Source: Vicinamibacterales bacterium (lineage in GTDB: Bacteria; Acidobacteriota; Vicinamibacteria; Vicinamibacterales; CAVVIG01). Taken from it: a DNA stretch of 64,000 nucleotides. Location of the stretch: NCBI GenBank assembly GCA_036268855.1, contig DATATJ010000197.1, forward strand, positions 2,315 through 66,314. Reading direction: 5' to 3'. A program made the position numbers and the translations under genes. The notes under the pieces were generated by a model. It ran no database searches. It was given only the letters and a program-made list of their open reading frames with translations, and was not told where the DNA came from. Shown here one piece after another: positions 1 to 64,000 of this stretch. Within the stretch, counting starts at the first letter, position 1, and each line of letters starts with the position of its first letter.

Positions 1-522
1 GAACTTCTCCTTGACGCCCGCGGCGTCGAACCAGGTGCCCTCGTCGCGCGGGTTGAATACACGGATGCCGTCCTGCACCAGCTGGTAGAAGTCCTTGTCG
101 CTCGTGACGATGGCGACGTCGAATCCCGCGGCGGCGGCCTTCGCGGTCAGCGTGCCGATGACATCGTCGGCTTCGTAGCGCTCGGAGGTGAGGATTGGGA
201 CGCCGAGCGCCTCGCAGGCAGCGTGGACCATCGGGATCTGCTCGGCGAGCTCGTCGGGCATCGGCGCGCGGTTCGCTTTGTAGTCGTCGACGAGATCGTC
301 GCGGAACGTGCGGCCCGGCAGATCGAATGATGCGGCGATGAATTCGGGCGAGAAGTCCTTCATCAGCTTCCGCAGCATCGTCACGAAAATGTAGACCGCG
401 TTGGTGGGGCGCCCCTGCGCGTTGCGCAGCAGGCCGCCCTCGGCCGTGCGGATGGGCGCGTGGTACGCGCGGTACATCTGCGAGCTGCCGTCGATGAGAT
501 AGAGCAGAGGTCTGGCGGCCAT
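1..522 (-). CDS. polA: DNA polymerase I, N-terminal 5'-3' exonuclease domain (5' end of gene; continues past window start)
   Basis: Absent from the ORF track because it runs off the window. My reverse-strand translation from CAT at 520-522 reads MAARPLLYLIDGSSQMYRAYHAP..GRPTNAVYIFVTMLRKL..DDYKANRAPMPDEL..YEADDVIGTL..IVTSDKDFYQLV. These are the classic Pol I 5'-nuclease motifs. Confidence 0.85.
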   Translation of the reverse strand, partial: MAARPLLYLIDGSSQMYRAYHAPIRTAEGGLLRNAQGRPTNAVYIFVTMLRKLMKDFSPEFIAASFDLPGRTFRDDLVDDYKANRAPMPDELAEQIPMVHAACEALGVPILTSERYEADDVIGTLTAKAAAAGFDVAIVTSDKDFYQLVQDGIRVFNPRDEGTWFDAAGVKEKF

Positions 523-558
523 GAGGTGAGGAAAATTTTTACTATATCATTGGCGCTT

Positions 559-1308
559 ATGCGGATCCGCGCGCTTGGCGCGCTGGCGATCGCCGCGCTG
601 CTGACGGCCACGATCGGATGCGGCGCCGGCGGATTCCTTCGCCCGTACGAGTACGAAGAAGAAATGTACCTCTCGCTCGATGGCAGCGCCACCGTGTACG
701 TGAACAGCTCGCTGGCCGCGCTCGACGCGCTGCGCGGCACGTCGTTCGAGACCGGTTCGCGCGCGCGCATCGATCGCGACGAGGTGGCGCGCTATTTCGA
801 GACTCCGGTGACGCACGTGAGCGGCCGCATCGGCACCTCGCGCCGGAGCAACCGGCAATACGTGCACGTCCGCGTCGACGTGCCGGACGTGCGGCGCCTG
901 CACGAGGCGGCGCCGTTCGCCTGGTCCACGTACCGCCTCACGCGCGACAGCTCGCTGTACCGGTACACACAGCAGGTGGGCGCGCCCGCCTCGCGTGCCA
1001 GCTCCGCCGCCGGCTGGGATGGTCGCGAGGTCGTGGCGTTCCGCCTGCACCTGCCGAGCAAGATCACGTACCACAACACCGGCACGTCGCCGCGGCGCGG
1101 CAACATTTTGGTGTGGGAGCAGCCGCTGGCCGATCGGCTGCGGGGCGTGCCGCTGACGCTCGAGGCGCGGATGGAAACGCAGTCGATTCTGTACCGCACG
1201 CTCTGGTTGTTCGGCGCGACGTTCGTCGCTGTGGCCGTCTCGTTCGGCCTGCTGTTGTGGTGGATTCTGCGGCACGGCGCCCGCGAGCAGGCGAATCTGA
1301 AGGTCTGA
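559..1308 (+). CDS. hypothetical lipoprotein with C-terminal transmembrane helix
   Basis: Internal ATG of ORF 460..1308. MRIRALGALAIAALLTATIGC looks like a signal peptide plus lipobox. The C-terminus LWLFGATFVAVAVSFGLLLWWIL is hydrophobic. I recognise no family. Confidence 0.55.
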   Translation: MRIRALGALAIAALLTATIGCGAGGFLRPYEYEEEMYLSLDGSATVYVNSSLAALDALRGTSFETGSRARIDRDEVARYFETPVTHVSGRIGTSRRSNRQYVHVRVDVPDVRRLHEAAPFAWSTYRLTRDSSLYRYTQQVGAPASRASSAAGWDGREVVAFRLHLPSKITYHNTGTSPRRGNILVWEQPLADRLRGVPLTLEARMETQSILYRTLWLFGATFVAVAVSFGLLLWWILRHGAREQANLKV

Positions 1309-1372
1309 CGCGATCCCACCTTGGGAGGCTTTAGCCGGGCGCCGGCAAGCGTCCTCAGCATAGAATTCTTCA

Positions 1373-2152
1373 GTGAGGTCCCACACGGTGTCGCGCACGC
1401 TGGCCCTGCTCGCGGTTCTGCTGTCGATGCCGCACGAGCCGCGCGTCCGCGCCGCGGAGGCGGCGCCCGTCATCGTCGAGCTCTTCACGTCCGAGGGCTG
1501 TTCGAGCTGCCCGCCCGCAGACGCGCTGCTGCAACAGCTCGTGAACACGCAGCCGGTCGCCGGTGTGCAGATCGTCGCGCTCGGCGAGCACGTGGATTAC
1601 TGGGACCAGCAGGGATGGAAGGACCGCTTTTCATCGGCCGCTCTGACCAACCGGCAGCAAGGCTACGCGCAGGCGCTGAACGTCGAGTCGATCTACACGC
1701 CGCAGATGGTGGTGGATGGCCGCGTGCAGCTGGTCGGCAGCGACGCCGCATCGGCTCGCCGCGCGATCGGCCAGGAGCTGTCCGTGCCCCGAGGCACGGT
1801 GACGATCGCGCTCGAGCCTCGAGGTGATCGCGTGAACGTGACGCTGAACCCGACCGGTCTGGCGCCAGTGGGTCGCGGACAGCATGCTGAGGTCGTCGTC
1901 GCCGTCACCGAAGATGGGCTCAGCTCGGACGTTCGCCGGGGCGAGAACCACGGTCGCGTCCTCAGCCACGTCGCGGTGGTCCGCCAGTTGACGACGATCG
2001 GTGACGCGGGAGCCGGACCTCTTCAACACGAGATCCTGATCGACCCATCCTGGCGGCGCGATCGCCTGAAGGTCGTCGCCTTCGTTCAGGAGTCGCGGAG
2101 CCGCCGCATCATGGCCGCCGGCGCCGTCGCGCTGCAGAGCCCGCGTCGGTGA
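1373..2152 (+). CDS. DUF1223 domain-containing protein (thioredoxin-like, secreted)
   Basis: Signal peptide followed by VIVELFTSEGCSSCPPAD..GEHVDYWD..YTPQMVVDG, the hallmark DUF1223 pattern. GTG start. Confidence 0.8.
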   Translation: MRSHTVSRTLALLAVLLSMPHEPRVRAAEAAPVIVELFTSEGCSSCPPADALLQQLVNTQPVAGVQIVALGEHVDYWDQQGWKDRFSSAALTNRQQGYAQALNVESIYTPQMVVDGRVQLVGSDAASARRAIGQELSVPRGTVTIALEPRGDRVNVTLNPTGLAPVGRGQHAEVVVAVTEDGLSSDVRRGENHGRVLSHVAVVRQLTTIGDAGAGPLQHEILIDPSWRRDRLKVVAFVQESRSRRIMAAGAVALQSPRR

Positions 2153-3483
2153 AGGAATATCCGTACTGGTGGGACACCGTTCCCGGCTCCTTCGGCTCGC
2201 CAACCCCCGATCCTCGCCCTTCGGCTGCCGGCTCCGCATCTTCTGATTCGAGTGCTCCCGCCGACTCGTCGCTGCCGGCGCGCGTAGATGTCGCGATCGT
2301 CGGCGCCGGTTACACCGGCCTGGCGGCCGCACGGCAGCTGGCGAGAGCGGGCGCCACGGTGCTCGTCTGCGAGCGAGGCGACACCGGCTGGGGCGCGAGC
2401 TCGAGGAATGGCGGCCAGGTGCTGACCGGCCTGCGCCTCGATGCGGCGACGCTGGTGTCGCGATACGGCGAGGCCGGCGCGCGCGCGTTGTTCGACATCG
2501 CGAACGAGTCGATGTCGGCGCTGGAGCGGATCGTCGCCGACGAAGGGATCGCGTGCGACCTGCATCGCTCCGGCCACGTCCTTGCGGCCTGCAAGCCGTC
2601 GCATTTTGCCGCCTTGCGCGACGAGCAGGCGCTGCTGGCCCGTGTTTTCGATCATCGTGTGGAGCTCGTGTCGCGCGGCGAGCAGCGCGCCGAGATCGGC
2701 ACCGACGCGTATCACGGGCTGCTGGTGGACGAGCACAGCCTCGCGATCAACCCGGCCCGTTACGTGCTCGGGTTGGCCGATGCCGCGCGCCGTGCCGGTG
2801 TGACGGTTTCTGCGCACACGACGGTCGAGCGCGTCGAACGCCGCGGCTCCCGCTGGACGGTCACGACTTCCAACGGCACGTCCGACGCCGGCGACCTGCT
2901 GGTCGCGACCAACGGCTATGCTTCCGCCGCCTTTCCGCCCCTGCGCCGGCGATTCGTGCCCGTCGGCAGCTACATCGTCGCGACCGAGCCGCTGGCCGAA
3001 GCCGACGCGGCCCGCGTTCTGCCGAAAGGGCGGATGGCGTTCGACTCGAAGTACTTTCTGTACTACTTTCGCATGACGGCGGATCGGCGCCTGCTGTTCG
3101 GCGGCCGCGCGGAGTTCTCGCTGCCCGAGCCGACTGCCACGGGGCGCGCCGCGCGCATCCTCCACGACGGCCTCCGGCGGCTGTTTCCCGAACTGGCGAA
3201 TACGGCGATCGACTACGCGTGGGGCGGAAACGTCGCGTTCACCCGCGACGAGATGCCGCGCGCCGGACGCCTGGAACAGGCGTACTACGCGGGCGGCTAC
3301 GGCGGACACGGGGTGGCGCTGGCGACGCACCTCGGGACGCTGATCGCGCGGCGCATGGCCGGCGAGCCGATCGATCATCCGCTGTTCGACGATCGCTTCG
3401 CGCCAATCCCGCTGTACTACGGCACGCCCTGGTTCCTTCCCGCGGTTGGCGCCTACTACAAGGCCAAGGACTGGTTGTCATGA
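2149..3483 (+). CDS. FAD-dependent oxidoreductase (DAO family, PuuB-like)
   Basis: Dinucleotide-binding motif VAIVGAGYTGLAAARQLARAG..VLVCE and a DAO-type C-terminus (YAGGYGGHGVALA). The GTG start overlaps the upstream stop (GTGA). Confidence 0.85.
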   Translation: MKEYPYWWDTVPGSFGSPTPDPRPSAAGSASSDSSAPADSSLPARVDVAIVGAGYTGLAAARQLARAGATVLVCERGDTGWGASSRNGGQVLTGLRLDAATLVSRYGEAGARALFDIANESMSALERIVADEGIACDLHRSGHVLAACKPSHFAALRDEQALLARVFDHRVELVSRGEQRAEIGTDAYHGLLVDEHSLAINPARYVLGLADAARRAGVTVSAHTTVERVERRGSRWTVTTSNGTSDAGDLLVATNGYASAAFPPLRRRFVPVGSYIVATEPLAEADAARVLPKGRMAFDSKYFLYYFRMTADRRLLFGGRAEFSLPEPTATGRAARILHDGLRRLFPELANTAIDYAWGGNVAFTRDEMPRAGRLEQAYYAGGYGGHGVALATHLGTLIARRMAGEPIDHPLFDDRFAPIPLYYGTPWFLPAVGAYYKAKDWLS

Positions 3484-3496
3484 CGTCAGGAGCCCG

Positions 3497-4960
3497 ATGA
3501 CTCAACTTTCGAACCGTGCGCAGCTGCGCGCGATCGCCGTGAACGCGATGCGTGCGCGTGGACTCGACCCCGACTTTCCGCCGGATGCCATTGCGCAGAC
3601 GACGGCGCTCCAGGCGTCACCCACTGAGACGGAGGAGCCGCTCCGCGACCTGCGCAGCCTCTTGTGGTGCTCGATCGACAACGACGACTCCCGCGATCTC
3701 GATCAGCTGTCGGTCGGCGAGGCGCTCCCGAGCGGAGACGTGAAGGTGCTGGTGGCGATCGCCGACGTCGATGCCGCCGTGCCGAAAGGGTCGCCGGTCG
3801 ATCGGCACGCCGCGATCAACACGACGTCGGTGTACACGCCGGCGGTGATTTTTCCGATGCTGCCCGAGAAGCTGTCCACCGGCCTCACGTCGCTGATCGC
3901 GGACGAAGATCGCCTGGCGATCGTGATCGAGATGGTCGTGGCGGCGGACGGCACGGTGAAGACGTCGGATCTGTACGGCGGCATCGTGCGCAACAAGGCG
4001 AAGCTGGCGTACAACGCCGTCGGCGCCTGGCTGGAGCAGCGCGGTTCGCTGCCGGATGCCGCGGCGGCCGTCCCCGGAATGGACGCGCAGCTGAAACTGC
4101 AGGATCGCGTGGCGCAGGCGCTGGCGTCGTTGCGTCACGAGCACGGCGCGCTCGACTTCGAGACGATCGAGCTGCGCCCGACCTTCGACGGCGATACGGT
4201 CACCGGCCTGCAGCACGATGTACCCAACCGCGCGAAGGCGCTGATTGAAAACCTGATGATTGCCTCAAACGGCGCGACCGCCCAGTTTCTGGCCGCGCAC
4301 AACTTCCCGTCGATCCGCCGTGTCGTCAAGGCGCCGGAACGCTGGGAACGCATCGTGGACCTTGCCCGGCAGACGGGCGACCAGCTACCCGCATCGCCCG
4401 ACTCGCGGGCGCTTGAAGCGTTTCTGACCGAGCGCCGGGCAGCGGACCCCGACCGGTTTCCGGACCTGTCGCTTGCCGTCATCAAGATGCTCGGCCCTGG
4501 CGAGTACTGCGTCGAGGCGCCAGGGGGCACGTCGCCTGGACACTTCGGCCTGGCCGTGAAGGACTATACGCATTCGACCGCGCCGAATCGGCGCTATCCC
4601 GACCTGCTGACGCAGCGTCTGGTGAAGGCGGCGCTCGCGACCCATCCGGTGCCGTACTCGATCGCCGAGCTCGGACAACTGGCGACGCACTGCACGCAGC
4701 AGGAAGACGCCGCGAACAAAGTCGAGCGGCAAGTGCGGAAGTCGGCCGCGGCACTCGTCGTCGCGTCGAAGATCGGTCAGCGATTCGACGCGATCGTCAC
4801 CGGCGCGTCGCCGAAGGGGACGTTCGTGCGGACGATGACGCCGCCGATCGAAGGCAAACTGGTGCGCGGTGAACAAGGCGTGGACGTCGGCGATCGCCTC
4901 GCCGTGATGCTCGTACGCGCCGACGTTGCGAAGGGCTTCATCGACTTCGCACGCGCATGA
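3497..4960 (+). CDS. RNB domain-containing ribonuclease (RNase II/R family, short form)
   Basis: SIDNDDSRDLDQLS.., AINTTSVYTP..IFPMLPE and HFGLAVKDYTHSTAPNRRYPDL match RNB catalytic motifs. The S1-like C-terminus contains FDAIVTGASPKGTFVR. Start taken at MTQLSNR (ATG 3497) inside ORF 3446..4960. Confidence 0.8.
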   Translation: MTQLSNRAQLRAIAVNAMRARGLDPDFPPDAIAQTTALQASPTETEEPLRDLRSLLWCSIDNDDSRDLDQLSVGEALPSGDVKVLVAIADVDAAVPKGSPVDRHAAINTTSVYTPAVIFPMLPEKLSTGLTSLIADEDRLAIVIEMVVAADGTVKTSDLYGGIVRNKAKLAYNAVGAWLEQRGSLPDAAAAVPGMDAQLKLQDRVAQALASLRHEHGALDFETIELRPTFDGDTVTGLQHDVPNRAKALIENLMIASNGATAQFLAAHNFPSIRRVVKAPERWERIVDLARQTGDQLPASPDSRALEAFLTERRAADPDRFPDLSLAVIKMLGPGEYCVEAPGGTSPGHFGLAVKDYTHSTAPNRRYPDLLTQRLVKAALATHPVPYSIAELGQLATHCTQQEDAANKVERQVRKSAAALVVASKIGQRFDAIVTGASPKGTFVRTMTPPIEGKLVRGEQGVDVGDRLAVMLVRADVAKGFIDFARA

Positions 4961-5005
4961 GCTCGAAAGATCGGACCAGTCTCGAGTGTCTGCGCGTCGT
5001 CTCGT

Positions 5006-5839
5006 TCAGGCGCGCGCGCGCTTTTTCTGCGCGGCAGGCAGCCGAACGGGCGCGGCCGGCTTCTTTTTGATCGCGTCCAGGCTCTTGCGGAGCGCATCCA
5101 TCAGGTTCACGACCTTGGGCGGCTCGGCCTCCTCCTGCACGACGATCTCGCGCCCCTCGATCTTCGCGTCGATGATCTCGCGCAGACCCTGCTGGTATTC
5201 GTCGCGATACGACGCGAAGTCGATCGCTCCCTCGAACGTGCCGATCACCTGCTGCGCGAGCTTCACTTCGGACGGCTTCACCGTCTCCGGCATGTCGGTC
5301 AGCTCGTCGATCGCGTCCATGCTGCGAATCTCGCTGGCATGCCGCAGGGTGTACATCACGAGCCCGCGCTCGCGCGGCTGGACCTTCACGAGATATTCGC
5401 GTCCGTAGAGCGCGACCTTGCCGATCCCCGCCTTGCCTTTCATCCCCTCGCGGATCACGGCGAATGCCTCCTTGGCGACCGCGCCGTCCGGCGCGAGATA
5501 GTAGGGTCGCTCCAGGTAGATCGGATCGATGGCCGTGTCCTCGGTGAACTGCTCCAGGTTGATCACCCGCGTCGAGTCCACGCGCACTTTGTCGATCTCT
5601 TCGTCGCCGACGACGACGTACCGCCCCTTCTCGAACTCGAAGCCCTTGACGATGTCGGTATTGGGCACCTCGCGCTGGCACTGCGGGCACCAGCGCTTCT
5701 GCTGAATCCGCGTCTGACACTCGGCGTGCAGCTGGTTGAAGCTGAGGGTCGCGCCGGAGTCGGTCGCGGGGAACACCTTCACCGGGATGTTGACGAGGCT
5801 GATCTTCAGGTAGCCTTTCCACGTCGGTCGCGCAGCCAT
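5006..5839 (-). CDS. ku: Ku protein (non-homologous end joining)
   Basis: RPTWKGYLKISLVNIPVKVFPA..FNQLH..C..RI..KRWCP.C..EV....IVKGFEFEKGRYVV followed by a basic tail KKKPAAPVRLPAAQKKRARA. Typical bacterial Ku. Confidence 0.9.
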   Translation of the reverse strand: MAARPTWKGYLKISLVNIPVKVFPATDSGATLSFNQLHAECQTRIQQKRWCPQCQREVPNTDIVKGFEFEKGRYVVVGDEEIDKVRVDSTRVINLEQFTEDTAIDPIYLERPYYLAPDGAVAKEAFAVIREGMKGKAGIGKVALYGREYLVKVQPRERGLVMYTLRHASEIRSMDAIDELTDMPETVKPSEVKLAQQVIGTFEGAIDFASYRDEYQQGLREIIDAKIEGREIVVQEEAEPPKVVNLMDALRKSLDAIKKKPAAPVRLPAAQKKRARA

Positions 5840-5846
5840 ACTGCTC

Positions 5847-6728
5847 CTATTTGATCGGGGCGATCTTCTCGTCCACCTTCACCTGGAACTGCCGGAAATT
5901 CGTGTAGGTCGCGGCGCCCGTCACCGTCGAGCCGTCCGCTCGCTGCAGGTACGACTCGCGCATGTCCTTCGGCACCAGCATGTGCAGCGCCGGCTCCGGC
6001 TGGTAGGTTACGTCGATGTCGGCGCTGAGCTGGCGATCTTCCGCTCGAATCGTGCTGCCGAGCACACGCCCCGTGGCTGGCTCGATCCAGAACCGGCCGG
6101 AGACCGGAAAGTCCTGGCCGCCGCTGGTCCGAATCATCGTGCCGGCCTCGACTTCGCGGTAGTCGACAGCCCATGCGCCGTCGGTGCGCGCCGCGTCCGC
6201 GGTTTCGACGTGGTTGAACAGGAACCGGTGCTGATTCTCGGGCATCAGCGCCCACAGCGCGAGCACCGGCACGTTGACGTTGCGAGTGACCGGGCCAACG
6301 TTGTACCGCGCGCTCTCTTCCTGGATCTGCTCGGCCTGCTTCGCCGTGGACATCGACGGCTGCAGGAACAGCTTCGCGAGCCGATCGGTCCGATCGTGCA
6401 CGGCCTTTCCGTCCACCTCGAACACATCGCGAAACTGGATCCACTGGTCACCGCCCTGGGGGCGCACCAGCAGGAGATCCGACTTCAGCTCGCGATGCTG
6501 CCCCGCTCCGCTATTCAGCAACCCGTACCGATCGAAGTGCGCGGGCGGACGCGCGTCCTGCTCGTACCTTTCCTGAGCGACCACGCCCGCGAAATCGTGC
6601 TCGTAGTGCGTCACGTACTCACCCGCACGCGCCAGCACCTCATCCACGTTCGTCGCCTGAGGCAAGAACGCGCTCGCCGCGGCCGCGGCCGCGAGCGCCG
6701 TCACGAAGCGAAAGGGAGCAGGTCGCAT
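5847..6728 (-). CDS. hypothetical secreted protein
   Basis: Internal ATG (CAT 6726-6728) gives MRPAPFRFVTALAAAAAASAF, a signal peptide. Coding-like composition. Lies 7 bp upstream of ku. No family recognised. Confidence 0.6.
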   Translation of the reverse strand: MRPAPFRFVTALAAAAAASAFLPQATNVDEVLARAGEYVTHYEHDFAGVVAQERYEQDARPPAHFDRYGLLNSGAGQHRELKSDLLLVRPQGGDQWIQFRDVFEVDGKAVHDRTDRLAKLFLQPSMSTAKQAEQIQEESARYNVGPVTRNVNVPVLALWALMPENQHRFLFNHVETADAARTDGAWAVDYREVEAGTMIRTSGGQDFPVSGRFWIEPATGRVLGSTIRAEDRQLSADIDVTYQPEPALHMLVPKDMRESYLQRADGSTVTGAATYTNFRQFQVKVDEKIAPIK

Positions 6729-6765
6729 ACGAGGATGATGATCGTCCTCTCCGGCGCCGCCCGGG

Positions 6766-7701
6766 TCAAGGCTGAATCGGCCGGCTCTCCGGCCCCACCG
6801 GGAACAACCGGTCGAAGTTTCCGGCAAACACCTTGTGCCGCGTGGCCTCGTCGGCCTCGATCTCGTGGAGGGCCGCAGCCTGCTGATCGTAGACCTCCTT
6901 CACCCACCCTCGCGGGAAGAACGAGGAGTCGCTGCCGAAGAGCAGCCGATCCGGTCCGACGACCGAAAGCGCCTGACGGAAGACGACGCCCAGCGAGAGC
7001 CCGCCCGCGTGGTACTTCATCCAGCCGTTGGAGCTCGACGTGTCGAGCACCACGTTCGCGCAGAGGTCCGCCAGCATCAGGGCCTCCCGGAACAGGCCGG
7101 CACCGAAGTGCGGCACGATCACCGGCACGCCGGGGTAAGCTGCCGCGATCGCGTGCAGGTCGAGCGGGTTCCCGTAGCGCATGTCGAACGGGCTCGCCAG
7201 GCCGAGCTTGCGCCGGACGCCGATCGACAGGACGCCGCAATGCACGAAAACAACGGTGCCTGGATGAGCGACGGCAATCTCGAACAGTCGTACCACGCGC
7301 TCGTCGTGCATCGAATAGCGATGCATCGCCGGAAACAGGCAGATCCCGCGCAGGCCGCCCGCGACCGCCTGTTCTGTGTTTGTGGAAGCCCGTGGGTCCG
7401 CCGGATCGACCATGAAGAATCCCACGAGCCGCTCGGGGTGACGCCGCACCGCCGCCACGACCGAGTCCGCGTCGCCCGGCACACTCGCCATCAGCGCCGC
7501 GCGGGAGACGCCCGACCGATCGAGCTCCGCGATCCAGCGGTCGGCCAGCGCCTCGGCGGATCCGGGCGCGTCCCACCCGAGCCGCTCGAGGGCGATCTCG
7601 TGCGGCGCGGCGGCATCCGCAGCCGCCGCACCCGGCAATGCGCGCCCGAGCGAGGCGAAGAACGCCGTCGAGAAGAAATGACAATGGATGTCGTTCAACA
7701 T
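6766..7701 (-). CDS. amidohydrolase family protein (Amidohydro_2-like)
   Basis: N-terminal MLNDIHCHFF metal-binding HxH motif, plus internal VFVHCG and VIVPHFGAG. Confidence 0.8.
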   Translation of the reverse strand: MLNDIHCHFFSTAFFASLGRALPGAAAADAAAPHEIALERLGWDAPGSAEALADRWIAELDRSGVSRAALMASVPGDADSVVAAVRRHPERLVGFFMVDPADPRASTNTEQAVAGGLRGICLFPAMHRYSMHDERVVRLFEIAVAHPGTVVFVHCGVLSIGVRRKLGLASPFDMRYGNPLDLHAIAAAYPGVPVIVPHFGAGLFREALMLADLCANVVLDTSSSNGWMKYHAGGLSLGVVFRQALSVVGPDRLLFGSDSSFFPRGWVKEVYDQQAAALHEIEADEATRHKVFAGNFDRLFPVGPESRPIQP

Positions 7702-7723
7702 GGTTTCGTGATGAAAGAGAGCG

Positions 7724-8791
7724 CTAGCTGGAGATCTCTCGCGTCACCGCATCCGCCATGTCCTGCGTCTTCGCGCTGCCGCCGAGGTCGGGCGTCCGCA
7801 CCTTTCCCGATGCGACGACGCGCTCGATCGCGGCGATCATCCGATCGTGGACGTCGCGCCGGCCGAGGTGCTCGAGCATCAGCGCGCCGGCCCAGATCGC
7901 GCCGATCGGGTTCGCGATGCCTTTGCCCGCGATGTCTGGCGCCGACCCGTGAATCGGCTCGAACATCGACGGTGTCCGCCGCTCGGGGTTGATGTTCGCA
8001 CCGGGTGCGATGCCCAGGCTCCCGGAGATCGCCGAGCCGATGTCCGTGAGGATGTCGCCGAACAGGTTCGACGCGACGATGACGTCGATGCTGTCGGGAT
8101 GCGTCACCATGCGCGCCGCGAGCGCGTCCACGTGATACTTGGCGAACGACACCTCAGGGTACTCGGCGCGCAGCGACTCCGCCACCTCGTCCCACAAGAC
8201 CATCGAGTGCTGCAGCGCGTTCGACTTTGTCGCGCTCGCCAGCTTCTTGCGCGGCCGCGAGGCCGCGACTTCGAACCCGTAGCGCAGGATGCGCTCGATG
8301 CCGTGCCGCGTGAAGACGCCCGTCTGTTCGGCAACCTCGAACTTGGTCCCGACATGGACGCGTCCACCCACGCCGGCGTACTCGCCTTCTGAATTTTCGC
8401 GCACGCACACCATGTCGATCGACGCGGCGTCGCGGTTGGCCAGAGGAGAGGTGAGGCCCGGCAGCAGCCGCATCGGGCGCAGATTCACGTATTGATCGAA
8501 AAACTGCCGAATCGGCAGGATCAGCTCCCAGACCGCGATGTGATCCGGCACCGTCGGCGAACCAATCGCGCCGAGGTAGATGGCGTCGAACCCGGCGAGT
8601 ATCTTCATGCCGTTCTCCGCCATCATGCGTCCGTGCTGCAGGTAGTAATCACAGCCCCACGGCAGCTCTTCGAACGACACCGCGCAGTCGGTGCCGCGTA
8701 TGGCGGCCTGGATCGCGGCGATGCCGGCCGGAATCACTTCCCGGCCGATTCCGTCGCCGGCAATCACAGCAATCCGATAAGACGAGGACAT
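7724..8791 (-). CDS. tartrate dehydrogenase/decarboxylase-like (isocitrate/isopropylmalate dehydrogenase family)
   Basis: YRIAVIAGDGIGREVIPAG..WGCDYYLQHGRMM..NLRP..NLFGDILTD..GSLGIAPGANINPE..FEPIHGSAPDIAGKGIANP. ATG at 8791 is preceded by GGAG 8 nt upstream. The track ORF starts one TTG codon earlier. Confidence 0.85.
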   Translation of the reverse strand: MSSSYRIAVIAGDGIGREVIPAGIAAIQAAIRGTDCAVSFEELPWGCDYYLQHGRMMAENGMKILAGFDAIYLGAIGSPTVPDHIAVWELILPIRQFFDQYVNLRPMRLLPGLTSPLANRDAASIDMVCVRENSEGEYAGVGGRVHVGTKFEVAEQTGVFTRHGIERILRYGFEVAASRPRKKLASATKSNALQHSMVLWDEVAESLRAEYPEVSFAKYHVDALAARMVTHPDSIDVIVASNLFGDILTDIGSAISGSLGIAPGANINPERRTPSMFEPIHGSAPDIAGKGIANPIGAIWAGALMLEHLGRRDVHDRMIAAIERVVASGKVRTPDLGGSAKTQDMADAVTREISS

Positions 8792-8818
8792 CAAAGGTTC
8801 TCCGTTGAAGAATGAGGA

Positions 8819-9868
8819 CTATCGGAGCTCGCGCACGGCCGGCAGGCCGGGCAGCCCCGTGGCTTGCGTGACGGCGCGAACCAGCGCCGAGGCCATGACG
8901 TCGGCCGCGAGCGCGCCCAGGCGGATCATATCGACATCGCCAGACTTCGTGCCCGTGGCCAGCGCGAACACGGTGTCGCCGTCAACTTCGGTATGAATCG
9001 GCCAGATCGCCCGCGCGTACCCATCGTCACCCGCCTGCGCCAGATACGTCGCCTGATCTTTCGTCAGCCGCGCGTTGGTGGCGATCACGCCGATTGTGGA
9101 GTTGTTGCCGCCGCTGGCCGTCGACGCTCCCGATCGAACGAGGACCCGCGCATCCGCGAGCGCGTGTCCGTCGGCGGTCCGCACACCGGCGACGACCTTC
9201 CCGGTGTTCGGGTCGATCACGTCGCCGAGCGGATTCGCGGCAACCAGCGCCGCGACGATGAGTCCGTCTGGCATCGATACGGCGGCGGTGCCGATGCCGC
9301 CCTTCATCGCGCGGCCCATGCCGGCGAGCTTGCCGACCGTCGCGCCCGCGCCGGCGCCGACGCTGCCTTCGGCGACTGGCGCGTCGCTCGCCGCCCGTGC
9401 GGCGAAGTACCCGCAGTCCGAGCCGGGGCGGACCGCGGCGTCGCCGACACCCAGGTCGAAAATCGAGGCGCCAGACACGACGGGAATCCGCATGCCGCCG
9501 TACGCGATTCCGATCTTCTGTTCGTCGAGAAAGTGCAGCACGCCGTCCACCGACGACAGCCCGAAGAGGCTGCCGCCCGAGAGCGCCACGCCGTGGATCT
9601 GCTGCACCATTTTTTCGGGCCTGAGCAGATCGGTGTCGCGCGTCGCGGGAGCCGCGCCATGGACGACCACGCCCGCAGTGGCGCCCGCCTCGACGAGCAC
9701 GACGGTGCACCCCGTCGGCCGCAACGTCATCGTGTAATGGCCGACTTTGATCCCGGGCACGGCGGTCAACGTCTCGTTGGCGGCGGCCGCGACACGTTCA
9801 GACGACGGCAGACCGATGGCATACAACAGCCCGATCGCCGCGATCGCCATTCGAATAACAACAGTCAT
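8819..9868 (-). CDS. P1 family peptidase (MEROPS S58, DmpA/BapA-like aminopeptidase), secreted
   Basis: Internal ATG (CAT 9866-9868) gives MTVVIRMAIAAIGLLYAIG, a signal peptide. Family motifs: GIKVGHYT, GSVGAGAGATVGK, NSTIGVIATNARLTKDQA, DGDTVFALATG. The longer track ORF reads through the heptamer repeat and is not credible. Confidence 0.85.
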   Translation of the reverse strand: MTVVIRMAIAAIGLLYAIGLPSSERVAAAANETLTAVPGIKVGHYTMTLRPTGCTVVLVEAGATAGVVVHGAAPATRDTDLLRPEKMVQQIHGVALSGGSLFGLSSVDGVLHFLDEQKIGIAYGGMRIPVVSGASIFDLGVGDAAVRPGSDCGYFAARAASDAPVAEGSVGAGAGATVGKLAGMGRAMKGGIGTAAVSMPDGLIVAALVAANPLGDVIDPNTGKVVAGVRTADGHALADARVLVRSGASTASGGNNSTIGVIATNARLTKDQATYLAQAGDDGYARAIWPIHTEVDGDTVFALATGTKSGDVDMIRLGALAADVMASALVRAVTQATGLPGLPAVRELR

Positions 9869-9880
9869 CGGTCTGCACCC

Positions 9881-9928
9881 GATCCCCGATCCCCGATCCC
9901 TGATCCCTGATCCCTGATCCCGATTCCC
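9881..9928. repeat. heptanucleotide tandem array (gatcccc x2, gatccct x3, gatccc, gattccc), 48 bp
   Basis: Read directly from the sequence. With flanking bases the reverse strand is GGGAATC GGGATC AGGGATC x3 GGGGATC x2 GGG: eight G-runs of at least 3 with 3-4-nt loops. Six GATC sites. Lies between the SDR stop (9934) and the S58 start (9868). Confidence 0.95.
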
Positions 9929-9933
9929 GCCGT

Positions 9934-10719
9934 CTACATGCCCGGCGGCGTAAACCGCCCGTCGGTCGCCGTCCAGCCGCCGTCGGCGAACAGGATGGTA
10001 CCCGTGACGTAGCTCGCGGCGTCGGACGCGAGAAACAGCGTCGGCCCGACCATCTCCTCGGCTGTCGCCCACCGCTTGAAGACGCTCTTCTCCGCGTACG
10101 CGTTGTACCAGGCGCTGTTCGCCTTGATCGGCGCCGTCAGCGGCGTCTCGACGACGCCCGGCCCGACCGCGTTGACACGCACGCCATGCGGTCCGAATTC
10201 GGCGGCGCCGACGCGCACGAGCTGCACGATCCCCGCTTTCGTCATCGCGTACACCGACTGGCCGGGCTCGACCACCTGCGACCGGATCGACGAAAAAATC
10301 ACGACGCTGCCGCTTTTCTGAGCGGTCATGATTCGCCCCGCCGCCTGGAGCACGTTGAAGGTGCCCTTCAGGTTCACGGCGACGACGCGATCGAACTCGT
10401 CCGCCGAGTACTGCAGAATCGGCTTGCGCACGTTGATGCTCGGCGTGCAGACGACGATGTCGAGGCGTCCGTGATCGCGGACGATGGCGTCGAAGGCGGT
10501 CGTCACGGCGGCGCCCTCCCTGATGTCGACGGCGGCGGCAGTCGCGCCCTGGCCGATCTGCTCGGCGACCGACTGCGCCGCTGCGGCGTTGGCGTCGAGG
10601 CAGACCACCGTCGCGCCCAGCCGCGCCGCGCCGATCGCCACGGCGGCGCCGATGCCGGATCCTCCGCCGACGATCGCAGCTGTCTTTCCCTTCAACGAAA
10701 AAATTCCGGCGTCGCTCAT
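9934..10719 (-). CDS. SDR family oxidoreductase
   Basis: KTAAIVGGGSGIGAAVA (TGxxxGIG) cofactor motif and YAMTKAGIVQL (YxxxK) catalytic motif. Confidence 0.9.
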   Translation of the reverse strand: MSDAGIFSLKGKTAAIVGGGSGIGAAVAIGAARLGATVVCLDANAAAAQSVAEQIGQGATAAAVDIREGAAVTTAFDAIVRDHGRLDIVVCTPSINVRKPILQYSADEFDRVVAVNLKGTFNVLQAAGRIMTAQKSGSVVIFSSIRSQVVEPGQSVYAMTKAGIVQLVRVGAAEFGPHGVRVNAVGPGVVETPLTAPIKANSAWYNAYAEKSVFKRWATAEEMVGPTLFLASDAASYVTGTILFADGGWTATDGRFTPPGM

Positions 10720-10738
10720 GAATGACCTCGCTGGATGG

Positions 10739-11830
10739 TCACCGCTTCAGATCGCGGGCGGCAGGCAATCCGGGGAGGCCGGTCGCCTGCGTGGCCGCCC
10801 GCACGATGGCCTGCGCCATCGCCTCGGCGGCCAGCGCGCCGACCACCGTGATGTCGGCGTCGCCCGGCCATCGGCCGGTCGCGAGCGAAAACACCGTGTC
10901 GCCGTCGCCGTTGGTGTGCGACGGATAAATCGCACGCGCATATCCGTCGTCGGCCATCAAGGCCATGCGGCCCGCTTCGGCTTTCGTCAGCTTGGCGTTG
11001 GTGGCGACGACGCCGATCGTCGTGTTCTCCGCCGGGCGCGGACGGGCGAGCACGCCGCTGCGCAGGATCTTGCGGGCGTCGGCGAACTCTCCCGTGGGCG
11101 TCAGGGCGCCCGCCACGACATGGCCCGAGTCGGGGTCGATGATGTCGCCGACGGCGTTGACCGCGACGATCGCGCCGACCACGAGGCCATTCGGCATGCG
11201 CAGCGCGAACGATCCGACGCCCGATTTCATCGGGCCGCGCTGGCCGGACGGCACGCCGGGACGCTCGGCGAATCCGCCAAGCTTGCCGACGGTCGCGCCA
11301 GCGCCGGCACCCACGCTGCCTTCCTCGACAGGTCGGGTCGTCGCCGCGTCCGCCGCTTTGTAGCCACAATCGGCGGTCGGGCGGATCTTCGGGTTGCCGC
11401 CGACCGGCAAGTCGAACAGGATCGCGGCCGGAACGATGGGGACGTGTGCGATGCGCACGTCGAAGCCGATGTTGTGCTCGTCGAGCCAGCGCACCGTGCC
11501 GCTTGCGGCGTCGAGGCCGAATGCGCTGCCGCCCGCGAGCACGATGGCGTTCACCTTGTCCACCATGTTGAGCGGGTTGAGCAGATCGGTTTCGCGCGTG
11601 CCCGGCGCGCCGCCTCGCTGCGAGACGCCGCCGACGGCGTCGCCGTCAACGAGAATCGCGGTGCAGCCCGTTGGCCGTTCGCTGAGCGTGAACTGCCCGA
11701 CCTTGATGCCCTCGACCGCCGTCAGCGTCTGGTTCGCAGACACCGGAGCGGGCTGATCCACGGAGCGCGCCGCCGGCGCGACCGCTAGCAGGGACGCGCC
11801 AGCGATGCCGACGATGATCGATCGGTTCAT
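10739..11830 (-). CDS. P1 family peptidase (MEROPS S58, DmpA/BapA-like), secreted; paralog of 8819..9868
   Basis: Internal ATG (CAT 11828-11830) gives MNRSIIVGIAGASLLAVAPAA, a signal peptide. Same motifs as the paralog: GIKVGQFT, GSVGAGAGATVGK, NTTIGVVATNAKLTKAEA, DGDTVFSLATG. Confidence 0.85.
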   Translation of the reverse strand: MNRSIIVGIAGASLLAVAPAARSVDQPAPVSANQTLTAVEGIKVGQFTLSERPTGCTAILVDGDAVGGVSQRGGAPGTRETDLLNPLNMVDKVNAIVLAGGSAFGLDAASGTVRWLDEHNIGFDVRIAHVPIVPAAILFDLPVGGNPKIRPTADCGYKAADAATTRPVEEGSVGAGAGATVGKLGGFAERPGVPSGQRGPMKSGVGSFALRMPNGLVVGAIVAVNAVGDIIDPDSGHVVAGALTPTGEFADARKILRSGVLARPRPAENTTIGVVATNAKLTKAEAGRMALMADDGYARAIYPSHTNGDGDTVFSLATGRWPGDADITVVGALAAEAMAQAIVRAATQATGLPGLPAARDLKR

Positions 11831-11888
11831 GGTGTCCTCGATGGCGACGGGTGCACTGCGTAGCCATCCTATAAGAACGCGAGGAAGT

Positions 11889-11917
11889 TTGACTACCTGC
11901 GTCGTTTCTAGTAGAAA
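11889..11917 (+). promoter_or_regulatory. candidate sigma70-type promoter for the TonB-dependent receptor gene
   Basis: ttgact (11889-11894), 17-nt spacer, tagaaa (11912-11917). GGAGG at 11935-11939 lies 6 nt before ATG 11946. By-eye match only. Confidence 0.3.
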
Positions 11918-11945
11918 CCGGACGCCAACACACCGGAGGCCTGCT

Positions 11946-14900
11946 ATGCGGCGCAGCATTCACGCGTGGACCGTCTTGTTCGTGGTCGCTGCTCTTCTTC
12001 ATCCGCGGGCGGGCGCCGCGCAGGTGACCGGATCGGTCGCCGGCGTGGTCCGCGATTCGAGCGGCGCGGTGCTGCCGGGCGCAACCGTGACGCTGAAGGG
12101 GCCCTCTCTCCAGCGGGAGAGCGCGGTCGTGACGACGAACGCGGAAGGCGCGTATCGGATTTCGCTGGTGCCGCCCGGCGCCTACGACGTTACGGTCGAG
12201 CTGTCCGGATTCGCCAGGCAGGAGCAGCACACCGTCGGCGTGGCGCTGAACCAGGTGACCACGCTCGACTTCACCATGAGCGTCGGCGGCGTGGCCGAGT
12301 CCGTGCAGGTGTCGGCCGACGCACCGCTCGTGCAGGTGGCGCGCTCGGACGTGACGAACACCGTGACGCAGCGCACGATCGACGCGCTGCCGCTGAACGG
12401 ACGTAACTTCACCGACCTGATTGCGCTGGTGCCGGGCGCGAAGCCAGACCCGGATCTCACCACGGGCGCGAACGTGGAGATTTTCGGCGAGCGCGCCGGG
12501 GCCGTCTCCTATCTGGTGGACGGCGCCGAAAACAACGATCCCGTGAATGGCGGCGCGCTGCTGCGCTTCACGCAGGATTCGATCAAGGAATTCGAGGTGA
12601 TCACGACCGGGTACGAAGCCGAATTCGGCCGCGCCCAGGGCGGTGTGGCGAACATCGTGACGCGGTCGGGCAGCGACGACTGGGCGGGGCGCGGGTTTTT
12701 GTTCGGCCGCAACGATCGCTTCGACACGTCGAACATTCCCGATCCATCGCCGGTGCCGGCAGGGTACGCGAAGCCGAAGCCGCCGGAGCTCCAGCGCTAT
12801 CAGTGGGGCGGCACGGCCGGGGGGCCGATCGTCAAGGACCAGGCCTTCTTCTTCGGATCGTTCGAGAAGCTGAACGAGACGCGCGGCGTCAACATCGACC
12901 AATCGAAGATCCCGCCGTTCGTGTTGAGCGGCCTGGCGACGCCGCAGCATGTCGAGGACTTCGGGGTGGCGCCGAAGAGCAGCGGCTTCACCGGTCTGTT
13001 CAAGGTGGACGCGAACCTCTCGACGAACAACCGGCTCACGGGGTCGATCAACCGTTCGACGCTCAGCAACACCGGATCGATCAGCTCGCCGGTGGCTGGC
13101 ACGATTGCGCTGCCCAGTGCGGCGGCGTCCACTGCGCAGCCCGCCACGAGCGCCGTATTTCGTGAGACGGCGGTTCTCGGGCCGAAGATGTTCCTGGAGA
13201 CCACCGGCACGTACGTGCGCGGCGAGAACGGGAACAATCTCGATCAGACGGCGCGGTCCGAGCCGGTGCTTTTGCTGCTGCGATCGGGTTTCCTGCAGAC
13301 GGGCGCGCCGTTCGGCGGCCAGACCGACCAACGGAGCCGGCGCTATCAGGCCGCGCAGTCGCTCAGCTACTTCGCTCCCGGCCACGGGGGCGATCACCAG
13401 TTCAAGTTCGGGTGGGACTTCAATCACATCACGCTGACCGGTTACAGCCAGGTGACGAACGACGTCGAGTTTTCGCCGGGCTTTCTCGCCGCGGATCAGA
13501 ATGCCGTCTTCACCAGCGACTTCAACCTGTACGGCTTTCAGCAGTCGGCGGCGCGGTTCTTCACGTTATCGGCGAGCCCGGACGGCAACCTGAACCTGGA
13601 CATCAAGACGAATGACGTCTCCGGCTTCGCGCAAGATACCTGGCAGATTCACCCGGACGTGACGCTCAACGCGGGCGCGCGCTACGACTACTCGAGCCTC
13701 TTTGGCGGCTACAAGAAAGCGTTCGCGCCGCGCCTCGGCGTGGCGTGGGACGTCGCCGGGCGGCACCAGACGATCGTCAAGGCGAACTACGGCCTGTTCT
13801 TCGATCGCAACCTGCTGGCGGCGGCGTCCACGGTGCCCGAGAAGGGCGGCATCTTCACGAAGGCGGTGTTCGACGTGGCGCTCCCGCGCCTCGGCGCGGA
13901 CTACACCAACTCGCTCATCGACTACGTCATTACATCCGGATTCCCGACCGCCACCGGCGGCTTCGGGCCGCCCGAGAACCCGCTGTACTCGCAATTCGCG
14001 GCCGACCTGCGGAGCGATCCGCTGTCGTTGTACAGGTCGCTGGGCATCAACGTCAGCGACCCGACGAAAGCGCCGGTGGTCACGGCCGACAACATCCAGC
14101 AGTTGTCGGGCAAGACGCCGGCTCAGGCGGTGGCGCTGCTCGACGCGAAATATCCCGGCACCGACTTCCGGTTCTTCGACGTTCCCGGCGGATCGATCGT
14201 CGGCAACCGCGTGCTGTCGTTCTTTCCGCGCGGGCCCCTCGAGGTGACGCGCACGGTGTCGCAGTACTCGCAGGATCAGGTGCCGTATACGAATGCGTTC
14301 AACGTGGGCGTCGACCAGGAGATCGGATCGGATGTGAGCGTGTCGGCGATGTTCGTCCATCGCCGGACGAGAGGGCTCCTGACGCGACGCATCACGAATC
14401 TCTACGATGTGCCGCAAGGCGACGCGAATTTCGGCAAGACGACCGACGGCGGCCCGCAGATCAGCGAAGTGACCTACGACGGGCTGGTGAACTACGACGG
14501 CATCATCCTCTCCGTCCGGCGCCGCTTCACCACGCACTACCAGGTCGGTCTCTCGTATACCGGATCGCGCGCGCGCGACAACCTGCTCACCGGAACCGTG
14601 GGATCGACGTTCGCGAACAACAACCATCCGGAGCTCGACTACGGGCCGTCGAACCAGTCCGCTCCGCACATCTTCGTCGGCAACGCGGCGATCGTGCTGC
14701 CCTTCGACCTGAACGTGGGCGTGGTCGCCTTCTGGCGGAGCGGCACGGCGTTCAATCCGCGCGGAATCATCGACAGCGACGGCGACGGGCTGGTGGATCA
14801 GCGCGACCTCACGCAGCCGCGTAATGCGTTTCGCGTCAAGCCGTACTCCGATGTGGATCTGCGGCTGGAGAAAAAGCTTCCGTTCGGGCGCCAGTCGGCC

Positions 14901-15050
14901 AGCGTGCTGATCGAGGCGTTCAATATCTTCAACCGCGCCAACGTCGCGAACGTGAACGCGGTAGCGGGGCCAACGTTCGGCACGCCCGTCGCGTACCTGC
15001 CGGGGCGCGAGGTCCAGCTGGGCATCCGGTACTTCTTCGGGCCGCAGTAG
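11946..15050 (+). CDS. TonB-dependent receptor-like outer-membrane protein with N-terminal CarboxypepD_reg domain
   Basis: MRRSIHAWTVLFVVAALL is a signal peptide. GSVAGVVRDSSGAVLPGATVTL..GAYRISLVPPGAYDVTVELSGF is a CarboxypepD_reg fold. IDALPLNGRNFTDLIALVPGA is plug-like. A long beta-rich body ends in ..VQLGIRYFF. Start moved to ATG 11946. Confidence 0.8.
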   Translation: MRRSIHAWTVLFVVAALLHPRAGAAQVTGSVAGVVRDSSGAVLPGATVTLKGPSLQRESAVVTTNAEGAYRISLVPPGAYDVTVELSGFARQEQHTVGVALNQVTTLDFTMSVGGVAESVQVSADAPLVQVARSDVTNTVTQRTIDALPLNGRNFTDLIALVPGAKPDPDLTTGANVEIFGERAGAVSYLVDGAENNDPVNGGALLRFTQDSIKEFEVITTGYEAEFGRAQGGVANIVTRSGSDDWAGRGFLFGRNDRFDTSNIPDPSPVPAGYAKPKPPELQRYQWGGTAGGPIVKDQAFFFGSFEKLNETRGVNIDQSKIPPFVLSGLATPQHVEDFGVAPKSSGFTGLFKVDANLSTNNRLTGSINRSTLSNTGSISSPVAGTIALPSAAASTAQPATSAVFRETAVLGPKMFLETTGTYVRGENGNNLDQTARSEPVLLLLRSGFLQTGAPFGGQTDQRSRRYQAAQSLSYFAPGHGGDHQFKFGWDFNHITLTGYSQVTNDVEFSPGFLAADQNAVFTSDFNLYGFQQSAARFFTLSASPDGNLNLDIKTNDVSGFAQDTWQIHPDVTLNAGARYDYSSLFGGYKKAFAPRLGVAWDVAGRHQTIVKANYGLFFDRNLLAAASTVPEKGGIFTKAVFDVALPRLGADYTNSLIDYVITSGFPTATGGFGPPENPLYSQFAADLRSDPLSLYRSLGINVSDPTKAPVVTADNIQQLSGKTPAQAVALLDAKYPGTDFRFFDVPGGSIVGNRVLSFFPRGPLEVTRTVSQYSQDQVPYTNAFNVGVDQEIGSDVSVSAMFVHRRTRGLLTRRITNLYDVPQGDANFGKTTDGGPQISEVTYDGLVNYDGIILSVRRRFTTHYQVGLSYTGSRARDNLLTGTVGSTFANNNHPELDYGPSNQSAPHIFVGNAAIVLPFDLNVGVVAFWRSGTAFNPRGIIDSDGDGLVDQRDLTQPRNAFRVKPYSDVDLRLEKKLPFGRQSASVLIEAFNIFNRANVANVNAVAGPTFGTPVAYLPGREVQLGIRYFFGPQ

Positions 15051-15057
15051 CGGACGC

Positions 15058-16332
15058 ATGACCGTCACCGAGCGCGTGGTCGCCGAGGTCGACCGGGCCG
15101 CCGACGAGATCGTCGCGTACACCGCGGACCTCGTTCGCATTCCCACGGTCAACCCACCGGGCGACGAGTACGAGGCGTGCGCGCATTTCATCGGCGACGA
15201 TTTCGCGCGGCGCGGCCTCGCCGTCGAATATATCGCCGCCGAGGGGCGGCCGGAGCACACCGCCAGGTTCCCGCGGGTGAACGTCGTCGGATCGCGTCGG
15301 GGCGGTCCCGGGCCGGTCGTGCACCTCAACGGCCATTTCGATGTGGTGCCGGCCGGCGATGGCTGGACCGTCGATCCGTTCGGCGGTCTCGTGCGCGACG
15401 GGCGGATCTACGGACGCGGCGCGTGCGACATGAAGGCGGGGATCGCAGCGGCGCTGTTCGCCGCCGAAGCGATCGAGCGCGCCGGCGTGCGGCTGCCCGG
15501 CACCATCGAGATTAGCGGGACAGTGGACGAAGAGAGCGGCGGGTTTGCCGGCGTCGCGTATCTCGCCGAGCAGGGGCGCATCGCCAGCGGCCGCACCGAC
15601 TTCGTGATCATCCCCGAGCCGCTGAACGTCGACCGCATCTGCATCGGCCATCGCGGCGTCTACTGGTTCGACGTGACGGCGCGCGGCCGGATCGGCCACG
15701 GCAGCATGCCGTTTCTGGGCGTCAACGCGATCGAGGGCATGGGTCAGCTCCTGCAGCTTGTGCGCGAGGATCTGGCGCCGGCGCTGGCGGCGCGGACGAC
15801 CGCCGTGCCGGTGGTGCCGAGCGGCGCGCGGCATGCGACGATCAACATCAACGGCATCGAGGGTGGCCAGCCGGTCGGCGGCATTCAAACGCCTTGCGTG
15901 GCCGATCTCTGTCGCGCGGTGTTCGATCGACGGTTTCTGATGGAAGAGGGATTCGAGGCGGCCCGGACCGAGATCGCGCAGCTCGTGCGCCGCGCGTCGG
16001 AGCGCGCGCCCGGCGTCCGGTTCGACGTGCGCGATCTGATGGTCGTCCACCCGACGCAAACGCCGCACGACTCGCCGGTCATCGCCGCGTTGGACCGATC
16101 GATGCGGCACATCCTCGGCAAGCCGGCCGAGCTCGTCGCGAGCCCCGGCACCTACGACCACAAGCACGTCGCCCGCATTGCTCACGTGCCGCATTGCGTC
16201 GCATACGGACCGGGCATCCTCGACCTGGCGCACCAGCCTGACGAGTGGTGCGGCATCGACGACCTGCTGAACGCGACGAAAATCATCGCGCTGGCGACGC
16301 TCGACCTCATCGGGGCCCACGGCGATAATTGA
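15058..16332 (+). CDS. M20 family ArgE/DapE-type deacylase
   Basis: [42 protein letters not shown] are M20 metal-ligand motifs. No signal peptide. Confidence 0.85.
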
Positions 16333-18038
16333 TGGTCATGAAAACAGCCGCTTTGCTGCTCGTCGTCGTGTGCGCTGCCGCCGCGGGATGTTCGGACAAG
16401 AGGCCGCCGCCGGCGGTGGAGGCGCCGCCGCCGCCCGCGCCGCAGCACGTCCCGATCGGCCAGCTGCCGCCGATCGACATCAACGCGGTGCTCGCGCACA
16501 CCAAGGCGCTCGCGTCCGACGACTTCGAGGGACGCGCGCCCGGCACGCCTGGCGAAGAGCGCACCGTCGCGTTTCTCGTGGACCAGTTCAAGAAGGCTGG
16601 CCTCAAGCCGGGCAACACCGACGGCACGTACATTCAGAAAGTACCGCTCGTCGGCATCACGCCCTCGCCGGCGCCGCTCGTTCTCAAGAAAGGAACCGCG
16701 ACGCAGACGCTCAAATGGAAAGACGATGTGGTGGCGTGGTCGAAGCACGTGGCTCCGTCAGCGAGCATCGCGGACTCCGAGCTGGTGTTCGTCGGCTATG
16801 GCGTGGTGGCGCCCGAGTTCAACTGGGACGACTACAAGGGCATCGACGTCAAGGGCAAGACGCTGGTGATGCTCGTCAACGATCCGCCCGTGCCAGATCC
16901 GGCCAACCCGTCCGTGCTGGATCCGAAGACGTTCGGCGGCAAGGCGATGACGTATTACGGCCGGTGGACGTACAAGTACGACATCGGCGCGCAGAAGGGT
17001 GCCGCGGGCGTGCTGATCGTTCACGAGACCGGCCCCGCCGGCTACCCGTTCAACGTCGTCCAGGGAAAGACCGGCGAGCAGTTCGACCTCGTCACGCCCG
17101 ACAAGAACATGGGGCGCGCGGCGATCGAGGGGTGGATCACGCTCGACCAGGCCACGGCGCTGATGACAATGGCCGGCCAGGATTTCGACGCTCTGAAGGC
17201 GCAGGCCGCGACGCGCGAGTTCAAGCCGGTGCCGCTCGGCGTGACGGCGTCGATGACGATTCACAACAAGCTGCGCACGATCAACTCGAAGAACGTGATC
17301 GCGAAACTCGACGGCAGCGATCCGGTGCTCGGCCACGAGTTCGTCGTCTACAGCGCGCACTGGGACCATTTCGGCAAGGGCCCGGAGGGCATTTTTCACG
17401 GCGCGGAAGACGACGCGCTGGGATGCGCCGCGCTGATTGAGCTCGGTCGAACGTTCACGAAGCTGCCGGCGCCGCCGCGGCGCTCGATTCTGTTTCTCGC
17501 CGTCACCGCCGAAGAGCAGGGTCTGCTCGGATCGGAGTACTACGCGGTGACGCCGATCTATCCGCTGGCGAAGACCGTCGCGGACATCAACCTGGACAGC
17601 TGGAACGTCCATGGGCGGACAAAAGATCTCACGATTGTCGGGTACGGCGCGTCCGATCTCGACGACTACGCGCGCGACGCCGCCGGCGAGCAGGGCCGCG
17701 TCGTGCACGCGGATGCCGAATCGGAGAAGGGGTTCTACTACCGTTCCGATCATTTCAACTTCGCGAAGCAGGGAGTGCCGGCGCTCGACCCGGATGGCGG
17801 CATGGACTACATCGGCAAGCCGGCCGGGTTCGGACAGAAGGTGCGCGACGAGTGGACGACGAAGCGCTATCACCAGCCTTCGGACGTCGTGCTGCCGGAC
17901 TGGGATCTCACCGGCACGCGCGAGGATCTGAAGGTGTTTTTCGCGGTCGGCTATCGCGTCGCCGAGGCGGACAAGATCCCGGAGTGGAAGCCGGGGAACG
18001 AGTTCAAGGCCAAGCGCGACGCGATGCTCAAGAAGTAG
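16332..18038 (+). CDS. M28 family peptidase with PA domain, lipoprotein
   Basis: [18 protein letters not shown] is a lipobox. [33 protein letters not shown] and [14 protein letters not shown] are M28 motifs. The start is ambiguous (TTG 16329, ATG 16332 or 16338) and overlaps the M20 stop. Confidence 0.85.
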
Positions 18039-18050
18039 GACGGAAACCTC

Positions 18051-19385
18051 ATGGCTACTGAAACCACCAGAAAGACGATGACCGGCGACGAGATGATCGC
18101 GCTCTCGAAGCAGCACACGCTGTTCGAGTGGTCGGCGCAGTCGAAAGTGGATCCGATTCCGGTGGCGCGCGCCAAGGGCATTTACTTCTGGACGCCCGAA
18201 GGCAAGCGCTTCATCGACTTCAACAGCCAGCTGATGTGCGTGAACATCGGCCATGGCGACCAGCGTGTGAACCGCGCGATCCAGGAACAGCTTGACGCGT
18301 TCGCCTACGCCAACCCGTTCATGGCGACCGAACCGCGCGCGCGGCTCGGCGCCAAGCTCGCCGAGATCGCGCCGGGCGACATCGACGTGTTCTTCTTCAC
18401 CAACGGCGGGTCGGAGGCGAACGAGAACGCGATCAAGCTCGCGCGGCTCGCGACCGGGCGCCACAAGATCCTGGCGCGATACCGTTCGTATCATGGGGCG
18501 ACGGCCGGCAGCATCGCGCTGACCGGCGATCCGCGCCGATGGTCGGCGGAGCCCGGAATGCCGGGCGTCGTGCACGTGCTGGACCCGTACCACGGCATCG
18601 CGCGCGGGTGGGACAGCGCGGAGCAGTCGCTGGCCATGCTCGAGGAGGTGATTCAGCTGGAAGGAGCGCAGACGATCGCGGCCTTCATCCTGGAGTCGGT
18701 GACCGGGACCAACGGCGTGCTCGCGCCGCCCGACGGGTATATGCAGGGCGTGCGCGAGCTGTGCACGAAGCACGGCATCCTGATGATCTGCGACGAGGTG
18801 ATGGCCGGCTTCGGCCGCACCGGCAAGTGGTTCGCGATCGACCATTGGCAGGTCGTTCCGGACATCCTCACGATGGCGAAGGGGCTGACGAGCGCCTACA
18901 TCCCACTGGGCGCCGTCGGCATGCGGCGCGCGATCGCGAGCCAGTTCAAAGACAAGGTCTTCTACGGCGGCCTCACCTACAACAGCCATCCGCTCGCGTG
19001 TGCCGCCGCGCTCGCGACGATCGAGGTGTACGAGGAAGATCACCTGATCGAGAACGCGCAGCGCATGGGCGCGCTGATGAAGGACCTGCTCGTCGACCTC
19101 TCGCGGCGGCATCCGTCGGTTGGCGCCGCCCGTTCGATCGGGTTGTTCGGCCTCGTCGAGCTGGTGCGCGATCGCGCCCGGCAGACGCCGCTCGCGCCGT
19201 TCAACGGCACCTCCGACGAAATGGCCGCCCTCGGAAAGTTCTTCCGCCAGGAGGGGCTCTACACGTTCGTGCGCTGGAATACGTTCTTCACGAATCCGCC
19301 GCTGTGTATCACCGAGGCGGAGCTGCGCGAGGCGTTCGCGATCATCGATCGCGGGCTCGAGATCACGGACGGGGCGGTCGTATAG
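18051..19385 (+). CDS. class-III (omega) aminotransferase
   Basis: FFTNGGSEANENAIKLAR, ICDEVMAGFGRTGKWFA and ILTMAKGLTSAY (PLP lysine context). Confidence 0.9.
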   Translation: MATETTRKTMTGDEMIALSKQHTLFEWSAQSKVDPIPVARAKGIYFWTPEGKRFIDFNSQLMCVNIGHGDQRVNRAIQEQLDAFAYANPFMATEPRARLGAKLAEIAPGDIDVFFFTNGGSEANENAIKLARLATGRHKILARYRSYHGATAGSIALTGDPRRWSAEPGMPGVVHVLDPYHGIARGWDSAEQSLAMLEEVIQLEGAQTIAAFILESVTGTNGVLAPPDGYMQGVRELCTKHGILMICDEVMAGFGRTGKWFAIDHWQVVPDILTMAKGLTSAYIPLGAVGMRRAIASQFKDKVFYGGLTYNSHPLACAAALATIEVYEEDHLIENAQRMGALMKDLLVDLSRRHPSVGAARSIGLFGLVELVRDRARQTPLAPFNGTSDEMAALGKFFRQEGLYTFVRWNTFFTNPPLCITEAELREAFAIIDRGLEITDGAVV

Positions 19386-19473
19386 CGATCGCGTGATCGA
19401 GATGATCGGCGCTGATCTCGTAGAGCGCGCGAAGAAATACCTTCATCTCATTTCCGTGGTGAGCGTGATCGTT

Positions 19474-21123
19474 TCAACGCTCTGGGATTGAGCGCCCCGT
19501 GGCCGGTTTCGGCCGCCCCGACGCGTTGGCCACATCCCAGCTCGCCTGGTGGACCAGACGCGCGATTTTTTCCAGCTTCGCGTACTCGATCTTCTCGGGG
19601 CGGTCATAGACCGTGTGGTAGTCAGGATGCAGCCCCGTGAAGAACTCGACCGCGGGCACGCCGTGCTGGAGAAACGGCCACTGATCGCTGCGGCGAACGA
19701 GGTTCGACGGGTTGTTGTCGTAGGTGGTCCTCAGATCGAGGCCGACCGTCTTGTTGGCCGACTCGATCGGCGCGCGCAGATCCGGCGCCCACCGGAAGCC
19801 GCCGATGTTCACGACGTTCCGGTTCGCTTCCGCGGTCTGGGGCTCGAGGCCGTTGAACCGGGCGCCGCCGCCCATCGGCACTGCTTCGCTGCGCCCGATC
19901 ATGTCCATGTTCAGCACGCCCGCTACGGAGGCGAGCGGCGCGAGCGGCTGTTCCGTATACGCCCATGCGCCCAGCAGGCCGCGCTCCTCAGAATCCCATG
20001 CCGCGAACAGCACGCTCCGCTTCGGACGATGGCCCTGGCGCGCGGCCGCGGCGTAGGCGTCGGCAATCGCCAGCAGCGCGACCGTTCCCGATCCGTTGTC
20101 GTCGGCGCCGTTGAAGATCTGGCTGCCATCAGCGCCGTTGTGATCGTAGTGCGCCGACACGATCACCCATTCGTTCTTCAGCCGCGGGTCGCTCCCCTCG
20201 ACGAGCGCGACGACGTTGCGATCGGGCACCGTATGGCGATCGACCGCGGTGTACAGGTGCACGCGGAAGCCGGGCAGGGCGAGCGGCGCGATGCCGTGCG
20301 GCGATTCGGCCGTCTTCGACAGCGTTTCGAACGGCTTGCCCGCCCCGCGGACCAGCGTCGCCGCAAGCGCGGGCGAAATCTGCGCCACCGGGATGCGAAT
20401 CTGATCGGCCCATGCAGCGAGCGTATAGCTGGGGATCCGCGGCGGTGCCTCCGGCCAATAGGCGCGGGCCGACGCCTCGAAGTTGGGCGTACCCGGATGA
20501 TTGTGCACGTCGCTGACGAACAGCACGCCGACGGCGCCCTTCGCCTGGGCGGCGAGCGCCTTGCGCCATGCGGTCGACGGCTCGGCGGTGATCAGTCCTT
20601 CGAATGGGCTGTTGGGATCGCGTTCGCCGGGCTCGTGGTCGAGCGCCAGCACGATCTTGCCCGTCACGTCGCCGGCATAGTCGTCGTACTGGAGATAGGG
20701 CGCGCTGATGCCGAACCCGACGAACGCGAGCGGCGCCGTGACGTCGCCGCTGGCGCTGAACCGGTGCGGATAGAATTCCTGGCCCGCACGGAGATGCCGG
20801 GTGCCGGCGTCGTCGGATGCGACATCCATCGCATTGTCGTCGCCGAGAGCAGCCACCATCAGATTGAACGTCTGAAAGAACGAGTGGTCCGGACCCGCTG
20901 GAACGAGACCCGCCCGCTCGAACCGCGACCGGATGTAGTCGGCGGCGGCGCGATTCTCGTCCGTGTTGGTGAGCCGTCCGCGCATCGCGTCGCCGGCAAG
21001 AAAGAAGAGGTCGGCGCGCAGGTCCGCCTGGCGGATCGAGTCGTTCTGCGGCGCCGCCTGCTGCGCCGTCAGGGGTGCGATCGCCATCATCGCGATCACC
21101 GCCGCGCACACGCGTCTCAACAT
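19474..21123 (-). CDS. M28 family peptidase with PA domain, secreted
   Basis: Signal peptide MLRRVCAAVIAMMAIAPLTAQ. SAHYDHNG, GADDNGSGTVALLAIA and FAAWDSEERGLLGA. Confidence 0.85.
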   Translation of the reverse strand: MLRRVCAAVIAMMAIAPLTAQQAAPQNDSIRQADLRADLFFLAGDAMRGRLTNTDENRAAADYIRSRFERAGLVPAGPDHSFFQTFNLMVAALGDDNAMDVASDDAGTRHLRAGQEFYPHRFSASGDVTAPLAFVGFGISAPYLQYDDYAGDVTGKIVLALDHEPGERDPNSPFEGLITAEPSTAWRKALAAQAKGAVGVLFVSDVHNHPGTPNFEASARAYWPEAPPRIPSYTLAAWADQIRIPVAQISPALAATLVRGAGKPFETLSKTAESPHGIAPLALPGFRVHLYTAVDRHTVPDRNVVALVEGSDPRLKNEWVIVSAHYDHNGADGSQIFNGADDNGSGTVALLAIADAYAAAARQGHRPKRSVLFAAWDSEERGLLGAWAYTEQPLAPLASVAGVLNMDMIGRSEAVPMGGGARFNGLEPQTAEANRNVVNIGGFRWAPDLRAPIESANKTVGLDLRTTYDNNPSNLVRRSDQWPFLQHGVPAVEFFTGLHPDYHTVYDRPEKIEYAKLEKIARLVHQASWDVANASGRPKPATGRSIPER

Positions 21124-21249
21124 ACGTTTCTCCGTGGCGCCTGCGTCCAGCCTCTCAGCGGACCCGCGCTCGTCCTGCGTTGTCCGTGCATTCTGCCATC
21201 AAGCGCGCAGGGGCGCACGATGCTGCGCCGGACCGTAGGCGTGTCGGGT

Positions 21250-21666
21250 TCAGACGCCGAACGTGTTTCTCACGCGCTTCGACCAAACCAGGTACGCGAG
21301 CCAGACCGCGTAGTAGGCGAGCGCGACGGCGACGTAGTAGGGCGTCTCTCCCGGCATGCGGTTGCTGGGGAAATACGGTGTGAGGTACACGAATGTATCC
21401 GTCGCCGCCGACGCCAGGAGCGACGCCTTCGCCAGCGCCGGCGCCCCCGGGCGGCGCCCGAGGAGCGCCAGACCTGCGGCTATGCCCAACGCGGTGACGA
21501 CGACGCGCAACAACAGGACGAGCGCGAGGGGCAGGCCGCGCAGCGCCAGGTCGTCCAGCACGCTCGACGCGACCAGGCCCAGGCTGATCGGCTGCCAGGC
21601 AATCAGCAGCACGCATAAGACGATGAGCCAGCCGCCAACGCCGACGGGACCGTTGACCTGCTTCAT
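21250..21666 (-). CDS. DUF2569-like integral membrane protein
   Basis: GVGGWLIVLCVLLIAWQPI plus three further hydrophobic helices. Family call is from memory. Confidence 0.6.
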   Translation of the reverse strand: MKQVNGPVGVGGWLIVLCVLLIAWQPISLGLVASSVLDDLALRGLPLALVLLLRVVVTALGIAAGLALLGRRPGAPALAKASLLASAATDTFVYLTPYFPSNRMPGETPYYVAVALAYYAVWLAYLVWSKRVRNTFGV

Positions 21667-21709
21667 TTGGCGAGACTAGGATGCCATCATCGGAAGGAGT
21701 CCGGCTGCC

Positions 21710-22663
21710 ATGATGTCACGCCACGTGTTCGTCCTTGCCCTCGCCGCTGTCTTTGCCGCTGCCTGCGGCAGCCCGCGCCAGGAGGCGCCGCCAAAGGAGG
21801 CGGGCGTCGATTCCGCGGCCGTCAAGGAAACCGAGCAGTTCCGCACCAAGCACGAGATCGACTATCGGAAGGAGTACGTCTCGCTCGCCGGCCTGTTCTT
21901 CCTAAACCCCGGCGCGAACAAGACGGGAAGCGCGGCCGGCGATACCGTCCTCCTCCCATCGCGCGCGCCCGCGTCGGTCGGCACCTTCGTGCTGAAGGGC
22001 ACGGACGTCCGCTTCGAGCCGGCAGCCGGCGCCACCATCACGCTGAAAGGGGAGCCGGTCACCGCTGCGATCGACGTGAAGAGCGACGAGCACCTGAACA
22101 GCGAAGGCAAGAAGGACGGCCCCGACGAAATCACGGTGGACGGCATCGCGCTGTGGGTGCATCCGAGCGGCGAGCGCCTCGCGATTCGCATGCGCGACGA
22201 GCAAGGCGAGGTCGCGCGCGCCTTCGAGGGCTTTCACTGGTTTCCCATCCAGGCGAACTACCGCGTCGTCGGTAAGTTCATCAAGGATCCGGTGGCCAGC
22301 GAGTTCCACACCGTCAACCAGCTGAACGACGACGTCGTGTACAAGACCGAAGGGGTCGTCGAGTTCACGCTGAACGGCGAGACCGTGCGGCTGCGGCCGG
22401 CGACGACGCGGCCGGGCCGCCTCTATTTCATCTTTCGCGACGGCACGAGCGGCAAGGAGACCTACGACACGGCGCGCTTTCTCTACTCGGACCTGCGGGA
22501 CGACGGCACGACCGTGCTGGATTTCAATCAGGCGTACAACCCGCCTTGCTCGTTCAATCCGTTCACGACGTGTCCGCTGCCCATCCCGGAGAACCGTCTG
22601 AAGGTTCGCATTCTCGCCGGCGAGCAGGCGTACCCGCACCCGCCGAATCACACGAAGTCGTAG
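21710..22663 (+). CDS. DUF1684 domain-containing lipoprotein
   Basis: MMSRHVFVLALAAVFAAACG is a lipobox. C-terminal LYFIFRDGTSGKETY..ARFLY..NQAYNPPCSFNPFTTCPLP is the DUF1684 signature. Confidence 0.85.
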   Translation: MMSRHVFVLALAAVFAAACGSPRQEAPPKEAGVDSAAVKETEQFRTKHEIDYRKEYVSLAGLFFLNPGANKTGSAAGDTVLLPSRAPASVGTFVLKGTDVRFEPAAGATITLKGEPVTAAIDVKSDEHLNSEGKKDGPDEITVDGIALWVHPSGERLAIRMRDEQGEVARAFEGFHWFPIQANYRVVGKFIKDPVASEFHTVNQLNDDVVYKTEGVVEFTLNGETVRLRPATTRPGRLYFIFRDGTSGKETYDTARFLYSDLRDDGTTVLDFNQAYNPPCSFNPFTTCPLPIPENRLKVRILAGEQAYPHPPNHTKS

Positions 22664-23130
22664 TGACGTTGTTTCTCGTCCATCACGGGGACGCCGTGAT
22701 GCCGGACGTCGACACGCGGCGTCCGCTCTCGCTGCGCGGACGCGAGGAGGTGACGCAGGTGGCGGCGCGGGCCGCCGCCATCGGCGCGAGGCCCGACGTC
22801 GTCTGGCACAGCGGCAAGCTGCGGGCGCGCCAGACCGCGGAGGAATTCTGGCGTGCGTGCAACGCCCTCGCCGAGCTGTCGGCGACGCGCGATCTGCAGC
22901 CCGCCGACCCGCCGGTCTGGATCCGCGACCGCCTGCGCGGCGAATCGCGCAACGTGATGATCGTCGGCCACTATCCGCATCTGCCCGATCTCCTCGCGCT
23001 GCTGACAGCCGCGCCGCCCGACGCCCATCCGCCGTTTCCCCAGCACGGCGTCGTCGCGCTGGAGTCGCTGGACGAGGGCGAGACGTGGAAGGAGATTTGG
23101 CGGGTGGAGCGGAGGGGAAGTGGGAAGTGA
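22663..23130 (+). CDS. SixA-like phosphohistidine phosphatase (histidine phosphatase superfamily)
   Basis: GTG at 22663 overlaps the DUF1684 stop by 1 nt. VTLFLVHHGDAV..RPLS..G..E..HSGKLRARQTAEE..VMIVGHYPHLPDL is collinear with SixA, but the RHG signature reads HHG. Confidence 0.7.
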   Translation: MTLFLVHHGDAVMPDVDTRRPLSLRGREEVTQVAARAAAIGARPDVVWHSGKLRARQTAEEFWRACNALAELSATRDLQPADPPVWIRDRLRGESRNVMIVGHYPHLPDLLALLTAAPPDAHPPFPQHGVVALESLDEGETWKEIWRVERRGSGK

Positions 23131-23158
23131 GAAGTTGGAAGGCAGAAGTTAGAAGTGA
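23117..23158. repeat. heptanucleotide purine-rich array (gaagtgg gaagtga gaagttg gaaggca gaagtta gaagtga)
   Basis: Read directly. The array begins in the last codons of the sixA-like CDS (stop 23128-23130) and extends into the convergent spacer. Confidence 0.9.
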
Positions 23159-23181
23159 AGGACGAAGTTCCTTCTGCCTTC
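23138..23181. terminator. candidate bidirectional terminator hairpin between convergent genes
   Basis: gaaggcagaag (23138-23148) is the exact reverse complement of cttctgccttc (23171-23181). That gives an 11-bp stem and a 22-nt loop. There is no clear U-tract. Confidence 0.4.
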
Positions 23182-23198
23182 TGCCTTGTAACTTGCGA

Positions 23199-23780
23199 TT
23201 ATCTAAAGACCAGCCCTATCGAGGCGCGCCAGAGGTGCAGCTGGCCGTTGTCTACGCCGAAATTGTTGACGCCGGTGTTCAAGTCCTTGAAGCCGCGCAG
23301 GTATCGGATGTCTCCCCGCAGGCCGAAGTGTTCCGCGAAGTACCCCATGACGCCGGCGCCGAGATTCCAGCCGAACATGTTGTTCGACGAGGACACCTGT
23401 GCGATCGTGCCGCCGTCAATCTGCGTGCGGAGCAGGCCGACGCCGCCTGTGACGAACGGACGCACGCCCGGTCCGTGCGTGCCGCCGATCGGGACGCCGA
23501 CGATCACGTTGCCCATCACGTCGATCACCGTGTTGTGACCGAAGTCGTTCTGCGTGCCGAAGAAGCTGGGGCTGTACCCGAAGTCCACTTCGCCGCCGAT
23601 GATGCCCGCGCCCATGCCGCCGGCGTCGACGCCGAACATGCCGCGGCTGTTGCTGGCGTTGGTCCCGAATGCGATGCCGGCCCACGGGCTCACGTAGCCC
23701 TCCGCCCGCGCTTGCGACGGCGCGGCGACGCCCGCCACGACCGCCGTCAGAATCAGCGCCTTGAGAACTCGTCTGGTCAC
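23199..23780 (-). CDS. outer-membrane beta-barrel protein (OMP_b-brl / OmpW-like small porin)
   Basis: GTG at 23780 with AAGGAGAG 7-8 nt upstream gives VTRRVLKALILTAVVAGVAAPSQARA, a signal peptide. Alternating aromatic/Gly beta-strand pattern ending ..WRASIGLVFR. Confidence 0.75.
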   Translation of the reverse strand: MTRRVLKALILTAVVAGVAAPSQARAEGYVSPWAGIAFGTNASNSRGMFGVDAGGMGAGIIGGEVDFGYSPSFFGTQNDFGHNTVIDVMGNVIVGVPIGGTHGPGVRPFVTGGVGLLRTQIDGGTIAQVSSSNNMFGWNLGAGVMGYFAEHFGLRGDIRYLRGFKDLNTGVNNFGVDNGQLHLWRASIGLVFR

Positions 23781-23885
23781 ACATCTCTCCTTGATGAGCC
23801 GGACAACCGTCCGTCCGGCAGACATCTGGCGTGTGTGCAAGCGATATGCCCTGACAGATGGGAAAACGCTGAGCGCGGTCGATCG

Positions 23886-25340
23886 TCAGACGGCTGAGCG
23901 CGCGTCGCTCGAGCTGTCGGTGCGCGGCGCGTGCGCGACGACGAGATCCCACGCGCGGCGCACATGGCTCTCGGTAGTGTGCAGGTGGCCGATCGCGATC
24001 CGCAGAGCGAGCGCGCCTCTCAGACGCGTGTGCGAGAGGAACACCTCGCCCGTCTGATTCACGTCATCGATGATCCGCTCGTTGGCCGCGTCGATCCCGG
24101 AAGCGGACAGCGTGCGTGTCGCCGGCTTCCACCGGAAGCACACCACGCTGAACGGCACCGGCGCCAGGCGCTCGAAATCCGGATGCGCGTCGACCCATGC
24201 CGCAAGCTGCTGCGCGAGTGCGATGTGCGCGCTGAGGCGCGCCCGCAGCTCGCGCGCGCCGAACGATCGCAGAATCATCCACAACTTCAGCGAACGGAAA
24301 CGGCGCCCCAATTGGACGCCGGTGTCCATCAGGTTCTTGACGGTCGCCGGCTCGGACGTGCGGAGGTACTCGGGCGTGAGGGCGAACGCGGCGCGGACCA
24401 CGTCCATCCGGCGCGTGTAGAACGCGCTGAGGTCGAACGGGGTGAACAGCCACTTGTGCGGGTTGACGACGAGCGAGTCGGCGCGCTCCGCGCCGTGGAG
24501 CACATGTGCGTGCGACGGCAGCATCGCGGCGACGCCGCCGTACGCGGCATCGACGTGCATCCAGAGGCGCTCGCGCTCGCAGATGTCGGCCACCTCGGCT
24601 ACCGGATCGATACTCGTCGTGGACGTCGTGCCCACCGTCGGCACCACCGCGATAGGCAGGATGCCGTTGGCGCGGTCCTCGGCAATCGCGGCGCGCAGCG
24701 CGTCGATGCGCATGCTGAACCGATCGTCGGTGGGAATCCTGCGGAGCGACTCGTGCCCGAGGCCGATGGCGATCACCGCTTTGTCGATCGAGGAGTGCGT
24801 TTGATCGGAGCAGTAGACGCGCATCCGCGGCACCTCCGGCCGCCCGGCCAGCCCTTTTTGCCGCACATCGGCGATCGCCGTCTCGCGCGCCGCGACCATC
24901 GCCGTCATCGTCGCAATCGACGCCGTGTCGTAGATGACGCCTTCGAATGTGTCGGGAAGGCCGATCAGCTGACGGAGCCAGCCGAGCGTCACCTGTTCGA
25001 GCTCGGTCGCGGCGGGAGACGTCCGCCACAGCATCGCCTGCTGATTGAGCGCGGCGGAGAGAAAATCCGCGAGCACGCCGGGCGCGCTGCCGGTGATGGC
25101 GAAATAGGCGAAGAATCCCGGATGGTTCCAGTGTGTCAGGCCAGGCACGAGCACGCGCTCGAAGTCGGCCATGATCGACTCGAACGGCTCGCCCTCCTCG
25201 GGCGCGCGCGACGGCAGAGCGGCGGCAATCTCGCCAGGCTTCACTCGCGCGAGGACGGGATATTTTTCCGGATGCGCGAGGTACTCGGCAATCCAGTCCA
25301 CGAGCGCGTGACCGTTCTGGCGGAACGCTTCGGAGTCCAT
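23886..25340 (-). CDS. pyridoxal-dependent (group II) aromatic-L-amino-acid decarboxylase-like
   Basis: HWNHPGFFAYFAITGS.PGVLADFL and ..VNPHKWLFTPFDLSAFY (PLP lysine in NPHKW). Confidence 0.9.
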   Translation of the reverse strand: MDSEAFRQNGHALVDWIAEYLAHPEKYPVLARVKPGEIAAALPSRAPEEGEPFESIMADFERVLVPGLTHWNHPGFFAYFAITGSAPGVLADFLSAALNQQAMLWRTSPAATELEQVTLGWLRQLIGLPDTFEGVIYDTASIATMTAMVAARETAIADVRQKGLAGRPEVPRMRVYCSDQTHSSIDKAVIAIGLGHESLRRIPTDDRFSMRIDALRAAIAEDRANGILPIAVVPTVGTTSTTSIDPVAEVADICERERLWMHVDAAYGGVAAMLPSHAHVLHGAERADSLVVNPHKWLFTPFDLSAFYTRRMDVVRAAFALTPEYLRTSEPATVKNLMDTGVQLGRRFRSLKLWMILRSFGARELRARLSAHIALAQQLAAWVDAHPDFERLAPVPFSVVCFRWKPATRTLSASGIDAANERIIDDVNQTGEVFLSHTRLRGALALRIAIGHLHTTESHVRRAWDLVVAHAPRTDSSSDARSAV

Positions 25341-25352
25341 GCGAGCCGGTGC

Positions 25353-25886
25353 TCAGTGCTTGTGCGCCTGGATGTAGTCGAGGGCGAACTGCTTCATCTG
25401 CGGGCTCGCGAGGCCGAGCGCCTCGGCTTCTGCCTGCGCCCGGGGCACGTCCCAGTTGTCCACGAGCGCGCGCTTGATCATCCAGAATCCGGCCGCGCGG
25501 TTGCCGCCGGAGCAGTGGATGAACGCAGGCGTGTTCGTCGGCTTGCTGATTTCGCGGACGAACGTGTCCACCGAGTCGTTGTCCGGATGCGCGGGCGTGA
25601 ACGGTACGTGGACGAACGTGAGGCCGGCCGCCTGGGCCGCCGCGGCTTCGCCGCTCACGTCAGCGCCTTTTTCGTCGGGGAGTTGAAGGTCGAAGATCGA
25701 CTTGAAGCCGCGCGTCTGCAGCTCGGCGATCGCTGCGGACGTGATGACGCCGCCGCACGCGACCGTCGTCTCGAGCTGCGCAAAGTTCGTGACGCCGGGG
25801 ACCGCTTCCTTCGTGACGTAGCCTTGCGGCCCCGCGGCGCCGATGACGGCCGAGAAGGCAAGTGCCGTGAGTGTCAGGTGCATCAT
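25353..25886 (-). CDS. DUF442/tyrosine-phosphatase-like protein (CX5R), probably exported
   Basis: The N-terminus MMHLTLTALAFSAVIGAAG looks like a signal peptide. IHCSGGNRAAG is an HCX5R P-loop. Confidence 0.65.
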   Translation of the reverse strand: MMHLTLTALAFSAVIGAAGPQGYVTKEAVPGVTNFAQLETTVACGGVITSAAIAELQTRGFKSIFDLQLPDEKGADVSGEAAAAQAAGLTFVHVPFTPAHPDNDSVDTFVREISKPTNTPAFIHCSGGNRAAGFWMIKRALVDNWDVPRAQAEAEALGLASPQMKQFALDYIQAHKH

Positions 25887-25939
25887 TCAGCTCCTTTCGG
25901 CAGAAGGCTTCATGATACCTGCACCGCTCGCCGCGCGTG

Positions 25940-26983
25940 CTATTTGTCGCGCGTGATCGTGACCGCCGAGAGCATACGGACCGTCATCGTCGCGCCCGCG
26001 GGCAGCACGGCGGCATTGCGATCACCTGCCATCACGGCGGCCGAGCCGGCGCCCGCGCCGGCCATGCCGCCGACCACCGCCCCTTTGCCGCCGCCGAGGA
26101 TGGCGCCCAGGATGGCGCCCCCGATGGCGCCGCCTCCGACCTTTGGCGCGCTCGACGGCGGATCGCCCTCGCGATAGATCGTTTCCGTGGTAATCGGCAG
26201 CCGGCTGCCGTCGGCGAGCACGAGCGTGTTGAAGCGGATGCCGAGCCGCGCCCGTTCCTTGAATTTGCCGCCGCGTTCCACGACCGTCACAGTGCCGACG
26301 ACGCGAGAGCCTGCGGGAATCGCGATGCGATTGTTCACGCGCACATCGCGCGTCACGCGGCCGTTGACGCGGTCTTCGACGCGCGCCCGCTCGCTCGAGA
26401 TCGACGTGTCGGTCTGCAGCCCGATCACCGAGTCCGCGGGCACGACGAGCTCTTCGAATTGCGGCGGGTCCGCAATCCGGGCGGGATCCTGGCCTGCGTG
26501 ATCATCGGTGTCCGGTGCGGTCGCGTCAGCCGGTGGCGTTCCCGCCATCACGGGCAGTGGAGCAGCCGGCGCGATTGGCGTCTGGGCTGCAGCCTCGCTG
26601 GGCCACGGACGCTGCGACAGCGGCGCCTCGCGACGTGCGACCTGTCCGGTCGGTACGCGCGAACGGCTCGCGCGCGGTTCGGGAGCCTGGGCAGCGGGCT
26701 TTTCGGGCGAGGTCTTCGGCGCGGCCGTTACCTGTTTGTCCGTCGCGTCGGTGCTGGCGGCGGCGGCTGGTGGCTGAGCGAGCTGGCTGGGCGCGACGGC
26801 CGCGGCAGGCGCATTCGAGGATGGAGGCGCGTTCGCGGGTGTTGGTGCGTTCGCAGGCGGGGTGACCGCGGCTGACGCCGGAACGGGTACCGCGTTCTGG
26901 CGCGTGGCGAAATATCCGCCGCCTGCAGCCGCCGCGATGCACGCGACAGCGAGGGCCCCAACGGCCAGTCGATTCGAAAGCAT
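25940..26983 (-). CDS. hypothetical membrane-anchored protein with Pro/Ala-rich linker and C-terminal glycine-zipper
   Basis: MLSNRLAVGALAVACIAAAAGGGYF is an anchor. The linker is PPANAPTPANAPPSSNAP. The C-terminus is GGGAIGGAILGAILGGGKGAVVGGMAGAGAGSAAV. Start taken at the internal ATG (CAT 26981-26983). Confidence 0.55.
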   Translation of the reverse strand: MLSNRLAVGALAVACIAAAAGGGYFATRQNAVPVPASAAVTPPANAPTPANAPPSSNAPAAAVAPSQLAQPPAAAASTDATDKQVTAAPKTSPEKPAAQAPEPRASRSRVPTGQVARREAPLSQRPWPSEAAAQTPIAPAAPLPVMAGTPPADATAPDTDDHAGQDPARIADPPQFEELVVPADSVIGLQTDTSISSERARVEDRVNGRVTRDVRVNNRIAIPAGSRVVGTVTVVERGGKFKERARLGIRFNTLVLADGSRLPITTETIYREGDPPSSAPKVGGGAIGGAILGAILGGGKGAVVGGMAGAGAGSAAVMAGDRNAAVLPAGATMTVRMLSAVTITRDK

Positions 26984-27206
26984 GTCGATCTCCTGTGAAC
27001 TCAGGCGCCTCCAACGCAAGCGCCGTACCTGGCCCCCCTCGTACCAGGGCCGTATAACCCGTTTGAAACCGGGAGTTTATCAAATCCTGTTGCGCTCGAA
27101 ATGTCCCTTCCACGTGAATGTGTCCTGGGGCGAGCACACCTGAGGGCAGAGGAACCTGTTAATTTTTCGTAACGGCGCTGGCGAGCCGGTTGCATATCGT
27201 CAAGAC

Positions 27207-27749
27207 ATGAGGACCCGCTGCATATTCCTCGGTATGCTGTGTCTCCTGATGCTGTTGCCAGCGACGGCTCGAGCAGTCACGATCGACCAAATCGTCTCGA
27301 TGTCGAAGGCCGGCGTTTCTGACGCGGTGATCGTCGCCATGATCGACCACGACAGGAGTGTCTTCACGCTCGACCCGGCTCAGCTCGTGGAACTGCAGCA
27401 GGCCGGCGTCAGCGACGCCGTGACGGTCGCGATGATCAGGACCGATGCGCGCGACGAGCAGACGAGCATCCCGCCGCCGGAGCCCACGCCGGCGGTCGCG
27501 CCCGAGCAGTCCGCAGTTGTCGCGTACGCGGTTCCTTACGTCGTCGTGCCGGGACGCGCACGCAGCCGGCGTGTTGCAGCCACAACATCAGTGGTCGCTC
27601 CCGCAGTAACCGTGGTCGCTCCCGCAGTGCAGGCGGCCACATCGGCGCGCGGCATGTTTTTCACGCAGCCGGCAACCGGCATGTTCTTTCAACCGCCGGC
27701 CGCCGCCGTGAACTGTCCTACACCGCCCCCGTCACCGCATCGCCGCTGA
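27207..27749 (+). CDS. hypothetical secreted protein with duplicated AGVSDAV(I/T)VAMI motif
   Basis: Signal peptide MRTRCIFLGMLCLLMLLPATARA. Two internal repeats, plus a 21-bp in-frame tandem duplication at 27591-27632. Confidence 0.55.
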   Translation: MRTRCIFLGMLCLLMLLPATARAVTIDQIVSMSKAGVSDAVIVAMIDHDRSVFTLDPAQLVELQQAGVSDAVTVAMIRTDARDEQTSIPPPEPTPAVAPEQSAVVAYAVPYVVVPGRARSRRVAATTSVVAPAVTVVAPAVQAATSARGMFFTQPATGMFFQPPAAAVNCPTPPPSPHRR

Positions 27750-27835
27750 CGTCTGGGCGGCCCTCGGAAATCAACTCCACCGAGCCGCTCCAGCCCGCTC
27801 TTTTTGAACTTCCGGATCCACCCGACAGATCGAGC

Positions 27836-27901
27836 GCGCGAAGGCTTTAGACTAGCCGAGCGCTGCTCGCGCTCGGGTACACTCGGCTAAAGCCTTCGCG
27901 C
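27836..27901. other. 66-nt nested palindrome (15-bp perfect outer stem enclosing an 8-bp hairpin)
   Basis: gcgcgaaggctttag (27836-27850) pairs perfectly with ctaaagccttcgcgc (27887-27901). The inner hairpin is ccgagcgc-tgctc-gcgctcgg (27856-27876). Located 95 nt upstream of the thiO-like GTG. Confidence 0.85.
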
Positions 27902-27995
27902 TACCTTCGTCGTGGACAGCAGGCGGGAATGTCGACGCCGTGCTCGGCGTGGCTTGCGGCGAACACTTCGCCCGCCTTGGCGATAAGATCATGCC

Positions 27996-29114
27996 GTGAG
28001 CGCCTCGCGCGATATCGTCGTCGTGGGCGCCGGCATTGTCGGGTGCGCCGTGGCCTACGAGCTGGCGCGTCGAGGCGCGTCAGTGGACGTGATCGACATG
28101 CGTGCGGCCGGCATGGGCGCGACCCAGGCGTCCGCCGGCGTCCTTGCTCCGTACATCGAGGCGACAGAGGGCAGCGCGCTGCTCGATTTGACGACGCGCA
28201 GCCTCGATCTGTTCGACGATTTTGTCGCGTCCGTTTCGATCGACAGCGCCGTCTCGATTCCCTATCGTCGAACCGGCACGCTGGATGTGGCGCTGGATGA
28301 GGCGGCCATGCGCGGCTTTCGCGCGACGGCCGAGCGGCTGGTGGGTCGCGGCGTCACCGCGGAGATCGTTGATCGCGCCGGCATTCACGAACAGGAACCG
28401 CATCTTGCCGACGGAGCCATCGGCGGCCTGTTGATACCGCAGCACGGCTATGTCTCGGCGCCTGAGTTGACGCGCGCGCTCGCCGTCGCATCGCGTCGGC
28501 GTGGAGCGCAGATCATCGAGCACGGGGCGGTGCGGGGCATTGCCCGCGACGGCGACGGCGTGACCGTCGAGACGGACCGCGGCTCGCTCATCGGCGATGC
28601 GGTCGTCCTGGCCGCAGGCAGCTGGTCCGCATCGATTGCCATCGACGGCGTTTCGCGGCGCATGCCGCTGCGCCCGGTCCGCGGCCAGCTGCTCCACCTC
28701 GGGTGGCAGGGCACACCGCTGCGTCGCGTCACGTGGTCGCCGCATTGCTATCTCGTGCCTTGGGACGACGGGACGCTGCTGGTTGGCGCAACGGCCGAGG
28801 AGGCGGGCTTTGACGAGCGGACGACGGCGGCCGGCGTGCGTGGACTGCTGGAGGCGGCGTGCACGCTGCTCCCGCACGCGTCGGGCGCGGCCTTTCTCGG
28901 CGCGCGAGTCGGGCTGCGTCCGGCGTCGAGCGATGGGTTGCCCATTCTCGGCGCGTCGCGCGTTATCCCGAATCTCATGTACGCGACCGGCCACTACCGC
29001 AATGGCATTCTGCTGGCGCCGCTGACGGCGAAGCTGGTCGCCGACGCGATGCTCGACGGCCGCATCGATCCGGTGCTGGCGAGCGTGAGCCCGCAGCGTT
29101 TCGGCGACTTATGA
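27996..29114 (+). CDS. thiO: glycine oxidase ThiO-like FAD-dependent oxidoreductase
   Basis: DIVVVGAGIVGCAVAYELARRG..V and the C-terminal ATGHYRNGILLAPLTA motif typical of ThiO. No thiS/thiG/thiE neighbours, so a general glycine or D-amino-acid oxidase role is equally possible. Confidence 0.7.
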   Translation: MSASRDIVVVGAGIVGCAVAYELARRGASVDVIDMRAAGMGATQASAGVLAPYIEATEGSALLDLTTRSLDLFDDFVASVSIDSAVSIPYRRTGTLDVALDEAAMRGFRATAERLVGRGVTAEIVDRAGIHEQEPHLADGAIGGLLIPQHGYVSAPELTRALAVASRRRGAQIIEHGAVRGIARDGDGVTVETDRGSLIGDAVVLAAGSWSASIAIDGVSRRMPLRPVRGQLLHLGWQGTPLRRVTWSPHCYLVPWDDGTLLVGATAEEAGFDERTTAAGVRGLLEAACTLLPHASGAAFLGARVGLRPASSDGLPILGASRVIPNLMYATGHYRNGILLAPLTAKLVADAMLDGRIDPVLASVSPQRFGDL

Positions 29115-29202
29115 TCGCGCCAGCAGGATCAGCGGCCAGAGACGTCGCGGCCGAGGAGCTCGCCGCACGTTTGCCGATGGCGGAAATGCCGCTGGGAAGA
29201 CG

Positions 29203-29565
29203 ATGAACGAGATCTCGATTGGCGCAGCGCGCTACCGGATCGTGACCGTCGGGCGCGACGGCCAGTGGGTTGCGCACGCGGAGCGCAGTGATAACGGCGA
29301 TCGGTTCGGCATCGAATGCGGCGGTGCGACCGAGGCCGAGGCGGTACAGCGGCTGCGCCACTGGCTCGAATGGCAGCACGAGCACGCCGAGGCGCTCGAC
29401 GCGCTGCAGACGGCCGAGCGCGCGTATCATCGCACCATCGCCGGGAGTGCGTTTGCGGATCCGACGGAAGGGCCGTCGCCGGTCGAGATGCAGAAGGACT
29501 CGCTGGATGCGGTCGAAGCCGCGCGCCTTCGTCTCGACGACGTTCGCGCGCGCAAGCCATGTTAG
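29203..29565 (+). CDS. hypothetical protein
   Basis: 120-aa ORF with coding-like composition in a co-directional string. No family recognised. Confidence 0.45.
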   Translation: MNEISIGAARYRIVTVGRDGQWVAHAERSDNGDRFGIECGGATEAEAVQRLRHWLEWQHEHAEALDALQTAERAYHRTIAGSAFADPTEGPSPVEMQKDSLDAVEAARLRLDDVRARKPC

Positions 29566-29599
29566 CACCACGAACCGTTGCGATTGGAGGGGTAGCAGC

Positions 29600-29884
29600 A
29601 TGCCGAAGCTGTCGTCGAAGGACGCGGAGCAGCGGCTCGAGTGTCTCGCCGGCTGGACGCTCGATCACGATGCGATTCGCCGCCAGTACACGTTCGCCGA
29701 TTTTCCCGGCGCGGTCGCGTTCGTGAACCGGCTTGTGCCGGGTGCCGAGCGCGCCGATCATCACCCGGACATTCTGATCAACTACAAACGCGTGACGCTG
29801 ACGTACTCGACGCACAGCGAAGGCGGGCTGACCGACAAGGATTTCGACGGCGCGGCAATGGCCGATCGCGCCGCGGAGGACTGA
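29600..29884 (+). CDS. 4a-hydroxytetrahydrobiopterin dehydratase (PCD/DCoH family)
   Basis: Internal ATG 29600 of ORF 29270..29884. MPKLSSKDAEQRLECLAGWTL..I.R.YTFADF..A.AFVNR....AE...HHPD....Y..V.L...TH..GGLT..D is the PCD signature (HHPD). Confidence 0.85.
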   Translation: MPKLSSKDAEQRLECLAGWTLDHDAIRRQYTFADFPGAVAFVNRLVPGAERADHHPDILINYKRVTLTYSTHSEGGLTDKDFDGAAMADRAAED

Positions 29885-29921
29885 CGCGACAGGCCGCGGT
29901 TCCGCGACACGCGTTGCCACG

Positions 29922-30407
29922 ATGAAGCTCAAGCGCACCTACTCGTCCCGCGAAGTGGCCGGACTGACCGGCCTCACGGCGCGGCAGCTGCAGCTGTGGG
30001 ACGCCGGCGGCCTGTTGTCGCCCGCGATTCCGTCGCATCGCACCGACGCGGGCGGTTACACGGAGCGCCGCTACTCGCCGATCGAGCTCTTCGAGCTGCT
30101 CGTGCTCGCCGATCTCCGGCGGCGCGGTTTCACCATCCAGCAGCTTCATGCCATTCTCACCGCGCTGGTCGAGCAGTTCGGCATTCGTCTGTTCGACGCC
30201 ACCGGCGGCGGCGGCGCCGTGCAGCTTCTGACCGACGGCCGCGAAATCTACGCGCGCACGGCGAGCGGTCAATTCTTCAATCTGCTGAAGACGCCGACGC
30301 AGCCGCTCCTGGCGATTGGCGACGAACAGCTGCTGCGGGAATTGAGCTCGTCGCTCCGGGGGCGAAAAAAAGTGAAGAGGAAGCGGAAGCTGCCGATCGC
30401 GGGATGA
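29922..30407 (+). CDS. MerR family transcriptional regulator with unassigned C-terminal domain and basic tail
   Basis: YSSREVAGLTGLTARQLQLWDAGGLL..RRYSPIELFELLVLADLRRRGFTIQQL is the MerR wHTH. The C-terminal tail is RGRKKVKRKRK. Confidence 0.8.
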   Translation: MKLKRTYSSREVAGLTGLTARQLQLWDAGGLLSPAIPSHRTDAGGYTERRYSPIELFELLVLADLRRRGFTIQQLHAILTALVEQFGIRLFDATGGGGAVQLLTDGREIYARTASGQFFNLLKTPTQPLLAIGDEQLLRELSSSLRGRKKVKRKRKLPIAG

Positions 30408-30426
30408 GGCAGGGCCCGAGGCGGAC

Positions 30427-30723
30427 TCAGCCGATGGGGAAGATCTTTTCCAGCCCGTCGGCCGGCCGTGGAATCACGTGAACGCCCACCAGCTGTCCGA
30501 CACGGCGCGCCGCGGCCGCGCCGGCGTCGGTGGCAGCTTTCACCGATCCGACGTCGCCGCGAACGATGGCGGTGACCATCCCCGCGTCGACCTTCTGCCA
30601 GCCGACGAACACGACGTTGGCCGCTTTTACCATCGCGTCAGCAGCTTCGATCATGCCGACCAGGCCGATGGTCTCGATCATGCCCAGCGCGTCGCCGAGC
30701 TCGCGTTTGTCCTTGTCAGCCAT
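30427..30723 (-). CDS. bacterial microcompartment shell protein, BMC-H (single Pfam00936-type domain)
   Basis: Internal ATG (CAT 30721-30723). [98 protein letters not shown] matches the PduA/EutM/CcmK consensus. I verified the 3' end directly on the DNA. Confidence 0.9.
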
Positions 30724-30790
30724 GTGAATACGGTCGCCACGCATTGCATGGCGCGATGACCCGGGTGTGACTATATCCCAAAAGGCGCGG

Positions 30791-31906
30791 TTACGTGATT
30801 CGCCCGCGGGCCGCGACCGGCAGCGTGTCGATGACGCGATCGCCCTCGACCAGGCGCACGGCATCCATCAGATTCGAGACGACGCAGGAATGGTTCGGCA
30901 GGACGCGCACGCGATCGCCCGGCTCGAGGCGGGTTGTGCCGGCCACTCGAACGGTCGCGTGCTCTTCGGACAGTCGATCGATGGTCAGCGTGTCGTCCAC
31001 GCCGCCGTCCGCGGTCAGCACGGCGCCGTACCCCTCGGCCTTGGTGATGCCGCGCGCCTGATCGTTGGTGAGCGTCTTGCTCCCGCAGTCGAGAATGATC
31101 CGATCCGGCGCAGGCTTGGAGACGACGGTGGCCAGAATGGTGAGCGCGCAATCGTCGAGCGCCGCGCTGCCGAGCGACACCTGCGTGCGGTCGAAATAGA
31201 CGTAGTTACCGGGCCGCATCTCGGAAATCCCGCGCTGGCGGACGCTGAAGCGCAGCGTGGGCGTCGCGCCGACCGAAATCTCTTCGAGCGAAAGACCCGC
31301 CGCCGCGGCGCGGTCGCGCAGCGCCGTCAGCGTGGCGGCCTCCTGCGTGGCGATGGCATTCAGCGCGTCCTCCGACGAGGCGTGGTACGCGTGGCCGGCG
31401 TGGCTCAGCAGCCCGCGCAGGCGGAGCCCAGGCATGGCGGCGATGGCGGTCAGGAACGCGAGCGGATCGCCGCGATCGGGGTCGATCCCACACCGGTGAA
31501 ATCCGACATCCACCTTCACCAGCACGTCGAGCGTGCGGCCGGCGCGCTCCATGGCCTCCGACCATCCGTGCGCGACCGCCAGATGATCCACGATGATCGA
31601 GATCGCGGCGCGGTCCATCAGCGCCAACATGCGCGAAGCGTTGGCCGGGTTCACCGGGTAGGGCAGCCGGATGTCGCGGATGCCCGCCTCGGCGAACACT
31701 TCGGCTTCACCGACCTTCGCACAGCAGATGCCGATGGCGCCCCGCTCGATCTGCCAGGCCGCGACGGTCGGCGACTTGTGTGTTTTCGCATGAGGCCGCA
31801 GCCGAATCCCTGCGGCCGACGCGAGCGCCTGCACGCGGTCGATGTTGCGCCGCGCTCGCGCGTGATCGATCAGAACTTGAGGCGTGGGGAGATCAGAGAG
31901 AAGCAT
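30791..31906 (-). CDS. D-TA family PLP-dependent enzyme (D-threonine aldolase / DSD1 D-serine dehydratase-like, alanine-racemase fold)
   Basis: LPTPQVLID......NI.R......[15 protein letters not shown] (PLP lysine in AKTHK), [17 protein letters not shown] and a C-terminal beta domain. Start at ATG (CAT 31904-31906). The longer track ORF reads into the word repeat. Confidence 0.85.
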
Positions 31907-31998
31907 CGGAATGGTGAGCTCTCTAGTTGGCCAATTAGTAAGTTGGTGAGTTGGTAATTGCAGCTGACGCACTTGAATCTTAATTTACCAACCGTCAT

Positions 31999-32046
31999 TT
32001 ACCAACTTACCAACTTACCAACTTACCAATCTACCAACTCACCAAT
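31999..32046. repeat. octanucleotide tandem array (ttaccaac x3, ttaccaat, ctaccaac, tcaccaat), 48 bp, in a low-G+C spacer
   Basis: Read directly. There is one more ttaccaac at 31985-31992. Reverse-complement words gttggtga/gttggtaa lie at 31942-31957. ttggtgagttggta (31943-31956) is a perfect 14-bp inverted repeat of taccaactcaccaa (32032-32045). Confidence 0.95.
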
Positions 32047-32061
32047 TCAGCGAGCGGGCTG

Positions 32062-33306
32062 TCAGGCGAGCAACCCGGGGAATTTGCTCGTCTGCACGGG
32101 ATGCCCCGGGAAAATCGGATCGGCGTTCGCGACGCCCATGTGCCGCACGACAATCTCCGCGAACACGTCGCGGAAGTCGGTGGTGACCGCGAGATCGCGG
32201 CCGTCGTAACGTCGATCGACGGCCAGTCCGGGCCATTTGCCGTAGACGTGGCCGCCGTGGACGCCGCCGCCGATCACCAGCATCGCGTTGCCATGCCCAT
32301 GATCGGTGCCGCGGTTGCCGTTCTCGTTCACCGCCCGTCCGAACTCGGACATCGTCAACACCACCGTGTCTTCCATGCGATCGCCGAGGTCGGTGACGAG
32401 CGCCGCGATCGCGCGGCTGAAGTCGTCGAGCCGGGTGCCGAGCTGGCCCTGTCCGGCGCCCTGATTGACGTGCGTATCCCAGCCGCCGATGTCCGCGAAC
32501 GCGACTTCCAGGCCGACGGATGATTTCGCAAGCTGCGCGATCTGCTTCAGCGCCTGTCCGAAGGGCGAACGCGGGTACTCGGCGCCGTGCTCCGGCTGAT
32601 ATTTTGCGGGGTCGGCGACCTTCAGCATCTTGATCGCGTCGAAGGCTTCGCGCCCCGTGCCGTTCAGCACGCGATCCGCTGCCGCCGCGTACTCGGCCTC
32701 GAATGACGCGCCGAGCATATCGCCCGCGGCGCCGCGGATGCCGAACTGGCCGAGCTGGTTCATCGCCAGGGCCGCGGCGGGCCCCTGCAGCGCCCGCGGC
32801 AGCTGCGGTGCCAACGCCACGGCACGGAACGGCGTCGCCTCCTCCGCGTGCCGTGTTTGCAGGTAGCGGTTCAACCAGCCGTCGTCCGTGCGCTTCACGC
32901 CGGGCGTCGCCGTTTCCATGTAGTCCTGCGCGTCGAAATGCGATCGCGTGCTGTCCGGCGAGCCGCACGCGTGCACAATCGCCAGCTGTCGTGCGTCCCA
33001 GAGGGGCTTCAATGCCTGGAGGCGCGGATTCAGGCCGAAGAATCCGTCGAGATCGATGGCTGCATTCTCGGCGCCGCCCGGCCGCGCGATCGCGATGCTC
33101 GGCCGAGCCCGGTAATACTCGGCTTCGCCGAAGGGGACGATGACGCTGAGGCCGTCGACGGCGCCGCGCTGAAAGATCGCGATCAGCAGCTTCGGCCGGC
33201 CCGACGCGCCGGCGGCGAAGGCGGTGCGCGTCAGGAACGACGGCGCGAACCCCAGGCTGACGAACGCGAACGCTCCCTGCTTCAAGAAGACACGTCGCGA
33301 CTGCAT
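32062..33306 (-). CDS. DUF1501 domain-containing protein (sulfatase-like fold), Tat-exported
   Basis: MQSRRVFLKQGAFAFVSLGF is a twin-arginine signal. ..GGWDTH.NQ.. and ..SEFGR....N...GTDHG are DUF1501 hallmarks. Confidence 0.9.
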   Translation of the reverse strand: MQSRRVFLKQGAFAFVSLGFAPSFLTRTAFAAGASGRPKLLIAIFQRGAVDGLSVIVPFGEAEYYRARPSIAIARPGGAENAAIDLDGFFGLNPRLQALKPLWDARQLAIVHACGSPDSTRSHFDAQDYMETATPGVKRTDDGWLNRYLQTRHAEEATPFRAVALAPQLPRALQGPAAALAMNQLGQFGIRGAAGDMLGASFEAEYAAAADRVLNGTGREAFDAIKMLKVADPAKYQPEHGAEYPRSPFGQALKQIAQLAKSSVGLEVAFADIGGWDTHVNQGAGQGQLGTRLDDFSRAIAALVTDLGDRMEDTVVLTMSEFGRAVNENGNRGTDHGHGNAMLVIGGGVHGGHVYGKWPGLAVDRRYDGRDLAVTTDFRDVFAEIVVRHMGVANADPIFPGHPVQTSKFPGLLA

Positions 33307-33375
33307 GTCAGATCTCCCGCGCCCCGTGGGCGCACTTCATCACGCCGGTCGTGGCCGCCGAGCTCGGTTGCCGTC

Positions 33376-34983
33376 TCAGCGGCGCTGGAACTCCGGTGCG
33401 CCGAGCGTCAGCGCGACCATCTGCGGCGCGGTCGCCGCCTTCGCGATCGTCGCCCGTGTCATCTCCGATACATCGTCGTTGAGCGCGACGTGGAGGATGG
33501 ACGAGTCCGCCGCCTGGCGACTGATTTGTTGAGCGAAGTTCATCCGGCTGACGAGCGCGCCGGTGTTCACCCACGCGTCGGCCGAATCCGAGTACCCGGT
33601 CGGCGGCTGGCACTGATACGGCGGCATCCCGAGCTGCTGCAGCGCGCGCACGAACGGTGTCGCGTCGGCGATCTCCACCTGCGCCGCGCGCGCCGCGCTC
33701 ACCACGAATTCGAAGGGGGTCTTTACCTTGGCGCGGTACGCCTCGGGCGACAGGAATTCCGGAGAGGTGAGGATCGTCCGCATCACCTCGCGCAGATCGC
33801 CGCCGGTCGCGCGAAAGCGGGCCGCGACGTGGTCGACCAGCGCCGGCGGCGGCGTGTCGGCGACGAATCGCCGCACGAGCTTCGTCGCGATGAAACGGGC
33901 GGTGGACGGGTGCGCGGCGAGGATGTCGAGCACCTGCTCGCCGTCGCTCATGCCGCCATGAGCGTTGATCCGATGGCCCAGCACCACCTTCTCGCCATCG
34001 TCGTGCAGGCGAGGCTCGAAGTGGAATCCGCCGCCCTGCCGCGGCCGCTGAATGGTCCACCCCGTAAAAGCGCGCGCGACCTCCGTGACGTCCTGTTGTG
34101 TGTAGCCGCCGTCCACGCCAAGCGTGTGCAGCTCCATCAGCTCGCGGCCGTAATTCTCGTTGAGGCCCTTCGGCGCGTTCTTTTTCTGCGCCGCCTGCGG
34201 CCGGCTTGGCCGCGCGCCAAAGGCGCCCCACGGATGCGGCCCAAAGGGACCGCGTGCCGGCGGCATTTGTCCGTCACGCGGGAGGTACTGGCGAGCAGAA
34301 GACGCGGGCGCCGCGCTCATCCAGTTGTCCAGATAGAAGAGCATCGCGGGGCTCTTGGCGGTTGCCTCGAGCAGATCGCGGAACGTGCCGAGCACGTGTG
34401 GCCGGATCGTCTCGCGCTCGTACTCCGTGACGAGAAACCGGTCGGCCCCCTTCCGCGCGTCCACGTTGAAGTGATTGAACCAGAAATCGGTGAGCACTTC
34501 CTGCAGCTGACGCTCGCTGTACACCGCGCGCAGGACCTTCTGTTCCGACAGCTGCACGACCACGGCGTTCGCGCGCTTCTGGCGCGGATCGGGCGGCATC
34601 GCCGGCGTCGCGTCGGCGCCACCAGCCGGGTCCATTTTCGTGCGCTGCTGCTTCTCGCGCCGCGCTTCGAGCAGCGGCCGCTCGTACTGGTCGGCGATCT
34701 CGCGCGAGCTGAGACCGATCGTGTCGAGCCCGGCCAAGTGCGCCGGCAGACCGTTGTCCGGAATGTGCTCCGGATGCAGCTGCGCGTCGATGTACCGCTC
34801 GATGCCGAGCCGCCGAACCTGCTCGACGTCGCCCGGCCGCGGACCGAATCCGACGCGGTTCAGCACATGGACAATCGCCTTGTCGTCACTCGGAACCGTG
34901 GCGGCATGGGGGCCGGAAGTGGCCGCCGACAGGCAGAAAACGCCACCTAAACCCAGCACGACGCCGGCAAGTCTGGCTTTCAT
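33376..34983 (-). CDS. DUF1800 domain-containing protein
   Basis: LNRVGFGPRPGD, LTDFWFNHFNV, NENYGRELMELHTLGVDGGYTQ.DV..VARAFTGW. This is the usual upstream partner of DUF1501. Confidence 0.9.
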   Translation of the reverse strand: MKARLAGVVLGLGGVFCLSAATSGPHAATVPSDDKAIVHVLNRVGFGPRPGDVEQVRRLGIERYIDAQLHPEHIPDNGLPAHLAGLDTIGLSSREIADQYERPLLEARREKQQRTKMDPAGGADATPAMPPDPRQKRANAVVVQLSEQKVLRAVYSERQLQEVLTDFWFNHFNVDARKGADRFLVTEYERETIRPHVLGTFRDLLEATAKSPAMLFYLDNWMSAAPASSARQYLPRDGQMPPARGPFGPHPWGAFGARPSRPQAAQKKNAPKGLNENYGRELMELHTLGVDGGYTQQDVTEVARAFTGWTIQRPRQGGGFHFEPRLHDDGEKVVLGHRINAHGGMSDGEQVLDILAAHPSTARFIATKLVRRFVADTPPPALVDHVAARFRATGGDLREVMRTILTSPEFLSPEAYRAKVKTPFEFVVSAARAAQVEIADATPFVRALQQLGMPPYQCQPPTGYSDSADAWVNTGALVSRMNFAQQISRQAADSSILHVALNDDVSEMTRATIAKAATAPQMVALTLGAPEFQRR

Positions 34984-35042
34984 GTCCCGGTTAGACCGTC
35001 GGCCGCCATCCGACGTTTAAAAAAATGCCACACTGAGAAAAT

Positions 35043-36014
35043 ATGGCCGATTTAGTCTCTGCCGAGGGGCGCATTCTCGAGCAGATCCTCAACGCCAGCC
35101 ACGAAATCTGGCATGAAGGGCTTTCGCGGGACCGGTACGCTCGGTTTTTTGAGGCGCAGCGGCGCACGGCTTGGGGAGCCACCCGCCTCAGCCGGTGGGC
35201 TCTCGTCGACGGGATCGACGTCCTGGCGAGCGCCAAGGAGTACTCGCTGCGGGCCGTGCTGGACGGCCGCCCGATCGAGGTGGTGGGCATTGGCGCGGTG
35301 TTCACGCAGCCCGAACAGCGCGGCCGCCGTCATGCGCGCGATCTGATCGAACGGATGCTGGCTCGCGGCGCGCGTCGGGGCGCGGGGCTGGCGCTGCTGT
35401 TTTCGGAGATCGGCGCCGACTACTACGCACGCCTTGGCTTCATCCCGATGCCGACGATCGATCGCACGCTGGCCGTCGCCACGTCCGATCGCCATGGGGC
35501 GCCGGCCGCGATGATTCGCAGCGGGCACGACCGCGATCTCGACGCGATCGTGGCGATGAACCACACGCGCGCGAAGCCTTTCCGCTTTCACCTCGATCGC
35601 GACCGGGACCTGCTGAGCTACGCAATCACCAAGAAGCGTCTGCTCGCCGGATTCGGACGCGCGGGCGTCCGCGAAGTGCACTTCTTCGTCACGGAAGAAG
35701 GCACGACGGCCGTCGCGTACGTCGTCTTGAGCGTGCGCGGCGGACAGTGGACGCTCGAGGAATGCGGCGATCGCGATCCGAGCGGCGCGCGCGTCGGGGC
35801 GATCCTGCAGGCGTTGATTGCACGCGAGCCGGCACAGCGCCATCCGGCGATTCGCGCGTGGCTGCCGCCAGGGTTCCTGCCGCCGCAGGTGTCGATTGTC
35901 GCGACCTGCTCCGCGTCGGACGTCATGATGCTGCGTCCCCTGACACCGGACGCGGACGCAGCGCGGACGCTCGGCGTGGACGATGTGCTGTACTGGCGAG
36001 ACGATGTGTTTTAG
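35043..36014 (+). CDS. GNAT family N-acetyltransferase (two-domain, Eis-like layout)
   Basis: IGAVFTQPEQRGRRHARDLIERML (Q/RxxGxG/A acetyl-CoA motif) and YYARLGF. Confidence 0.7.
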   Translation: MADLVSAEGRILEQILNASHEIWHEGLSRDRYARFFEAQRRTAWGATRLSRWALVDGIDVLASAKEYSLRAVLDGRPIEVVGIGAVFTQPEQRGRRHARDLIERMLARGARRGAGLALLFSEIGADYYARLGFIPMPTIDRTLAVATSDRHGAPAAMIRSGHDRDLDAIVAMNHTRAKPFRFHLDRDRDLLSYAITKKRLLAGFGRAGVREVHFFVTEEGTTAVAYVVLSVRGGQWTLEECGDRDPSGARVGAILQALIAREPAQRHPAIRAWLPPGFLPPQVSIVATCSASDVMMLRPLTPDADAARTLGVDDVLYWRDDVF

Positions 36015-36048
36015 AGTGATGCGGGCCACCGAGGCACGGAGATGATCT

Positions 36049-36281
36049 GCCACAGAGCCACTGAGTCACCGAGAAGGCTCTTCTCGATGTTACCGATGGA
36101 ACGTTTGCCACAGAGCCACGGAGTCACCGAGAAGGCTCTTCTCGATGTTACCGATGGAACGTTTGCCACAGAGCCACGGAGTCACCGAGAAGGCTGTTCT
36201 CGATGTTACCGATGGAACGTTTGCCACAGAGCCACGGAGTCACCGAGAAGCCTCTTCTCGATGTCACCGGCGGGAAGGTTT
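36049..36281. repeat. 58-bp minisatellite, 4 head-to-tail copies
   Basis: The unit is gccacagagccacggagtcaccgagaaggctcttctcgatgttaccgatggaacgttt. Copies start at 36049, 36107, 36165 and 36223. Copies 1 and 3 each differ from copy 2 by one base. Copy 4 is 59 bp and diverged in its 3' half. A degenerate fifth copy lies near 36421. Each unit carries the stem cgagaag/cttctcg with a GCT loop. Confidence 0.95.
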
Positions 36282-36282
36282 G

Positions 36283-36362
36283 CCACAGAGCCACAGAGCC
36301 ACAGAGCCACAGAGCCACGGAGACACCGAGACACCGAGATACCGAGATACCGAGACACCGAG
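36283..36362. repeat. octanucleotide word array, 10 units (ccacagag x4, ccacggag, acaccgag x2, ataccgag x2, acaccgag)
   Basis: Read directly. It abuts the minisatellite, whose first 25 nt are built from the same words. Confidence 0.95.
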
Positions 36363-36501
36363 CGCGCCAACCTCGATCCCCGCGAAGGCATCGAGACACC
36401 GAGGACAATTACCCGGATCAGCCACAGAGTCACCGAGACAGTTCTTCTTTATGTGTCGGTGATAACAAAGACGAGCCCTTGAGATGAGTTTCGCTCAGTG
36501 T

Positions 36502-36542
36502 CTCCGTGGCTCTGTGGCTGTCGATCTCCGAGCCTCTGTGGC
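36502..36542. repeat. inverted copies of the minisatellite words next to the stop of the downstream gene
   Basis: ctccgtggctctgtggc (36502-36518) is the exact reverse complement of the first 17 nt of the 58-mer. ctctgtggc (36534-36542) is the reverse complement of gccacagag. Confidence 0.9.
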
Positions 36543-36553
36543 TCCGCGGCGAA

Positions 36554-38254
36554 TCACGAGCCACTCGACAGCTTCAAATCGAGCGGCTTGGTCTCCGCTT
36601 CGCCCAGCGAGAAGGTCCTCGCCCCGCTCCGCAGCGAGTTCAGGAAGTCGGGGTCGCCGATCTTCGCCGCGTCGATGTGCGCGAGTGCGACGGCGACGTA
36701 ATCGCCAGGCGGCAGGCCCGCGACCGTGAAGCGTCCGTCCTGATCCGGCCGCCCGATCTTGATGTATCGCGCGGCGTTGCTCCACAGGCTCTGATCCTGC
36801 GGAAAGATCAGCGCCGTGTAGTCGTGGGCCGCATCGCCGTGCGCGTCGGTGACGCGACCGACGATCGACGTCAACCGGCCCGTGAGCTCCACGTCCACAC
36901 CGCCGACGTCCTCACCCGGCTTGATGTCGATGCCGCTGTCGGTGACGTCCACGCCCCCGAGGCGCACCGCGCGCACATTCCACCCCGTCGGGAGGTTGAA
37001 CACCCTGACGCGCTTGACCCCCGGTCCCGATTTCAGCGCGAACGTGTTGTCGTCGAGAACCTTCCCCGGGCCCAGCCCCAAGAAAGACATCGTGGCGTCC
37101 GGACTCGTCGATTCCATCACCACCGACAGTGCATTGGTGGCGAGCGGCTGACCGGGATCGACGACGATTCGCCCGGTGACCGACACGGCCCTGGAGGCCA
37201 CGAGTCGAAGGTCTGCGATGTCCGCGCCGGCGACCGTGAGGTTCATGACGGCCGCCTCCTCGGTGAGCGGACGCGGTACGCCCTGCAAAATGTACTCGCC
37301 CGGCGTGAGATTGCGAGCCACGAATGAGCCGTCGGGACGAATCTGGACGCCGGCCGCCGAGTTCGTCCCCCCTGCTATCCTCTTGCCTACCATGAGGACG
37401 CCCACCATCGGCTGGCCGTGGCTGTCGACCACCGTGCCGCTGATGCTTGCGGTTGTCGTCGGCGACATCATGATGGTCACGTCGCTGACCGTCGTGCCGA
37501 TGCCCACGGCAATGCGCTGTGCCTCGGCCTCCTGCGTCGTCGCCGGAAAATACGTAGGTGCGTAGCCGACGCCATCGTCGGCGGCTCCGACCGCGCCCGG
37601 AAATTTTCGCCAGACGGCCTGGACGACGTAGTCGCCCGGCTGAAGTCCGAAGAGCCGGAACTCGCCGAGGTCGTCGGTCAAGACCATGCGACCGGAGGGC
37701 ATCAGCTGGCGCCGTCCGCCGATCGTTTGCGATCGCAGGGCCGCGACCTGCAGGTTCGACAAGGGCTCTCCGTATTCGTCCAGGGCGCGTCCGCGTACGA
37801 CGCTGCCGCGCGGCAGCGAAAAGTCGATCCGCTCCAGCGTCTGGTCGTCTTGCACCGTGAGCGTCGTGCCCCCCTCGAAGGGATGCGTTTGTCCGTACGA
37901 GAGTCCGATGTACGGGCTCTTCGACGCCGTCAGCGTGTAGCGGCCGGCGGGTAGTTCGCGGAATTCGTAGGCGCCATTCGCATCCGTCATCGTGACGTGA
38001 TTCGTGCTGCCGCCCACCGTGCCGCCGGAGACGCCGCCGCGGCCGTCCATCGGCATCAAAATCAACCGCGCCTGACGCAGCGGCTGACCCGTGTCGCCCG
38101 CCAGCACGTGTCCCCGAAGCACCGCGGTCGCGTGCGCGGGTTGCGTCGTCGTCGCCGGTGGCCCTGGCGGCGAGCCCGCCGATGAGCTCACTTGCGCGCG
38201 AGCGGCGGCCGCGACGAGCAGCAGCGCGGCGACAAGCGATGTGATCGTGCGCAT
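36554..38254 (-). CDS. secreted multi-domain carboxypeptidase-regulatory-like (CarboxypepD_reg) protein
   Basis: Internal ATG (CAT 38252-38254) gives MRTITSLVAALLLVAAAARAQ, a signal peptide. Repeated G.V.D..G.P......V........DG.F....L.PG.Y modules. Confidence 0.8.
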   Translation of the reverse strand: MRTITSLVAALLLVAAAARAQVSSSAGSPPGPPATTTQPAHATAVLRGHVLAGDTGQPLRQARLILMPMDGRGGVSGGTVGGSTNHVTMTDANGAYEFRELPAGRYTLTASKSPYIGLSYGQTHPFEGGTTLTVQDDQTLERIDFSLPRGSVVRGRALDEYGEPLSNLQVAALRSQTIGGRRQLMPSGRMVLTDDLGEFRLFGLQPGDYVVQAVWRKFPGAVGAADDGVGYAPTYFPATTQEAEAQRIAVGIGTTVSDVTIMMSPTTTASISGTVVDSHGQPMVGVLMVGKRIAGGTNSAAGVQIRPDGSFVARNLTPGEYILQGVPRPLTEEAAVMNLTVAGADIADLRLVASRAVSVTGRIVVDPGQPLATNALSVVMESTSPDATMSFLGLGPGKVLDDNTFALKSGPGVKRVRVFNLPTGWNVRAVRLGGVDVTDSGIDIKPGEDVGGVDVELTGRLTSIVGRVTDAHGDAAHDYTALIFPQDQSLWSNAARYIKIGRPDQDGRFTVAGLPPGDYVAVALAHIDAAKIGDPDFLNSLRSGARTFSLGEAETKPLDLKLSSGS

Positions 38255-38267
38255 CTTCACCTCGACG

Positions 38268-39932
38268 TCAGCGTGCGGCCACAGCGGCGAGTTCGAGCGC
38301 GATCGCCTTCTTCTCGTCGAGCCGGATAGACACCGCGGTTGCGCGATCGCGAATCCGCGCGAGGTACGCGGGGTCCGTCCACTCGCCGGGCTCGACATCC
38401 GCGGTGGCAAAGACGAAATAGTCACCCGCCGGCACGAGCACGCGGAATGTTTCATCCGCGGCGGGGCGACCGACGGCAACGTGCCGCGTCTGCGCCGTCC
38501 ATCGCGTGGCGTCCTGTGCGAAGACGATCACGTAGCAATCGCGGACCGGCTGACCGTTGGCGTCCACGACCTGGCCGGACAGCTCGCTCACGTGGTGCGT
38601 CATCTCGACCACGATGTTCGAGATCGTCGCATTGGGCGGCACGTCGATCCCGGTGTCGGTGATGTCCACGCCGGCGGCGAGGACACGGTTCAGCCGCCAC
38701 TTCGGGCCCGGATTGGGCGTGCGAATCAGAAAATGCCCCGCGGCCAGTTTGATCTCGAACGTGAGGTCCTCATGCACCTTGACGTTGACGTTACTGATCG
38801 ACGGGGCGTTGTTGCTCGCATTCAAATGCACGTCCGACGCCTTGAGGGGCGTCGCGCCCGGCTCAAAGACGATCCGGCCGCGGAGCACCGATGGAGGCGC
38901 CGTCACCAGCTGCAGGCCGGATACCTCCATGCCATTCACCGACACCGGCGCGTTGGCCGACTCGCCATCGGCGCGGCCGGAAACCCGCAGTATGAAATCG
39001 CCTGGCGTCACGCCGTTGATCGTGAACGTGCCATCAGGCCCCAGCGGCGCGCCGCTTCCGCCGACTGACATCCCGCCAACCTGTCGAAGGAGATTCACGA
39101 AGCCCGTCGTCACCGCACGCCCTTTGGAGTCGATCACCGAACCGCTGAGGCGTGTCGGCTGGACGGCGACAAGCGGCAGCGTGACGCCGCTGACCACCTG
39201 CCCGGCACCGACCGTGAGACGCTGCGCTTCGGCGACGTTCGCCGTTCCCGGATAGAACGTCGGCGAATAGGCGACCGAGATGCCGCTCGCGTTGAATACG
39301 AAATCGGGAAGCGTGCCGGCGACGAAGTAATCGCCGGGCGGCAGCCCGAACGCCCGAAACTCGCCGATGTCATTCGTGACGGCGTAACCCTGCGCGCGAA
39401 CGAGCCGGCGATCGCCGTTCGCGAACTGATACCGCATTGTCGTCACTTGCGCGTCCGGAACGGGATCGCCGAATTCATCGACGACTGTGCCTGCGATGAC
39501 GCCGGCATGCGACAGGGCGAAGTCCACCTTGTCGGCCGTCTGGCCGTCGGACAGGTCGAACCCTTTGCCGGGTCCCATGGCACGCATCGCGCCGAACGAC
39601 GTGGTGAGGTAGTTGGTCTTGCTGGCCGCCACGACGTACCGGCCGGCCGGGAGGCCGCTCACTTCGTAACGCCCGTTTGCATCGGTCTTGACGGCGCGCG
39701 GCTGGGGAAGGACGGAGGAGCCGACCCGAATATCAACGCGCGCGATTGGACGTCCAGTGCCCGCTTCGTGCACCCGACCGCGGATCATGCCGGTGCCGGC
39801 GGTCGGATGCGCGGAGGTGTCCCGCGCAGGCGCCTGCGTCTGCGCCGTTCCGCCCTCGGCGAGAGGAACGGAAGGCGCCGCAGCGGACGCCACGAAAGCC
39901 ACGAGGAAGATGAGCACTCGCGACACGGGCAT
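38268..39932 (-). CDS. secreted multi-domain CarboxypepD_reg protein, collinear paralog of 36554..38254
   Basis: MPVSRVLIFLVAFVASAAA is a signal peptide. MIRGRVHEAGTGRPIARVDI..TDANGRYEVSGLPAGRYVV and further modules. Lies 13 bp upstream of its paralog. Confidence 0.8.
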   Translation of the reverse strand: MPVSRVLIFLVAFVASAAAPSVPLAEGGTAQTQAPARDTSAHPTAGTGMIRGRVHEAGTGRPIARVDIRVGSSVLPQPRAVKTDANGRYEVSGLPAGRYVVAASKTNYLTTSFGAMRAMGPGKGFDLSDGQTADKVDFALSHAGVIAGTVVDEFGDPVPDAQVTTMRYQFANGDRRLVRAQGYAVTNDIGEFRAFGLPPGDYFVAGTLPDFVFNASGISVAYSPTFYPGTANVAEAQRLTVGAGQVVSGVTLPLVAVQPTRLSGSVIDSKGRAVTTGFVNLLRQVGGMSVGGSGAPLGPDGTFTINGVTPGDFILRVSGRADGESANAPVSVNGMEVSGLQLVTAPPSVLRGRIVFEPGATPLKASDVHLNASNNAPSISNVNVKVHEDLTFEIKLAAGHFLIRTPNPGPKWRLNRVLAAGVDITDTGIDVPPNATISNIVVEMTHHVSELSGQVVDANGQPVRDCYVIVFAQDATRWTAQTRHVAVGRPAADETFRVLVPAGDYFVFATADVEPGEWTDPAYLARIRDRATAVSIRLDEKKAIALELAAVAAR

Positions 39933-39944
39933 TTCTTGAACGTG

Positions 39945-42900
39945 CTATTTCGCGTCCAGTTTTCTTCCGGCGTTCAGCTGATCGAAGTTCAGAATCGCGT
40001 TGAACACGAGGAAGTAGCTTCCTTGCGTCTCACCGCGCCAGATCGGATTGTTCGAGAACACGACGATGTGTCCCTTCTCGAGCGGCACATCCACGACGGC
40101 CGCGTGCTGCGCGATCTCGTTGCCTCCTTCGACGAGCCCCGAGACGAGCAGATCTTTGTTGTCAGCGTAACGCAGAATCACGCGCGGCCGCGCGGCTGGC
40201 GGGATCACGTTGATCGCGTTCCGCAACTGCTCGTCGGTGACCGGCACGGCCTGCCACAGCTCCACTTTCGGTTCGGCGGGAATGTCCTCGACGGTGCGCC
40301 CCTGCGGTTCGTCCGGATCGTCCACAGTCCCCCGCCCGGTCGGCCGTTCGCCCATCTCGCCGCCGAGGCGCCGCCCACCGCCGCCCGCGTACGAGTTGCT
40401 GACGTTGAAAATCGGACCGCTGCCCTGCCAGAGCCCGAGATTGTCGGTGTAGCCGTATGCGATCGGGCTCGTGCTGTCGACCATCTTCGATCGCACGACG
40501 CTGCCGACGATGCGGAGGCGGTTCGCGCGCGCGATCGACAGGCCCGGGGTGAAGCCGCTCGAGACGGCGAGGTCGGCGGTGTCCATCGCCGTCACCAGCA
40601 GGCCGCCCTTGCGAACGAACTCCTGCAGGTGCGCGACGCCGGTCCAGCCCAGGCCTGGACGCATGTCGTCCGTTTGATCCTCGGCGCCGAGGTTTGGCGT
40701 GTCCGCCGTCCTCTTCCATGGCAGCGCGTTGCCGTTCATCGGCATGCCGCTGACGATGCCTTGCGGATTGCGGCCGACGGGCGGAAAGACGATCACGTCG
40801 AACCTGGCGCTCAAGTCGGAGTCTTTGGCTACCTGCTGCGTGTTCAGGTACGTGTACGGCACCTGTGCGTCCTCGAACGCATGACGCCACCAGCCTTCGT
40901 CCTGCGTGCTGAGCCATGTGTGCAGGAGCGCGACGCGCGCGGCGCGTACCGGATGCGTCTTCACGGATGGCGCCGAGGCCACCGCGACGATCGGGAGGCC
41001 GAGGTCGCTCGTGGCGCTCTGCATGTCGGCGGCCGAGACGTTCGCGATGACGAACGAGCCGCGGTTGAACTTCTTGCCGCCGATCTCGAACGGCTCTTCC
41101 GCGGCGTCGATCGACGCGCCCTTGAGCCGGTAGCGCAGCGTGGCCAGTGCCGTGTCGGCGTTGTGGTTCGCCACGAATATCGAGCCGGTGCCGGTGACGC
41201 CGCCCCTGGCGCGCACCTCGCCGCTGACGCGCTCCATGGGTGCGTCGAGCACCTTCAGATCGAGGACGCGCGTCGCCTGCACGTTGTACAGCTCGGGGAA
41301 CGTCCAACCGGTGTCGTCGTACGGCGTCTTCTGGGGATCGTTCGGACTCCAGTACTGATAGTCGAGCAGCGAATCGGCGATGCGGCTGTACGGCTGATCC
41401 ATGCGGACGATGTACGAGCCGGCGGGGAACGTTTTGGTCGTCGGCGCATCTTTCGCGTCCTTCCGGTCGGCCGACGGCTTCGCGGCGCTTTGATCGGCCG
41501 CGGGCCCAGACGGTTTGTCTCGTCCCTCGTGTCCCTCCTGCGCCTCCGTCGTCGTCGTCGGACGCGTCGGCGCTTTCTTGTGCGGCAGCATCACGGTGAA
41601 CGGAGCAGTCGCGCGTGAGATCTCGACGCCTTGTTTCTGCAGCGTGCGCAGCAGCTCGGCCTGCGCCCCGGCCCGCGGATCGTCCCCTGACAGGACGTAC
41701 GCCGCCGGCCCTTCCGTCTTCGGCTTCTGGATCGAGCGCTTGCTCTTCAGGTAGAAGTTTCGGAGGAAGAGCTTGTTGTTGGCGGCGAAGTAATGCAGGG
41801 ACGTGAGCAGGCCGGTCTCTTCGTAGTTGTTGTTGTCGCGCTGCGACCACTGCGTCTTCGCCAGCGGCGGGTTCTGCTTGTACCAGGTCCGCGCGTATTC
41901 GTCGGGCCGCAGTGTCCGCTCCACGGTATCGGCGCCGCCGTTGCCGAACGTTTCGTACAGCCGGCTGATGCCGTTGTGCAGCGCCGCGATGAACATCAGA
42001 TAGCCGGGCGACCAGGTGTCGAAGTTGCCGTGCGCGAACACGCCGGGCATGCCGAACTTCGTCATCTCCGAGACGTTGTTCCAGCCGATCATCTGCCACT
42101 CGTCGGCGAGAATCGGGTCGATCCACGCGTTGTACGGACCGTCGCCGATCGTGTTGTCATAGAGATACGGCACCGACTCGTGCAGATCGTGCAGCACCTG
42201 CGGGTGCCACTGAAGGTAGGTGTTCATCACGTTCTCGGTGAGCTTGAGCGTGACGCCCATCGCATCGCGGTTGTTGTCGTGCGCGACGTACTTGCCCCAG
42301 TACACGAGCGGCTGGACGTTCTGGCCCGGGTGCGCGAGGTGCCACTTGTAGACGTCCACCATCTTGTCGCGGCCGTCCACTTCGACCACCGGCGTGATCA
42401 GGGTGATGAGGTTGTTCCGCACCGACTTGATGTAGTCGTGATCATCCACGATTAGCCGGTAGGCGAGCTCCATCAACGCCGTGGGCGCGCCGGTTTCGGG
42501 CGAATGAATCGTCCCGGTGATGTAATAGATCGGCGTCGTCGCCGCGACGAGCGCCTCCGCCTGTGCATCGTTCATGTCGATCGTGCGCGGATCGGCGAGC
42601 TTCGCCAGGCGCGCCTTGTTCTCGTCGAGCTTCGCCATGTTGGCGTCCGACGAGATCGCCACCGCGATCATCTCGCGGCCCTCTTCCGTCTTGCCGATCG
42701 AGTAGACCTTCACCCGCTGCGGCGCCGCCTTCTCCAGCATCCGCATGTACCGGTAGACCTCTTCGGCATACGGCAGCTTTCCGGGCGCTCCGGCCACATC
42801 GCCGAGCACCGCCTTTGGCGTCGGCACGGTCTTCGAGGCCGGCAGGTAGTCCACCAGCGGCGACGTGAAGTACGGCTCGGTGGTGTATTCCTTGATCTTG

Positions 42901-43079
42901 TTCGTGTACTCCTGATCGAGCGGGATTTTCGGATCGCGGACGAACGTCTGGAGCGGCATCGGCTGCGGTTTCGCCTGCTGGGCCGTGAGCGGAGCTTCGA
43001 AAAACAGCGCGGCGAGCGCGCCAGCGAGCGCAGCGGCTGCGCCCCGCGCGGCGATGCGCGCGAAGAGAGAATTCATCAT
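39945..43079 (-). CDS. large secreted M14 family zinc carboxypeptidase-like protein with long C-terminal extension
   Basis: MMNSLFARIAARGAAAALAGALAALF is a signal peptide. GTIHSPETG (HxxE zinc motif), AHDNNRD and HDLHES. Low-complexity insert KKAPTRPTTTTEAQEGHEGRDKPSGPAADQSAAKPSADRKDAKDAPTTK. About 450 C-terminal residues are unassigned. Confidence 0.8.
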   Translation of the reverse strand: MMNSLFARIAARGAAAALAGALAALFFEAPLTAQQAKPQPMPLQTFVRDPKIPLDQEYTNKIKEYTTEPYFTSPLVDYLPASKTVPTPKAVLGDVAGAPGKLPYAEEVYRYMRMLEKAAPQRVKVYSIGKTEEGREMIAVAISSDANMAKLDENKARLAKLADPRTIDMNDAQAEALVAATTPIYYITGTIHSPETGAPTALMELAYRLIVDDHDYIKSVRNNLITLITPVVEVDGRDKMVDVYKWHLAHPGQNVQPLVYWGKYVAHDNNRDAMGVTLKLTENVMNTYLQWHPQVLHDLHESVPYLYDNTIGDGPYNAWIDPILADEWQMIGWNNVSEMTKFGMPGVFAHGNFDTWSPGYLMFIAALHNGISRLYETFGNGGADTVERTLRPDEYARTWYKQNPPLAKTQWSQRDNNNYEETGLLTSLHYFAANNKLFLRNFYLKSKRSIQKPKTEGPAAYVLSGDDPRAGAQAELLRTLQKQGVEISRATAPFTVMLPHKKAPTRPTTTTEAQEGHEGRDKPSGPAADQSAAKPSADRKDAKDAPTTKTFPAGSYIVRMDQPYSRIADSLLDYQYWSPNDPQKTPYDDTGWTFPELYNVQATRVLDLKVLDAPMERVSGEVRARGGVTGTGSIFVANHNADTALATLRYRLKGASIDAAEEPFEIGGKKFNRGSFVIANVSAADMQSATSDLGLPIVAVASAPSVKTHPVRAARVALLHTWLSTQDEGWWRHAFEDAQVPYTYLNTQQVAKDSDLSARFDVIVFPPVGRNPQGIVSGMPMNGNALPWKRTADTPNLGAEDQTDDMRPGLGWTGVAHLQEFVRKGGLLVTAMDTADLAVSSGFTPGLSIARANRLRIVGSVVRSKMVDSTSPIAYGYTDNLGLWQGSGPIFNVSNSYAGGGGRRLGGEMGERPTGRGTVDDPDEPQGRTVEDIPAEPKVELWQAVPVTDEQLRNAINVIPPAARPRVILRYADNKDLLVSGLVEGGNEIAQHAAVVDVPLEKGHIVVFSNNPIWRGETQGSYFLVFNAILNFDQLNAGRKLDAK

Positions 43080-43110
43080 GGTGGGTGATCTTAATGCTAT
43101 CGTGATTTGC

Positions 43111-44553
43111 ATGCGCGAACTTTCATCCGGCCTCGTCGTTCTCGTGGTGCTACTGGCGGGCGGCGCCGTTCGCGCGCAGCCGGGCGACGCTGGAGCGCTG
43201 GCCGACATCGACGCGAAGCGCGCCCACTACGCGGACGTCGCCCATCAGATCTGGGGCTTCGCCGAAGTGGGCTACCAGGAGCAAAAGAGCAGCGCGCTCC
43301 TGCAGGCGGAATTGAAGGCGGCCGGATTCGACGTCAAGGCCGGCGTCGCCGACATCCCGACGGCGTTCGTCGCGACGTTTGGAGCGGGCAAGCCGGTCGT
43401 CGCGATCGTCGGCGAATTCGACGCACTGCCCGGGCTGTCGCAGCAGGCATCCGAGCCCTCGCGCAAGCCGATCGTGGCGGAAGGCCCTGGACACGGCTGC
43501 GGCCACAACCTGCTCGGCACGGGCGCGCTCGCAGCCGCCGTCGCCGTCAAGGACTGGCTCGCTTCGAGCCGGCACGCCGGAACCGTTCGCTACTACGGCA
43601 CGCCGGCGGAAGAAGGCGGATCCGGCAAGGTCTTCATGGTGCGCGCCGGGCTCTTCAAGGACGTGGACACGGTCGTCACCTGGCATCCGGGCGATCGCAA
43701 CGACGCCAGCCCTGCCAGCTCGCTCGCGAACATCAACGCGAAGTTCCGGTTTCACGGCATCGCCTCCCACGCGGCGGTGGCGCCGGAAAAAGGGCGTTCC
43801 GCGCTCGACGCCGTGGAGGCGATGGACTATATGGTGAACATGATGCGCGAGCACGTGCCGCAGGAGACGCGCATCCACTACATCATCACGCGCGGCGGTG
43901 CGGCGCCGAACATCGTCCCCGACTTCGCCGAGGCGTATTACTACGCGCGCGAGCCCGACATGCGCATTCTGGACGGCATCTGGGACCGCATCGTTGAAGC
44001 CGCCAAAGGCGCGGCGCTCGGAACCGGGACGACCATGGAGCTCGAGCTGGTGGGCGCGGTCTATAACGTGCTGCCGAACGTGTATCTCAGCGGGCTCATG
44101 CACAAGAACCTCGAGCGGGTCGGCGGATTCTCGTACACGCCGGAGGAGCAGGCGTTCGCCGAGCAGGTGCGCAAGACGCTGGCCGAAGAGCCGACGACGC
44201 CGCTCGGATCGGAGGCGCAGGTACAGCCGACGCGCCTCGGGGTCGTGGGCAGTGCGTCCACCGATCTCGCGGACGTGAGCTGGAACGTGCCGACCGTGTC
44301 GATGACCGCGGCGACGTTCGTCCCGGGCGTGCCGACGCACAGCTGGCAGGCGACGGCGTGCGCGGGCGGCACGATCGGCGTGAAGGGGATGATCGTTGCG
44401 GCGAAATCGATGGCGCTGACCGCGATCGATCTGTTCTCCGATCCGTCGCACATCGAGAAGGCGCGCGCCGAGTTCGAGCAGAAGCGCGGTCCGAACTTCG
44501 TCTACAAGACCCGGCTCGCCGATCGGAAGCCGGCGCTCGATTATCGTAAATGA
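43111..44553 (+). CDS. M20D-type amidohydrolase (AbgB / aminobenzoyl-glutamate hydrolase subunit B-like), secreted
   Basis: ATG 43111 gives MRELSSGLVVLVVLLAGGAVRAQ, a signal peptide. IWGFAEVGYQE..S and IVGEFDALPGLSQ....GHGCGHNLLG. Confidence 0.8.
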   Translation: MRELSSGLVVLVVLLAGGAVRAQPGDAGALADIDAKRAHYADVAHQIWGFAEVGYQEQKSSALLQAELKAAGFDVKAGVADIPTAFVATFGAGKPVVAIVGEFDALPGLSQQASEPSRKPIVAEGPGHGCGHNLLGTGALAAAVAVKDWLASSRHAGTVRYYGTPAEEGGSGKVFMVRAGLFKDVDTVVTWHPGDRNDASPASSLANINAKFRFHGIASHAAVAPEKGRSALDAVEAMDYMVNMMREHVPQETRIHYIITRGGAAPNIVPDFAEAYYYAREPDMRILDGIWDRIVEAAKGAALGTGTTMELELVGAVYNVLPNVYLSGLMHKNLERVGGFSYTPEEQAFAEQVRKTLAEEPTTPLGSEAQVQPTRLGVVGSASTDLADVSWNVPTVSMTAATFVPGVPTHSWQATACAGGTIGVKGMIVAAKSMALTAIDLFSDPSHIEKARAEFEQKRGPNFVYKTRLADRKPALDYRK

Positions 44554-44559
44554 ATGGCG

Positions 44560-44838
44560 GTGGTGGTCAACACCCGTCCACCACCGGAGACAGCCGCCAT
44601 TTCCGCGAACACGCGATTTTGTTCGCTCCAATCCACGAAATTGAGGGCGTTACGCGGTTGTGTGCGTTGCGCGGGGAATGTTCCCCAGAGCATCACCAGG
44701 TCGGCCGCAAGAGGAAGGGGAGAGGGCGCACGAGCGCGGCATCGGCGAGAGCGAAGATGGCGCTGTTGGCGCCGATGCCAGCGCCAGCACGACGACCGCG
44801 GCGAAGCCGGGCGTCTTTCGAAGCGCGCGGATCGAGAA
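44560..44838 (-). pseudogene. remnant of an ADOP/MacB-type (FtsX-like) ABC permease N-terminus with at least 2 frameshifts, truncated
   Basis: My reverse-strand translation spans three frames. Frame 1 reads IRALRKTPGFAAVVVLALA. Frame 2 reads GIGANSAIFALADAALVRPLPF. Frame 3 reads AADLVMLWGTFPAQRTQPRNALNFVDWSEQNRVFAEMAAV. Joined, these reproduce the conserved first ~100 aa of acidobacterial duplicated orphan permeases. The remaining ~700 aa are absent. Confidence 0.65.
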
Positions 44839-44842
44839 CCCT

Positions 44843-45169
44843 CTAGTGCAGCGTAATGCGCTCCGATTCGAATCCCCGCAGCACCCAGCCGTCGTCGAGC
44901 AGCATGCGCTCGATCATGGCGTGACGCTGGAACGCCGTAAGCGCATCGTCGAAGCGCTCGATCGCGGCGCCGGTCGGATTCCATTGTGCAGGGACGCGCA
45001 GTTCGTAGTCCGAGTCTTCGCCGGTGAGCCCCAGCTCGCAGGTGACCGTCTCGTCCTCGTCGTTCTCGAATGTCCAGCGCAGCACGCGGACGTGCTGGCA
45101 CTGATGCCGGCTGCGAACGACCGGCTCGTAGTAGTCGTCGGTTGGCATGAACGAGGTGACGTGACTCAT
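44843..45169 (-). CDS. hypothetical protein
   Basis: Start taken at MSHVTSFMP. (CAT ending 45169). Acidic 108-aa ORF with no recognised family. Coding status uncertain. Confidence 0.4.
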   Translation of the reverse strand: MSHVTSFMPTDDYYEPVVRSRHQCQHVRVLRWTFENDEDETVTCELGLTGEDSDYELRVPAQWNPTGAAIERFDDALTAFQRHAMIERMLLDDGWVLRGFESERITLH

Positions 45170-45319
45170 GGCCGCGGATACTGCAGGTTCGATGCCAACG
45201 GATGACAACACGAAGCCGGCAAGAAAACGCTCACGAAAGAGAAGGCCGACGACGCGGGGGACAACGTTCAAGAGTGATGATTTCTTTCGTGTACCGGGCT
45301 CCTGCGGTGGAGCGCGCCA

Positions 45320-46903
45320 TCAGCGCTTGAACGCTTTTGCGATCACACGGGCGGCGAGCGCGCCCGAGCGTCCGTTCAACCCTGTGCCGGGATGCGTGCC
45401 CGATCCGCACAGGTACAACTGCCGGATCGGTGTCGCGTAGCGCGCCCATCCGAGCAGGGGCCTCGTCACGAACCACTGATCGAGCGACAGCTCGCCGTGG
45501 AAGATGTGGCCGCCTGTCAGGCCGTAGGTCCGCTCGAGATCGAGCGGCGTAATCACCTGCCGTGCGAGCACGGACGCGTCGAATCCGGGCGCGTAGCTGG
45601 TGATGGTCCGCGTTGCCAGGTCGCCCAGACGGTCGCGTTCGGCGTCCCATGTCGTGCCGCGCAACTTGTACGGGGCGTATTGGAGGTACGCCGAGACGAC
45701 GTGCTGTCCCGAAGGTGCGAGCGAGGGGTCGGCGATGGACGGGATCGTCAGCTCCAGCCAGGGATCTTCGGCCAGACCACCGTACTTCGCTGCGTCGAAC
45801 GCGCGCTCGATCGCGTCGATGCTGGCGCTGAGGCGAATGCGTCCGGAGAGCGCTGCCACCGCGCCGGCGTCCGGCCCCGCCGGGCGTGCAAATCGCGGCA
45901 ACGCTGACACGGCGTAGTTAATCTTGGCGAGAGTACCGTGCGCGCGAATGTTCTGGACACTGCGCACGAACTCCGGCGCCAGGTGCATCGGGTCGACCAG
46001 GCCGAGCAGCGTGTGCCTGGGATCGACGCCCGACACCACCGCGCGCGCTCCGATCTCTTCTCCACTCGACAGGACGACGCCGCTGGCTGTCCCGGATGTG
46101 ACCACGACATGTGCGATTTCGGCGCATGTGCGGATCTCGGCGCCCGCTCCGCGTGCCGCCGCCGCCAGCGCGTCGGCGACCGCGCCAGGTCCACCTCGAG
46201 CGAACCAGCCGCTGGCGATCGGATGCCCCTCGCCGGCGCCGAGGAGGAGCAGCAGCGCGGCGCTGCCGGCCGACCACGGCCCGAGAAACGATCCGAGCGT
46301 GCCGCCGGCGGCCACGGTCGCGCGGAGCGGCTCGCTCTCGAACCACTCGCTGGCCAGATCGGCCGCGGCCATCGGCAACCATCGCAGCAGGCGGTAGGCG
46401 TCAGCCCGGCCGAGCGCGCGAAATTTCCGCCCGGTCCTCAGCGTCGCGATCAGATCGGCAGCCGTCGGATCGTCGATCGACGGCGCCGGTGCATTGTTGA
46501 GAGCGCGTAGAACACCGCTGATGCGCGAGAAGCTCAGCAGGAACTTCTGGTACTGCGCCGCGTCCCTGGCAGAAAACGCCGCAATGCTCTGAGCGGCGCG
46601 CTCGGCGTCGGACCAGAGGACGAGCGTGGGGCCGTCGCGCGTCGGTGCACAGGCCGCGGAGTCGGGACGGATGATCTGCAGCCCGTGGGCCTCGAGGTTC
46701 AACGCGCGCACAATCGCCGGATCGATGGCAACGCTGTGCGCCAGCGTGGGACAGCGGAAACCTGGCGCCACCTCAGAGGTGCCGGCACAGCCACCCACGC
46801 GTTCCGCGCGTTCGAGCACCAGCGGCTTCAATCCCGCCTTGCCCAGGAACGCGGCGGTGACGAGCGCGTTGTGCCCGCCGCCGATGATCACGACATCACG
46901 CAT
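45320..46903 (-). CDS. NAD(P)/FAD-dependent oxidoreductase, phytoene-desaturase (CrtI/COG1233) family
   Basis: DVVIIGGGHNALVTAAFLGKAGLKPLVLE....GG and C-terminal LYLCGSGTHPGTGLNG. Confidence 0.85.
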   Translation of the reverse strand: MRDVVIIGGGHNALVTAAFLGKAGLKPLVLERAERVGGCAGTSEVAPGFRCPTLAHSVAIDPAIVRALNLEAHGLQIIRPDSAACAPTRDGPTLVLWSDAERAAQSIAAFSARDAAQYQKFLLSFSRISGVLRALNNAPAPSIDDPTAADLIATLRTGRKFRALGRADAYRLLRWLPMAAADLASEWFESEPLRATVAAGGTLGSFLGPWSAGSAALLLLLGAGEGHPIASGWFARGGPGAVADALAAAARGAGAEIRTCAEIAHVVVTSGTASGVVLSSGEEIGARAVVSGVDPRHTLLGLVDPMHLAPEFVRSVQNIRAHGTLAKINYAVSALPRFARPAGPDAGAVAALSGRIRLSASIDAIERAFDAAKYGGLAEDPWLELTIPSIADPSLAPSGQHVVSAYLQYAPYKLRGTTWDAERDRLGDLATRTITSYAPGFDASVLARQVITPLDLERTYGLTGGHIFHGELSLDQWFVTRPLLGWARYATPIRQLYLCGSGTHPGTGLNGRSGALAARVIAKAFKR

Positions 46904-46927
46904 ACCAGTTAGTCGACGGCCGTCTTC

Positions 46928-47010
46928 ATCACGAAATCACGAAGAACGCGGAGACTGTGTTTTGTGCAGAACGTCCTTCGTGAACTTCGTGATCTCCGTG
47001 CCTTCGTGAT
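46928..47010. repeat. inverted word repeats (atcacgaa x2 forward; cttcgtga(t) x3 reverse)
   Basis: atcacgaag (46936-46944) is the reverse complement of cttcgtgat at 46985-46993 and at 47002-47010. Lies in the spacer between the two CrtI-family paralogs. Confidence 0.85.
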
Positions 47011-47051
47011 GGCAGGTGGCGACATAGTGACGAAAGCGTCTGGCATGAGCG

Positions 47052-48629
47052 CTATCGCGTCTGCCCGAGAATCCTCAGCGCGGCGTTGCGTCCGGGAGCG
47101 CCCATGATGCCGCCGCCCGGGTGCGTCGCGGAGCCGCACATCCAGAGGCCGCGGACCGGCGTGGCGTACTGCGCCCATCCGGGTGCCGGCCGCAGGAAGA
47201 AGAGCTGCTCGAGCGTCAGCTCGCCCTGAAAGATGTTGCCTTCCGTCAGCCCGAAGGTGCGCTCGATGTCGAGCGGCGTCAGCACCTGCCTGTGCAGGAT
47301 GATGTCGCGGATATTCGGCGCGTGCTCGGCGATCGTGTCGACGACGGCGTCGCCGAATGCGTCGCGCTGTTCGTCCCACGTGCCCGACTTCAGCTTGTAC
47401 GGTGCGTACTGCACGAAGCAGGAGAGGATGTGCTTCCCGGGCGGCGCGACGGACGGATCGGTGAGCGTCGGAATCACCATGTCGATATACGGCCGGCGTG
47501 AAAACTCGCCGTACTTCGCCTGGTCGTACGCGCGCTCCATGTAATCCACGCTCGGCGAGATCGAAATCGCGCCGCGCAGGTGCGCGCCCGGCCCCGGCAG
47601 GCTCGTGAAATCCGGAAGCGCGTCGAGCGCGAAGTTCACCTTGCCGGACGAGCCGCGGTACTTGTATCGTCGGATCTCCTCGACGAACTCCGCCGGCAGC
47701 TCTTGGTCGGCGTCCATGAACTTCAGGAACGTCAGGTTCGGGTCGACGCTCGACAGCACCAGATCGGCGTCCAGTTCGTCGCCGTTGGCCAGCACGACAC
47801 CGGTTGCCCGTCCGCCCTGCAGTCGAATGCGCGCCACGGGCGCTTCGGTCCGGATCTCCACGCCGAGCTCCCGGGCGGCGCTCGCGATCGCATTCGAGAT
47901 GGCACCGGTGCCGCCACGTGCAAATCCCCACGATCGAAACGCCCCGTCGATCTCGCCCATGTAGTGGTGCAGCAGCACGTAGGCGGTGCCCGGCGACCGG
48001 ACGCCGAGGAACGTCCCGATGATGCCCGACGCCGCCATCGTCGCCTTGAGCACGTCGGTCTCGAACCACTGGTCGAGGAAATCGACGGCGCTCATCGTCA
48101 TCAGCTGGACCTGGTTGTAGCGATCCGCCTCGGCGAGCCCGCGGAACCGCTTGCCCAGGAAGACCAGCTTCATCAGCTCGCGCGGATCCAGCGTCATCGG
48201 ATCGGGCGGCGTCATGTCGAGGATCGGTTTGACGAAGCGCGCCATTTCGACCATCGCCTTGCCGTATTCCTCGTACGCCTCGGCATCGAGCTTCGAATGG
48301 CGGGCGATCTCGCGACGCGTCATCGCGTGATCGTTCACGCGCCACAGATGATCGCCGTTCGGCATCGGCGTGAAGGTGCCGTCGAGCGGCAGGATCTCCA
48401 GGCCGTGCCTCGGCAGGTCCAGATCGCGGATGATCTCGGGCCTCAGCAGCGACACGACATACGATGCGACGGAGAAGCGAAAGCCGGGGAACACTTCTTC
48501 CGTCACGGCCGCGCCGCCGAGGACATGACGCCGCTCGAGGACGAGCACTTTCCGTCCGGCGCGGGCCAGGTACGCGGCGGCCGTCAACCCGTTGTGGCCG
48601 CCTCCGATGACGATAGCGTGGGGCTTCAT
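47052..48629 (-). CDS. NAD(P)/FAD-dependent oxidoreductase, phytoene-desaturase (CrtI/COG1233) family; paralog of 45320..46903
   Basis: HAIVIGGGHNGLTAAAYLARAGRKVLVLE....GG and C-terminal LWMCGSATHPGGGIMG. Confidence 0.85.
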   Translation of the reverse strand: MKPHAIVIGGGHNGLTAAAYLARAGRKVLVLERRHVLGGAAVTEEVFPGFRFSVASYVVSLLRPEIIRDLDLPRHGLEILPLDGTFTPMPNGDHLWRVNDHAMTRREIARHSKLDAEAYEEYGKAMVEMARFVKPILDMTPPDPMTLDPRELMKLVFLGKRFRGLAEADRYNQVQLMTMSAVDFLDQWFETDVLKATMAASGIIGTFLGVRSPGTAYVLLHHYMGEIDGAFRSWGFARGGTGAISNAIASAARELGVEIRTEAPVARIRLQGGRATGVVLANGDELDADLVLSSVDPNLTFLKFMDADQELPAEFVEEIRRYKYRGSSGKVNFALDALPDFTSLPGPGAHLRGAISISPSVDYMERAYDQAKYGEFSRRPYIDMVIPTLTDPSVAPPGKHILSCFVQYAPYKLKSGTWDEQRDAFGDAVVDTIAEHAPNIRDIILHRQVLTPLDIERTFGLTEGNIFQGELTLEQLFFLRPAPGWAQYATPVRGLWMCGSATHPGGGIMGAPGRNAALRILGQTR

Positions 48630-48635
48630 GCTTCA

Positions 48636-48687
48636 GGGTGCCGGGGTGCCGGGGTGCCAGGTGCCAGGGTGCTAGGTGCTGGGTGCT
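48636..48687. repeat. 7-8-nt G-rich word array (gggtgcc ggggtgcc ggggtgcc aggtgcc agggtgct aggtgct gggtgct)
   Basis: Read directly. It starts 7 nt outside the start codon of the oxidoreductase gene (48629), in a divergent spacer. Confidence 0.95.
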
Positions 48688-48802
48688 CCGCGCGATCGCG
48701 GCGCGCGACTACAGGCCGCAGCTGCGTGTGGCGTTGCCGAGGAGGAGCGCGAGGCGGAGCAGGCGAAGCGTGCTCGGGCGGGCCATGGCGAGCGGATATT
48801 AC

Positions 48803-48808
48803 TATAAT
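48803..48808 (+). promoter_or_regulatory. TATAAT box 6 nt upstream of ATG 48815 (possible leaderless start)
   Basis: tactataatcgcgccATG. No convincing -35 element and no SD sequence. Confidence 0.25.
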
Positions 48809-48814
48809 CGCGCC

Positions 48815-50014
48815 ATGCCGATCGGGACCGCGGTCCACGAGCGCACGTTCGCACTGGCCGAGAGCCTCAATTTCCGCGAATGGTCCGGCTACTATGCGGT
48901 CAGCGCGTACGAAGCGCATCACGAGCACGAGTACAACGCGATTCGGAATGCGGCCGCGCTCATCGACGTGTCGCCGCTCTTCAAGTACCTGATCAGCGGA
49001 CCCGACGCGGCGAAGCTCGTCGATCGTGTCATCACGCGCGACGCGTCGAAGCTCGCCGTCGGACAGGTGTACTACACGCCCTGGTGCGACGGACACGGGA
49101 AGGTGATCGACGACGGCACCGTGACCCGCGTCGAAGACGACACGTTCCGGTGGACCGCTGCAGATCCGAGCCTGCGCTGGTTCACGCAGAACGCGATCGG
49201 CATGAACGTGCGGATCGACGACATCTCCGAGCAGGTCGCCGCGCTCGCGCTCCAGGGACCGACGTCCGGCCGTCTGCTCGACGCGGTGGCCGACGCTGAC
49301 ATCCGGACGCTGAAGTATTTCCGGATGACCACAGGCGCGATCGCCGGCGTTCCGGTCGAGATCTCGCGCACCGGCTACACCGGCGATCTCGGGTACGAGA
49401 TCTGGATGCCGTGGAGTCGCGCCCTGGAAGTGTGGGATGCCCTGATGGCCGGCGGCCGCCCGTTCGACATTCATCCCGCGGGCATGCTCGCGCTCGATGT
49501 CGCGCGAGTCGAAGCGGGGCTGCTGCTCATCGACGTCGATTTCCACAGCAGCAAGAAAGCGCTCGTCCCGGCGCAGAAATACTCGCCGTTCGAGATGGGC
49601 CTCGATCGCCTCGTTGCGCTCGACAAGGCGGCGCCGTTCGTCGGCCGTCAGGCGCTGATCGACGAGAAGCGCCGCGGACCCGCGCGGCGGATCGTGGGGC
49701 TCGACATCAACTGGCCCGCGGTCGAGCAGCGGTACAACAAGGCCGGTTTCCCGCCGCAGGTGGCCGCGGCCGCCTCGCGCGTCGCGGTACCGGTCTACAA
49801 GAACAGACGGCAGGTCGGCCGCGCGACGACGACAACCTGGTCGCCCGTGCTCAAGAAGCTGATCGCCCTGACGACGATGGACGCCCCGCATGCCGCGGAG
49901 GGGACGACGGTCGAGTTCGAGATTACCGTCGAGGCTGTGCGTCATCGCGTTCCGGCGACGGTCGTCAAGACGCCCTTTTTCAGCCCCGCTCGTAAAACGG
50001 CGCCCGCGATGTAA
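48815..50014 (+). CDS. aminomethyltransferase (GcvT) family protein
   Basis: EHEYNAIRNAAALIDVSPLFKY.I.G.DA..L......D, TGYTGDLGYEIW and a folate-binding C-terminus. Start placed at MPIGTAVHE. ATG 48785 is an alternative. Confidence 0.8.
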   Translation: MPIGTAVHERTFALAESLNFREWSGYYAVSAYEAHHEHEYNAIRNAAALIDVSPLFKYLISGPDAAKLVDRVITRDASKLAVGQVYYTPWCDGHGKVIDDGTVTRVEDDTFRWTAADPSLRWFTQNAIGMNVRIDDISEQVAALALQGPTSGRLLDAVADADIRTLKYFRMTTGAIAGVPVEISRTGYTGDLGYEIWMPWSRALEVWDALMAGGRPFDIHPAGMLALDVARVEAGLLLIDVDFHSSKKALVPAQKYSPFEMGLDRLVALDKAAPFVGRQALIDEKRRGPARRIVGLDINWPAVEQRYNKAGFPPQVAAAASRVAVPVYKNRRQVGRATTTTWSPVLKKLIALTTMDAPHAAEGTTVEFEITVEAVRHRVPATVVKTPFFSPARKTAPAM

Positions 50015-50019
50015 CCAGC

Positions 50020-50622
50020 GTGGGTCGGCCTGCAAAGAACCGTGAGAAGTGGCCACCGCCGGCGGACCGCGCGCCCGAGGCCGAAGCGGCGTTGTGCCGG
50101 CTGATGGCCGATTACCTCGATGGGCGGCTCGACGCCTTCGACGGCGTCTATGCCGCGCTCGCCGGACGCATCCGTGGATACCTCTACACGCTCTGTCGGG
50201 ATGCGTCGCTCGCCGACGACCTGGTGCAGGACACGTTCATGCAGATTCATCGGTCGCGACGCACGTACGAACCGGGCCGCCCGGTGACGCCGTGGGTCTT
50301 CGCGATCGCGCGCCATGTCTTCCTCATGCAACGCCGTACGGCAGGACGGCGCCAGCGCTTCGCGGATGCGCTGGCCGCGGACGCGCTGCACACGGATCGG
50401 CCGCGCGACGAAGCCGCCGCCGTGATCGATCGCGACGAAGTGCGGCGCACGCTCCGGCAGGTGCCGCCCGAGCAGCGGCAGGCCGTGCTCATGCACCACG
50501 TGGAAGGGCGCAGCTTCGCGGAGATCGCCGCGCGCCTCGGCATCCGGGTCAACGCCGCGAAGACGCGGGCGTTCCGTGGCATGAAGAAAATGCGGGAAAC
50601 GATGAAGGGATCGCCGGACTGA
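50020..50622 (+). CDS. ECF-type RNA polymerase sigma factor
   Basis: Region 2 is DDLVQDTFMQIHRSRRTY.......PWVFAIARH. Region 4 is QRQAVLMHHVEGRSFAEIAARLGIRVNAAKTRAFRGMKKMR. GTG start 5 nt after the GcvT-like stop. Confidence 0.85.
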   Translation: MGRPAKNREKWPPPADRAPEAEAALCRLMADYLDGRLDAFDGVYAALAGRIRGYLYTLCRDASLADDLVQDTFMQIHRSRRTYEPGRPVTPWVFAIARHVFLMQRRTAGRRQRFADALAADALHTDRPRDEAAAVIDRDEVRRTLRQVPPEQRQAVLMHHVEGRSFAEIAARLGIRVNAAKTRAFRGMKKMRETMKGSPD

Positions 50623-50636
50623 CGGCCGGCGCCACG

Positions 50637-51287
50637 ATGCCTGCTCCCAAACCCCTCCGCGACGCGATCGAACGCGACCTGAAGTCCACGCGTCCGCTGC
50701 GGCGTCCGTCCACCCGTGCGCTCGCGCTCGCGCCGGTGGCGGCCGCCATTCTGGTCGGCGTGCCGCTGCTGCACGCCTTCCGCGGCGACATGGACGTGCT
50801 CGGCTTCGTCCGGGCCTGGGGATTTTCCATCGCGCAGACTGTTCTTGGCCTGGTCGTCATCGCGCTGGCGCTGCGCGAGTCGATTCCAGGCCGCTCGCTC
50901 GCCGCCGGAACGGTCGCGACGACTGTGGTCAGCGGCCTGGCGCTCCCGATGGTGCTGGTGGTGATGACCTCGTCGCGATTCGACATCGGTCCGGGCCCCG
51001 GCCTGGCGCTCGTAGACGGCGCGGCATGCTTCAAGACGTCGGCGCTGGCCGCGGTGCCCGCGATCATCGTCGCCGCGATTCTCGCGGCGCGCGCGTTTCC
51101 GCTGCGACCGGGAATCGCCGGCGGGTTGTACGGGCTTGGCGCCGGCCTGATGGCCGATGCTGGCCTGCGGCTCTATTGCGATTATTCAGTGCCGAGCCAC
51201 GTGCTGTTCGCTCATGGCGGCGCCGTGGCGGCGTCGATGGTCGCCGGGGCGTGCGTGGCGATCGTCGTGGCGCGAGGGCAGGGCTGA
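50637..51287 (+). CDS. NrsF-like anti-sigma factor (DUF1109), six predicted TM helices
   Basis: Internal ATG of ORF 50049..51287. MPAPKPLRDAIERDL....P followed by six hydrophobic segments. Cys residues lie in GAACFK and RLYCDY. Positioned directly after the ECF sigma gene. Confidence 0.7.
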   Translation: MPAPKPLRDAIERDLKSTRPLRRPSTRALALAPVAAAILVGVPLLHAFRGDMDVLGFVRAWGFSIAQTVLGLVVIALALRESIPGRSLAAGTVATTVVSGLALPMVLVVMTSSRFDIGPGPGLALVDGAACFKTSALAAVPAIIVAAILAARAFPLRPGIAGGLYGLGAGLMADAGLRLYCDYSVPSHVLFAHGGAVAASMVAGACVAIVVARGQG

Positions 51288-51344
51288 GAAGGGATGGAGT
51301 GCTGGCCTGGCCCTGTCGGACCCGGCCAGCGAACGCGAAGCGGC

Positions 51345-52988
51345 CTATTTCTCGGCCATGAACGGATAACGGTAATCGTGCGGCGGGTTAAAGTTTTCCT
51401 TCAAGGTCCGCGCGCTGACCCAGCGCACGAGGTTCAGCTTCGATCCGGCTTTGTCGTTCGTGCCCGAACCGCGCGCGCCGCCGAACGGCTGCTGCCCGAC
51501 GACTGCGCCGGTCGGCTTGTCGTTGACGTAGAAATTCCCCGCCGCGTGGCGCAGCGCCGACGTCGCGTGGACGATCGCGCGACGGTCCTGCGCGAACACG
51601 GCGCCCGTGAGCGCGTACGGCGACGTCGAATCCACCACCCTCAGCGTCTCCTCCCACTTCGCATCGTCGTACACGTAGGCGGTGACGACCGGTCCGAAGA
51701 TTTCCTCGCACAGGAGGCGGTACGCCGGATCAGTCGTTTCGACGAGCGTCGGGCTCACGAAGTAGCCTTTGGCGCCCTCCACCTTGCCGCCGGCGACGAT
51801 CTTCGCTTTCCCGCGCGCGTGTTCCACGTACTCGCTGATTTTGTCGAACGCGCGCTTGTCGATGACGGCGCCCATGAAGTTCCGGAAGTCCTGGACGTCG
51901 CCCATCTTGATGTCGTCGATCATCGCGACGACGCGGTCGCGCACGCCGGCCCACAGCGACTTGGGCACGTAGATGCGGCTCGCCGCCGAGCACTTCTGAC
52001 CCTGGAACTCGAACGCACCGCGAACGATCGCTACCGCCAGCGCTTCGGCGTCCGCCGACGGATGCGCGACGATGAAGTCCTTGCCGCCGGTTTCGCCGAC
52101 GATGCGCGGATACGATCGGTAGGTGCTCATCGACGCGCCGATCGTCTTCCACATGTCATTGAAGACCTCGGTGCTGCCGGTGAAGTGGACGCCGGCGAGA
52201 TCGCGATGCGACAGCAGCGCTTTCGAGATCATCGCGGCGTCGCCCGACACCATGTTGATGACGCCTGGCGGCATGCCGGCCGCCTCGTACAGCTTCATCA
52301 GGTAATAGGCGGCGAACATCGCGCTCGACGCCGGCTTCCAGACCACCGTGTTGCCCATCAGGGCTGGCGCGGTCGGCAGATTGCCGGCAATCGACGTGAA
52401 GTTGAACGGCGTCACCGCGTAGACGAAGCCCTCGAGACCGCGATACTCGAGCGCGTTCCACATCGTGTGATCGCTCGAGGGCTGTTCGTCGAGCAGCTCC
52501 TGGCCGTAGTGGACGTTGAAGCGCCAGAAGTCGATGATCTCGCAGGCCGCATCGATCTCAGCCTGGAAGATCGTCTTCGACTGGCCGAGCATCGTGGCCG
52601 CGTTGATGGTGTCGCGCCAGGTCGTCGTCAGCAGCTCGGCGGCCTTGAGAATCACCGCGGCGCGATCGTCGAACGACCAGCTGGCCCACTCGTGCCGCGC
52701 GTCGGCGGCCGCGGCGATCGCCGCCTGGATGTCGGATTCCGACGCCTTGTGGTAGTCGGCGAGCACGTGCGCGTGGTCGTGGGGCATGACGGAGGGAGCC
52801 GTCTTGCCCGTGCGCACTTCCTTGCCGCCGATGAAGAGCGGGATCTCGATTTTTTCGCCGGCCATGGCCGACAGCCTGGCCTTGACGGAGGCGCGTTCCG
52901 GCGAACCCGGCGCGTAGGATTTGATGGGCTCGTTGACGGGCGGCGGCACGCGGCGCCGGCCATTGAAGACAGCATGTGATGAAGACAT
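51345..52988 (-). CDS. pruA: L-glutamate gamma-semialdehyde (1-pyrroline-5-carboxylate) dehydrogenase
   Basis: NEPI.SYAPGSPER, AEIDAACE.IDFWRFN, FNFT.I.GNL, VWKP, FTGST, ETGGKDF and FEFQGQKCSA.SR. Confidence 0.9.
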   Translation of the reverse strand: MSSSHAVFNGRRRVPPPVNEPIKSYAPGSPERASVKARLSAMAGEKIEIPLFIGGKEVRTGKTAPSVMPHDHAHVLADYHKASESDIQAAIAAAADARHEWASWSFDDRAAVILKAAELLTTTWRDTINAATMLGQSKTIFQAEIDAACEIIDFWRFNVHYGQELLDEQPSSDHTMWNALEYRGLEGFVYAVTPFNFTSIAGNLPTAPALMGNTVVWKPASSAMFAAYYLMKLYEAAGMPPGVINMVSGDAAMISKALLSHRDLAGVHFTGSTEVFNDMWKTIGASMSTYRSYPRIVGETGGKDFIVAHPSADAEALAVAIVRGAFEFQGQKCSAASRIYVPKSLWAGVRDRVVAMIDDIKMGDVQDFRNFMGAVIDKRAFDKISEYVEHARGKAKIVAGGKVEGAKGYFVSPTLVETTDPAYRLLCEEIFGPVVTAYVYDDAKWEETLRVVDSTSPYALTGAVFAQDRRAIVHATSALRHAAGNFYVNDKPTGAVVGQQPFGGARGSGTNDKAGSKLNLVRWVSARTLKENFNPPHDYRYPFMAEK

Positions 52989-53051
52989 AGCCTTCCAGTT
53001 TACCGCAAGGCCGCACTGGGCGGCAGACACACGGAAAAGCGAGCGTTTGGG

Positions 53052-53099
53052 GATGTGAGAATTTGAGGATGTGAGGATTTGAGAATTTGAGAATTTGCG
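53052..53099. repeat. octanucleotide tandem array (gatgtgag aatttgag gatgtgag gatttgag aatttgag aatttgcg), 48 bp, low G+C
   Basis: Read directly. Lies in the divergent spacer between pruA (start 52988) and the CN-hydrolase gene (start 53125). Confidence 0.95.
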
Positions 53100-53124
53100 A
53101 AGGCGGCGAACTAGAATCGAGCGA

Positions 53125-53967
53125 ATGATGAAAATCGCGCTCGTGCAGCAGCATGCGGGGCCGGAGAAGGCAGAGAATGTCGCGCGCGGGCTTCGCGCGT
53201 TCGAGACGGCGGCGCGCGCGGGCGCGGCGGTCGTCGGCTTTGCCGAGCTGGCCTTCGAGCCGTTCTATCCGCAAACGCCTGCGGGGCCCGGCATGCGCGG
53301 CCTGACTGAACCGGTGCCGGGTCCGATCACCGACGCGTTCGCCGCCAAGGCTCGGGAGCTCAACGTCGTGGCGGTGCTGAACCTGTTCGAGCGCGACGGC
53401 GACCGGACGTTCGACTGCTCGCCGGTGATCGACGCCGACGGCACGTTGCTCGGGCGCACGCGGATGATTCACATCACCGAGTACGCCTGCTTCCACGAGC
53501 AGGGCTATTACACGCCGGGCGACACCGGCGCGCCGGTCTACCGCACGAAGGCCGGCAATATCGGCGTGGCGATCTGTTACGACCGGCACTATCCGGAATA
53601 CATGCGCGCGCTCGCCGTCGGCGGATCGGACCTCGTGTTCGTGCCGCAGGCCGGATCGGTCGGCGAGTGGCCCGAAGGGCTCTACGAGGCCGAGATGCGG
53701 GTCGCCGCGTTCCAGAACGGCTATCACACCGCGCTCTGCAACCGCGTCGGGAAGGAAGAGAAGCTCACGTTCGCGGGCGAGTCGTTCGTCTGCGGTCCGG
53801 ACGGGACAGTGATCGCTCGAGCGAAGCTGGGATCCGACGAAATCCTTTACGCTGACATCGATCTCGCGAAGAACGCCGAGTCGAACGCGAGGCGACTATT
53901 CCTCCGCGACCGGCGCCCCGAGCTGTACGGCGCGTGGCTGGGAAATTTCAAGACGCTTCCCGCCTGA
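53125..53967 (+). CDS. carbon-nitrogen hydrolase (nitrilase superfamily) protein
   Basis: MMKIALVQQ, FAELAF (Glu) and GVAICYDRHYPE (Cys). The position I align with the catalytic Lys (YRKxH) reads TRMIH. Confidence 0.8.
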   Translation: MMKIALVQQHAGPEKAENVARGLRAFETAARAGAAVVGFAELAFEPFYPQTPAGPGMRGLTEPVPGPITDAFAAKARELNVVAVLNLFERDGDRTFDCSPVIDADGTLLGRTRMIHITEYACFHEQGYYTPGDTGAPVYRTKAGNIGVAICYDRHYPEYMRALAVGGSDLVFVPQAGSVGEWPEGLYEAEMRVAAFQNGYHTALCNRVGKEEKLTFAGESFVCGPDGTVIARAKLGSDEILYADIDLAKNAESNARRLFLRDRRPELYGAWLGNFKTLPA

Positions 53968-55054
53968 CGATCTCGTCGAAGCTCCACAACAGCGACTCGC
54001 GCTCCGAGTACGGGCCCGGCTGGTAGACGCGCGAGTTGATGCCCGCCTGTGACTGCTCCGCAATCCACCAATCCTCCCGATTCGTCAGGTCCCAGAATTC
54101 GATCGCATCGCCGGCCTCGAAGCCGGGCTTCGCGATCTCGGCTTCGTGAAAGTGGAACTCGCAGATGATCTCCGTGCGATCGTGAGCGCGCGGCCACAGC
54201 GTGTGCGTCATCACGTAGTCGGGGTGGAGGCTGAGCAGGAGATTCGGATAAATCGCGAAGTAGACCACACGGTGCCGGTCGGCTTCGCCGAGACCGGGCA
54301 GATAATCGCGCCGACGCTTGCCGTCCAGGCTCATGGTCTCGACGCCGTCGCGAAACCCCATGGCGCCCCCGCAATAGTGCGCCGTCGGCTCGACGTTCTC
54401 GGCCCCGAGATAGTGATGGAGCCGGTTCAGGGCCGGATGCAGGTTGGGGCAGTGCAGGCACTCGTTGTAATTCAGGACGATCAGCTTCCAGTTCGCGCGC
54501 ACGTCGTAGACAATGCGCCGGTGCAGACGGAGATCCTGCATGCGCCACGGCGAGAAGCGCACGGGCAGGTCTGCGAGCTGGTCGCGAAGAGGCGGAAGGG
54601 CGTCGTGGCCGGGAGCGGCGGGAAAGCCGGCAAGCGCTGTACCAAGGTGTACGAAGATGTTGCCGTCCCATACCTCGCAGCCGGCTCGATGCAGAGCGTA
54701 GTCTTCCTTCCGGAACTCCGGCGGCATGTGCGGTGCGGCACGGAGGCGGCCGCCGAGATCGTACGTCCACGCGTGATACGGACACTGAATCCGATCGGCG
54801 AGATGTCCCTCGGCCTGGTCGCACAAGCGCGTCCCGCGGTGGCGGCAGATGTTGAAGACCGCATGGATCTCGCCGGCTTCGTCGCGAGCGATGATGACGC
54901 TGTCCTGTCCAAGGCTGCGCGTGAAGTAGTCGCCGGCGCGGGGAATCTGATCCGAGCGTCCCGCGCAAATCCACCGCGCGAAGTAAAACCGATCGAGCTC
55001 GCGGGCGTAGAACTCCGGGTCGGCGTAGAACGATCGCGGCAGCGTGGTGTGCAT
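53948..55054 (-). CDS. Rieske [2Fe-2S] aromatic-ring-hydroxylating oxygenase alpha subunit-like
   Basis: CRHRGTRLC..(x)..CPYHAWTY Rieske motif. The C-terminal catalytic domain contains NECLHCP..H. Its 3' end overlaps the convergent CN-hydrolase gene by 20 nt. Confidence 0.85.
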   Translation of the reverse strand: MHTTLPRSFYADPEFYARELDRFYFARWICAGRSDQIPRAGDYFTRSLGQDSVIIARDEAGEIHAVFNICRHRGTRLCDQAEGHLADRIQCPYHAWTYDLGGRLRAAPHMPPEFRKEDYALHRAGCEVWDGNIFVHLGTALAGFPAAPGHDALPPLRDQLADLPVRFSPWRMQDLRLHRRIVYDVRANWKLIVLNYNECLHCPNLHPALNRLHHYLGAENVEPTAHYCGGAMGFRDGVETMSLDGKRRRDYLPGLGEADRHRVVYFAIYPNLLLSLHPDYVMTHTLWPRAHDRTEIICEFHFHEAEIAKPGFEAGDAIEFWDLTNREDWWIAEQSQAGINSRVYQPGPYSERESLLWSFDEIVRREAS

Positions 55055-55055
55055 G

Positions 55056-56234
55056 TCAGCCGCTCATCCACTCCGTCGGCGCGTCGATGTACGAAGCGTT
55101 CAAGGCGGACGTCGACGCGCAGCCCAGCAGTTTGAGCGTGCGAACCACGTCGGTTCGCAGGATCTCGATGGCGCGGGCCACGCCCGGGCCGCCTCCCGCC
55201 CCGAGCCCGTACGCATACGCGCGCCCGATCAACACCGCTCGCGCGCCCAGACACAGCGCCTTGACGATGTCGCTGCCGCGGCGAATGCCGCCGTCGAGCA
55301 ACACCTCGATCCGGCCGTCCACGGCGGCGAGCACTTCCGGCAGCACCCGCAGTGTGGCCGCGACGCCGTCGAGCTGACGCCCGCCGTGATTCGACACGAC
55401 GATGGCGTCGGCCCCTTCGTCCACGGCGCGCTTCGCATCCTCGCCGATGTGGACGCCCTTGATCACGATCGGGCCGTTCCAGGCCTCGCGGATCCAGCGC
55501 AGATCGGACCACGACACCATCGACTGCTCGAGCATCGCGCCGACGTCGGCGTACGGCATCGCCCCGCGATCCGCGAGCATGACGTTGGGGAACGTCATGA
55601 GACCGCCGTCGCCCAGGCAGCCGGCGAGCCAGCGCGGGCGGGCCAGAAACTGCGAGACGAACGGCGCCATCGTCCAGGGATTGCGCGTGAGCAGCTCCTT
55701 CGTTCCGTTGCGGACGTCGCGCTCGCGCATGCCGGCGACCGGCGTATCGATCGTCACCACCAGTGCGGTGAAGCCGGCCGCGCGGGCGCGCGCGATCGCG
55801 GCCAGGGCGACATCGCGTCCGCCGGCGAGATAGAGCTGGTACCAGCAAGGGCCCTTCGAGGCCGCCTTCACCTCTTCCAGGCGGCAGCCGGAGAGCGTGG
55901 ACAGGATGTAGGCCGTGCCGGCCGCGTCGGCCTCGCGTGCGGCGACGGCTTCGCCGCGCGGATAGAACATCCGGCTGCTGCCGACCGGCGCGAGCAGGAA
56001 TGGCAGCGCGAGACGGGTGCCGAGCACCGTCGTCCTCAGGTCGCAGGCGGCCGTCGCGACGGCACACCGCGGACGAAAGCGCACCAGCTCGAAGGCGCGG
56101 CAGTTCTCGCGCAGCGTGATCTCCGCGTCCGCGCCGCCGTCGATGTAGTCGAAGACGGCGCGCGGCAGCCGCCGCTTCGCCAGCCGCCGCAGGTCCGCGA
56201 TGTTGACCACGTCGGGCGCATCCATCCGGCTCAC
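55056..56234 (-). CDS. FMN-dependent alpha-hydroxy-acid dehydrogenase/oxidase (LldD/glycolate oxidase family)
   Basis: ..FDYIDGGA..E.TL.EN...F, VVTIDTPV.G.RERD, VSNHGGRQLDG and DGGIRRGSDIVKAL.LGA. Confidence 0.9.
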   Translation of the reverse strand: MSRMDAPDVVNIADLRRLAKRRLPRAVFDYIDGGADAEITLRENCRAFELVRFRPRCAVATAACDLRTTVLGTRLALPFLLAPVGSSRMFYPRGEAVAAREADAAGTAYILSTLSGCRLEEVKAASKGPCWYQLYLAGGRDVALAAIARARAAGFTALVVTIDTPVAGMRERDVRNGTKELLTRNPWTMAPFVSQFLARPRWLAGCLGDGGLMTFPNVMLADRGAMPYADVGAMLEQSMVSWSDLRWIREAWNGPIVIKGVHIGEDAKRAVDEGADAIVVSNHGGRQLDGVAATLRVLPEVLAAVDGRIEVLLDGGIRRGSDIVKALCLGARAVLIGRAYAYGLGAGGGPGVARAIEILRTDVVRTLKLLGCASTSALNASYIDAPTEWMSG

Positions 56235-57361
56235 GACAGCAGCCTCTCGAGCTCCTCGGGATGGCCCGCTCGCGCGATTGCGTCCTTGCGTTCGATGAGC
56301 CCTTGTTTCACGAGCTCCGCGAGCGACTCCTCGAAGGTGAACGATCCGTGTTTGCGGGTGATGGTGATCTCCTGGTGCAGATGGTGCAGCGCGTTCTTGC
56401 GCACATGCTGGCGGGCGCCGTAGCCGACCACGAGCAGCTCCGCGGCCGGGATCATGCCGTGGTCCACTTTCGGAATCAACACCTGCGTCATCACGCCGGC
56501 CAGCGCCAGCGCGAGCTCCTGCCGGATGGTGTTCTGCCGCTCCAGCGGAAACGAGTCGGCGATGCGCGCCACTGTGGAGGCGACATCCGTCGTGTGCAGG
56601 CTGGAGAACACCAGATGACCGGTTTCGCCGGCCGCTACCGCGATTCGCATCGTTTCGGTGTCGCGCATTTCGCCGACCACGATGACGTCGGGCGCCTGGC
56701 GGAGCGCCGCCCGCAGCGCTGTCGGAAAGTCGGGCGCGTCGACGCCGATCTCCACCTGCTCGATCACCGATTTGTGGTGATGGTGCTCGTATTCGATCGG
56801 ATCCTCGATCGTGATGATGTGCTTGGCGTCCCGCAGGTTGATCTCGTGCACGAGCGCGGCGAGCGTCGTCGTCTTGCCGGCGCCGGTGGGACCGCCGACG
56901 AGGACGAGCCCCCGCGGCAATCGGGTGAGCTGCTCGATGGACGGCGGCAGATTCAGCGAAGTGAAGCGCGGCACCGCCGTCGGCAGCCGGCGGATGGCGG
57001 CCGCCGCGCGGCCGCGCTCGCGGTGCAGGTTGATGCGGAAGCGGCCGATGTCGGTGGTCCGCAGCGATGCGTCGGCGACGCCGGCGTCATGAAACTGCTT
57101 GCGGGCGTGAGGCGGCAGGGCGGCGGCGACGGCGTCCGCGATGTCCTCAGCATCGAGTGGCGTGTCGGCAATCGGCCTGACCGCGCCGTCGACGCGGATC
57201 ATCGGGGGAGCGCCCGCGACGAGCAGCAGGTCGCTGCCCGAACGTTCGACGAGCTGCTCGAGCCACGGTCGGAGCCGCGCGCTCTCTTCCGGAACGGCCG
57301 CCGCCGGCGCCTCAGCGTTCAGCTCGGTGACCAGGGCGTCGAGGTCGGCGCGTTCCTTCAT
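56231..57361 (-). CDS. PilT/PilU-family type IV pilus retraction-type ATPase (divergent)
   Basis: SDLLLVAGAPPMIRVDG, RFRINLHRERG, GLVLVGGPTGAGKTTTLAAL (Walker A), ITIEDPIEYEH, DVIVVGEMRD (Walker B) and GHLVFSSLHT (His box). The stop overlaps the start of the FMN dehydrogenase (ATGA). Confidence 0.85.
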   Translation of the reverse strand: MKERADLDALVTELNAEAPAAAVPEESARLRPWLEQLVERSGSDLLLVAGAPPMIRVDGAVRPIADTPLDAEDIADAVAAALPPHARKQFHDAGVADASLRTTDIGRFRINLHRERGRAAAAIRRLPTAVPRFTSLNLPPSIEQLTRLPRGLVLVGGPTGAGKTTTLAALVHEINLRDAKHIITIEDPIEYEHHHHKSVIEQVEIGVDAPDFPTALRAALRQAPDVIVVGEMRDTETMRIAVAAGETGHLVFSSLHTTDVASTVARIADSFPLERQNTIRQELALALAGVMTQVLIPKVDHGMIPAAELLVVGYGARQHVRKNALHHLHQEITITRKHGSFTFEESLAELVKQGLIERKDAIARAGHPEELERLLS

Positions 57362-57395
57362 CGCAGCTGCGCCTGCGCGGCGACGATCGACCGCT

Positions 57396-58115
57396 TCACC
57401 GCCGATCCTGGCGGCTGGCCGCGAGCGGCTCGTTGAGAAAGCGCACCAGCGGCACGGCCTGCCGGAGAATGCCGAGCAGCCGGCGATAGAACGTCGGATC
57501 GCTGGCGAAGGGCGCGGGCAGTTCGACGCCGGCGAGGAACTGCCGGTGCTTCAGGAGCTCGGCCGCCTTGTGGTCCTTGGAAAAGCCGCGCGGGACGCGC
57601 TGCAGCTTCGAGCCTTCGAGCGCGCCGAATGTTTTCTTGAAGCCAGGCGCGGCGATGATGCGGCGCAGCCGCCCGAGGTTCGCCGCGATGTGCTCGCGCA
57701 CGGCGTGCAGCTGCGGAGCCGGCGGGGCGTACATGCCGCCCCCGATCCACAGGCCGTCGGGCGCGAGGTGAAAGTACACGCCCGCGCCTTCGTGCCGGGG
57801 AAGGCCGCGCCAGGGAAAGCTCGCGGCGACGTGCGTCTTGTACGGCGTCTTGTCTTCGGAGAACCGCGTGTCGCGGTAGATGCGGTACAGCGACACTTTC
57901 GGGCTGGCGACGAGCTCGGGCGCGAACCTGCGGAAATCGACGGCGAGCTTGTCGATGATGGCGATCATCGGCGCGCGCACCTTCGCTTCATACTGACCTT
58001 TGCGAGGCTGGAACCAGTCGCGTCGGTTGTTGCGCTTCAACGCGCGCAGGAACGCCAGGGTCTCCGGTGGAAACCGCGGCGCCGGCCCGGCCGACGCCGC
58101 GGACGACGGTGTCAC
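57396..58115 (-). CDS. DUF2461 (TIGR02453) family protein
   Basis: FLRALKRNNRRDWFQPRK.QYE, YRIYRDTRFS.DKTPYKTH and YFHL.P.....GGGMY.P. Confidence 0.8.
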   Translation of the reverse strand: MTPSSAASAGPAPRFPPETLAFLRALKRNNRRDWFQPRKGQYEAKVRAPMIAIIDKLAVDFRRFAPELVASPKVSLYRIYRDTRFSEDKTPYKTHVAASFPWRGLPRHEGAGVYFHLAPDGLWIGGGMYAPPAPQLHAVREHIAANLGRLRRIIAAPGFKKTFGALEGSKLQRVPRGFSKDHKAAELLKHRQFLAGVELPAPFASDPTFYRRLLGILRQAVPLVRFLNEPLAASRQDRR

Positions 58116-58672
58116 CGCGGGGCCTGTGCGGCAGTGGCGGCCTCGACCAGCCGCGCCATGCGCTCCTGCGACTCGCGGGTGATGTGCGGCACGAGACCCA
58201 GCATGCGCTGGGTCGTCATCAGCTGGCCGCGGTGGTGCATTTCGTGCTCCTTGGGCGAAAGCAGCATCTCGAAGCGGCTCTTCGAGGGCTGCGGCGCGCC
58301 GGGGGGCATCGTCACCGATTCGGCGAGGAACGATTCGGGCAGGCTCTCGAGAAACGCCGCGAACCCGTCGCCCTGAGATTTCAGGAACGCGATCAGCTCG
58401 GCCTTCGTCCTCGGCTTCGCCTCTTCGGCGTTGAACTGCTGCATCATGTCCATGAATTTGACGGTCTTCAGGTCGGTGACCTTGTTGCCCTGAATCTGAT
58501 GCTGGAAGCCGGTGCTCACCGCGAGGTGCGCGAGCGTCTGGCCGACGCTCCGCGTGTCGGGCGACGCCTTGAAGTCGTACTGGTTCTCGGGGATCTCTTC
58601 CGCGATTTTGATCGTGTTGTTACGAACCGTCCGAAACGCCGCCGCCAGTTCCTTGCCGCCGTAATACGTCAT
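58112..58672 (-). CDS. DinB family protein
   Basis: Four-helix DinB_2 pattern with His ligands: ..SVGQTLAHL.. and ..EHEMHHRGQL...R. Confidence 0.75.
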   Translation of the reverse strand: MTYYGGKELAAAFRTVRNNTIKIAEEIPENQYDFKASPDTRSVGQTLAHLAVSTGFQHQIQGNKVTDLKTVKFMDMMQQFNAEEAKPRTKAELIAFLKSQGDGFAAFLESLPESFLAESVTMPPGAPQPSKSRFEMLLSPKEHEMHHRGQLMTTQRMLGLVPHITRESQERMARLVEAATAAQAPR

Positions 58673-58730
58673 CGTTGTCTCCTGAAATAATCCAGCGCCG
58701 ATCGAGTGCGCCGCCAGATGCGGCCACCGA

Positions 58731-60200
58731 TCAGTACCACGCGATCGGGTCCTCGCTCAGATTGATGTACACCTGTTTGACGTTGAGATACTCCTCGACG
58801 CCCCATTTGCCCAGCTCGCGCCCCATGCCGCTCTGCTTGTAGCCGCCCCAGGGCGCCTCGACGTACGTCGGCTGCATGTGGTTGACCCAGACGATGCCGG
58901 CGCGCAGCTGCTTCACTGCGCGCATGGCGCGAAAGATGTCGCGCGTCCAGACGGCCGCCGCGAGGCCGTAGAACGTGTCGTTCGCGATGCGCAGCGCGTC
59001 GGCCTCGTCGTCGAACGGGATGACGCAGGCCACCGGCCCGAAGATCTCCTCGCGCGCGATCCGGCTCGAGTTGTCGACGTCGGTGAAGATCGTCGGCTCG
59101 ACGAAGAAACCGCGGTCGAGCCCCGGGCCCGAGGCGCGGCCCCCGCCGATGGCCAGCGTCGCCTCGCCTTTGCCGATGTCCTGGTACTGGCGCACGCGGT
59201 CGAAATGCTCGCGGCTGATGAGGGCGCCCATCTTCGTACCGCGATCGAGCGGCGAGCCAATCGTGATGCGGCGCGTCTTCTCGACCATCGCCTCCACGAA
59301 GCGTTTGTAGATCGGCCGCTGCACGAGGATGCGGCTTCCCGCCGAGCAGACCTCGCCCTGATTCACGAACACGCCGAACAGCGCGCCGTCCACGGCCGCT
59401 TCGAAATCGGCATCGGCGAAAAAGATGTTCGGCGACTTGCCGCCCAGCTCGAGCGAGATCTTCTTCAGCGTGCCCGCGGCGCCGCGCATGATCAGCTTGC
59501 CGACCTCGACGCTGCCGGTGAAGGCAATCTTGTCGACGTCGGCGTGCGCGACGATCGCCGCGCCGGCCGTCTCGCCAAGCCCGGTGACGATGTTGACGAC
59601 ACCGGGCGGGAGCCCCGCCTCGGCGAAGCTCGATGCGAGCGCGAGGATCGACAGCGGCGTCTGCTCGGCCGGCTTCAGCACGGTCGTGCACCCCGCGCAA
59701 ATGGCCGGCGCCAGCTTCCAGGCGGCCATCATGAGCGGGTAGTTCCACGGGATGATCTGCCCGGCCACGCCCATCGGCTCGCGTAGCGCGAGGCTCATGG
59801 CGTTGTCGGGCACCGGCACGACGTCGCCGTGGATCTTGGTCGCCAGGCCGCCGTAGTACTCGAAGCAGGTGGCCACGTCGGCGACGTCGTACTCCGACTC
59901 GACGATCGGCTTGCCGGTGTTGCGCGTTTCGAGCTCCGCGAGCTCGTCGGCACGATCGCGCACCGCCTGGGCGAGGCGGAACAGCATCCGCCCGCGATCC
60001 TGCGCGGTCGTTGCCGGCCACGCGCCTCCGTCAAAGGCCATGCGGGCGGCGGCGACGGCGCGATCGACGTCCGCGGCGCCGGCGTCCGGCACCTGTGCGA
60101 TCACCTCGGAGGTCGCCGGGTTGACGACGTCGAGGACGGCAGTCGACTCCGGCCTCACGAATTCGCCGTTTACGTAGAGGGATTCGATCGGCAAGGCCAA
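58731..60200 (-). CDS. NAD(P)-dependent aldehyde dehydrogenase (BetB-like)
   Basis: LYVNGEFV, IIPWNYPL.M.AWK.APA...G.T.VLKP.E.TP, FTGS.EVGK, ELGGKSP and EVCSAGSR. The only in-frame start preserving the conserved N-terminus is TTG at 60200. Confidence 0.9.
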   Translation of the reverse strand: MALPIESLYVNGEFVRPESTAVLDVVNPATSEVIAQVPDAGAADVDRAVAAARMAFDGGAWPATTAQDRGRMLFRLAQAVRDRADELAELETRNTGKPIVESEYDVADVATCFEYYGGLATKIHGDVVPVPDNAMSLALREPMGVAGQIIPWNYPLMMAAWKLAPAICAGCTTVLKPAEQTPLSILALASSFAEAGLPPGVVNIVTGLGETAGAAIVAHADVDKIAFTGSVEVGKLIMRGAAGTLKKISLELGGKSPNIFFADADFEAAVDGALFGVFVNQGEVCSAGSRILVQRPIYKRFVEAMVEKTRRITIGSPLDRGTKMGALISREHFDRVRQYQDIGKGEATLAIGGGRASGPGLDRGFFVEPTIFTDVDNSSRIAREEIFGPVACVIPFDDEADALRIANDTFYGLAAAVWTRDIFRAMRAVKQLRAGIVWVNHMQPTYVEAPWGGYKQSGMGRELGKWGVEEYLNVKQVYINLSEDPIAWY

Positions 60201-60244
60201 ACCGCAACTATATGAGGTCGCTCGAACCGTTGTAAAGTTGCGCC

Positions 60245-61294
60245 ATGAAACAGCTGATCCTTGCGTTGATCGCGCTCTCCTGCGCCGCGCCGCTGGCGGC
60301 GCAGGACACGCACCCGACCTTCACCGTGGGCACCGCCACCGCGTCGCGCGGCAAGACGGCGACCGGCGTGTTGAAAGTCCCGGCCGGCGTCGATGCGGGC
60401 TATGACATTCCGGTGGCCGTCGTGCACGGCGCCAAACCTGGACCGATCCTCGCGGTCGTGTCGGGCGCGCACGGTACGGAATACGCCTCGATTCTCGCGG
60501 TCGAGCGGCTGATCGACGGCGTCGATCCGGCGCGGCTTTCCGGCACGCTGATTCTCGTGCCGCTGGTGAACGTGCTGTCGTTCGAGCGCCTCGTGCCGCA
60601 CGTCAACCCGACGGACAACAAGAGCATGAACGGCCGCTATCCGGGCGACGCCGCTGGCACGCAGACCGATCGCGCCTCGCTGGTCATCACGAAGGAAGTG
60701 GTGGAGCAATGCGATCACCTGATCGATCTGCACGGCGGTGATCTCGACGAGAACCTGCGGCCGTACAGCTACTGGACTGTGACCGGCAACAAGGCGCAGG
60801 ACGAGGCGTCGCGCGCGATGGTGCTGGCGTTCGGCCTCGACCACGTGATCATTTCCGCCGATCGGCCGAAGGATCCGAAGGCATCGCGCTACCTGGAGAA
60901 CACCGCCTCCACGCGCGGCAAGGCCTCGTTCACGGCTGAGGCCGGCCGTTCCGGGCCGGTGAACCCGGCCGACGTCACCGTGCTGACGACCGGCGTCCGC
61001 CGCGTGATGGCGCACCTCAAAATGCTCCAGGGCGCGGCCGCGCCGGTCGCGCATCCGATCTGGATCGAGAAAGTCGTCACGGTCGCCGCCGAGCAGGCGG
61101 GCGTCTTCTGGCCGTCCGTCGATCGCGATGCGCACGTCGTGAAGGGCGCGAAAATCGGTGTCGTCACCGACTACCTGCATCATCAGGTGCAGGAGATCAC
61201 CGCACCGGAGAGCGGCCTGATTCTGTTCGTGCGCGCCGTGCCGTCGCTGAAGAAAGGCGATACGATCACCAATATCGGGATCATCAAGAAGTAA
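60245..61294 (+). CDS. succinylglutamate desuccinylase/aspartoacylase (AstE/AspA, M14-like) family protein, secreted
   Basis: MKQLILALIALSCAAPLAAQ is a signal peptide. VVSGAHGTEYAS, MNGRYPGD and DLHGGD. Confidence 0.8.
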   Translation: MKQLILALIALSCAAPLAAQDTHPTFTVGTATASRGKTATGVLKVPAGVDAGYDIPVAVVHGAKPGPILAVVSGAHGTEYASILAVERLIDGVDPARLSGTLILVPLVNVLSFERLVPHVNPTDNKSMNGRYPGDAAGTQTDRASLVITKEVVEQCDHLIDLHGGDLDENLRPYSYWTVTGNKAQDEASRAMVLAFGLDHVIISADRPKDPKASRYLENTASTRGKASFTAEAGRSGPVNPADVTVLTTGVRRVMAHLKMLQGAAAPVAHPIWIEKVVTVAAEQAGVFWPSVDRDAHVVKGAKIGVVTDYLHHQVQEITAPESGLILFVRAVPSLKKGDTITNIGIIKK

Positions 61295-61309
61295 ATCCGG
61301 AGGCGGATC

Positions 61310-61753
61310 ATGAATAGCGGCGTGGCCAGAGCGACGTACGACGATGTGAATCTCATTGTGAAGCTGTACGACATGCGCCGCGAGGAGCGCATGCGAATGG
61401 CGCGAGCCTGGTTCGCCGCGTCGTTCAAGGCGAAGACCATGGAAGACTTCGCGTCCCTCTGCCCGCCGGGCAGTGAACAGAATGCCTCGTACCGGATGGT
61501 CGTGTCGTACTGGGAGATGGTCGCGTCGTTTTTGACCAACGGCGTGCTGAACGCGGAGCTCTTCTATCAGAGCGGGCGCGAGCTGCTGTTCGTCTGGGAG
61601 CGCGTGCGCGACCTGGTGCCGCTCGTGCGCGAGCAGTACCAGCATCCGCTCGAGTACAAGAATACCGAGGCGGCCGCGAAGGCGTACATCGAGTGGTGGA
61701 ACAGGCAGTCGCCCGGCGCGTACGACGCCTTCGCCAAGCGTGTCCGCGGTTGA
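61310..61753 (+). CDS. hypothetical protein
   Basis: 147-aa ORF 15 nt after the AstE-like gene. Coding-like composition (YDMRREERMR..YWEMVASF..). No family recognised. Confidence 0.5.
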   Translation: MNSGVARATYDDVNLIVKLYDMRREERMRMARAWFAASFKAKTMEDFASLCPPGSEQNASYRMVVSYWEMVASFLTNGVLNAELFYQSGRELLFVWERVRDLVPLVREQYQHPLEYKNTEAAAKAYIEWWNRQSPGAYDAFAKRVRG

Positions 61754-61762
61754 CGATCGTCT

Positions 61763-63162
61763 CTACCGCGCGGCGGCGACCTCGGTGGCCGCCGCGTAAA
61801 TCAACTGCACGAACTGTCCCAGCCCTTCCACCGACAGGCGCTCGTCGTTGCCGTGGATCGCGCCGCGCTCGCGATCGCTGACGACGCTGCCCAACCCGTA
61901 CGCCTGGACCCCCTTTGCCCGAAGCGGCGCCGAGTCGGTCGCGCCGGTGAGCATCACCGGCAGCGTCACCGCGCCGGGGAAGATCTTCGCCTGCGCCGAC
62001 TCGAGTGCGCTGAACAGCGCCGTCTGCAGCCCGGAGGGGGACGGCGCCGGCCGGTCGCCCGAGCTCGTGCGCGTGATCTCGACCGCCGGATCCGCCACGA
62101 GAGCGTTGAGCGCGGCAATCAGCGCCGGCATGTCCTCGTCGGGGAGCGCCCGGACGTCCAGCGTCGCCTCCGCGTCTCCAGGGATGACGTTGCTGCGGAA
62201 GCCACCCTTGATGATCGTGGGGACGACCGACGTGCGCAGCATCGAGTTGTACATGATGTTCGTGCGCCGCAGCGTCTCCTGCGCGCCGGCGCTCGCTTTC
62301 GCGTCTTCGAGCGCCGCGTAAATCCGCGCGTCGTCGGGCGGGCTGATCTTGGCGAGCCGCTCGAAGAACGCTCGCGTCGTCTCGTTCAAGCGCATGGGCG
62401 GCTGCCAGCTGCCGATCTTGCCGATCGCGGCGGCGAGGTGCGTGATCGCGTTGTCGAGGCGCGGCATTGATCCGTGGCCGCTCGTCCCTTCGCGGTCACG
62501 CGCAGGCCGCGCGGTACTTTCTCGGTCGTTGCGACGCCGACGTATTGCACGCCGCCGTCCTTCTGGTAAATCCAGCCGCCTTCGTTCAGCGCGAACTCGC
62601 TCTCGATCTTGTCCCAGTGCTGGGCCACCATGAACCCGATGCCGGCGCGGCCGCCCGCTTCCTCGTCGGCTTCGGCCAGAAAGATCACGTCGCGATCGAG
62701 CGGCACCTTCAGGCGATGGAGCAGGAGGAACGCCTCGAGACACGCGGACGTCATGCCCTTGTCGTCCGACGCGCCGCGCCCGTACACGTAGCCGTCCTTG
62801 ATCGTGCCGCCGAACGGATCGAAGCTCCACTTGTCGCGCTCGACGCCGACGACGTCCGTGTGGCCCATCAGCAGCAGCGGCCGCCTGCGGCCGGATCCCT
62901 TCAGGCGCGCGACGAGGTTGGCCCGGCCGGGCTGTCCCTCGAAGAGCTCCGACGGGATCCCTTCCTTGTCGAGAATCTGCCTGATGAACGCCGCCGCTTT
63001 CGTTTCGTTGCCGGGCGGATTGCTCGTGTCGATCTTGACGAGCGCCGAGAGCGTCTGCGCGACCTCCTCGCGCGCGGCCCTGAAGTCGGGAGCACCCGGG
63101 CCGCTTTGCCCGGCGAGGCCGACGGACAATCCGCAGATGGCGATCAGCACCGCGCGTGTCAT
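61763..63162 (-). pseudogene. M20/M25/M40 family peptidase interrupted by a 1-nt frameshift
   Basis: The N-terminal half is in the frame of ORF 62386..63495: MTRAVLIAICGLSVG.., LLMGHTDVV, YGRGASDDKG, AEADEEAGG, ..VTAKG. The C-terminal half is in the frame of ORF 61763..63415: TSGHGSMPRLDNAI..GATDS... The join falls at the CCC run 62486-62488. There gcgaagggacgagc should read gcg aag ggN acg agc. Confidence 0.75.
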
Positions 63163-64000
63163 GGCTGGCTCCCTCGTAGATCGGCGGCGACTGATTCGAA
63201 CGCCGCCAAGTGCGCGTCGATGTCGGCGTCGGTGTGCGCCACCGACACGGTCCACTGTTCGTCGTAGTACTGCCCGCCGGGGATGACGCCGCGCTCCAGC
63301 ATCCCGAAGTAGTACCGCCAGAATGCCTGCTTGTTGACGCGCAGGAAGTCGCGGTAGTGCCGCACCGGTTCGCGGCAGAAGTAAATGCAGCCGTTCGCGC
63401 CGACACCGGTCGCATGCGCCGTCAGGCCGGCCGCGTCGATGATGCGCATGTAGCCGTCGATCAGCCGGCGGTTCAGGCGCCGGGCACGGGCGCACGCGTC
63501 GGGCGTCAGCACGTCCCGCAGCGCGGCCAGCGCCGCGGCGACGGCGAGCGGGGCCGCGTTGTAGGTGCCCGCATGAAAGACGTCGAGCCGCTCGATGACG
63601 GCCATTACGTCCGCCCGTCCGCCGAAGGCGGCAATCGATCCGCCGCCGCCGAACGACTTCGCGATGGTGACGAGGTCGGGCGCCACGCCGTAGTACTCCG
63701 CCGCGCCTCCGGCGGCGAGCTTCGTGCCCGTCTTGACCTCGTCGAAGATCAGCAGCGCCCCTTCGCGCGTGCAGATCGCGCGCAGCGCGTCCAGGAAACC
63801 CGGCTCCGGCTGGCAGACGCCGATGTTCATCATCACCGGCTCGACGATGAGAGCGGCAATCCCGCCGCGGTGACGCTCGAACGCCGACTCGACCGACGAC
63901 CGATCGTTGAACGTGGCCGCGATCGTGAGCGCCGCAATCGCGCCGGGAATCCCGGTGGACGCCGGCACGGATGCCGGCGCGCCGATCGGCCCCGAGGCAC
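63159..64000 (-). CDS. class-III aminotransferase (glutamate-1-semialdehyde aminomutase-like), 3' part; continues past window end
   Basis: LIFDEVKTG.KLA.GGA.EYYGV.PDL.T.AKS.GGG (PLP lysine) and FHAGTYN..PLA. The stop overlaps the M20 start (ATGA). Confidence 0.85.
   Translation of the reverse strand, partial: ASGPIGAPASVPASTGIPGAIAALTIAATFNDRSSVESAFERHRGGIAALIVEPVMMNIGVCQPEPGFLDALRAICTREGALLIFDEVKTGTKLAAGGAAEYYGVAPDLVTIAKSFGGGGSIAAFGGRADVMAVIERLDVFHAGTYNAAPLAVAAALAALRDVLTPDACARARRLNRRLIDGYMRIIDAAGLTAHATGVGANGCIYFCREPVRHYRDFLRVNKQAFWRYYFGMLERGVIPGGQYYDEQWTVSVAHTDADIDAHLAAFESVAADLRGSQP

Follow-up and report, generated by a model that had tools for sequence, protein, structure and literature searches.

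The window, meaning the whole stretch of 64,000 nucleotides that was analysed, carries seven arrays of 7-8-nt words. All seven had been claimed in an earlier note on this DNA, and all are present by TRF and in the sequence. With their inverted partners and an adjoining minisatellite, they are located as follows.

9878-9929, no strand assigned: solo array (GATCCCN)x7.6, period 7 (TRF), in the operon-internal spacer that separates an SDR gene (9934-10719, minus strand) from a peptidase S58 gene (8819-9850, minus strand; Pfam)
23115-23158, plus strand: 5' hairpin arm GAAGNNN x6, period 7/14 (TRF), in a convergent spacer
23170-23192, plus strand: 3' hairpin arm of CCTTCTG units, pairing with the GAAG array (TRF at 23170-23187, x2.6, and fold)
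31925-31960, plus strand: left arm of GTTGGTAA/GTTGGTGA-type units, inverted partner of the TTACCAAC array (sequence, fold)
31999-32046, plus strand: right arm TTACCAAC x6, period 8, 5.9 copies (TRF at 31999-32045), in the spacer between a DUF1501 gene (32062-33306, minus strand) and an Ala_racemase_N/D-ser_dehydrat gene (30791-31906, minus strand)
36048-36306, plus strand: 58-bp minisatellite x4.4, built from the 8-nt words CCACAGAG, CCACGGAG and TCACCGAG (TRF)
36284-36362, plus strand: ten 8-nt words, CCACAGAG x4 and then ACACCGAG/ATACCGAG, period 8, 9.9 copies (TRF), in a convergent spacer of 540 bp flanked by GNAT and CarboxypepD_reg genes; 8-nt words in common with the minisatellite
36493-36550, plus strand: inverted copies of the 36284-36362 words, CTCTGTGG and CTCCGTGG, about 130 nt downstream of that array (sequence; TRF at 36493-36519)
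46928-46955, plus strand: hairpin arm of ATCACGAA units in a segmented hairpin of the CACGAAG type (TRF at 46928-46943, fold)
46976-47010, plus strand: other arm of this hairpin, CTTCGTGA units (TRF at 46976-47009, fold); the hairpin lies between tandem FAD-oxidoreductase paralogues (47052-48629 and 45320-46903, both minus strand)
48636-48687, no strand assigned: solo array GGTGCNN x7 (TRF), in a divergent spacer
53046-53099, no strand assigned: array of TTTGAGGA (the reverse complement of AAATCCTC) x6.5, period 8 (TRF at 53046-53097)

Three of these loci fold strongly, in agreement with the hairpin potential that the earlier note had read from nearby reverse-complement copies. The GAAGNNN array starts within the final codons of a His_Phos_1 gene (22663-23130, plus strand), and the fold of 23105-23200 reaches -33.5 kcal/mol (z = -3.55). 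Values are -52.8 kcal/mol (z = -8.3) for 31925-32050 and -41.7 kcal/mol (z = -3.6) for 46915-47025 on the minus strand. The array at 31999-32046 is unchanged in a JGI contig of 99.87% identity. In two sister species with long-read assemblies (G001 and G002), the orthologous spacers contain a hairpin with a different word, of the CACGAAG type, and TTACCAAC itself matches dozens of other loci in both genomes. The GAAGNNN array was not found in their orthologous spacers. Hairpins orthologous to 46928-47010 occur in G001, G002, L204, L207, L124, L125 and L205. The JGI contig L122 terminates exactly at the 46928 hairpin arm. The array at 36284-36362 is polymorphic by whole units, with four CCACAGAG units here but a single one in the near-identical contig L123, and its words are few in the orthologous spacer of G001 and absent from that of G002. 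The 58-bp minisatellite has four copies here and two in L123, a difference that could reflect assembly collapse.

On its sense (minus) strand, the array at 9878-9929 reads GGGGATC/AGGGATC; it shows no significant fold (z = -0.6), the orthologous spacer carries AATCCCN x4 in G001 and x11 in G002, and GATCCCN is found at dozens of loci in the sister genomes. The start codon of the FAD-oxidoreductase gene at 47052-48629 (minus strand) lies 6 nt downstream of the 48636-48687 array. The sense strand of this array is rich in C and shows no structure (fold z = +2.4), and the orthologous arrays have about 8 units (G001) and about 13 units (G002). The array at 53046-53099, 27 nt upstream of a CN_hydrolase gene (53125-53967, plus strand), belongs to the commonest word family of the genome according to the word census; the orthologous position in G001 and G002 carries GTGAGTTG units. 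Both of the latter arrays have the same sequence in the near-identical contig L122.

We scanned the genome of the window (G000), a 3.7-Mb soil Acidobacteriota MAG that is 71% complete, and found about 205 non-redundant arrays with at least 3.5 copies and periods of 7-9 nt. Periods 7, 8 and 9 account for 119, 63 and 23 arrays, whereas period 6 has 5, period 5 has 1 and periods 10-11 have none; the recurrence of a 7-8-nt period is thus far above chance genome-wide. Perfect repeats of at least 3 copies in 393 kb of intergenic DNA give the same picture (68 at period 7, 32 at period 8, 3 at period 9, 1 at period 6, and none at periods 5 or 10-12). In samples of 400 kb, periods 7, 8 and 9 were represented by 15, 6 and 16 arrays for G001 and by 23, 11 and 6 for G002. 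Around one conserved gene, 160 Acidobacteriota loci yielded 57 arrays of period 7, 5 of period 8 and 3 of period 9, and none of periods 5, 6 or 10-12. This repeat class is common in the genus and present across Acidobacteriota, and its sharp, word-independent period fits the shared generating process that had been suspected from the window.

A recurrent length of about 48 bp, or 6-7 copies, did not hold up. Exactly 48 bp was found for 6 of the 182 period-7/8 arrays and 46-50 bp for 19, neighbouring length bins are equally full or fuller, and the median array length in the long-read sister genomes is 35 bp. Copy number fits a geometric decay without a mode (ratio 0.66, chi-square p = 0.36), and we reject a length-constrained function of the arrays because of this distribution. 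The words are unrelated to each other within the window, but not genome-wide: most of the 82 distinct words occur at a single locus, but AAATCCTC is found at 28 loci and AAATCTG at 25, and GATCCCN and TTACCAAC recur in the sister species. Dominant words vary among species within the genus, and most words lack G-runs.

Nearly all period-7/8 arrays are intergenic (181/182). Every type of spacer is occupied, as the earlier note stated, but not evenly. Co-directional, convergent and divergent contexts hold 136, 32 and 16 arrays, versus 108, 25 and 51 expected by bp (p = 5e-8), a roughly 3-fold depletion per bp in divergent spacers. Arrays cluster near stops: the stop upstream is a median of 10 nt away and the start downstream a median of 50 nt away, and 84 of 134 co-directional arrays are nearer the stop than the start (p = 0.004). 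Solo arrays show no strand preference with respect to genes (AAATCCTC 8 to 8, AAATCTG 9 to 8).

Because arrays are depleted in divergent spacers and mostly lie just past stops, they are unlikely to serve generally in phase-variable promoter spacing. The same placement bears on the idea that arrays act in 5' leaders as regulatory G-quadruplex or phase-variation elements, with unit number tuning expression of the downstream gene. This would suit 9878-9929, a (GGGATCN)7 array when read on the sense strand and a short way upstream of the S58 peptidase start, and the GGGNATC word type forms G4 in vitro in the case of Xanthomonas and Nostoc (PMC4692102). It would also suit array 48636, so close to a start codon and with 7, 8 and 13 units across species. 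However, the scarcity of G-runs, the lack of a preference for four units and the unchanged state of the two start-proximal window arrays in a near-identical contig make this reading very unlikely.

Comparison with metagenome contigs of 99.4-99.9% identity showed 3 of the 7 arrays compared to differ by whole units and 4 to be unchanged, copy-number variation being judged on these seven arrays only, between short-read assemblies. One of the three lost CCACAGAG units (4 to 1), one gained a unit, and in one the unit order was reshuffled. In the orthologous spacers of G001 and G002, arrays with related words are mostly kept, but copy number changes (7/4/11 and 7/8/13 units in the window genome, G001 and G002), or a different word takes their place. 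Once at least two units are present, arrays gain and lose whole units; copy number is therefore geometric without a preferred length, and words drift rapidly or are replaced within a spacer. The whole-unit differences between near-identical contigs point to turnover of the slippage type.

The arrays are probably long simple-sequence repeats of the heptamer class (7, 8 and sometimes 9 nt), a hypermutable intergenic class. Replication slippage, rather than recombination or another process, would be the source of the unit changes, and the period selectivity may stem from how the replication or repair machinery works. Loops of about this size would also escape mismatch repair (MutS). According to a published proposal, 7 nt might be the length of DNA that the polymerase holds. 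Purifying selection would then set where arrays persist: they would be tolerated just past stop codons and in operon-internal and convergent spacers, purged from coding DNA, and scarce in divergent promoter spacers.

The earlier note was aware of no prior description, wrongly so, as PMC4679880, PMC4692102 and PMC2700814 describe heptamer and octamer arrays in intergenic DNA, inverted pairs among them. The arrays belong to a class previously described in Xanthomonas, Nostoc, Geobacter, Beggiatoaceae and Burkholderia. For prokaryotic LSSRs of 5-11 nt (Mrazek, Guo and Shah 2007), the summary in PMC4679880 gives tandem arrays far longer than chance, heptamers as the commonest class, exclusion from coding DNA of units that are not multiples of three, free-living hosts with larger genomes, and polymerase slippage as the proposed cause. 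As far as this summary goes, our arrays are alike in length, heptamer prevalence, coding-DNA exclusion and host type, and differ in that octamers in this genus, and nonamers in one sister species, are nearly as common as heptamers.

Other reports concern particular words. The GGGAATC / GGGGA(C/T)T repeats of Xanthomonas and Nostoc (Rehm et al. 2015, PMC4692102) occur as about 180 arrays in the intergenic DNA of each genome, with an excess between aligned ORFs (divergent ORFs only 7-8%), on the coding strand within 50 bp of a stop or, for the non-coding strand, upstream of ORFs, with 70-75 pairs in 'convergent orientation'. Number, placement, pair handedness and the GGGNATC word type (9878-9929) agree with our data. 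Xanthomonas, however, has one dominant G4-forming word with four units preferred, as opposed to many words, mostly free of G-runs and of geometric copy number, and the handedness here spans many unrelated words. Cyanobacterial heptanucleotide repeats of Calothrix are cited in the same paper. Geobacter metallireducens (Aklujkar et al. 2009, PMC2700814) has families of four or five tandem 7-/8-nt units (GGACCGG, GTTGCTYN, MTYCTGA) at tens of loci each, mostly as opposite-strand pairs. Several word families paired on opposite strands are common to both cases, but the Geobacter families are putative global regulator sites with fixed unit number, some within genes, whereas unit number is free here and arrays are almost never coding. 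The intergenic TAACTGA heptamers of marine Beggiatoaceae, cyanobacteria and Bacteroidetes (MacGregor 2015, PMC4679880) are patchy across distant lineages, with single-copy and repeated occurrences uncorrelated, as here. In Beggiatoaceae, one word lies forward, directly upstream of start codons; our genome has many words, with solo arrays strand-free and mostly stop-proximal. The function of such arrays is left unsettled in all three papers.

Slippage alone cannot seed one 8-mer at 28 loci. Outside arrays, intergenic DNA contains AAATCCTC as a single copy only about 8 times. Moreover, our search of the two sister species turned up no AAATCCTC arrays, and three other genera do carry them, so that a fixed word-specific slippage propensity does not fit. 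Families at up to 28 loci with scarcely any single copies, patchy words among genera, and persistence in the same spacers across species are what binding sites for sequence-specific nucleic-acid-binding proteins might look like, with one protein per word family and families rising and falling with the protein repertoire. Indeed, the Geobacter arrays have been proposed as 'global regulator' sites (PMC2700814) and the Beggiatoaceae arrays as the target of a translational regulator (PMC4679880). We still consider this unlikely, given 82 mostly single-locus words in one genome, solo arrays indifferent to gene strand, no favoured site number, and unrelated words that replace one another in orthologous spacers; no candidate protein was identified.

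Roughly a third of the arrays form arms of long imperfect hairpins, whose median span is 113 nt and median energy about -53 kcal/mol. Of the 205 arrays, 68 are accompanied by 3 or more inverted units within 120 nt, versus 11 in controls, and the median z of 47 inverted pairs is -8. The order is G-rich arm, loop, C-rich arm, with the G-rich arm on the 5' side in 40 of 41 pairs. The same handedness prevails 10 to 1 in G001 and G002 together, and 12 to 1 when unrelated word superfamilies are counted. Slippage gives no reason for this 40 to 1 handedness, nor for the near-absence of 5- and 6-nt arrays; the slippage view leaves fixed handedness, and one word at 25-28 loci, without explanation.

Constant handedness would be expected of copies of a founder element. 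The hairpins could then be REP/REPIN- or MITE-like mobile elements spread by a transposase, and solo arrays their decayed halves. One word at many loci without a single-copy pool, the high share of inverted pairs, and insertions specific to G000 (for example at 23117) would agree. Yet the 28 AAATCCTC loci share no conserved flanks or loops, the two arms do not correlate in length (rho = 0.19), and founder effects do not account for a handedness that is seen in 12 of 13 superfamilies of unrelated words. The RAYT-like Y1 transposase gene of G001 is flanked by different, classical REP hairpins (GTAGCGCAGGTCTTTAGACCTGC) and not by word arrays, and the GTAGCGCAGGTCTTTAGACCTGC pattern was not found in the window. 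We regard mobility as quite unlikely. In behaviour, array hairpins nevertheless resemble structural palindromes of the REP/BIME type, being abundant intergenic imperfect palindromes, often past stops within operons, with fast turnover and species-specific families, as for RAYT-mobilised REP/BIME/REPIN; they differ in that their arms are microsatellites of variable unit number rather than a fixed sequence of 20-40 nt, and in their unconserved flanks.

Handedness could also arise if arrays were written at DNA breaks or nicks by an end-adding or fill-in process, with G-rich repeats added 5' to 3' on both sides and then joined, as in head-to-head fused telomeres, and with period and word set by the enzyme or its template. 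The G-rich strands of both arms do face each other in 40/41 pairs whatever the word, unit sizes are discrete, and Ku is present, with one copy in the window at 5006-5839. The presence of Ku does not discriminate, however, because it is found in 27 of 31 relatives, among them G006, whose 93-kb sample contains no 7-8-nt array. True solo arrays follow no orientation rule, unit perfection shows no polarity toward the loop (p = 0.11), and we know of no candidate array-writing enzyme in bacteria. This is the least probable of the explanations considered.

If slippage produces the arrays, tolerance need not be the whole story, as their persistence at the same spacers in three species, and beside one conserved gene phylum-wide, could mean function instead. 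Most array hairpins lack a U-tract and are therefore not classical intrinsic terminators; they may affect RNA or DNA structure, for example mRNA stability or processing.

The genome assembly that holds the window, G000, comprises 3.72 Mb in 319 contigs and is 71% complete; the window itself (bases 2315-66314 of contig C197) has a G+C content of 66.7%. Genes were called with a codon log-odds caller trained on G000, which yielded 3108 genes and a coding fraction of 89.5%, with exact stops and estimated starts. Judged by a 1081-aa protein, the closest relatives are uncultured Acidobacteriota MAGs, two of which, G001 and G002, belong to the same genus and were assembled from long reads. A Burkholderia-type origin, which the G+C content had suggested, was rejected on the basis of these relatives.

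An earlier note on this DNA described seven intergenic tandem runs of short words (arrays) in the window, beginning at positions 9881, 23117, 31999, 36283, 46928, 48636 and 53052. Tandem Repeats Finder (TRF) reports all seven at these positions, with sequences as described. The recurrence of a 7-8-nt period is not due to chance, since a sharp peak appears genome-wide in two counts. Among non-redundant arrays with 3.5 or more copies, TRF found 119 of period 7, 63 of period 8 and 23 of period 9, next to five of period 6, one of period 5 and none of period 10 or 11. An independent count of perfect repeats with at least three copies in 393 kb of intergenic DNA gave 68, 32 and 3 for periods 7, 8 and 9, one for period 6, and none for period 5 or periods 10-12.

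The note had also seen a preferred length, three of its arrays being exactly 48 bp long. This did not hold genome-wide. Only 6 of the 182 arrays of period 7 or 8 have exactly this length, and the bin from 46 to 50 bp (19 arrays) does not stand out from its neighbors (23 arrays of 40-45 bp, 16 of 51-55 bp). Copy number decays geometrically, with a ratio of 0.66 (chi-square p = 0.36) and no mode. Except for the 48-bp rule, the observation is real.

In G000, three arrays reach a contig end, and the 150 bp next to contig ends, only 2.6% of the genome, hold 14 of the 205 arrays. Contigs C182, C200 and C98 start within arrays (C182:1-62, C200:1-41, C98:3-31), and a metagenome contig from an independent JGI assembly (L122) ends exactly at the 46928-47010 hairpin. 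Since contigs begin or end inside them, arrays break up assemblies made from short reads, and the count of long arrays in G000 is too low. They can also confuse the prediction of start codons and terminators. The length picture is nevertheless the same in the long-read sister genomes, where the median is 35 bp and the longest array measures 142 bp.

Reports of heptamer-class repeats date back to about 1990 and come from many bacterial phyla; to our knowledge, neither their origin nor their function has been established. The arrays are a member of this known class and not a new kind of element. The phenomenon had been thought undescribed, but heptamer arrays are on record in Xanthomonas (Rehm et al., PMC4692102), in Geobacter metallireducens, where arrays of several hepta- and octanucleotide words, in pairs, have been annotated (Aklujkar et al., PMC2700814), and, as TAACTGA heptamers, patchily across phyla (MacGregor, PMC4679880). 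As reported in the last of these papers, Mrazek et al. (2007) found repeats with 5-11-nt units in scattered lineages of free-living organisms, heptamers being the most frequent, and proposed that 7 nt matches the length of DNA that the polymerase holds. The characteristics of the heptamer-class LSSR 5-11 are all seen here: head-to-tail iteration in excess of chance (68 perfect arrays of period 7 and 32 of period 8), exclusion from coding DNA of units that are not a multiple of three (181 of 182 arrays intergenic), and polymorphism of unit number (three of seven arrays between near-identical contigs; 7/4/11 and 7/8/13 units across three species).

The words of the window arrays look unrelated, as the earlier note had stated; genome-wide, the same words recur. 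There are 82 canonical words, most of them without GGG, and the commonest are AAATCCTC with 28 arrays (among them the window array at 53046-53099), AAATCTG with 25, AGCCTCC with 9, and AAATTCTC and AAGGCAG with 8 each. These words scarcely occur singly; outside arrays, single intergenic copies of AAATCCTC number about 8, versus 4 expected. Three tandem AAATCCTC units have 29 matches in G000, 19, 4 and 2 in three other genera, and none in either of the two same-genus genomes; AAATCTG arrays are likewise patchy among genomes. The window words GATCCCN and TTACCAAC have dozens of matching loci in the sister genomes, where AATCCCG is the commonest array word. Word usage differs species by species.

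Collinearity of the window region with G001 and G002 allowed orthologous spacers to be compared directly.

Window arrays in the orthologous spacers of G000, G001 and G002 (start positions in the window).
9881: GATCCCN, 7 units in G000; AATCCCN, 4 units in G001; AATCCCN, 11 units in G002
23117: hairpin in G000; absent from G001 and G002
31999: TTACCAAC hairpin in G000; CACGAAG-type hairpin in G001 and G002
36283: full array in G000; a few of the same words in G001; none in G002
46928: CACGAAG hairpin in G000, G001 and G002 alike
48636: GGTGCNN, 7 units in G000; about 8 units in G001; about 13 units in G002
53052: GAGGATTT units in G000; GTGAGTTG units in G001 and G002

Contigs nearly identical to G000 were sought by exact-protein look-up. 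Five of eight look-ups had no match, and three contigs of one JGI soil metagenome were 99.4-99.9% identical to G000. Among the seven arrays that could be compared with these contigs, four were identical and three differed by whole units. For example, CCACAGAG is present in four units in G000 versus one in the near-identical contig. Beside this array lies a 58-bp minisatellite (window 36048-36306, 4.4 copies) made of the 8-nt words of the adjacent array, with four copies in G000 versus two in a 99.87% identical contig, a difference that may reflect real polymorphism or collapse of the short-read assembly. Upstream of dnaJ, an inverted TTCAGAG/CTCTGAA pair (two arrays forming the arms of a hairpin; G000:C1:15897-16086) fills the spacer; both arms differ from near-identical contig L292, one in the order of its unit variants and the other by the gain of a unit. 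Whole-unit changes in arrays thus outpace by far the substitutions in their flanks, and slippage appears to be the engine of this change. As VNTR markers, arrays are candidates for typing strains of uncultured Acidobacteriota.

Array placement relative to genes is not random. According to a GC3 frame test, 181 of the 182 arrays of period 7 or 8 are intergenic. We found 136 arrays between co-directional, 32 between convergent and 16 between divergent genes, versus 108, 25 and 51 expected from the available base pairs (p = 5e-8). Within co-directional spacers, arrays lie at a median distance of 10 nt from the upstream stop and 50 nt from the downstream start, 84 of 134 are closer to the stop than to the start (p = 0.004), and a quarter abut the stop or overlap with it. 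Some spacers are filled almost entirely by an array. We infer that selection acts as a filter on placement. The location of most arrays after stops argues against phase variation, the switching of an adjacent gene by unit number, as a general role. Neither the top words nor the solo arrays showed a strand preference relative to genes, and the polarity of unit perfection relative to word, gene or loop was not significant (p = 0.15-0.28).

These placement rules are the same as those of the GGGNATC arrays of Xanthomonas and Nostoc. Xanthomonas genomes have about 180 GGGAATC arrays each, which favor spacers between aligned ORFs (divergent ORFs flank only 7-8% of them), are located on the coding strand within 50 bp of a stop, and vary in length and sequence among species (Rehm et al., PMC4692102). 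Enrichment between aligned ORFs, depletion between divergent ORFs and proximity to stops all apply to the arrays described here, whereas a quadruplex-type word with G tracts and a preference for four units do not, copy number being geometric. A few arrays, such as the one at 9878-9929, have the GGGNATC type of word.

The earlier note had pointed to nearby reverse-complement copies of the words and to possible hairpins. Three of the seven window arrays indeed form arms of strong hairpins:
31925-32050: hairpin, -52.8 kcal/mol, z = -8.3
46915-47025: hairpin, -41.7 kcal/mol, z = -3.6
23105-23200: hairpin, -33.5 kcal/mol, z = -3.55
On folding, the arrays at 9881, 36283 and 48636, all solo, were unstructured. 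Across G000, three or more inverted units of an array's own word lie within 120 nt in 68 of 205 cases, versus 11 for reversed or complemented control words. We found 47 inverted pairs, with a median span of 113 nt, a median loop of 25 nt, a median folding energy of -52.6 kcal/mol and a median z versus shuffles of -8. The lengths of the two arms are uncorrelated (rho = 0.19).

The inverted pairs share one handedness. Among the 41 G/C-skewed pairs in G000, 40 have a G-rich 5' arm and a C-rich 3' arm (p = 4e-11), and 10 of 11 pairs in G001 and G002 together have a G-rich 5' arm. The bias is not a founder effect, because it persists when words are counted (19 versus 1 opposite) or superfamilies in which words one base apart are linked (12 to 1). 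Convergent G-rich strands are likewise found in Xanthomonas, where 70-75 pairs of arrays are in convergent orientation (PMC4692102). Since the two strands of an inverted repeat read alike, handedness does not depend on the direction in which the DNA is transcribed or replicated. An apparent sense-strand rule (G-rich after stops, 74:22; C-rich before starts, 35:19) is a consequence of hairpin handedness, as true solo arrays follow no orientation rule. Avoidance of Rho as the cause of the handedness is weakened by two observations: there is no avoidance of sense-strand solo arrays that are C-rich (25 to 18), and the handedness is unchanged in convergent spacers. Ordinary 9-bp hairpins outside arrays lean mildly towards a G-rich 5' arm in intergenic DNA (110 to 77) and have no arm bias in coding DNA (402 to 403).

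It is also conceivable, if improbable, that the arrays are not passive debris of slippage and arise instead from an active process specific to the word, be it an enzyme writing or copying 7-8-nt repeats into spacers or selection for a nucleic-acid-binding system, with the near-absolute handedness of the hairpins as its signature. If real, such a process would explain the heptamer repeats of many phyla at one stroke. A Ku gene (PF02735) is located in the window (5006-5839, minus strand), with a second copy on contig C258. Ku was present in 27 of 31 relatives searched, including one array-poor genome, and the presence of Ku/NHEJ is uninformative as a discriminator because Ku is nearly universal among these relatives.

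In order to follow the arrays across the phylum, we used an FAD-oxidoreductase gene (window 47052-48629) and collected its orthologous loci from 160 Acidobacteriota genomes and metagenome contigs (676 kb). The gene is one of two tandem paralogs (window 45320-48629, minus strand; FAD-dependent oxidoreductases, Amino_oxidase/NAD_binding_8), with only the CACGAAG hairpin between them. It is 78-94% identical phylum-wide, and the gene pair with an intervening hairpin is found in many species. In these loci, TRF found 57 arrays of period 7, 5 of period 8 and 3 of period 9, and none of period 5, 6 or 10-12. About 22 were directly upstream of a start and about 16 directly after a stop. The array words vary by species, and many arrays are in inverted pairs. 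The hairpin after the stop of the FAD gene is retained in many species and its arms change jointly, with CACGAAG/CTTCGTG in some species, CACGAAA/TTTCGTG in others, and a CGCAGAG-type replacement in two. Other sampled genera of the family and order have heptamer arrays at lower and variable density, and a second conserved locus, encoding a TonB-type receptor, contained only 3 arrays in 380 kb. Array density is therefore far from uniform among lineages and loci. The genus of G000 is dense in arrays, which comprise many words and fall into three period classes (7, 8 and 9 nt), and it has long-read sister genomes; it is useful for asking why units are 7-8 and not 5-6 nt long, how a single word reaches dozens of loci, and why inverted pairs share one handedness.

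Other hairpin-forming elements were also considered. The stems of the inverted pairs are very stable, but at least five T in the next 10 nt were found for only 7-8 of the 47 pairs, and window arrays between 46000 and 54000 had no terminator-like match. With a U-tract missing from most hairpins, a reading as canonical intrinsic terminators is not supported. Rfam 15 had no family at gathering score anywhere in the window. REP/REPIN elements have a fixed palindromic family sequence, whereas the 28 AAATCCTC loci have no common flanks or loops and arm lengths are variable. A link to RAYT/REP was rejected as well: in G001, a RAYT-like Y1 transposase gene (locus L286, G001:C3:320300-323620) is flanked by classical GTAGCGCAGGTCTTTAGACCTGC REP hairpins (at about 1283-1369 and 1904-1988 of the locus), not by word arrays, and REP of this GTAGCGCAGGTCTTTAGACCTGC type was not found in the window. 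Similar GCGCTACG...CCTGC motifs are located upstream of the FAD gene in two orthologous loci (L124 and L205). The REP hairpins and motifs of these three loci are a second repeat system, apart from the word arrays.

Follow-up and report, generated by a model that had tools for sequence, protein, structure and literature searches.

Among the most abundant bacteria of soils are the Acidobacteria, whose ACI bacterial microcompartment (BMC) has no assigned substrate. The ACI type is confined to this phylum, where it occurs chiefly in subdivisions 4 and 6, and its main locus combines a class II aldolase bearing a C-terminal encapsulation peptide with a 2-hydroxyacid dehydrogenase, a triplet of BMC-P pentamer proteins and at least one BMC-H hexamer protein, the aldehyde dehydrogenase being encoded on a satellite locus (PMC8217296). 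For ACI genomes, the BMC catalogue of 2021 (Sutter et al. 2021, PMC8217296, Supplementary Data 2) already records BMC-H satellites made up of one gene 'by itself', which is remote from the main locus and has 'mostly standard interaction motifs'; for satellite shell genes in general, a role in tuning permeability has been proposed (PMC8217296). The beta-carboxysome proteins CcmK3 and CcmK4, BMC-H paralogues encoded away from their main locus, are separately regulated and have been proposed to tune shell permeability (PMC8217296, citing its refs 35 and 36). Canonical BMC-H pores constrict at a G-S-G hairpin and bind anions (PMC10514305), and the edge-lysine motif of BMC-H proteins is defined in PMC8217296. 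Enzyme genes, too, can lie beside shell genes far from a main locus, as in the EUT modules (EutABC with EutL) on satellite loci of HO/SPU BMCs, whose location suggests an extension of substrate.

The window analysed here, a 64-kb stretch of DNA, comes from the Vicinamibacterales, that is, from Acidobacteria subdivision 6, and so from within the host range of the ACI type. It encodes one BMC-H hexamer-type shell protein (Table 1). In a Pfam scan this protein scores 95.2 bits with PF00936 (cut-off 24.5), profile positions 1-75 of 75 aligning to residues 12-87. Among solved structures it comes closest to the HO BMC-H tandem fusion (1e-58) and PduA (3e-33), and its alignment with PduA, EutM and the Haliangium BMC-H is collinear. 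The record HEX3703705.1 ('BMC domain-containing protein [Vicinamibacterales bacterium]') is an exact copy, and a second exact protein copy lies on a 70-kb JGI soil contig. The N-terminal tail of the lone protein is charged and variable.

Table 1. Positions of the features discussed, numbered from the first letter of the window.
Feature	Coordinates	Strand	Description
Lone BMC-H shell gene	30427-30723	-	98 aa; single non-permuted PF00936 domain
PRP motif, P85-R86-P87-A88 (IPRP Arg)	30460-30471	-	(P/A)RPH Arg kept, His replaced by Ala
Asp46 codon, GAC	30586-30588	-	Asp in place of the hairpin's first Gly at the pore
Edge-lysine tiling motif K33-A-A-N36 (KAAN; VKAAN)	30616-30627	-	read from the sequence
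-10-like hexamer TATAGT	30770-30775	-	putative promoter; 46 nt upstream of the BMC-H ATG
Fold-type-III PLP enzyme (D-TA)	30791-31906	-	371 aa; PF01168 and PF14031; D-TA / D-serine dehydratase / D-3-hydroxyaspartate family
Intergenic hairpin	31913-32043		sub-threshold miRNA-hairpin matches only (Rfam)
MerR-like HTH gene	29922-30407	+	PF13411; convergent with BMC-H
Pterin-4a-carbinolamine dehydratase	29582-29884	+	NF002017
Hypothetical gene	29203-29565	+	in a same-strand array with ThiO and MerR
ThiO	27996-29114	+	TIGR02352, 293 bits against a cut-off of 250.8
Aldehyde dehydrogenase	51345-53030		PF00171
Aldehyde dehydrogenase	58731-60200		PF00171

A preliminary description, made from the letters alone, had called this a textbook BMC-H protein and proposed a PF00936 search as the check. 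The search bears out the fold over the full profile; 'textbook' has to be qualified at two positions. The edge lysine (K33, with N36 of KAAN) and the arginine of P-R-P (R86) are retained, as that description had read them, but the histidine that completes the (P/A)RPH motif is replaced, here by alanine, throughout the clade described below. Loss of this histidine could weaken tiling. The second departure lies in the pore. Alignments set K-V-D-A-G of the window protein against K-I-G-S-G of PduA and K-I-G-A-G of the ACI main-locus protein, placing Asp46 at PduA G39, so that the small uncharged hairpin of canonical hexamers (G-S/A/G-G) is missing.

These departures belong to a gene that is functional and under strong purifying selection. 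Pairwise comparison of lone-gene orthologues gave a median dN/dS of 0.06 at a dS of about 0.9, which is near-saturated, and Asp46 is kept across synonymous codons (GAC and GAT) in the 14 orthologues examined; we conclude from both that the gene is constrained. Its isolation from all other shell genes is what might be expected if it were a functionless, decaying remnant of a lost microcompartment locus. The reading frame, however, is intact in 58 of 58 lone copies examined, and clade-specific residues and an upstream motif are conserved, making a remnant extremely improbable. The dN/dS value led us to reject a pseudogene.

The lone gene and 57 relatives form a distinct paralogue group. Among the matches listed, at least 57 relatives are lone copies like it, 13 from the genome collection (L001-L013) and the others from metagenomes (L082-L125), and none has a BMC-P gene beside it within flanks of up to 10 kb on each side, often much less in metagenome contigs. 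Lone copies are 77-96% identical to the window protein and main-locus copies 61-77% (matches listed). The 14 genome copies together with L023 form a clade with 97/100 bootstrap support (the 15 members placed in the tree), its members being about 88% identical to one another and about 74% identical to main-locus BMC-H proteins. Residues at the pore and the edges also separate the two groups. The pore hairpin reads K-V-D-A-G in the lone clade and K-I-G-A/S-G in ACI main-locus proteins; PRP is followed by A, S, V or G in the former, whereas every ACI main-locus copy has PRPH; and the edge motif is KAAN in the lone clade, against KAAK in main-locus copies of the Vicinamibacterales and KAAN in those of the Pyrinomonadaceae. 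All 44 metagenome relatives have aspartate at the pore position. Across 200 BMC domains, drawn from the best 150 representatives of a 1.8-billion-protein library, pore aspartate was confined to the lone clade, which also includes one member with glutamate. A BMC-H protein with an EKIDAGL pore was found on a lower-GC, Pyrinomonadaceae-like contig (L160), in a satellite with BMC-P, an ACT protein and DUF711, which links an Asp-pore BMC-H to another shell gene. The nearest loci come almost entirely from Vicinamibacterales or other Acidobacteriota metagenome-assembled genomes (MAGs), one of them (L006) being labelled Bifidobacteriaceae.

We found no other shell gene within the window. Searches of the 64 kb by tblastn with EutN, PduN and CcmL returned no BMC-P and no second BMC domain; as a control, the same three queries picked up BMC-P genes, mostly triplets, in most other loci fetched. 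Profile HMMs built from 173 BMC-P and 84 BMC-H sequences gave chance-level matches only against all six-frame ORFs of the window, the lowest E-value for BMC-P being 0.27. PF06130, PF00596 and PF03319 were absent in Pfam scans of most of the likely genes and of the central 20 kb, which took in all but a few candidate ORFs. With Pfam and NCBIfam, the genes scanned proved to include peptidases and amino-acid catabolic enzymes, with no phosphotransacylase, class II aldolase or pentamer among them. The statements of the preliminary description that the window holds no BMC-P, no tandem-domain BMC-T and no phosphotransacylase hold up within these searches. To its further point, that classical metabolosomes need an aldehyde dehydrogenase core, a correction applies: the window does encode two PF00171 aldehyde dehydrogenases. 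One is a P5C dehydrogenase (TIGR01236, 794 bits), the other a betaine-aldehyde-dehydrogenase-like enzyme that lacks extensions; neither is BMC-type. The window is therefore no classical main locus, which would join BMC-H to BMC-P and to an acylating aldehyde dehydrogenase, a phosphotransacylase or an encapsulated signature enzyme. Rather, it matches what the catalogue defines as a satellite, a shell gene distal from any BMC-P, as do the 13 orthologous loci, in which no BMC-P lies within 10 kb on either side.

Outside the lone clade, relatives of the gene mostly occupy main loci. An aldolase gene adjoins upstream and at least two BMC-P genes follow downstream in 51 of the 67 genome-collection loci listed (13 syntenic orthologues set aside). 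The usual order in these relatives, a PF00596 aldolase, BMC-H, three BMC-P genes and a 2-hydroxyacid dehydrogenase, is the layout that defines ACI (PMC8217296). Metagenome loci outside the clade are mostly aldolase-BMC-H-BMC-P, with the 2-hydroxyacid dehydrogenase present where the contig extends. Both kinds of gene were recovered from one relative, the MAG DASWVN01, in which L010, 89% identical, is a lone copy and L045 is a main locus of the aldolase-BMC-H-BMC-P type. The two contigs agree in GC content (66.2% and 66.5%) and in tetranucleotide composition (correlation 0.984, rank 1-2 of 70). DASWVN01 is the one genome in 13 with a lone copy for which a main locus is among the loci listed, the other 12 being uninformative either way.

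The preliminary description had left three alternatives for the gene: a satellite of a locus elsewhere in the genome, a new minimal compartment for D-hydroxy amino acids, and a use of BMC-H outside any compartment. Our data favour the first, because the order is rich in ACI loci, lone and main-locus genes co-occur in DASWVN01 and lone ACI BMC-H genes are already catalogued. We thus consider it likely that the lone BMC-H is a satellite subunit of an ACI-type metabolosome, separately transcribed and tuning its permeability, with the main locus elsewhere. That locus is seen in the relative DASWVN01 and is presumably also present in the window's own genome, as we assume here. The gene is accordingly of a catalogued kind, a lone ACI satellite BMC-H, and what sets it apart is its acidic pore. 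The likeness to the catalogue's lone ACI BMC-H (H_marine) is one of description rather than of HMM assignment, the catalogue supplements offering no usable entry that ties the lone clade to the H_marine group. In the accessible text of the catalogue (PMC8217296), pore aspartate, PRPA and a -10-like element are not mentioned; they are features of the clade described here.

Absence of BMC-P over 64 kb here, and from flanks of up to 10 kb in 13 relatives, would also suit a protein that works without a closed compartment, as sheets, tubes or a scaffold, possibly in genomes that have no BMC-P at all. The same could be said of the single relative genome in 13 with a main locus among the loci listed, and the PRPA motif and the charged, variable tail could suit another mode of assembly. 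BMC-H genes can also outlive the rest of their locus: at L014, a main-type BMC-H persists at the main-locus position, with PGM-PdxJ upstream, after loss of the neighbouring shell and enzyme genes (neither aldolase nor BMC-P is present). Against such a role, DASWVN01 has the lone gene together with an ACI main locus, the clade does not extend beyond an ACI-rich lineage, lone acidobacterial BMC-H genes are placed by the catalogue in ACI consolidated loci, and the lysine and arginine used in tiling are kept. On balance we regard a compartment-free function as unlikely.

The remaining alternative concerns the neighbouring enzyme. The stop codon of the D-TA gene lies 67 nt from the BMC-H ATG on the same strand, and on the other side the MerR-like gene converges on BMC-H, with the two stop codons 19 nt apart; the coordinates agree with both distances given in the preliminary description. 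Its assignment of the enzyme to the D-TA/DSD1 family of fold-type-III PLP enzymes is likewise confirmed, by the two Pfam domains and by RPHAKTHK, which aligns to RPHVKTSK of 3wqc and places the PLP lysine in an HxKT context. D-TA and BMC-H might work together as a module, whether as a minimal D-hydroxy-amino-acid compartment or by extending ACI to a new substrate. In the latter version, the amino acid would enter through the acidic pore, and acetaldehyde from the aldolase would feed the ACI aldehyde dehydrogenase. The short gap contains no terminator-like site, and satellite modules of enzyme plus shell protein are documented for other BMC types. Moreover, the pairing recurs: among the loci listed, D-TA lies directly upstream on the same strand in 26 of the 46 loci informative for the upstream neighbour, sometimes only 10-40 nt away.

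Several observations nonetheless argue against a module. In the other 20 informative loci, D-TA is separated by a gene (4), inverted (2) or absent (14), and BMC-H is still 77-90% identical. Where D-TA is absent, the upstream gene encodes DUF1501, DinB, a CarboxypepD_reg protein, a MacB/FtsX permease or a hypothetical or unidentified protein. The adjacency can be traced to shared ancestry of a neighbourhood of unrelated genes, since an eight-gene block is syntenic, comprising DUF1800, DUF1501, D-TA and BMC-H and, on the other strand, MerR, the pterin dehydratase, the hypothetical gene and ThiO. Read in its own direction, the latter array begins with ThiO, followed by the hypothetical gene and the pterin-4a-carbinolamine dehydratase, with MerR last. 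The MerR-like gene adjoins and converges on BMC-H in 29 of the 50 loci informative on that side (loci listed). The most rearranged junction of the block is the BMC-H position. A D-amino-acid theme uniting D-TA with the nearby FAD oxidase was considered and rejected, the oxidase being ThiO, the glycine oxidase of the thiamin pathway, with a score that exceeds the equivalog cut-off.

The enzyme itself gives little sign of belonging to a compartment. Its nearest solved relative is a D-threo-3-hydroxyaspartate dehydratase (3wqc, 6e-52), which makes oxaloacetate and not an aldehyde, followed by a D-threonine aldolase (4v15, 4e-47). No NCBIfam equivalog was reached, BhcC scoring 172.8 bits against a cut-off of 690. 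The alignment with 3wqc (390 aa) pairs D-TA residues 5-359 of 371 with residues 17-381, and that with 4v15 reaches residue 368; because the enzyme aligns end to end with solved homologues, no room is left at either terminus for an encapsulation peptide, an extension of about 15-20 aa with helix and linker. The preliminary description had suggested looking for such an extension on the enzyme and for synteny of the pair. Only the second was found, and in part, adjoining genes being common and not obligatory. Its idea that an aldehyde-releasing aldolase beside a shell protein fits the logic of aldehyde sequestration is not sustained, given a facultative adjacency, an unproven aldolase activity and a dehydratase as the top solved match, nor is a new minimal compartment. 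Without BMC-P, the window locus could not by itself yield a closed shell, and a promoter-like motif separates the two genes. Nothing relevant came up when the literature was searched for microcompartments together with threonine aldolase or with Vicinamibacter. Compared with the EUT modules, which it resembles in setting an enzyme beside a shell gene far from a main locus, the window pairing is facultative, its enzyme has no targeting extension and the reaction is uncertain. We therefore judge a D-TA/BMC-H module very unlikely; the enzyme is probably outside the BMC system and part of the context only. The preliminary description had held that a new system would fall if a complete locus existed elsewhere in the genome and the adjacency were not conserved in relatives. 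The outcome is intermediate: adjacency is fairly common although not obligatory, and a full locus was seen only in a relative.

Separate transcription is suggested by the sequence upstream of the gene. In 35 of 53 lone loci, a hexamer of the form TA[GT]A[ACG]T occurs in the 130 nt that precede the conserved N-terminus, compared with 1.5% of control windows. It is present whatever the upstream gene, and across the lone loci it often follows a TGG, at 10-15 nt from the ATG. In the window, TATAGT may serve as the -10 element of a promoter from which BMC-H is transcribed on its own. A generic scan for sigma-70 promoters and terminators in the D-TA/BMC-H gap called nothing, TATAGT included. The predicted fold of the BMC-H 5' leader was no better than that of shuffled sequences (z = -0.47), and Rfam detected no riboswitch.

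A satellite subunit of this kind could act as follows. The protein would be expressed alone, from a -10-like promoter that travels with the gene, and its hexamers would tile into shell facets through the kept KAAN lysine and PRP arginine. The paralogue would join the facets of the ACI shell either as homo-hexamers or in mixed hexamers. Canonical hexamers carry glycine at the hairpin of the central pore and attract anions; in this protein six aspartates, one per subunit, would ring the pore there and, judged from the residues, should invert the preference. Hexamers with such pores would alter what crosses the ACI shell, the same role as that proposed for the distal CcmK3 and CcmK4. The parallel has limits: CcmK3 and CcmK4 are a gene pair of an anabolic carboxysome, whereas the window gene is single and would serve a catabolic metabolosome, and heterohexamers, documented for CcmK3/CcmK4, are conjecture here. 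PduA, EutM and the HO BMC-H share fold, length and the edge lysine and arginine with the window protein (3e-33 to 1e-58), but they have a G-S/A-G anion-binding hairpin (PMC10514305) where it begins with aspartate, and PRPH and full operons where it has PRPA and stands alone.

A bolder proposal, which we put forward as distinctly improbable, is that KVDAG paralogues constitute a class of shell hexamers whose six-carboxylate pore admits cations and zwitterions and excludes anions. They would be made on demand from their own promoter and, paired with D-TA in about half of the lineages, would extend ACI to a nitrogen-containing substrate; in the most radical version, they would build a pentamer-free assembly in genomes that have lost pentamers.

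As the reading we prefer, a satellite subunit of ACI, the locus cautions that a lone shell gene beside an enzyme that looks aldehyde-releasing does not amount to a new compartment where the lineage has a catalogued main locus. An Asp-pore BMC-H would also be a natural template for building shells that let cations through. For the Acidobacteria themselves, a conserved and probably separately transcribed paralogue, its pore charge inverted relative to canonical hexamers, may provide a handle on what crosses the ACI shell, and when.

The intergenic stretch between the DUF1501 gene and the gene for the PLP enzyme (D-TA) upstream of the lone BMC-H gene carries the octamer TTACCAAC six times in tandem, opposed by a complementary array of the GTTGGTAA type. 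Folded as RNA, the two arrays form a long hairpin (−69 kcal/mol, z = −8.2 versus shuffles), and an Rfam search with it returned miRNA-hairpin matches only, all of them sub-threshold. Tandem arrays with units of 7–8 nt also occupy many other intergenic regions, frequently as inverted pairs and with a unit sequence specific to each site. At window positions 36048–36306, 4.4 repeats of a 58-nt unit lead directly into 9.9 copies of CACCGAGA. Arrays with 7–8-nt units were likewise present upstream of BMC-H in six related loci (L001, L013, L083, L088, L106 and L122), and the intergenic arrays look like a lineage-wide class of hairpin elements.

Repeat arrays and gene clusters around the lone BMC-H gene
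Feature	Window position	Strand	Content or setting	Basis
Octamer-array hairpin	31912-32053		Between DUF1501 stop and D-TA start	Repeats and RNA fold
Other tandem-array sites	9878-9929, 23115-23187, 36048-36362, 46928-47009, 48636-48687, 53046-53097			
Tight same-strand array	27996-30407	+	ThiO glycine oxidase, 120-aa hypothetical, pterin-4a-carbinolamine dehydratase, MerR-like gene	
Dense peptidase-gene cluster	8819-21123 and 36554-44553		S58/DmpA (2), M20 (2-3), M28 (2), M14	

A single lone-clade member in the representative library, P0308, has Glu at the pore residue in place of Asp (KVEAG, IARPA), consistent with selection for negative charge and not for Asp as such. At L014 (6876–11287), a main-type BMC-H (EKIGAGY, PRPH) sits at the usual ACI main-locus position with PGM and PdxJ upstream, and no gene for aldolase, BMC-P or 2-hydroxyacid dehydrogenase occurs within 10 kb of it. 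The locus may be what is left of a main locus that decayed and lost all but its hexamer gene. On two Pyrinomonadaceae-like contigs of 57% GC, L160 (42–3482) and L017 (160–1416), an EKIDAGL-pore BMC-H gene lies immediately 3′ of a DUF711 gene. In L160, where the contig extends upstream, the order is a 160-aa protein of unknown function, BMC-P, an ACT-domain protein, DUF711 and BMC-H, a satellite arrangement that matches none of those found in the ACI description (2021 BMC catalogue, PMC8217296). Two metagenome proteins, P0003 (162 aa, from a 655-nt ENA contig) and P0001 (161 aa), top the match lists of both lone and main-locus copies. With the main-locus query, P0003 reaches 287 bits, far more than the approximately 180 of a single BMC domain, which suggests that double BMC-H genes, fused or chimeric, were called on very short contigs.

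Beside BMC-H, the thiamin-pathway oxidase ThiO is grouped with a pterin-4a-carbinolamine dehydratase, a 120-aa hypothetical protein and a MerR-like gene, and parts of this array recur downstream of BMC-H in most related loci with enough sequence on that side. The peptidase cluster also includes CarboxypepD_reg proteins and a TonB-type outer-membrane barrel, and is accompanied by genes for an aminotransferase, a PLP decarboxylase, GcvT and P5C dehydrogenase. The neighbourhood in the window is given over to the catabolism of peptides and amino acids.

Follow-up and report, generated by a model that had tools for sequence, protein, structure and literature searches.

Results

A bounded 540-bp element between two convergent genes

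The DNA analyzed here, referred to as the window, is a 64,000-nucleotide stretch of contig DATATJ010000197.1 from a Vicinamibacterales bacterium. The source genome assembly comprises 319 contigs and is 71% complete, and the copy number of the repeat array described below is given as assembled; the crude GC3-based gene caller used in the analysis misses about a fifth of genes. A 540-bp spacer lies between two convergent genes, namely an upstream GNAT acetyltransferase gene on the plus strand (35043-36014; Pfam PF13527, E = 5.9e-10) and a CarboxypepD_reg-repeat gene on the minus strand (36554-38479; PF13620, E = 1.8e-31), the same two genes named in an earlier note on this DNA. The GNAT orthologue of a congener, genome G001, has the same downstream neighbor.

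The outermost parts of the spacer, at 36025-36073 and 36494-36542, are inverted repeats of each other (I4; 49 nt, 82% complementary), a relation that the earlier note overlooked. They lie 420 nt apart on opposite strands, intergenic between the convergent genes, and the whole spacer is therefore one bounded element abutting both stop codons. The GNAT stop codon falls 10 nt ahead of the element's start, and its right end falls 3 nt from the stop codon of the convergent CarboxypepD_reg gene. No direct repeat of the kind left by target-site duplication is evident in the sequence at the element's borders.

Both ends are bipartite. The left terminal inverted repeat (36025-36073, plus strand; half of I4) consists of an outer cluster, GCCACCGAG GCACGGAG (36025-36041), a 7-nt spacer ATGATCT that contains an ATG (36042-36048), and an inner cluster of three words, GCCACAGAG CCACTGAG TCACCGAG (36049-36073). 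The right terminal inverted repeat (36494-36550, minus strand), recognized from inverted repeats I1-I4, direct family D5 and an exact 17-mer, is made up of three inner words (36494-36518; in reverse complement GCCACAGAG CCACGGAG ACACTGAG), 7 nt of spacer (36519-36525) and outer words at 36526-36550, which in reverse complement read GCCGCGGAG CCACAGAG GCTCGGAG. As read on the sequence, the right cluster runs CTCAGTG TCTCCGTG GCTCTGTGGC, with three tandem xCACxGAG-type words per site. Within this end fall two features reported previously, the exact reverse complement of 17 nt of the array unit (36502-36518) and the short inverted copy CTCTGTGGC (36534-36542).

The space between the ends is filled largely with repeats. 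The 58-bp array has the highest Tandem Repeats Finder score in the window (36048-36306, plus strand; period 58, 4.4 copies, 94% matches, score 439), and its copies are 96-98% identical: copies 1 and 3 are each one base away from copy 2, as previously remarked (98.3% identity), and copy 4 has 95.8% identity over 48 nt. Each unit contains an ATG (e.g., 36096-36098), GAACGTTTG, the words CCACAGAG CCACGGAG TCACCGAG, a small hairpin that is read directly from the sequence, as it was in the earlier note (stem CGAGAAG / CTTCTCG, loop GCT), and a spacer. We also considered and set aside the idea that each unit is an entire decayed mini-hairpin with a 28-nt arm, a GCT loop and a 27-nt reverse arm; by hand count its reverse half matches at 15 of 28 positions, the 32-42-bp units of other arrays are too short for such a structure, and the idea stays a bare possibility.

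The array is followed by a plus-strand octamer run of about ten words (36284-36362; period 8, 9.9 copies by Tandem Repeats Finder), namely GCCACAGA four times, GCCACGGA, GACACCGA twice, GATACCGA twice and GACACCGA again, which pairs with the right arm in the minimum-energy fold. Next come two degenerate plus-strand units of another type (36363-36454; repeat families D2 and D4), composed of words plus a spacer (...caacctcgatcc and ...ggatcagccacagag); the degenerate further unit recognized earlier corresponds to 36420-36454, a member of family D4 with 83% identity over 35 nt. These units resemble the 42-bp units in the left arm of a gene-bearing cassette on contig C255, to which BLASTN aligns them with 96% identity over 26 nt (C255:200-225) along with further matches.

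A short, unique center of lower GC content (36455-36493), delimited by its sequence, its stop codons and the fold, forms the predicted foldback loop. Every plus-strand frame stops in or just after this loop (36460-36487), and from 36065 to 36459 the plus strand is free of stop codons in all frames. The stop-free stretch had been placed at 36107-36481; it is real, and its end was slightly overstated since frame 1 has stop codons as early as 36460 and 36463. None of the three overlapping ORFs on the plus strand has a Pfam match, so that their reading as a repeat protein, already dismissed in the earlier note, is rejected.

The arms belong to a dispersed word family

Clusters of xCACxGAG words number about 34 in this genome, spread over at least 30 contigs. 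The triple word finds 54 matches here, 47 in the congener G001, 10-58 in five other genomes of the order and zero in most genomes of the order, and the reversed-pattern control yields 0-6 matches across those seven triple-word genomes. Across many phyla, at least 120 triple-word loci were found. Among the matches listed, an inverted partner lies within 1.5 kb of 73 of 119 triple-word sites, and for 65 of these 73 the gap to the partner is under 200 nt. In nearly all of 28 cross-phylum pairs, both arms are the same three-word sequence of about 25 nt. The two arms of a pair are not exact complements, with an arm identity of 0.65 within a locus versus 0.56 between loci.

For the 33-nt non-word part of the 58-bp unit, no second occurrence turned up in this genome, and exact-pattern scans of two public collections (genome and metagenome contigs) gave zero hits. 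The suggestion that the unit belongs to a dispersed family accordingly holds for its word core, which is spread across phyla and tied to a nuclease gene, and fails for its non-word part, which is unique to this spot. As a separate observation on this genome, 291 of its 371 intergenic short-period arrays have a period of 7 or 8, and coding arrays favor periods of 6 and 9.

CACNGAG arms enclose GxxExxY nuclease genes

On contig C255, positions 492-854 encode a GxxExxY protein (PF13366, E = 5e-40; TIGR04256, E = 1e-41) that lies between inverted CACNGAG arrays; the earlier note does not make this link to GxxExxY cassettes. CACNGAG arms also flank a GxxExxY gene in genomes G131 and G048 and in a Chitinophagaceae genome, and such arms enclose other payloads at three further loci (L117, L021 and L100). 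Over six genomes, arms of the form CAC-N-(A/G)-AG bracket 9 of 10 GxxExxY cassettes and none of 17 four-helix-bundle cassettes (Fisher p = 2e-6, with related genomes not independent). The four-helix-bundle (PF05635) relatives of S23p in the present genome are bracketed by inverted word arrays. Of 23 genomes that contain the triple word, 20 have a GxxExxY gene; of 128 that lack it, 41 do (Fisher p = 9e-7). The exceptions are those 41 genomes, with the gene and no exact triple words, and 3 with the words and no gene. There are at least ten times as many gene-less hairpins as gene-bearing cassettes.

The window element can be aligned with these cassettes. Over 51 nt, its left end (36025-36074) matches that of L188, a complete GxxExxY cassette, at 84% identity. 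The element has ATG-plus-three-words modules at 36042 (ATGATCTGCCACAGAG...) and in every 58-bp unit (ATGGAACGTTTGCCACAGAGCCACGGAGTCACCGAG), and these align with the gene starts of L188, L189 and the G001 cassette L047 in 19 invariant columns that cover the words. Because each 58-bp unit carries this module, the array represents a tandem amplification of the cassette's left end. In full cassettes the ATG is followed by the inner three words read in frame, and in G001 an AGGAGG ribosome-binding site precedes the ATG. The word-encoded octapeptide is in frame in 85 of 119 close homologues, and the commonest version, PQSHGVTE (25 cases), is the exact translation of the window's triplet. Tandem left-end arrays stand directly upstream of the gene at C255 (42 bp x 11.5) and L189 (42 bp x about 5), and comparable gene-less arrays occur in genome G163. 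No GxxExxY ORF lies between the window arms, and a six-frame hmmsearch with filters off reveals no remnant of one (best E of 2); the window element may thus never have carried the gene.

The nuclease family is large, with at least 7,997 homologues at E ≤ 1e-10, and we found no functional study of GxxExxY / PDDEXK_3 in the literature. The nuclease has no sequence relative in the PDB. Its AlphaFold model is of moderate confidence (pLDDT 61), and a Foldseek search with this model returned no match at E ≤ 0.001. The weak top matches are PD-(D/E)XK nucleases, which include the R2 endonuclease domain, Cas4 SSO0001 and the catalytic domain of I-Bth0305I, and are not counted here as evidence.

Old sites with recently expanded arrays

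The orthologous spacer of G001 contains one module, no array and no inverted arm. All eight loci compared with G001 (five gene-less, three gene-bearing) stand at orthologous positions; the eight comparisons reveal no insertion polymorphism and no target-site duplication, and hence no direct evidence of mobility. Minisatellite-like end expansions are seen at about nine CACNGAG loci of the present genome, and the five that were compared with the congener are all compact there; the loci on C7, C161, C108 and C255 are compact in G001 and expanded here. The single module of the congener, together with the conserved positions, indicates that the sites are old and the arrays lineage-specific expansions, which bears out recent expansion, one of two readings given earlier for the near-identical copies.

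Discussion

A probable gene-less cassette with an amplified left end

The computational results above lead us to favor, as the probable explanation, that the 540-bp spacer represents one copy, devoid of a gene, of a dispersed foldback element with xCACxGAG arms, and that the left end of this copy has been tandemly amplified. Its bipartite anatomy is that of a word family associated with the GxxExxY gene, its site is shared with the congener, and its array arose in this lineage. A complete element begins with an outer word cluster, followed by a short spacer bearing a ribosome-binding site and an ATG, then by three inner words whose 24 nt serve as eight in-frame codons. The GxxExxY (PF13366, PD-(D/E)XK) nuclease gene of about 350 bp comes next, with the inverted words past its stop codon. 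The window copy has kept both bipartite ends, and the 420 bp between them correspond to a payload in size and hold no gene. That space is filled by tandem copies of the left-end module, namely the 58-bp unit (x4.4), the 8-nt word (x10) and the two units of the second type. One module would already have been present at the site before this lineage and the congener diverged; slippage during replication, or unequal recombination of neighboring direct word clusters, would most likely have produced the array, and similar expansions occurred at about nine CACNGAG loci in this lineage.

The words themselves would be signals at the level of nucleic acid rather than a peptide motif. Either the cassette nuclease or a host protein probably recognizes them, and they would pair into a long stem. 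As for the array, it is most likely an expansion that is tolerated and dispensable, and its local effect would be at most a large foldback at the 3' ends of two convergent transcripts. The uniqueness of the non-word part and the absence of the array from the congener fit such a dispensable local expansion.

A bolder and more doubtful proposal, which we offer tentatively, is that the xCACxGAG triplets are cognate recognition or recombination sites of the GxxExxY nuclease, so that gene and "address" together would make up a cross-phylum cassette system. Empty hairpins would then be landing pads or substrates acted upon in trans, the left arm would double as the first eight codons, and tandem left-end arrays would be scars of repeated nuclease-triggered break repair. 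If true, this proposal would give the large and uncharacterized GxxExxY family a function and a defined DNA target.

Several consequences stand alongside these readings. Paired word repeats have stood in genome annotations as unexplained "regulator sites" since 2009, and a defined 24-nt sequence of three xCACxGAG words is specifically associated with a nuclease gene across phyla. Those 24 nt are also read as codons downstream of a ribosome-binding site and an ATG, and it is unusual for the start of a coding region to coincide in this way with a signal for structure or recognition. The approximately nine expanded loci here, set against the compact congener, constitute a natural experiment on repeat destabilization. 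There is also a lesson for annotation: stop-free arrays yield spurious ORFs, and gene callers stretch GxxExxY proteins into repeats.

Alternative explanations

The words could instead serve the host, as an operator array for a DNA-bending or global regulatory protein of the IHF/HU kind whose binding sites are multiplied by the tandem modules. We regard this as unlikely. Sites of the same design in Geobacter metallireducens were suggested to bind IHF/HU (PMC2700814), and word variability follows word positions 1 and 5 and not the codon or pairing register. The inexact complementarity of the arms and the stability of the sites over speciation point the same way. Against it, no regulator has been identified and PMC2700814 offers no experiment. 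For a core regulator one would not expect so patchy a distribution within one order, where most genomes score zero. The words also occur together with one gene family, GxxExxY, and physically flank its members, and a single module at the site suffices for the congener.

We give similarly little credence to a selected RNA element, that is, a bidirectional 3'-end stabilizer, an RNase III site or an insulator for the convergent GNAT and CarboxypepD_reg transcripts. The spacer folds strongly compared with shuffled sequences on both strands (-221 kcal/mol, z = -6.0 on the plus strand; -253 kcal/mol, z = -7.3 on the minus strand), and the element abuts both stop codons. Of the CACNGAG clusters in this genome, 16 lie in tandem, 7 in convergent and only 1 in divergent spacers, and the clusters thus almost always adjoin a 3' end. 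Intervening sequences of 23S rRNA that have the same overall layout are described as excised by RNase III (PMC4990558). This reading is opposed by the lack of a U-tract terminator and of an Rfam family and by arms that are not maintained as exact complements; the orthologous spacer of G001, which lacks both the array and the inverted arm, indicates that the structure is not required at the locus. The earlier suggestions of a structured non-coding RNA and of a transcription-termination element were likewise not borne out: an Rfam scan of 35000-37500 gave no match at E ≤ 1, and a pattern search found no intrinsic terminator. No sigma-70 promoter pattern was found either.

A purely local, neutral minisatellite, arising by slippage from chance sequence without family ties, is very improbable: the unmatched 33-nt part and the array's absence from the congener agree with it, and that portion of the earlier neutral-VNTR alternative stands, but a word core and bipartite inverted ends common to dozens of loci here and to many phyla, a left end that aligns with the starts of complete cassettes, and reversed-pattern controls that argue against a compositional artifact contradict it. 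Equally far-fetched is a REP/BIME-type element mobilized by a RAYT (Y1 transposase), since, for all that the family is dispersed, intergenic and palindromic and the genome encodes two Y1_Tnp proteins, its arms are tandem octamers without a GTAG head, its units are direct and not alternating in orientation, the genes that its word arms flank in the cassettes examined are GxxExxY and not Y1 genes, and the REP-like family of this genome is a separate one (GTAGCGCGAAGGCTTyAGCCGAGCG).

Comparison with known systems

The gene-less foldback element that we favor shares with REP/BIME sequences and their RAYTs an abundance of intergenic palindromic repeats, mostly at gene 3' ends. As an analogy for a dispersed intergenic family, the earlier label "REP/BIME-like" is therefore fair; as a statement of membership it fails, for the GTAG-headed imperfect palindrome of 20-40 bp that defines REP sequences is absent, the units are direct and not alternating, and another family of this genome is the one that fits the REP description. 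With the STRR heptamer repeats of heterocystous cyanobacteria the element has in common tandem words of 7-8 nt confined to intergenic DNA. STRRs are known as plain tandem arrays, and to our knowledge inverted pairing and enclosed genes are absent from their published description.

In its ends, conserved inverted repeats of about 25 nt that a gene-bearing relative also has, the family recalls MITEs and other non-autonomous foldback elements, as it does in the large excess of gene-less copies and the patchy occurrence among related genomes. Unlike MITEs, the family has neither target-site duplications nor insertion polymorphism in the eight comparisons, and its associated gene is no known transposase.

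The ORF-bearing intervening sequence in helix 45 of Coxiella burnetii 23S rRNA, which contains S23p, offers another parallel: a small, selfish-looking gene in the loop of a long inverted-repeat stem within a transcribed region (PMC4990558). The window element, unlike that intervening sequence, lies between protein-coding genes and has no payload and no ORF with a family match. Where the family does carry a payload in CACNGAG arms, it is a PD-(D/E)XK nuclease, in contrast to the four-helix bundle (PF05635) of the 23S rRNA intervening sequence.

The closest published counterparts are the class 2 global regulator sites of G. metallireducens (Aklujkar et al., 2009; PMC2700814), compared here by their published description. 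They form 21 pairs; each site consists of three tandem TCTCCGTS[Y] repeats, and the two sites of a pair lie on opposite strands. The TCTCCGTS[Y] repeat is the reverse complement of the CACGGAGA word, and the sites are likewise paired on opposite strands at variable distance. That genome has about 21 pairs, located in spacers between ordinary genes, including inside operons (PMC2700814). The window element matches the class 2 definition in having three words per site, opposite-strand pairing and multiple copies. The sites were published as motifs with a guessed IHF/HU role and come from a different phylum, in a report that describes no GxxExxY link, coding overlap or higher-order arrays (PMC2700814).

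Results

Between the GNAT gene (stop 36014) and the CarboxypepD_reg gene (stop 36554), 4.4 copies of a 58-bp unit at 36048-36306 (Tandem Repeats Finder; 94% matches, score 439, the highest in the window) lead directly into 9.9 copies of an 8-nt unit at 36284-36362. The sequence description in the earlier note was borne out overall: the two neighbours are as claimed, one base separates copy 2 of the 58-bp unit from copy 1 and likewise from copy 3, and the exact reverse-complement 17-mer (36502-36518) and 9-mer (36534-36542) are both present. The plus strand is indeed free of stop codons in all frames, over an extent (36065-36459) slightly below the claimed length, and the three overlapping ORFs lack a family match. 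Overlooked was that the outermost 49 nt of each side (36025-36073 and 36494-36542) form an 82% inverted repeat, with the same bipartite order of an octamer-word (xCACxGAG) cluster, a 7-nt spacer and a three-word cluster on both sides. The spacer thus amounts to one bounded element, which reaches both stop codons. It folds much more strongly than shuffled sequence on both strands (z = -6.0 and -7.3).

Within the host genome, G000 (3.72 Mb, 319 contigs, 66.7% GC), word clusters occur on about 30 contigs, which marks a dispersed family and not a local VNTR. At nine loci the words form higher-order arrays whose unit, 32-76 bp long, combines three words with a spacer peculiar to the locus (contigs C7, C60, C108, C161, C178 and C179, both arms on C255, and the window). 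These loci have only the words in common; the 33 nt of the 58-bp unit that lie outside the words have no second occurrence in G000 or in either of two public collections. Between its genes G000 has about 370 tandem arrays with periods of 6-10, mainly 7 and 8, unlike coding arrays, which favour 6 and 9. An inverted partner lies within 2 kb of 211 of 362 arrays, mostly within 100 nt, against 92 in the reversed-sequence control. Two CACNGAG arrays are cut off by the end of a contig (C179:14294-14510 and C255:1-483); such repeats thus account for some of the assembly breaks, and the real arrays may exceed the assembled part. Spacers with CACNGAG clusters are tandem in 16 cases, convergent in 7 and divergent in 1 (genome-wide 1167 : 359 : 351). 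The clusters thus nearly always adjoin a gene 3' end, a bias that would fit tolerated insertion and a role at the RNA level alike.

The words are tied to a nuclease gene. A 120-aa ORF on C255, which lies between two mutually inverted CACNGAG arrays, encodes a GxxExxY protein (PF13366, E 5e-40; TIGR04256, E 1e-41). G000 encodes three GxxExxY proteins and four four-helix-bundle "23S rRNA IVS proteins" (PF05635; C180:5274-5519, C1:4419-4616, C179:6509-6793, C103:27409-27690), and inverted word arrays bracket all seven genes, a separate word for each. Across G000 and five related genomes, CAC-N-(A/G)-AG arms flank 9 of 10 GxxExxY cassettes and 0 of 17 four-helix-bundle cassettes (Fisher's exact p = 2e-6, overstated because related genomes are not independent). 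Every four-helix-bundle gene examined, including 13 in loci L049-L062, has inverted tandem-word arms, whose words vary in nearly every cassette (GGCTGGAG, GGTTCCAG, TTTGAGGA, AATTGCA, GGTAGGT, GGGATTTG, TTAGTTGT and others); GxxExxY cassettes, by contrast, have one common word flavour. Located via the words, CACNGAG arms also surround a GxxExxY gene in genomes G131 and G048 and in a Chitinophagaceae genome. Triple words are patchy across 151 sampled genomes of the order, with 54 in G000, 47 in its congener G001, 58, 21, 15, 13 and 10 in five further genomes, and none in most others; a GxxExxY gene is present in 20 of 23 word-bearing genomes versus 41 of 128 without the word (p = 9e-7).

The proteins most similar to the C255 product (70-80% identical, mostly 131-134 aa) have an N-terminal extension, such as MNRPQSHGVTEIN. 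The window triplet CCACAGAG CCACGGAG TCACCGAG translates in frame to exactly PQSHGVTE, the commonest (25 cases) of the word-type octapeptides found in 85 of 119 homologues; linker-length variants differ by whole codons. The cassette on a 461-kb metagenome contig (L188) reads two words, ATGAATAGG, three words, ORF, inverted words, and that of G001 has an AGGAGG ribosome-binding site, then ATGGACTTG and three words. Both gene starts align with window position 36042 (ATGATCTG plus three words) and with every 58-bp unit (ATGGAACGTTTG plus three words), and 36025-36074 matches the L188 left end at 84% identity. Variable positions track the word (positions 1 and 5), landing on codon positions 3, 1, 2 and 3, which in our reading suggests that the conserved signal is nucleic acid and not peptide. 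The gene is immediately preceded by such left-end modules in tandem on C255 (42 bp x11.5) and, with about five 42-bp copies in frame, in a metagenome cassette; gene-less module arrays occur in another family of the order. The window element itself contains no GxxExxY remnant that we could find. The L188 cassette (1501-1896) begins 4 nt ahead of the stop of an MmeI-type restriction-modification gene (PF20473 and PF07669).

In G001 (4 contigs; GNAT protein 74% identical) the same gene pair flanks a spacer of about 230 bp with one module, tttGCCACAGAGTCACCGAGGCATAGAG, and neither the 58-bp array nor the inverted arm. Arrays at the C7, C161, C108 and C255 loci are likewise expanded in G000, with compact hairpins or single triplets in G001; word flavour at C108 is unlike between the two. 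All three gene-bearing cassettes hold orthologous positions. From these shared positions the CACNGAG sites are old and vertically inherited, with no sign of recent transposition at the loci compared, and the arrays are expansions specific to the G000 lineage, which fits the recent expansion proposed earlier. The congener does without the array, which speaks against an essential function at this locus.

In a cross-phylum scan (one genome per species), the triple word was found at at least 120 loci. The matches listed include Acidobacteriota, Planctomycetota, several proteobacterial classes, Gemmatimonadota, Verrucomicrobiota, Actinomycetota, Bacillota, Bacteroidota, Cyanobacteria and others; among them, 73 of 119 sites have an inverted partner within 1.5 kb, at gaps below 200 nt in 65 and of 450-700 nt in 6. 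The arm is a nearly uniform 25 nt everywhere, (gattca or tgaa)CCACrGAGrCACrGAGrCACrGAGa, with exactly three words in nearly all cases, and gene-less copies are at least tenfold commoner than gene-bearing ones. One ~515-bp payload between CACCGAG x3 and CTCGGTG x3 arms (L117, Vicinamibacterales MAG, 2025-2585) has no GxxExxY match; arms can therefore carry other cargo. CACAGAG triplets nest outside CACGAAG triplets at L021 (G048:C2:322700-323900), L024 (G048:C4:1974000-1975800) and L100 (Thermoanaerobaculales MAG, 5980-6720). L021 and L024 have in common a structured insert of ~150 nt, a long perfect hairpin around ...cacgaacgagaNgaggcacgaata..., and no GxxExxY gene was detected in the ~440 nt enclosed in each of L021 and L100.

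Six more intergenic word arrays, all gene-less and three of them hairpins, lie in the window at 9878-9929, 23115-23190, 31943-32045, 46928-47010, 48636-48687 and 53046-53097, with the words, as listed, GATCCCC; GAAGTnn/CCTTCTG; TTACCAAC (inverted partner present); ATCACGAA/CTTCGTGA; GGTGCCn; and TTTGAGGA, also the arm word of the C179 four-helix-bundle cassette. What looks like a true REP family of G000 is a second dispersed repeat, GTAGCGCGAAGGCTTyAGCCGAGCG, a GTAG-headed palindrome, often tandem, at C108:3376-3442 and on many contigs (including C50, C113, C153, C200, C256, C279, C313, C74, C92 and C96), with more than 20 sites 91-97% identical in G001. G000 has two Y1_Tnp (RAYT/IS200-like) genes (C293:121-480 and C310:13638-13979).

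Discussion

We explain the window element as a copy, lacking the gene and amplified at its end, from a foldback cassette family that is widespread but hardly described. In the mechanism we prefer, the cassette nuclease or a host factor would recognise the words as nucleic-acid signals, and the array is probably a slippage product of little local consequence. As far as our searches show, four features are new: the CACNGAG flavour specific to GxxExxY genes, an arm doubling as codons downstream of an ATG with its ribosome-binding site, left-end modules that recurrently amplify in tandem, and positional stability between congeners.

The four-helix-bundle cassettes are similar to 23S rRNA intervening sequences that contain an ORF (PMC4990558). 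In Geobacter metallireducens, class 1 paired octamer sites (GTTGCTYN) bear the IS110-family elements ISGme8 and ISGme9 inserted at a fixed distance (PMC2700814, supplementary table S4); word hairpins can therefore be insertion targets for other mobile elements. In that genome, sites made of three tandem TCTCCGTS[Y] repeats form 21 pairs, the two members on opposite strands, between ordinary genes; IHF/HU binding was the authors' guess (Aklujkar et al. 2009, PMC2700814). TCTCCGTS[Y] is the reverse complement of CACGGAGA; both design and word are the same as in the window element.
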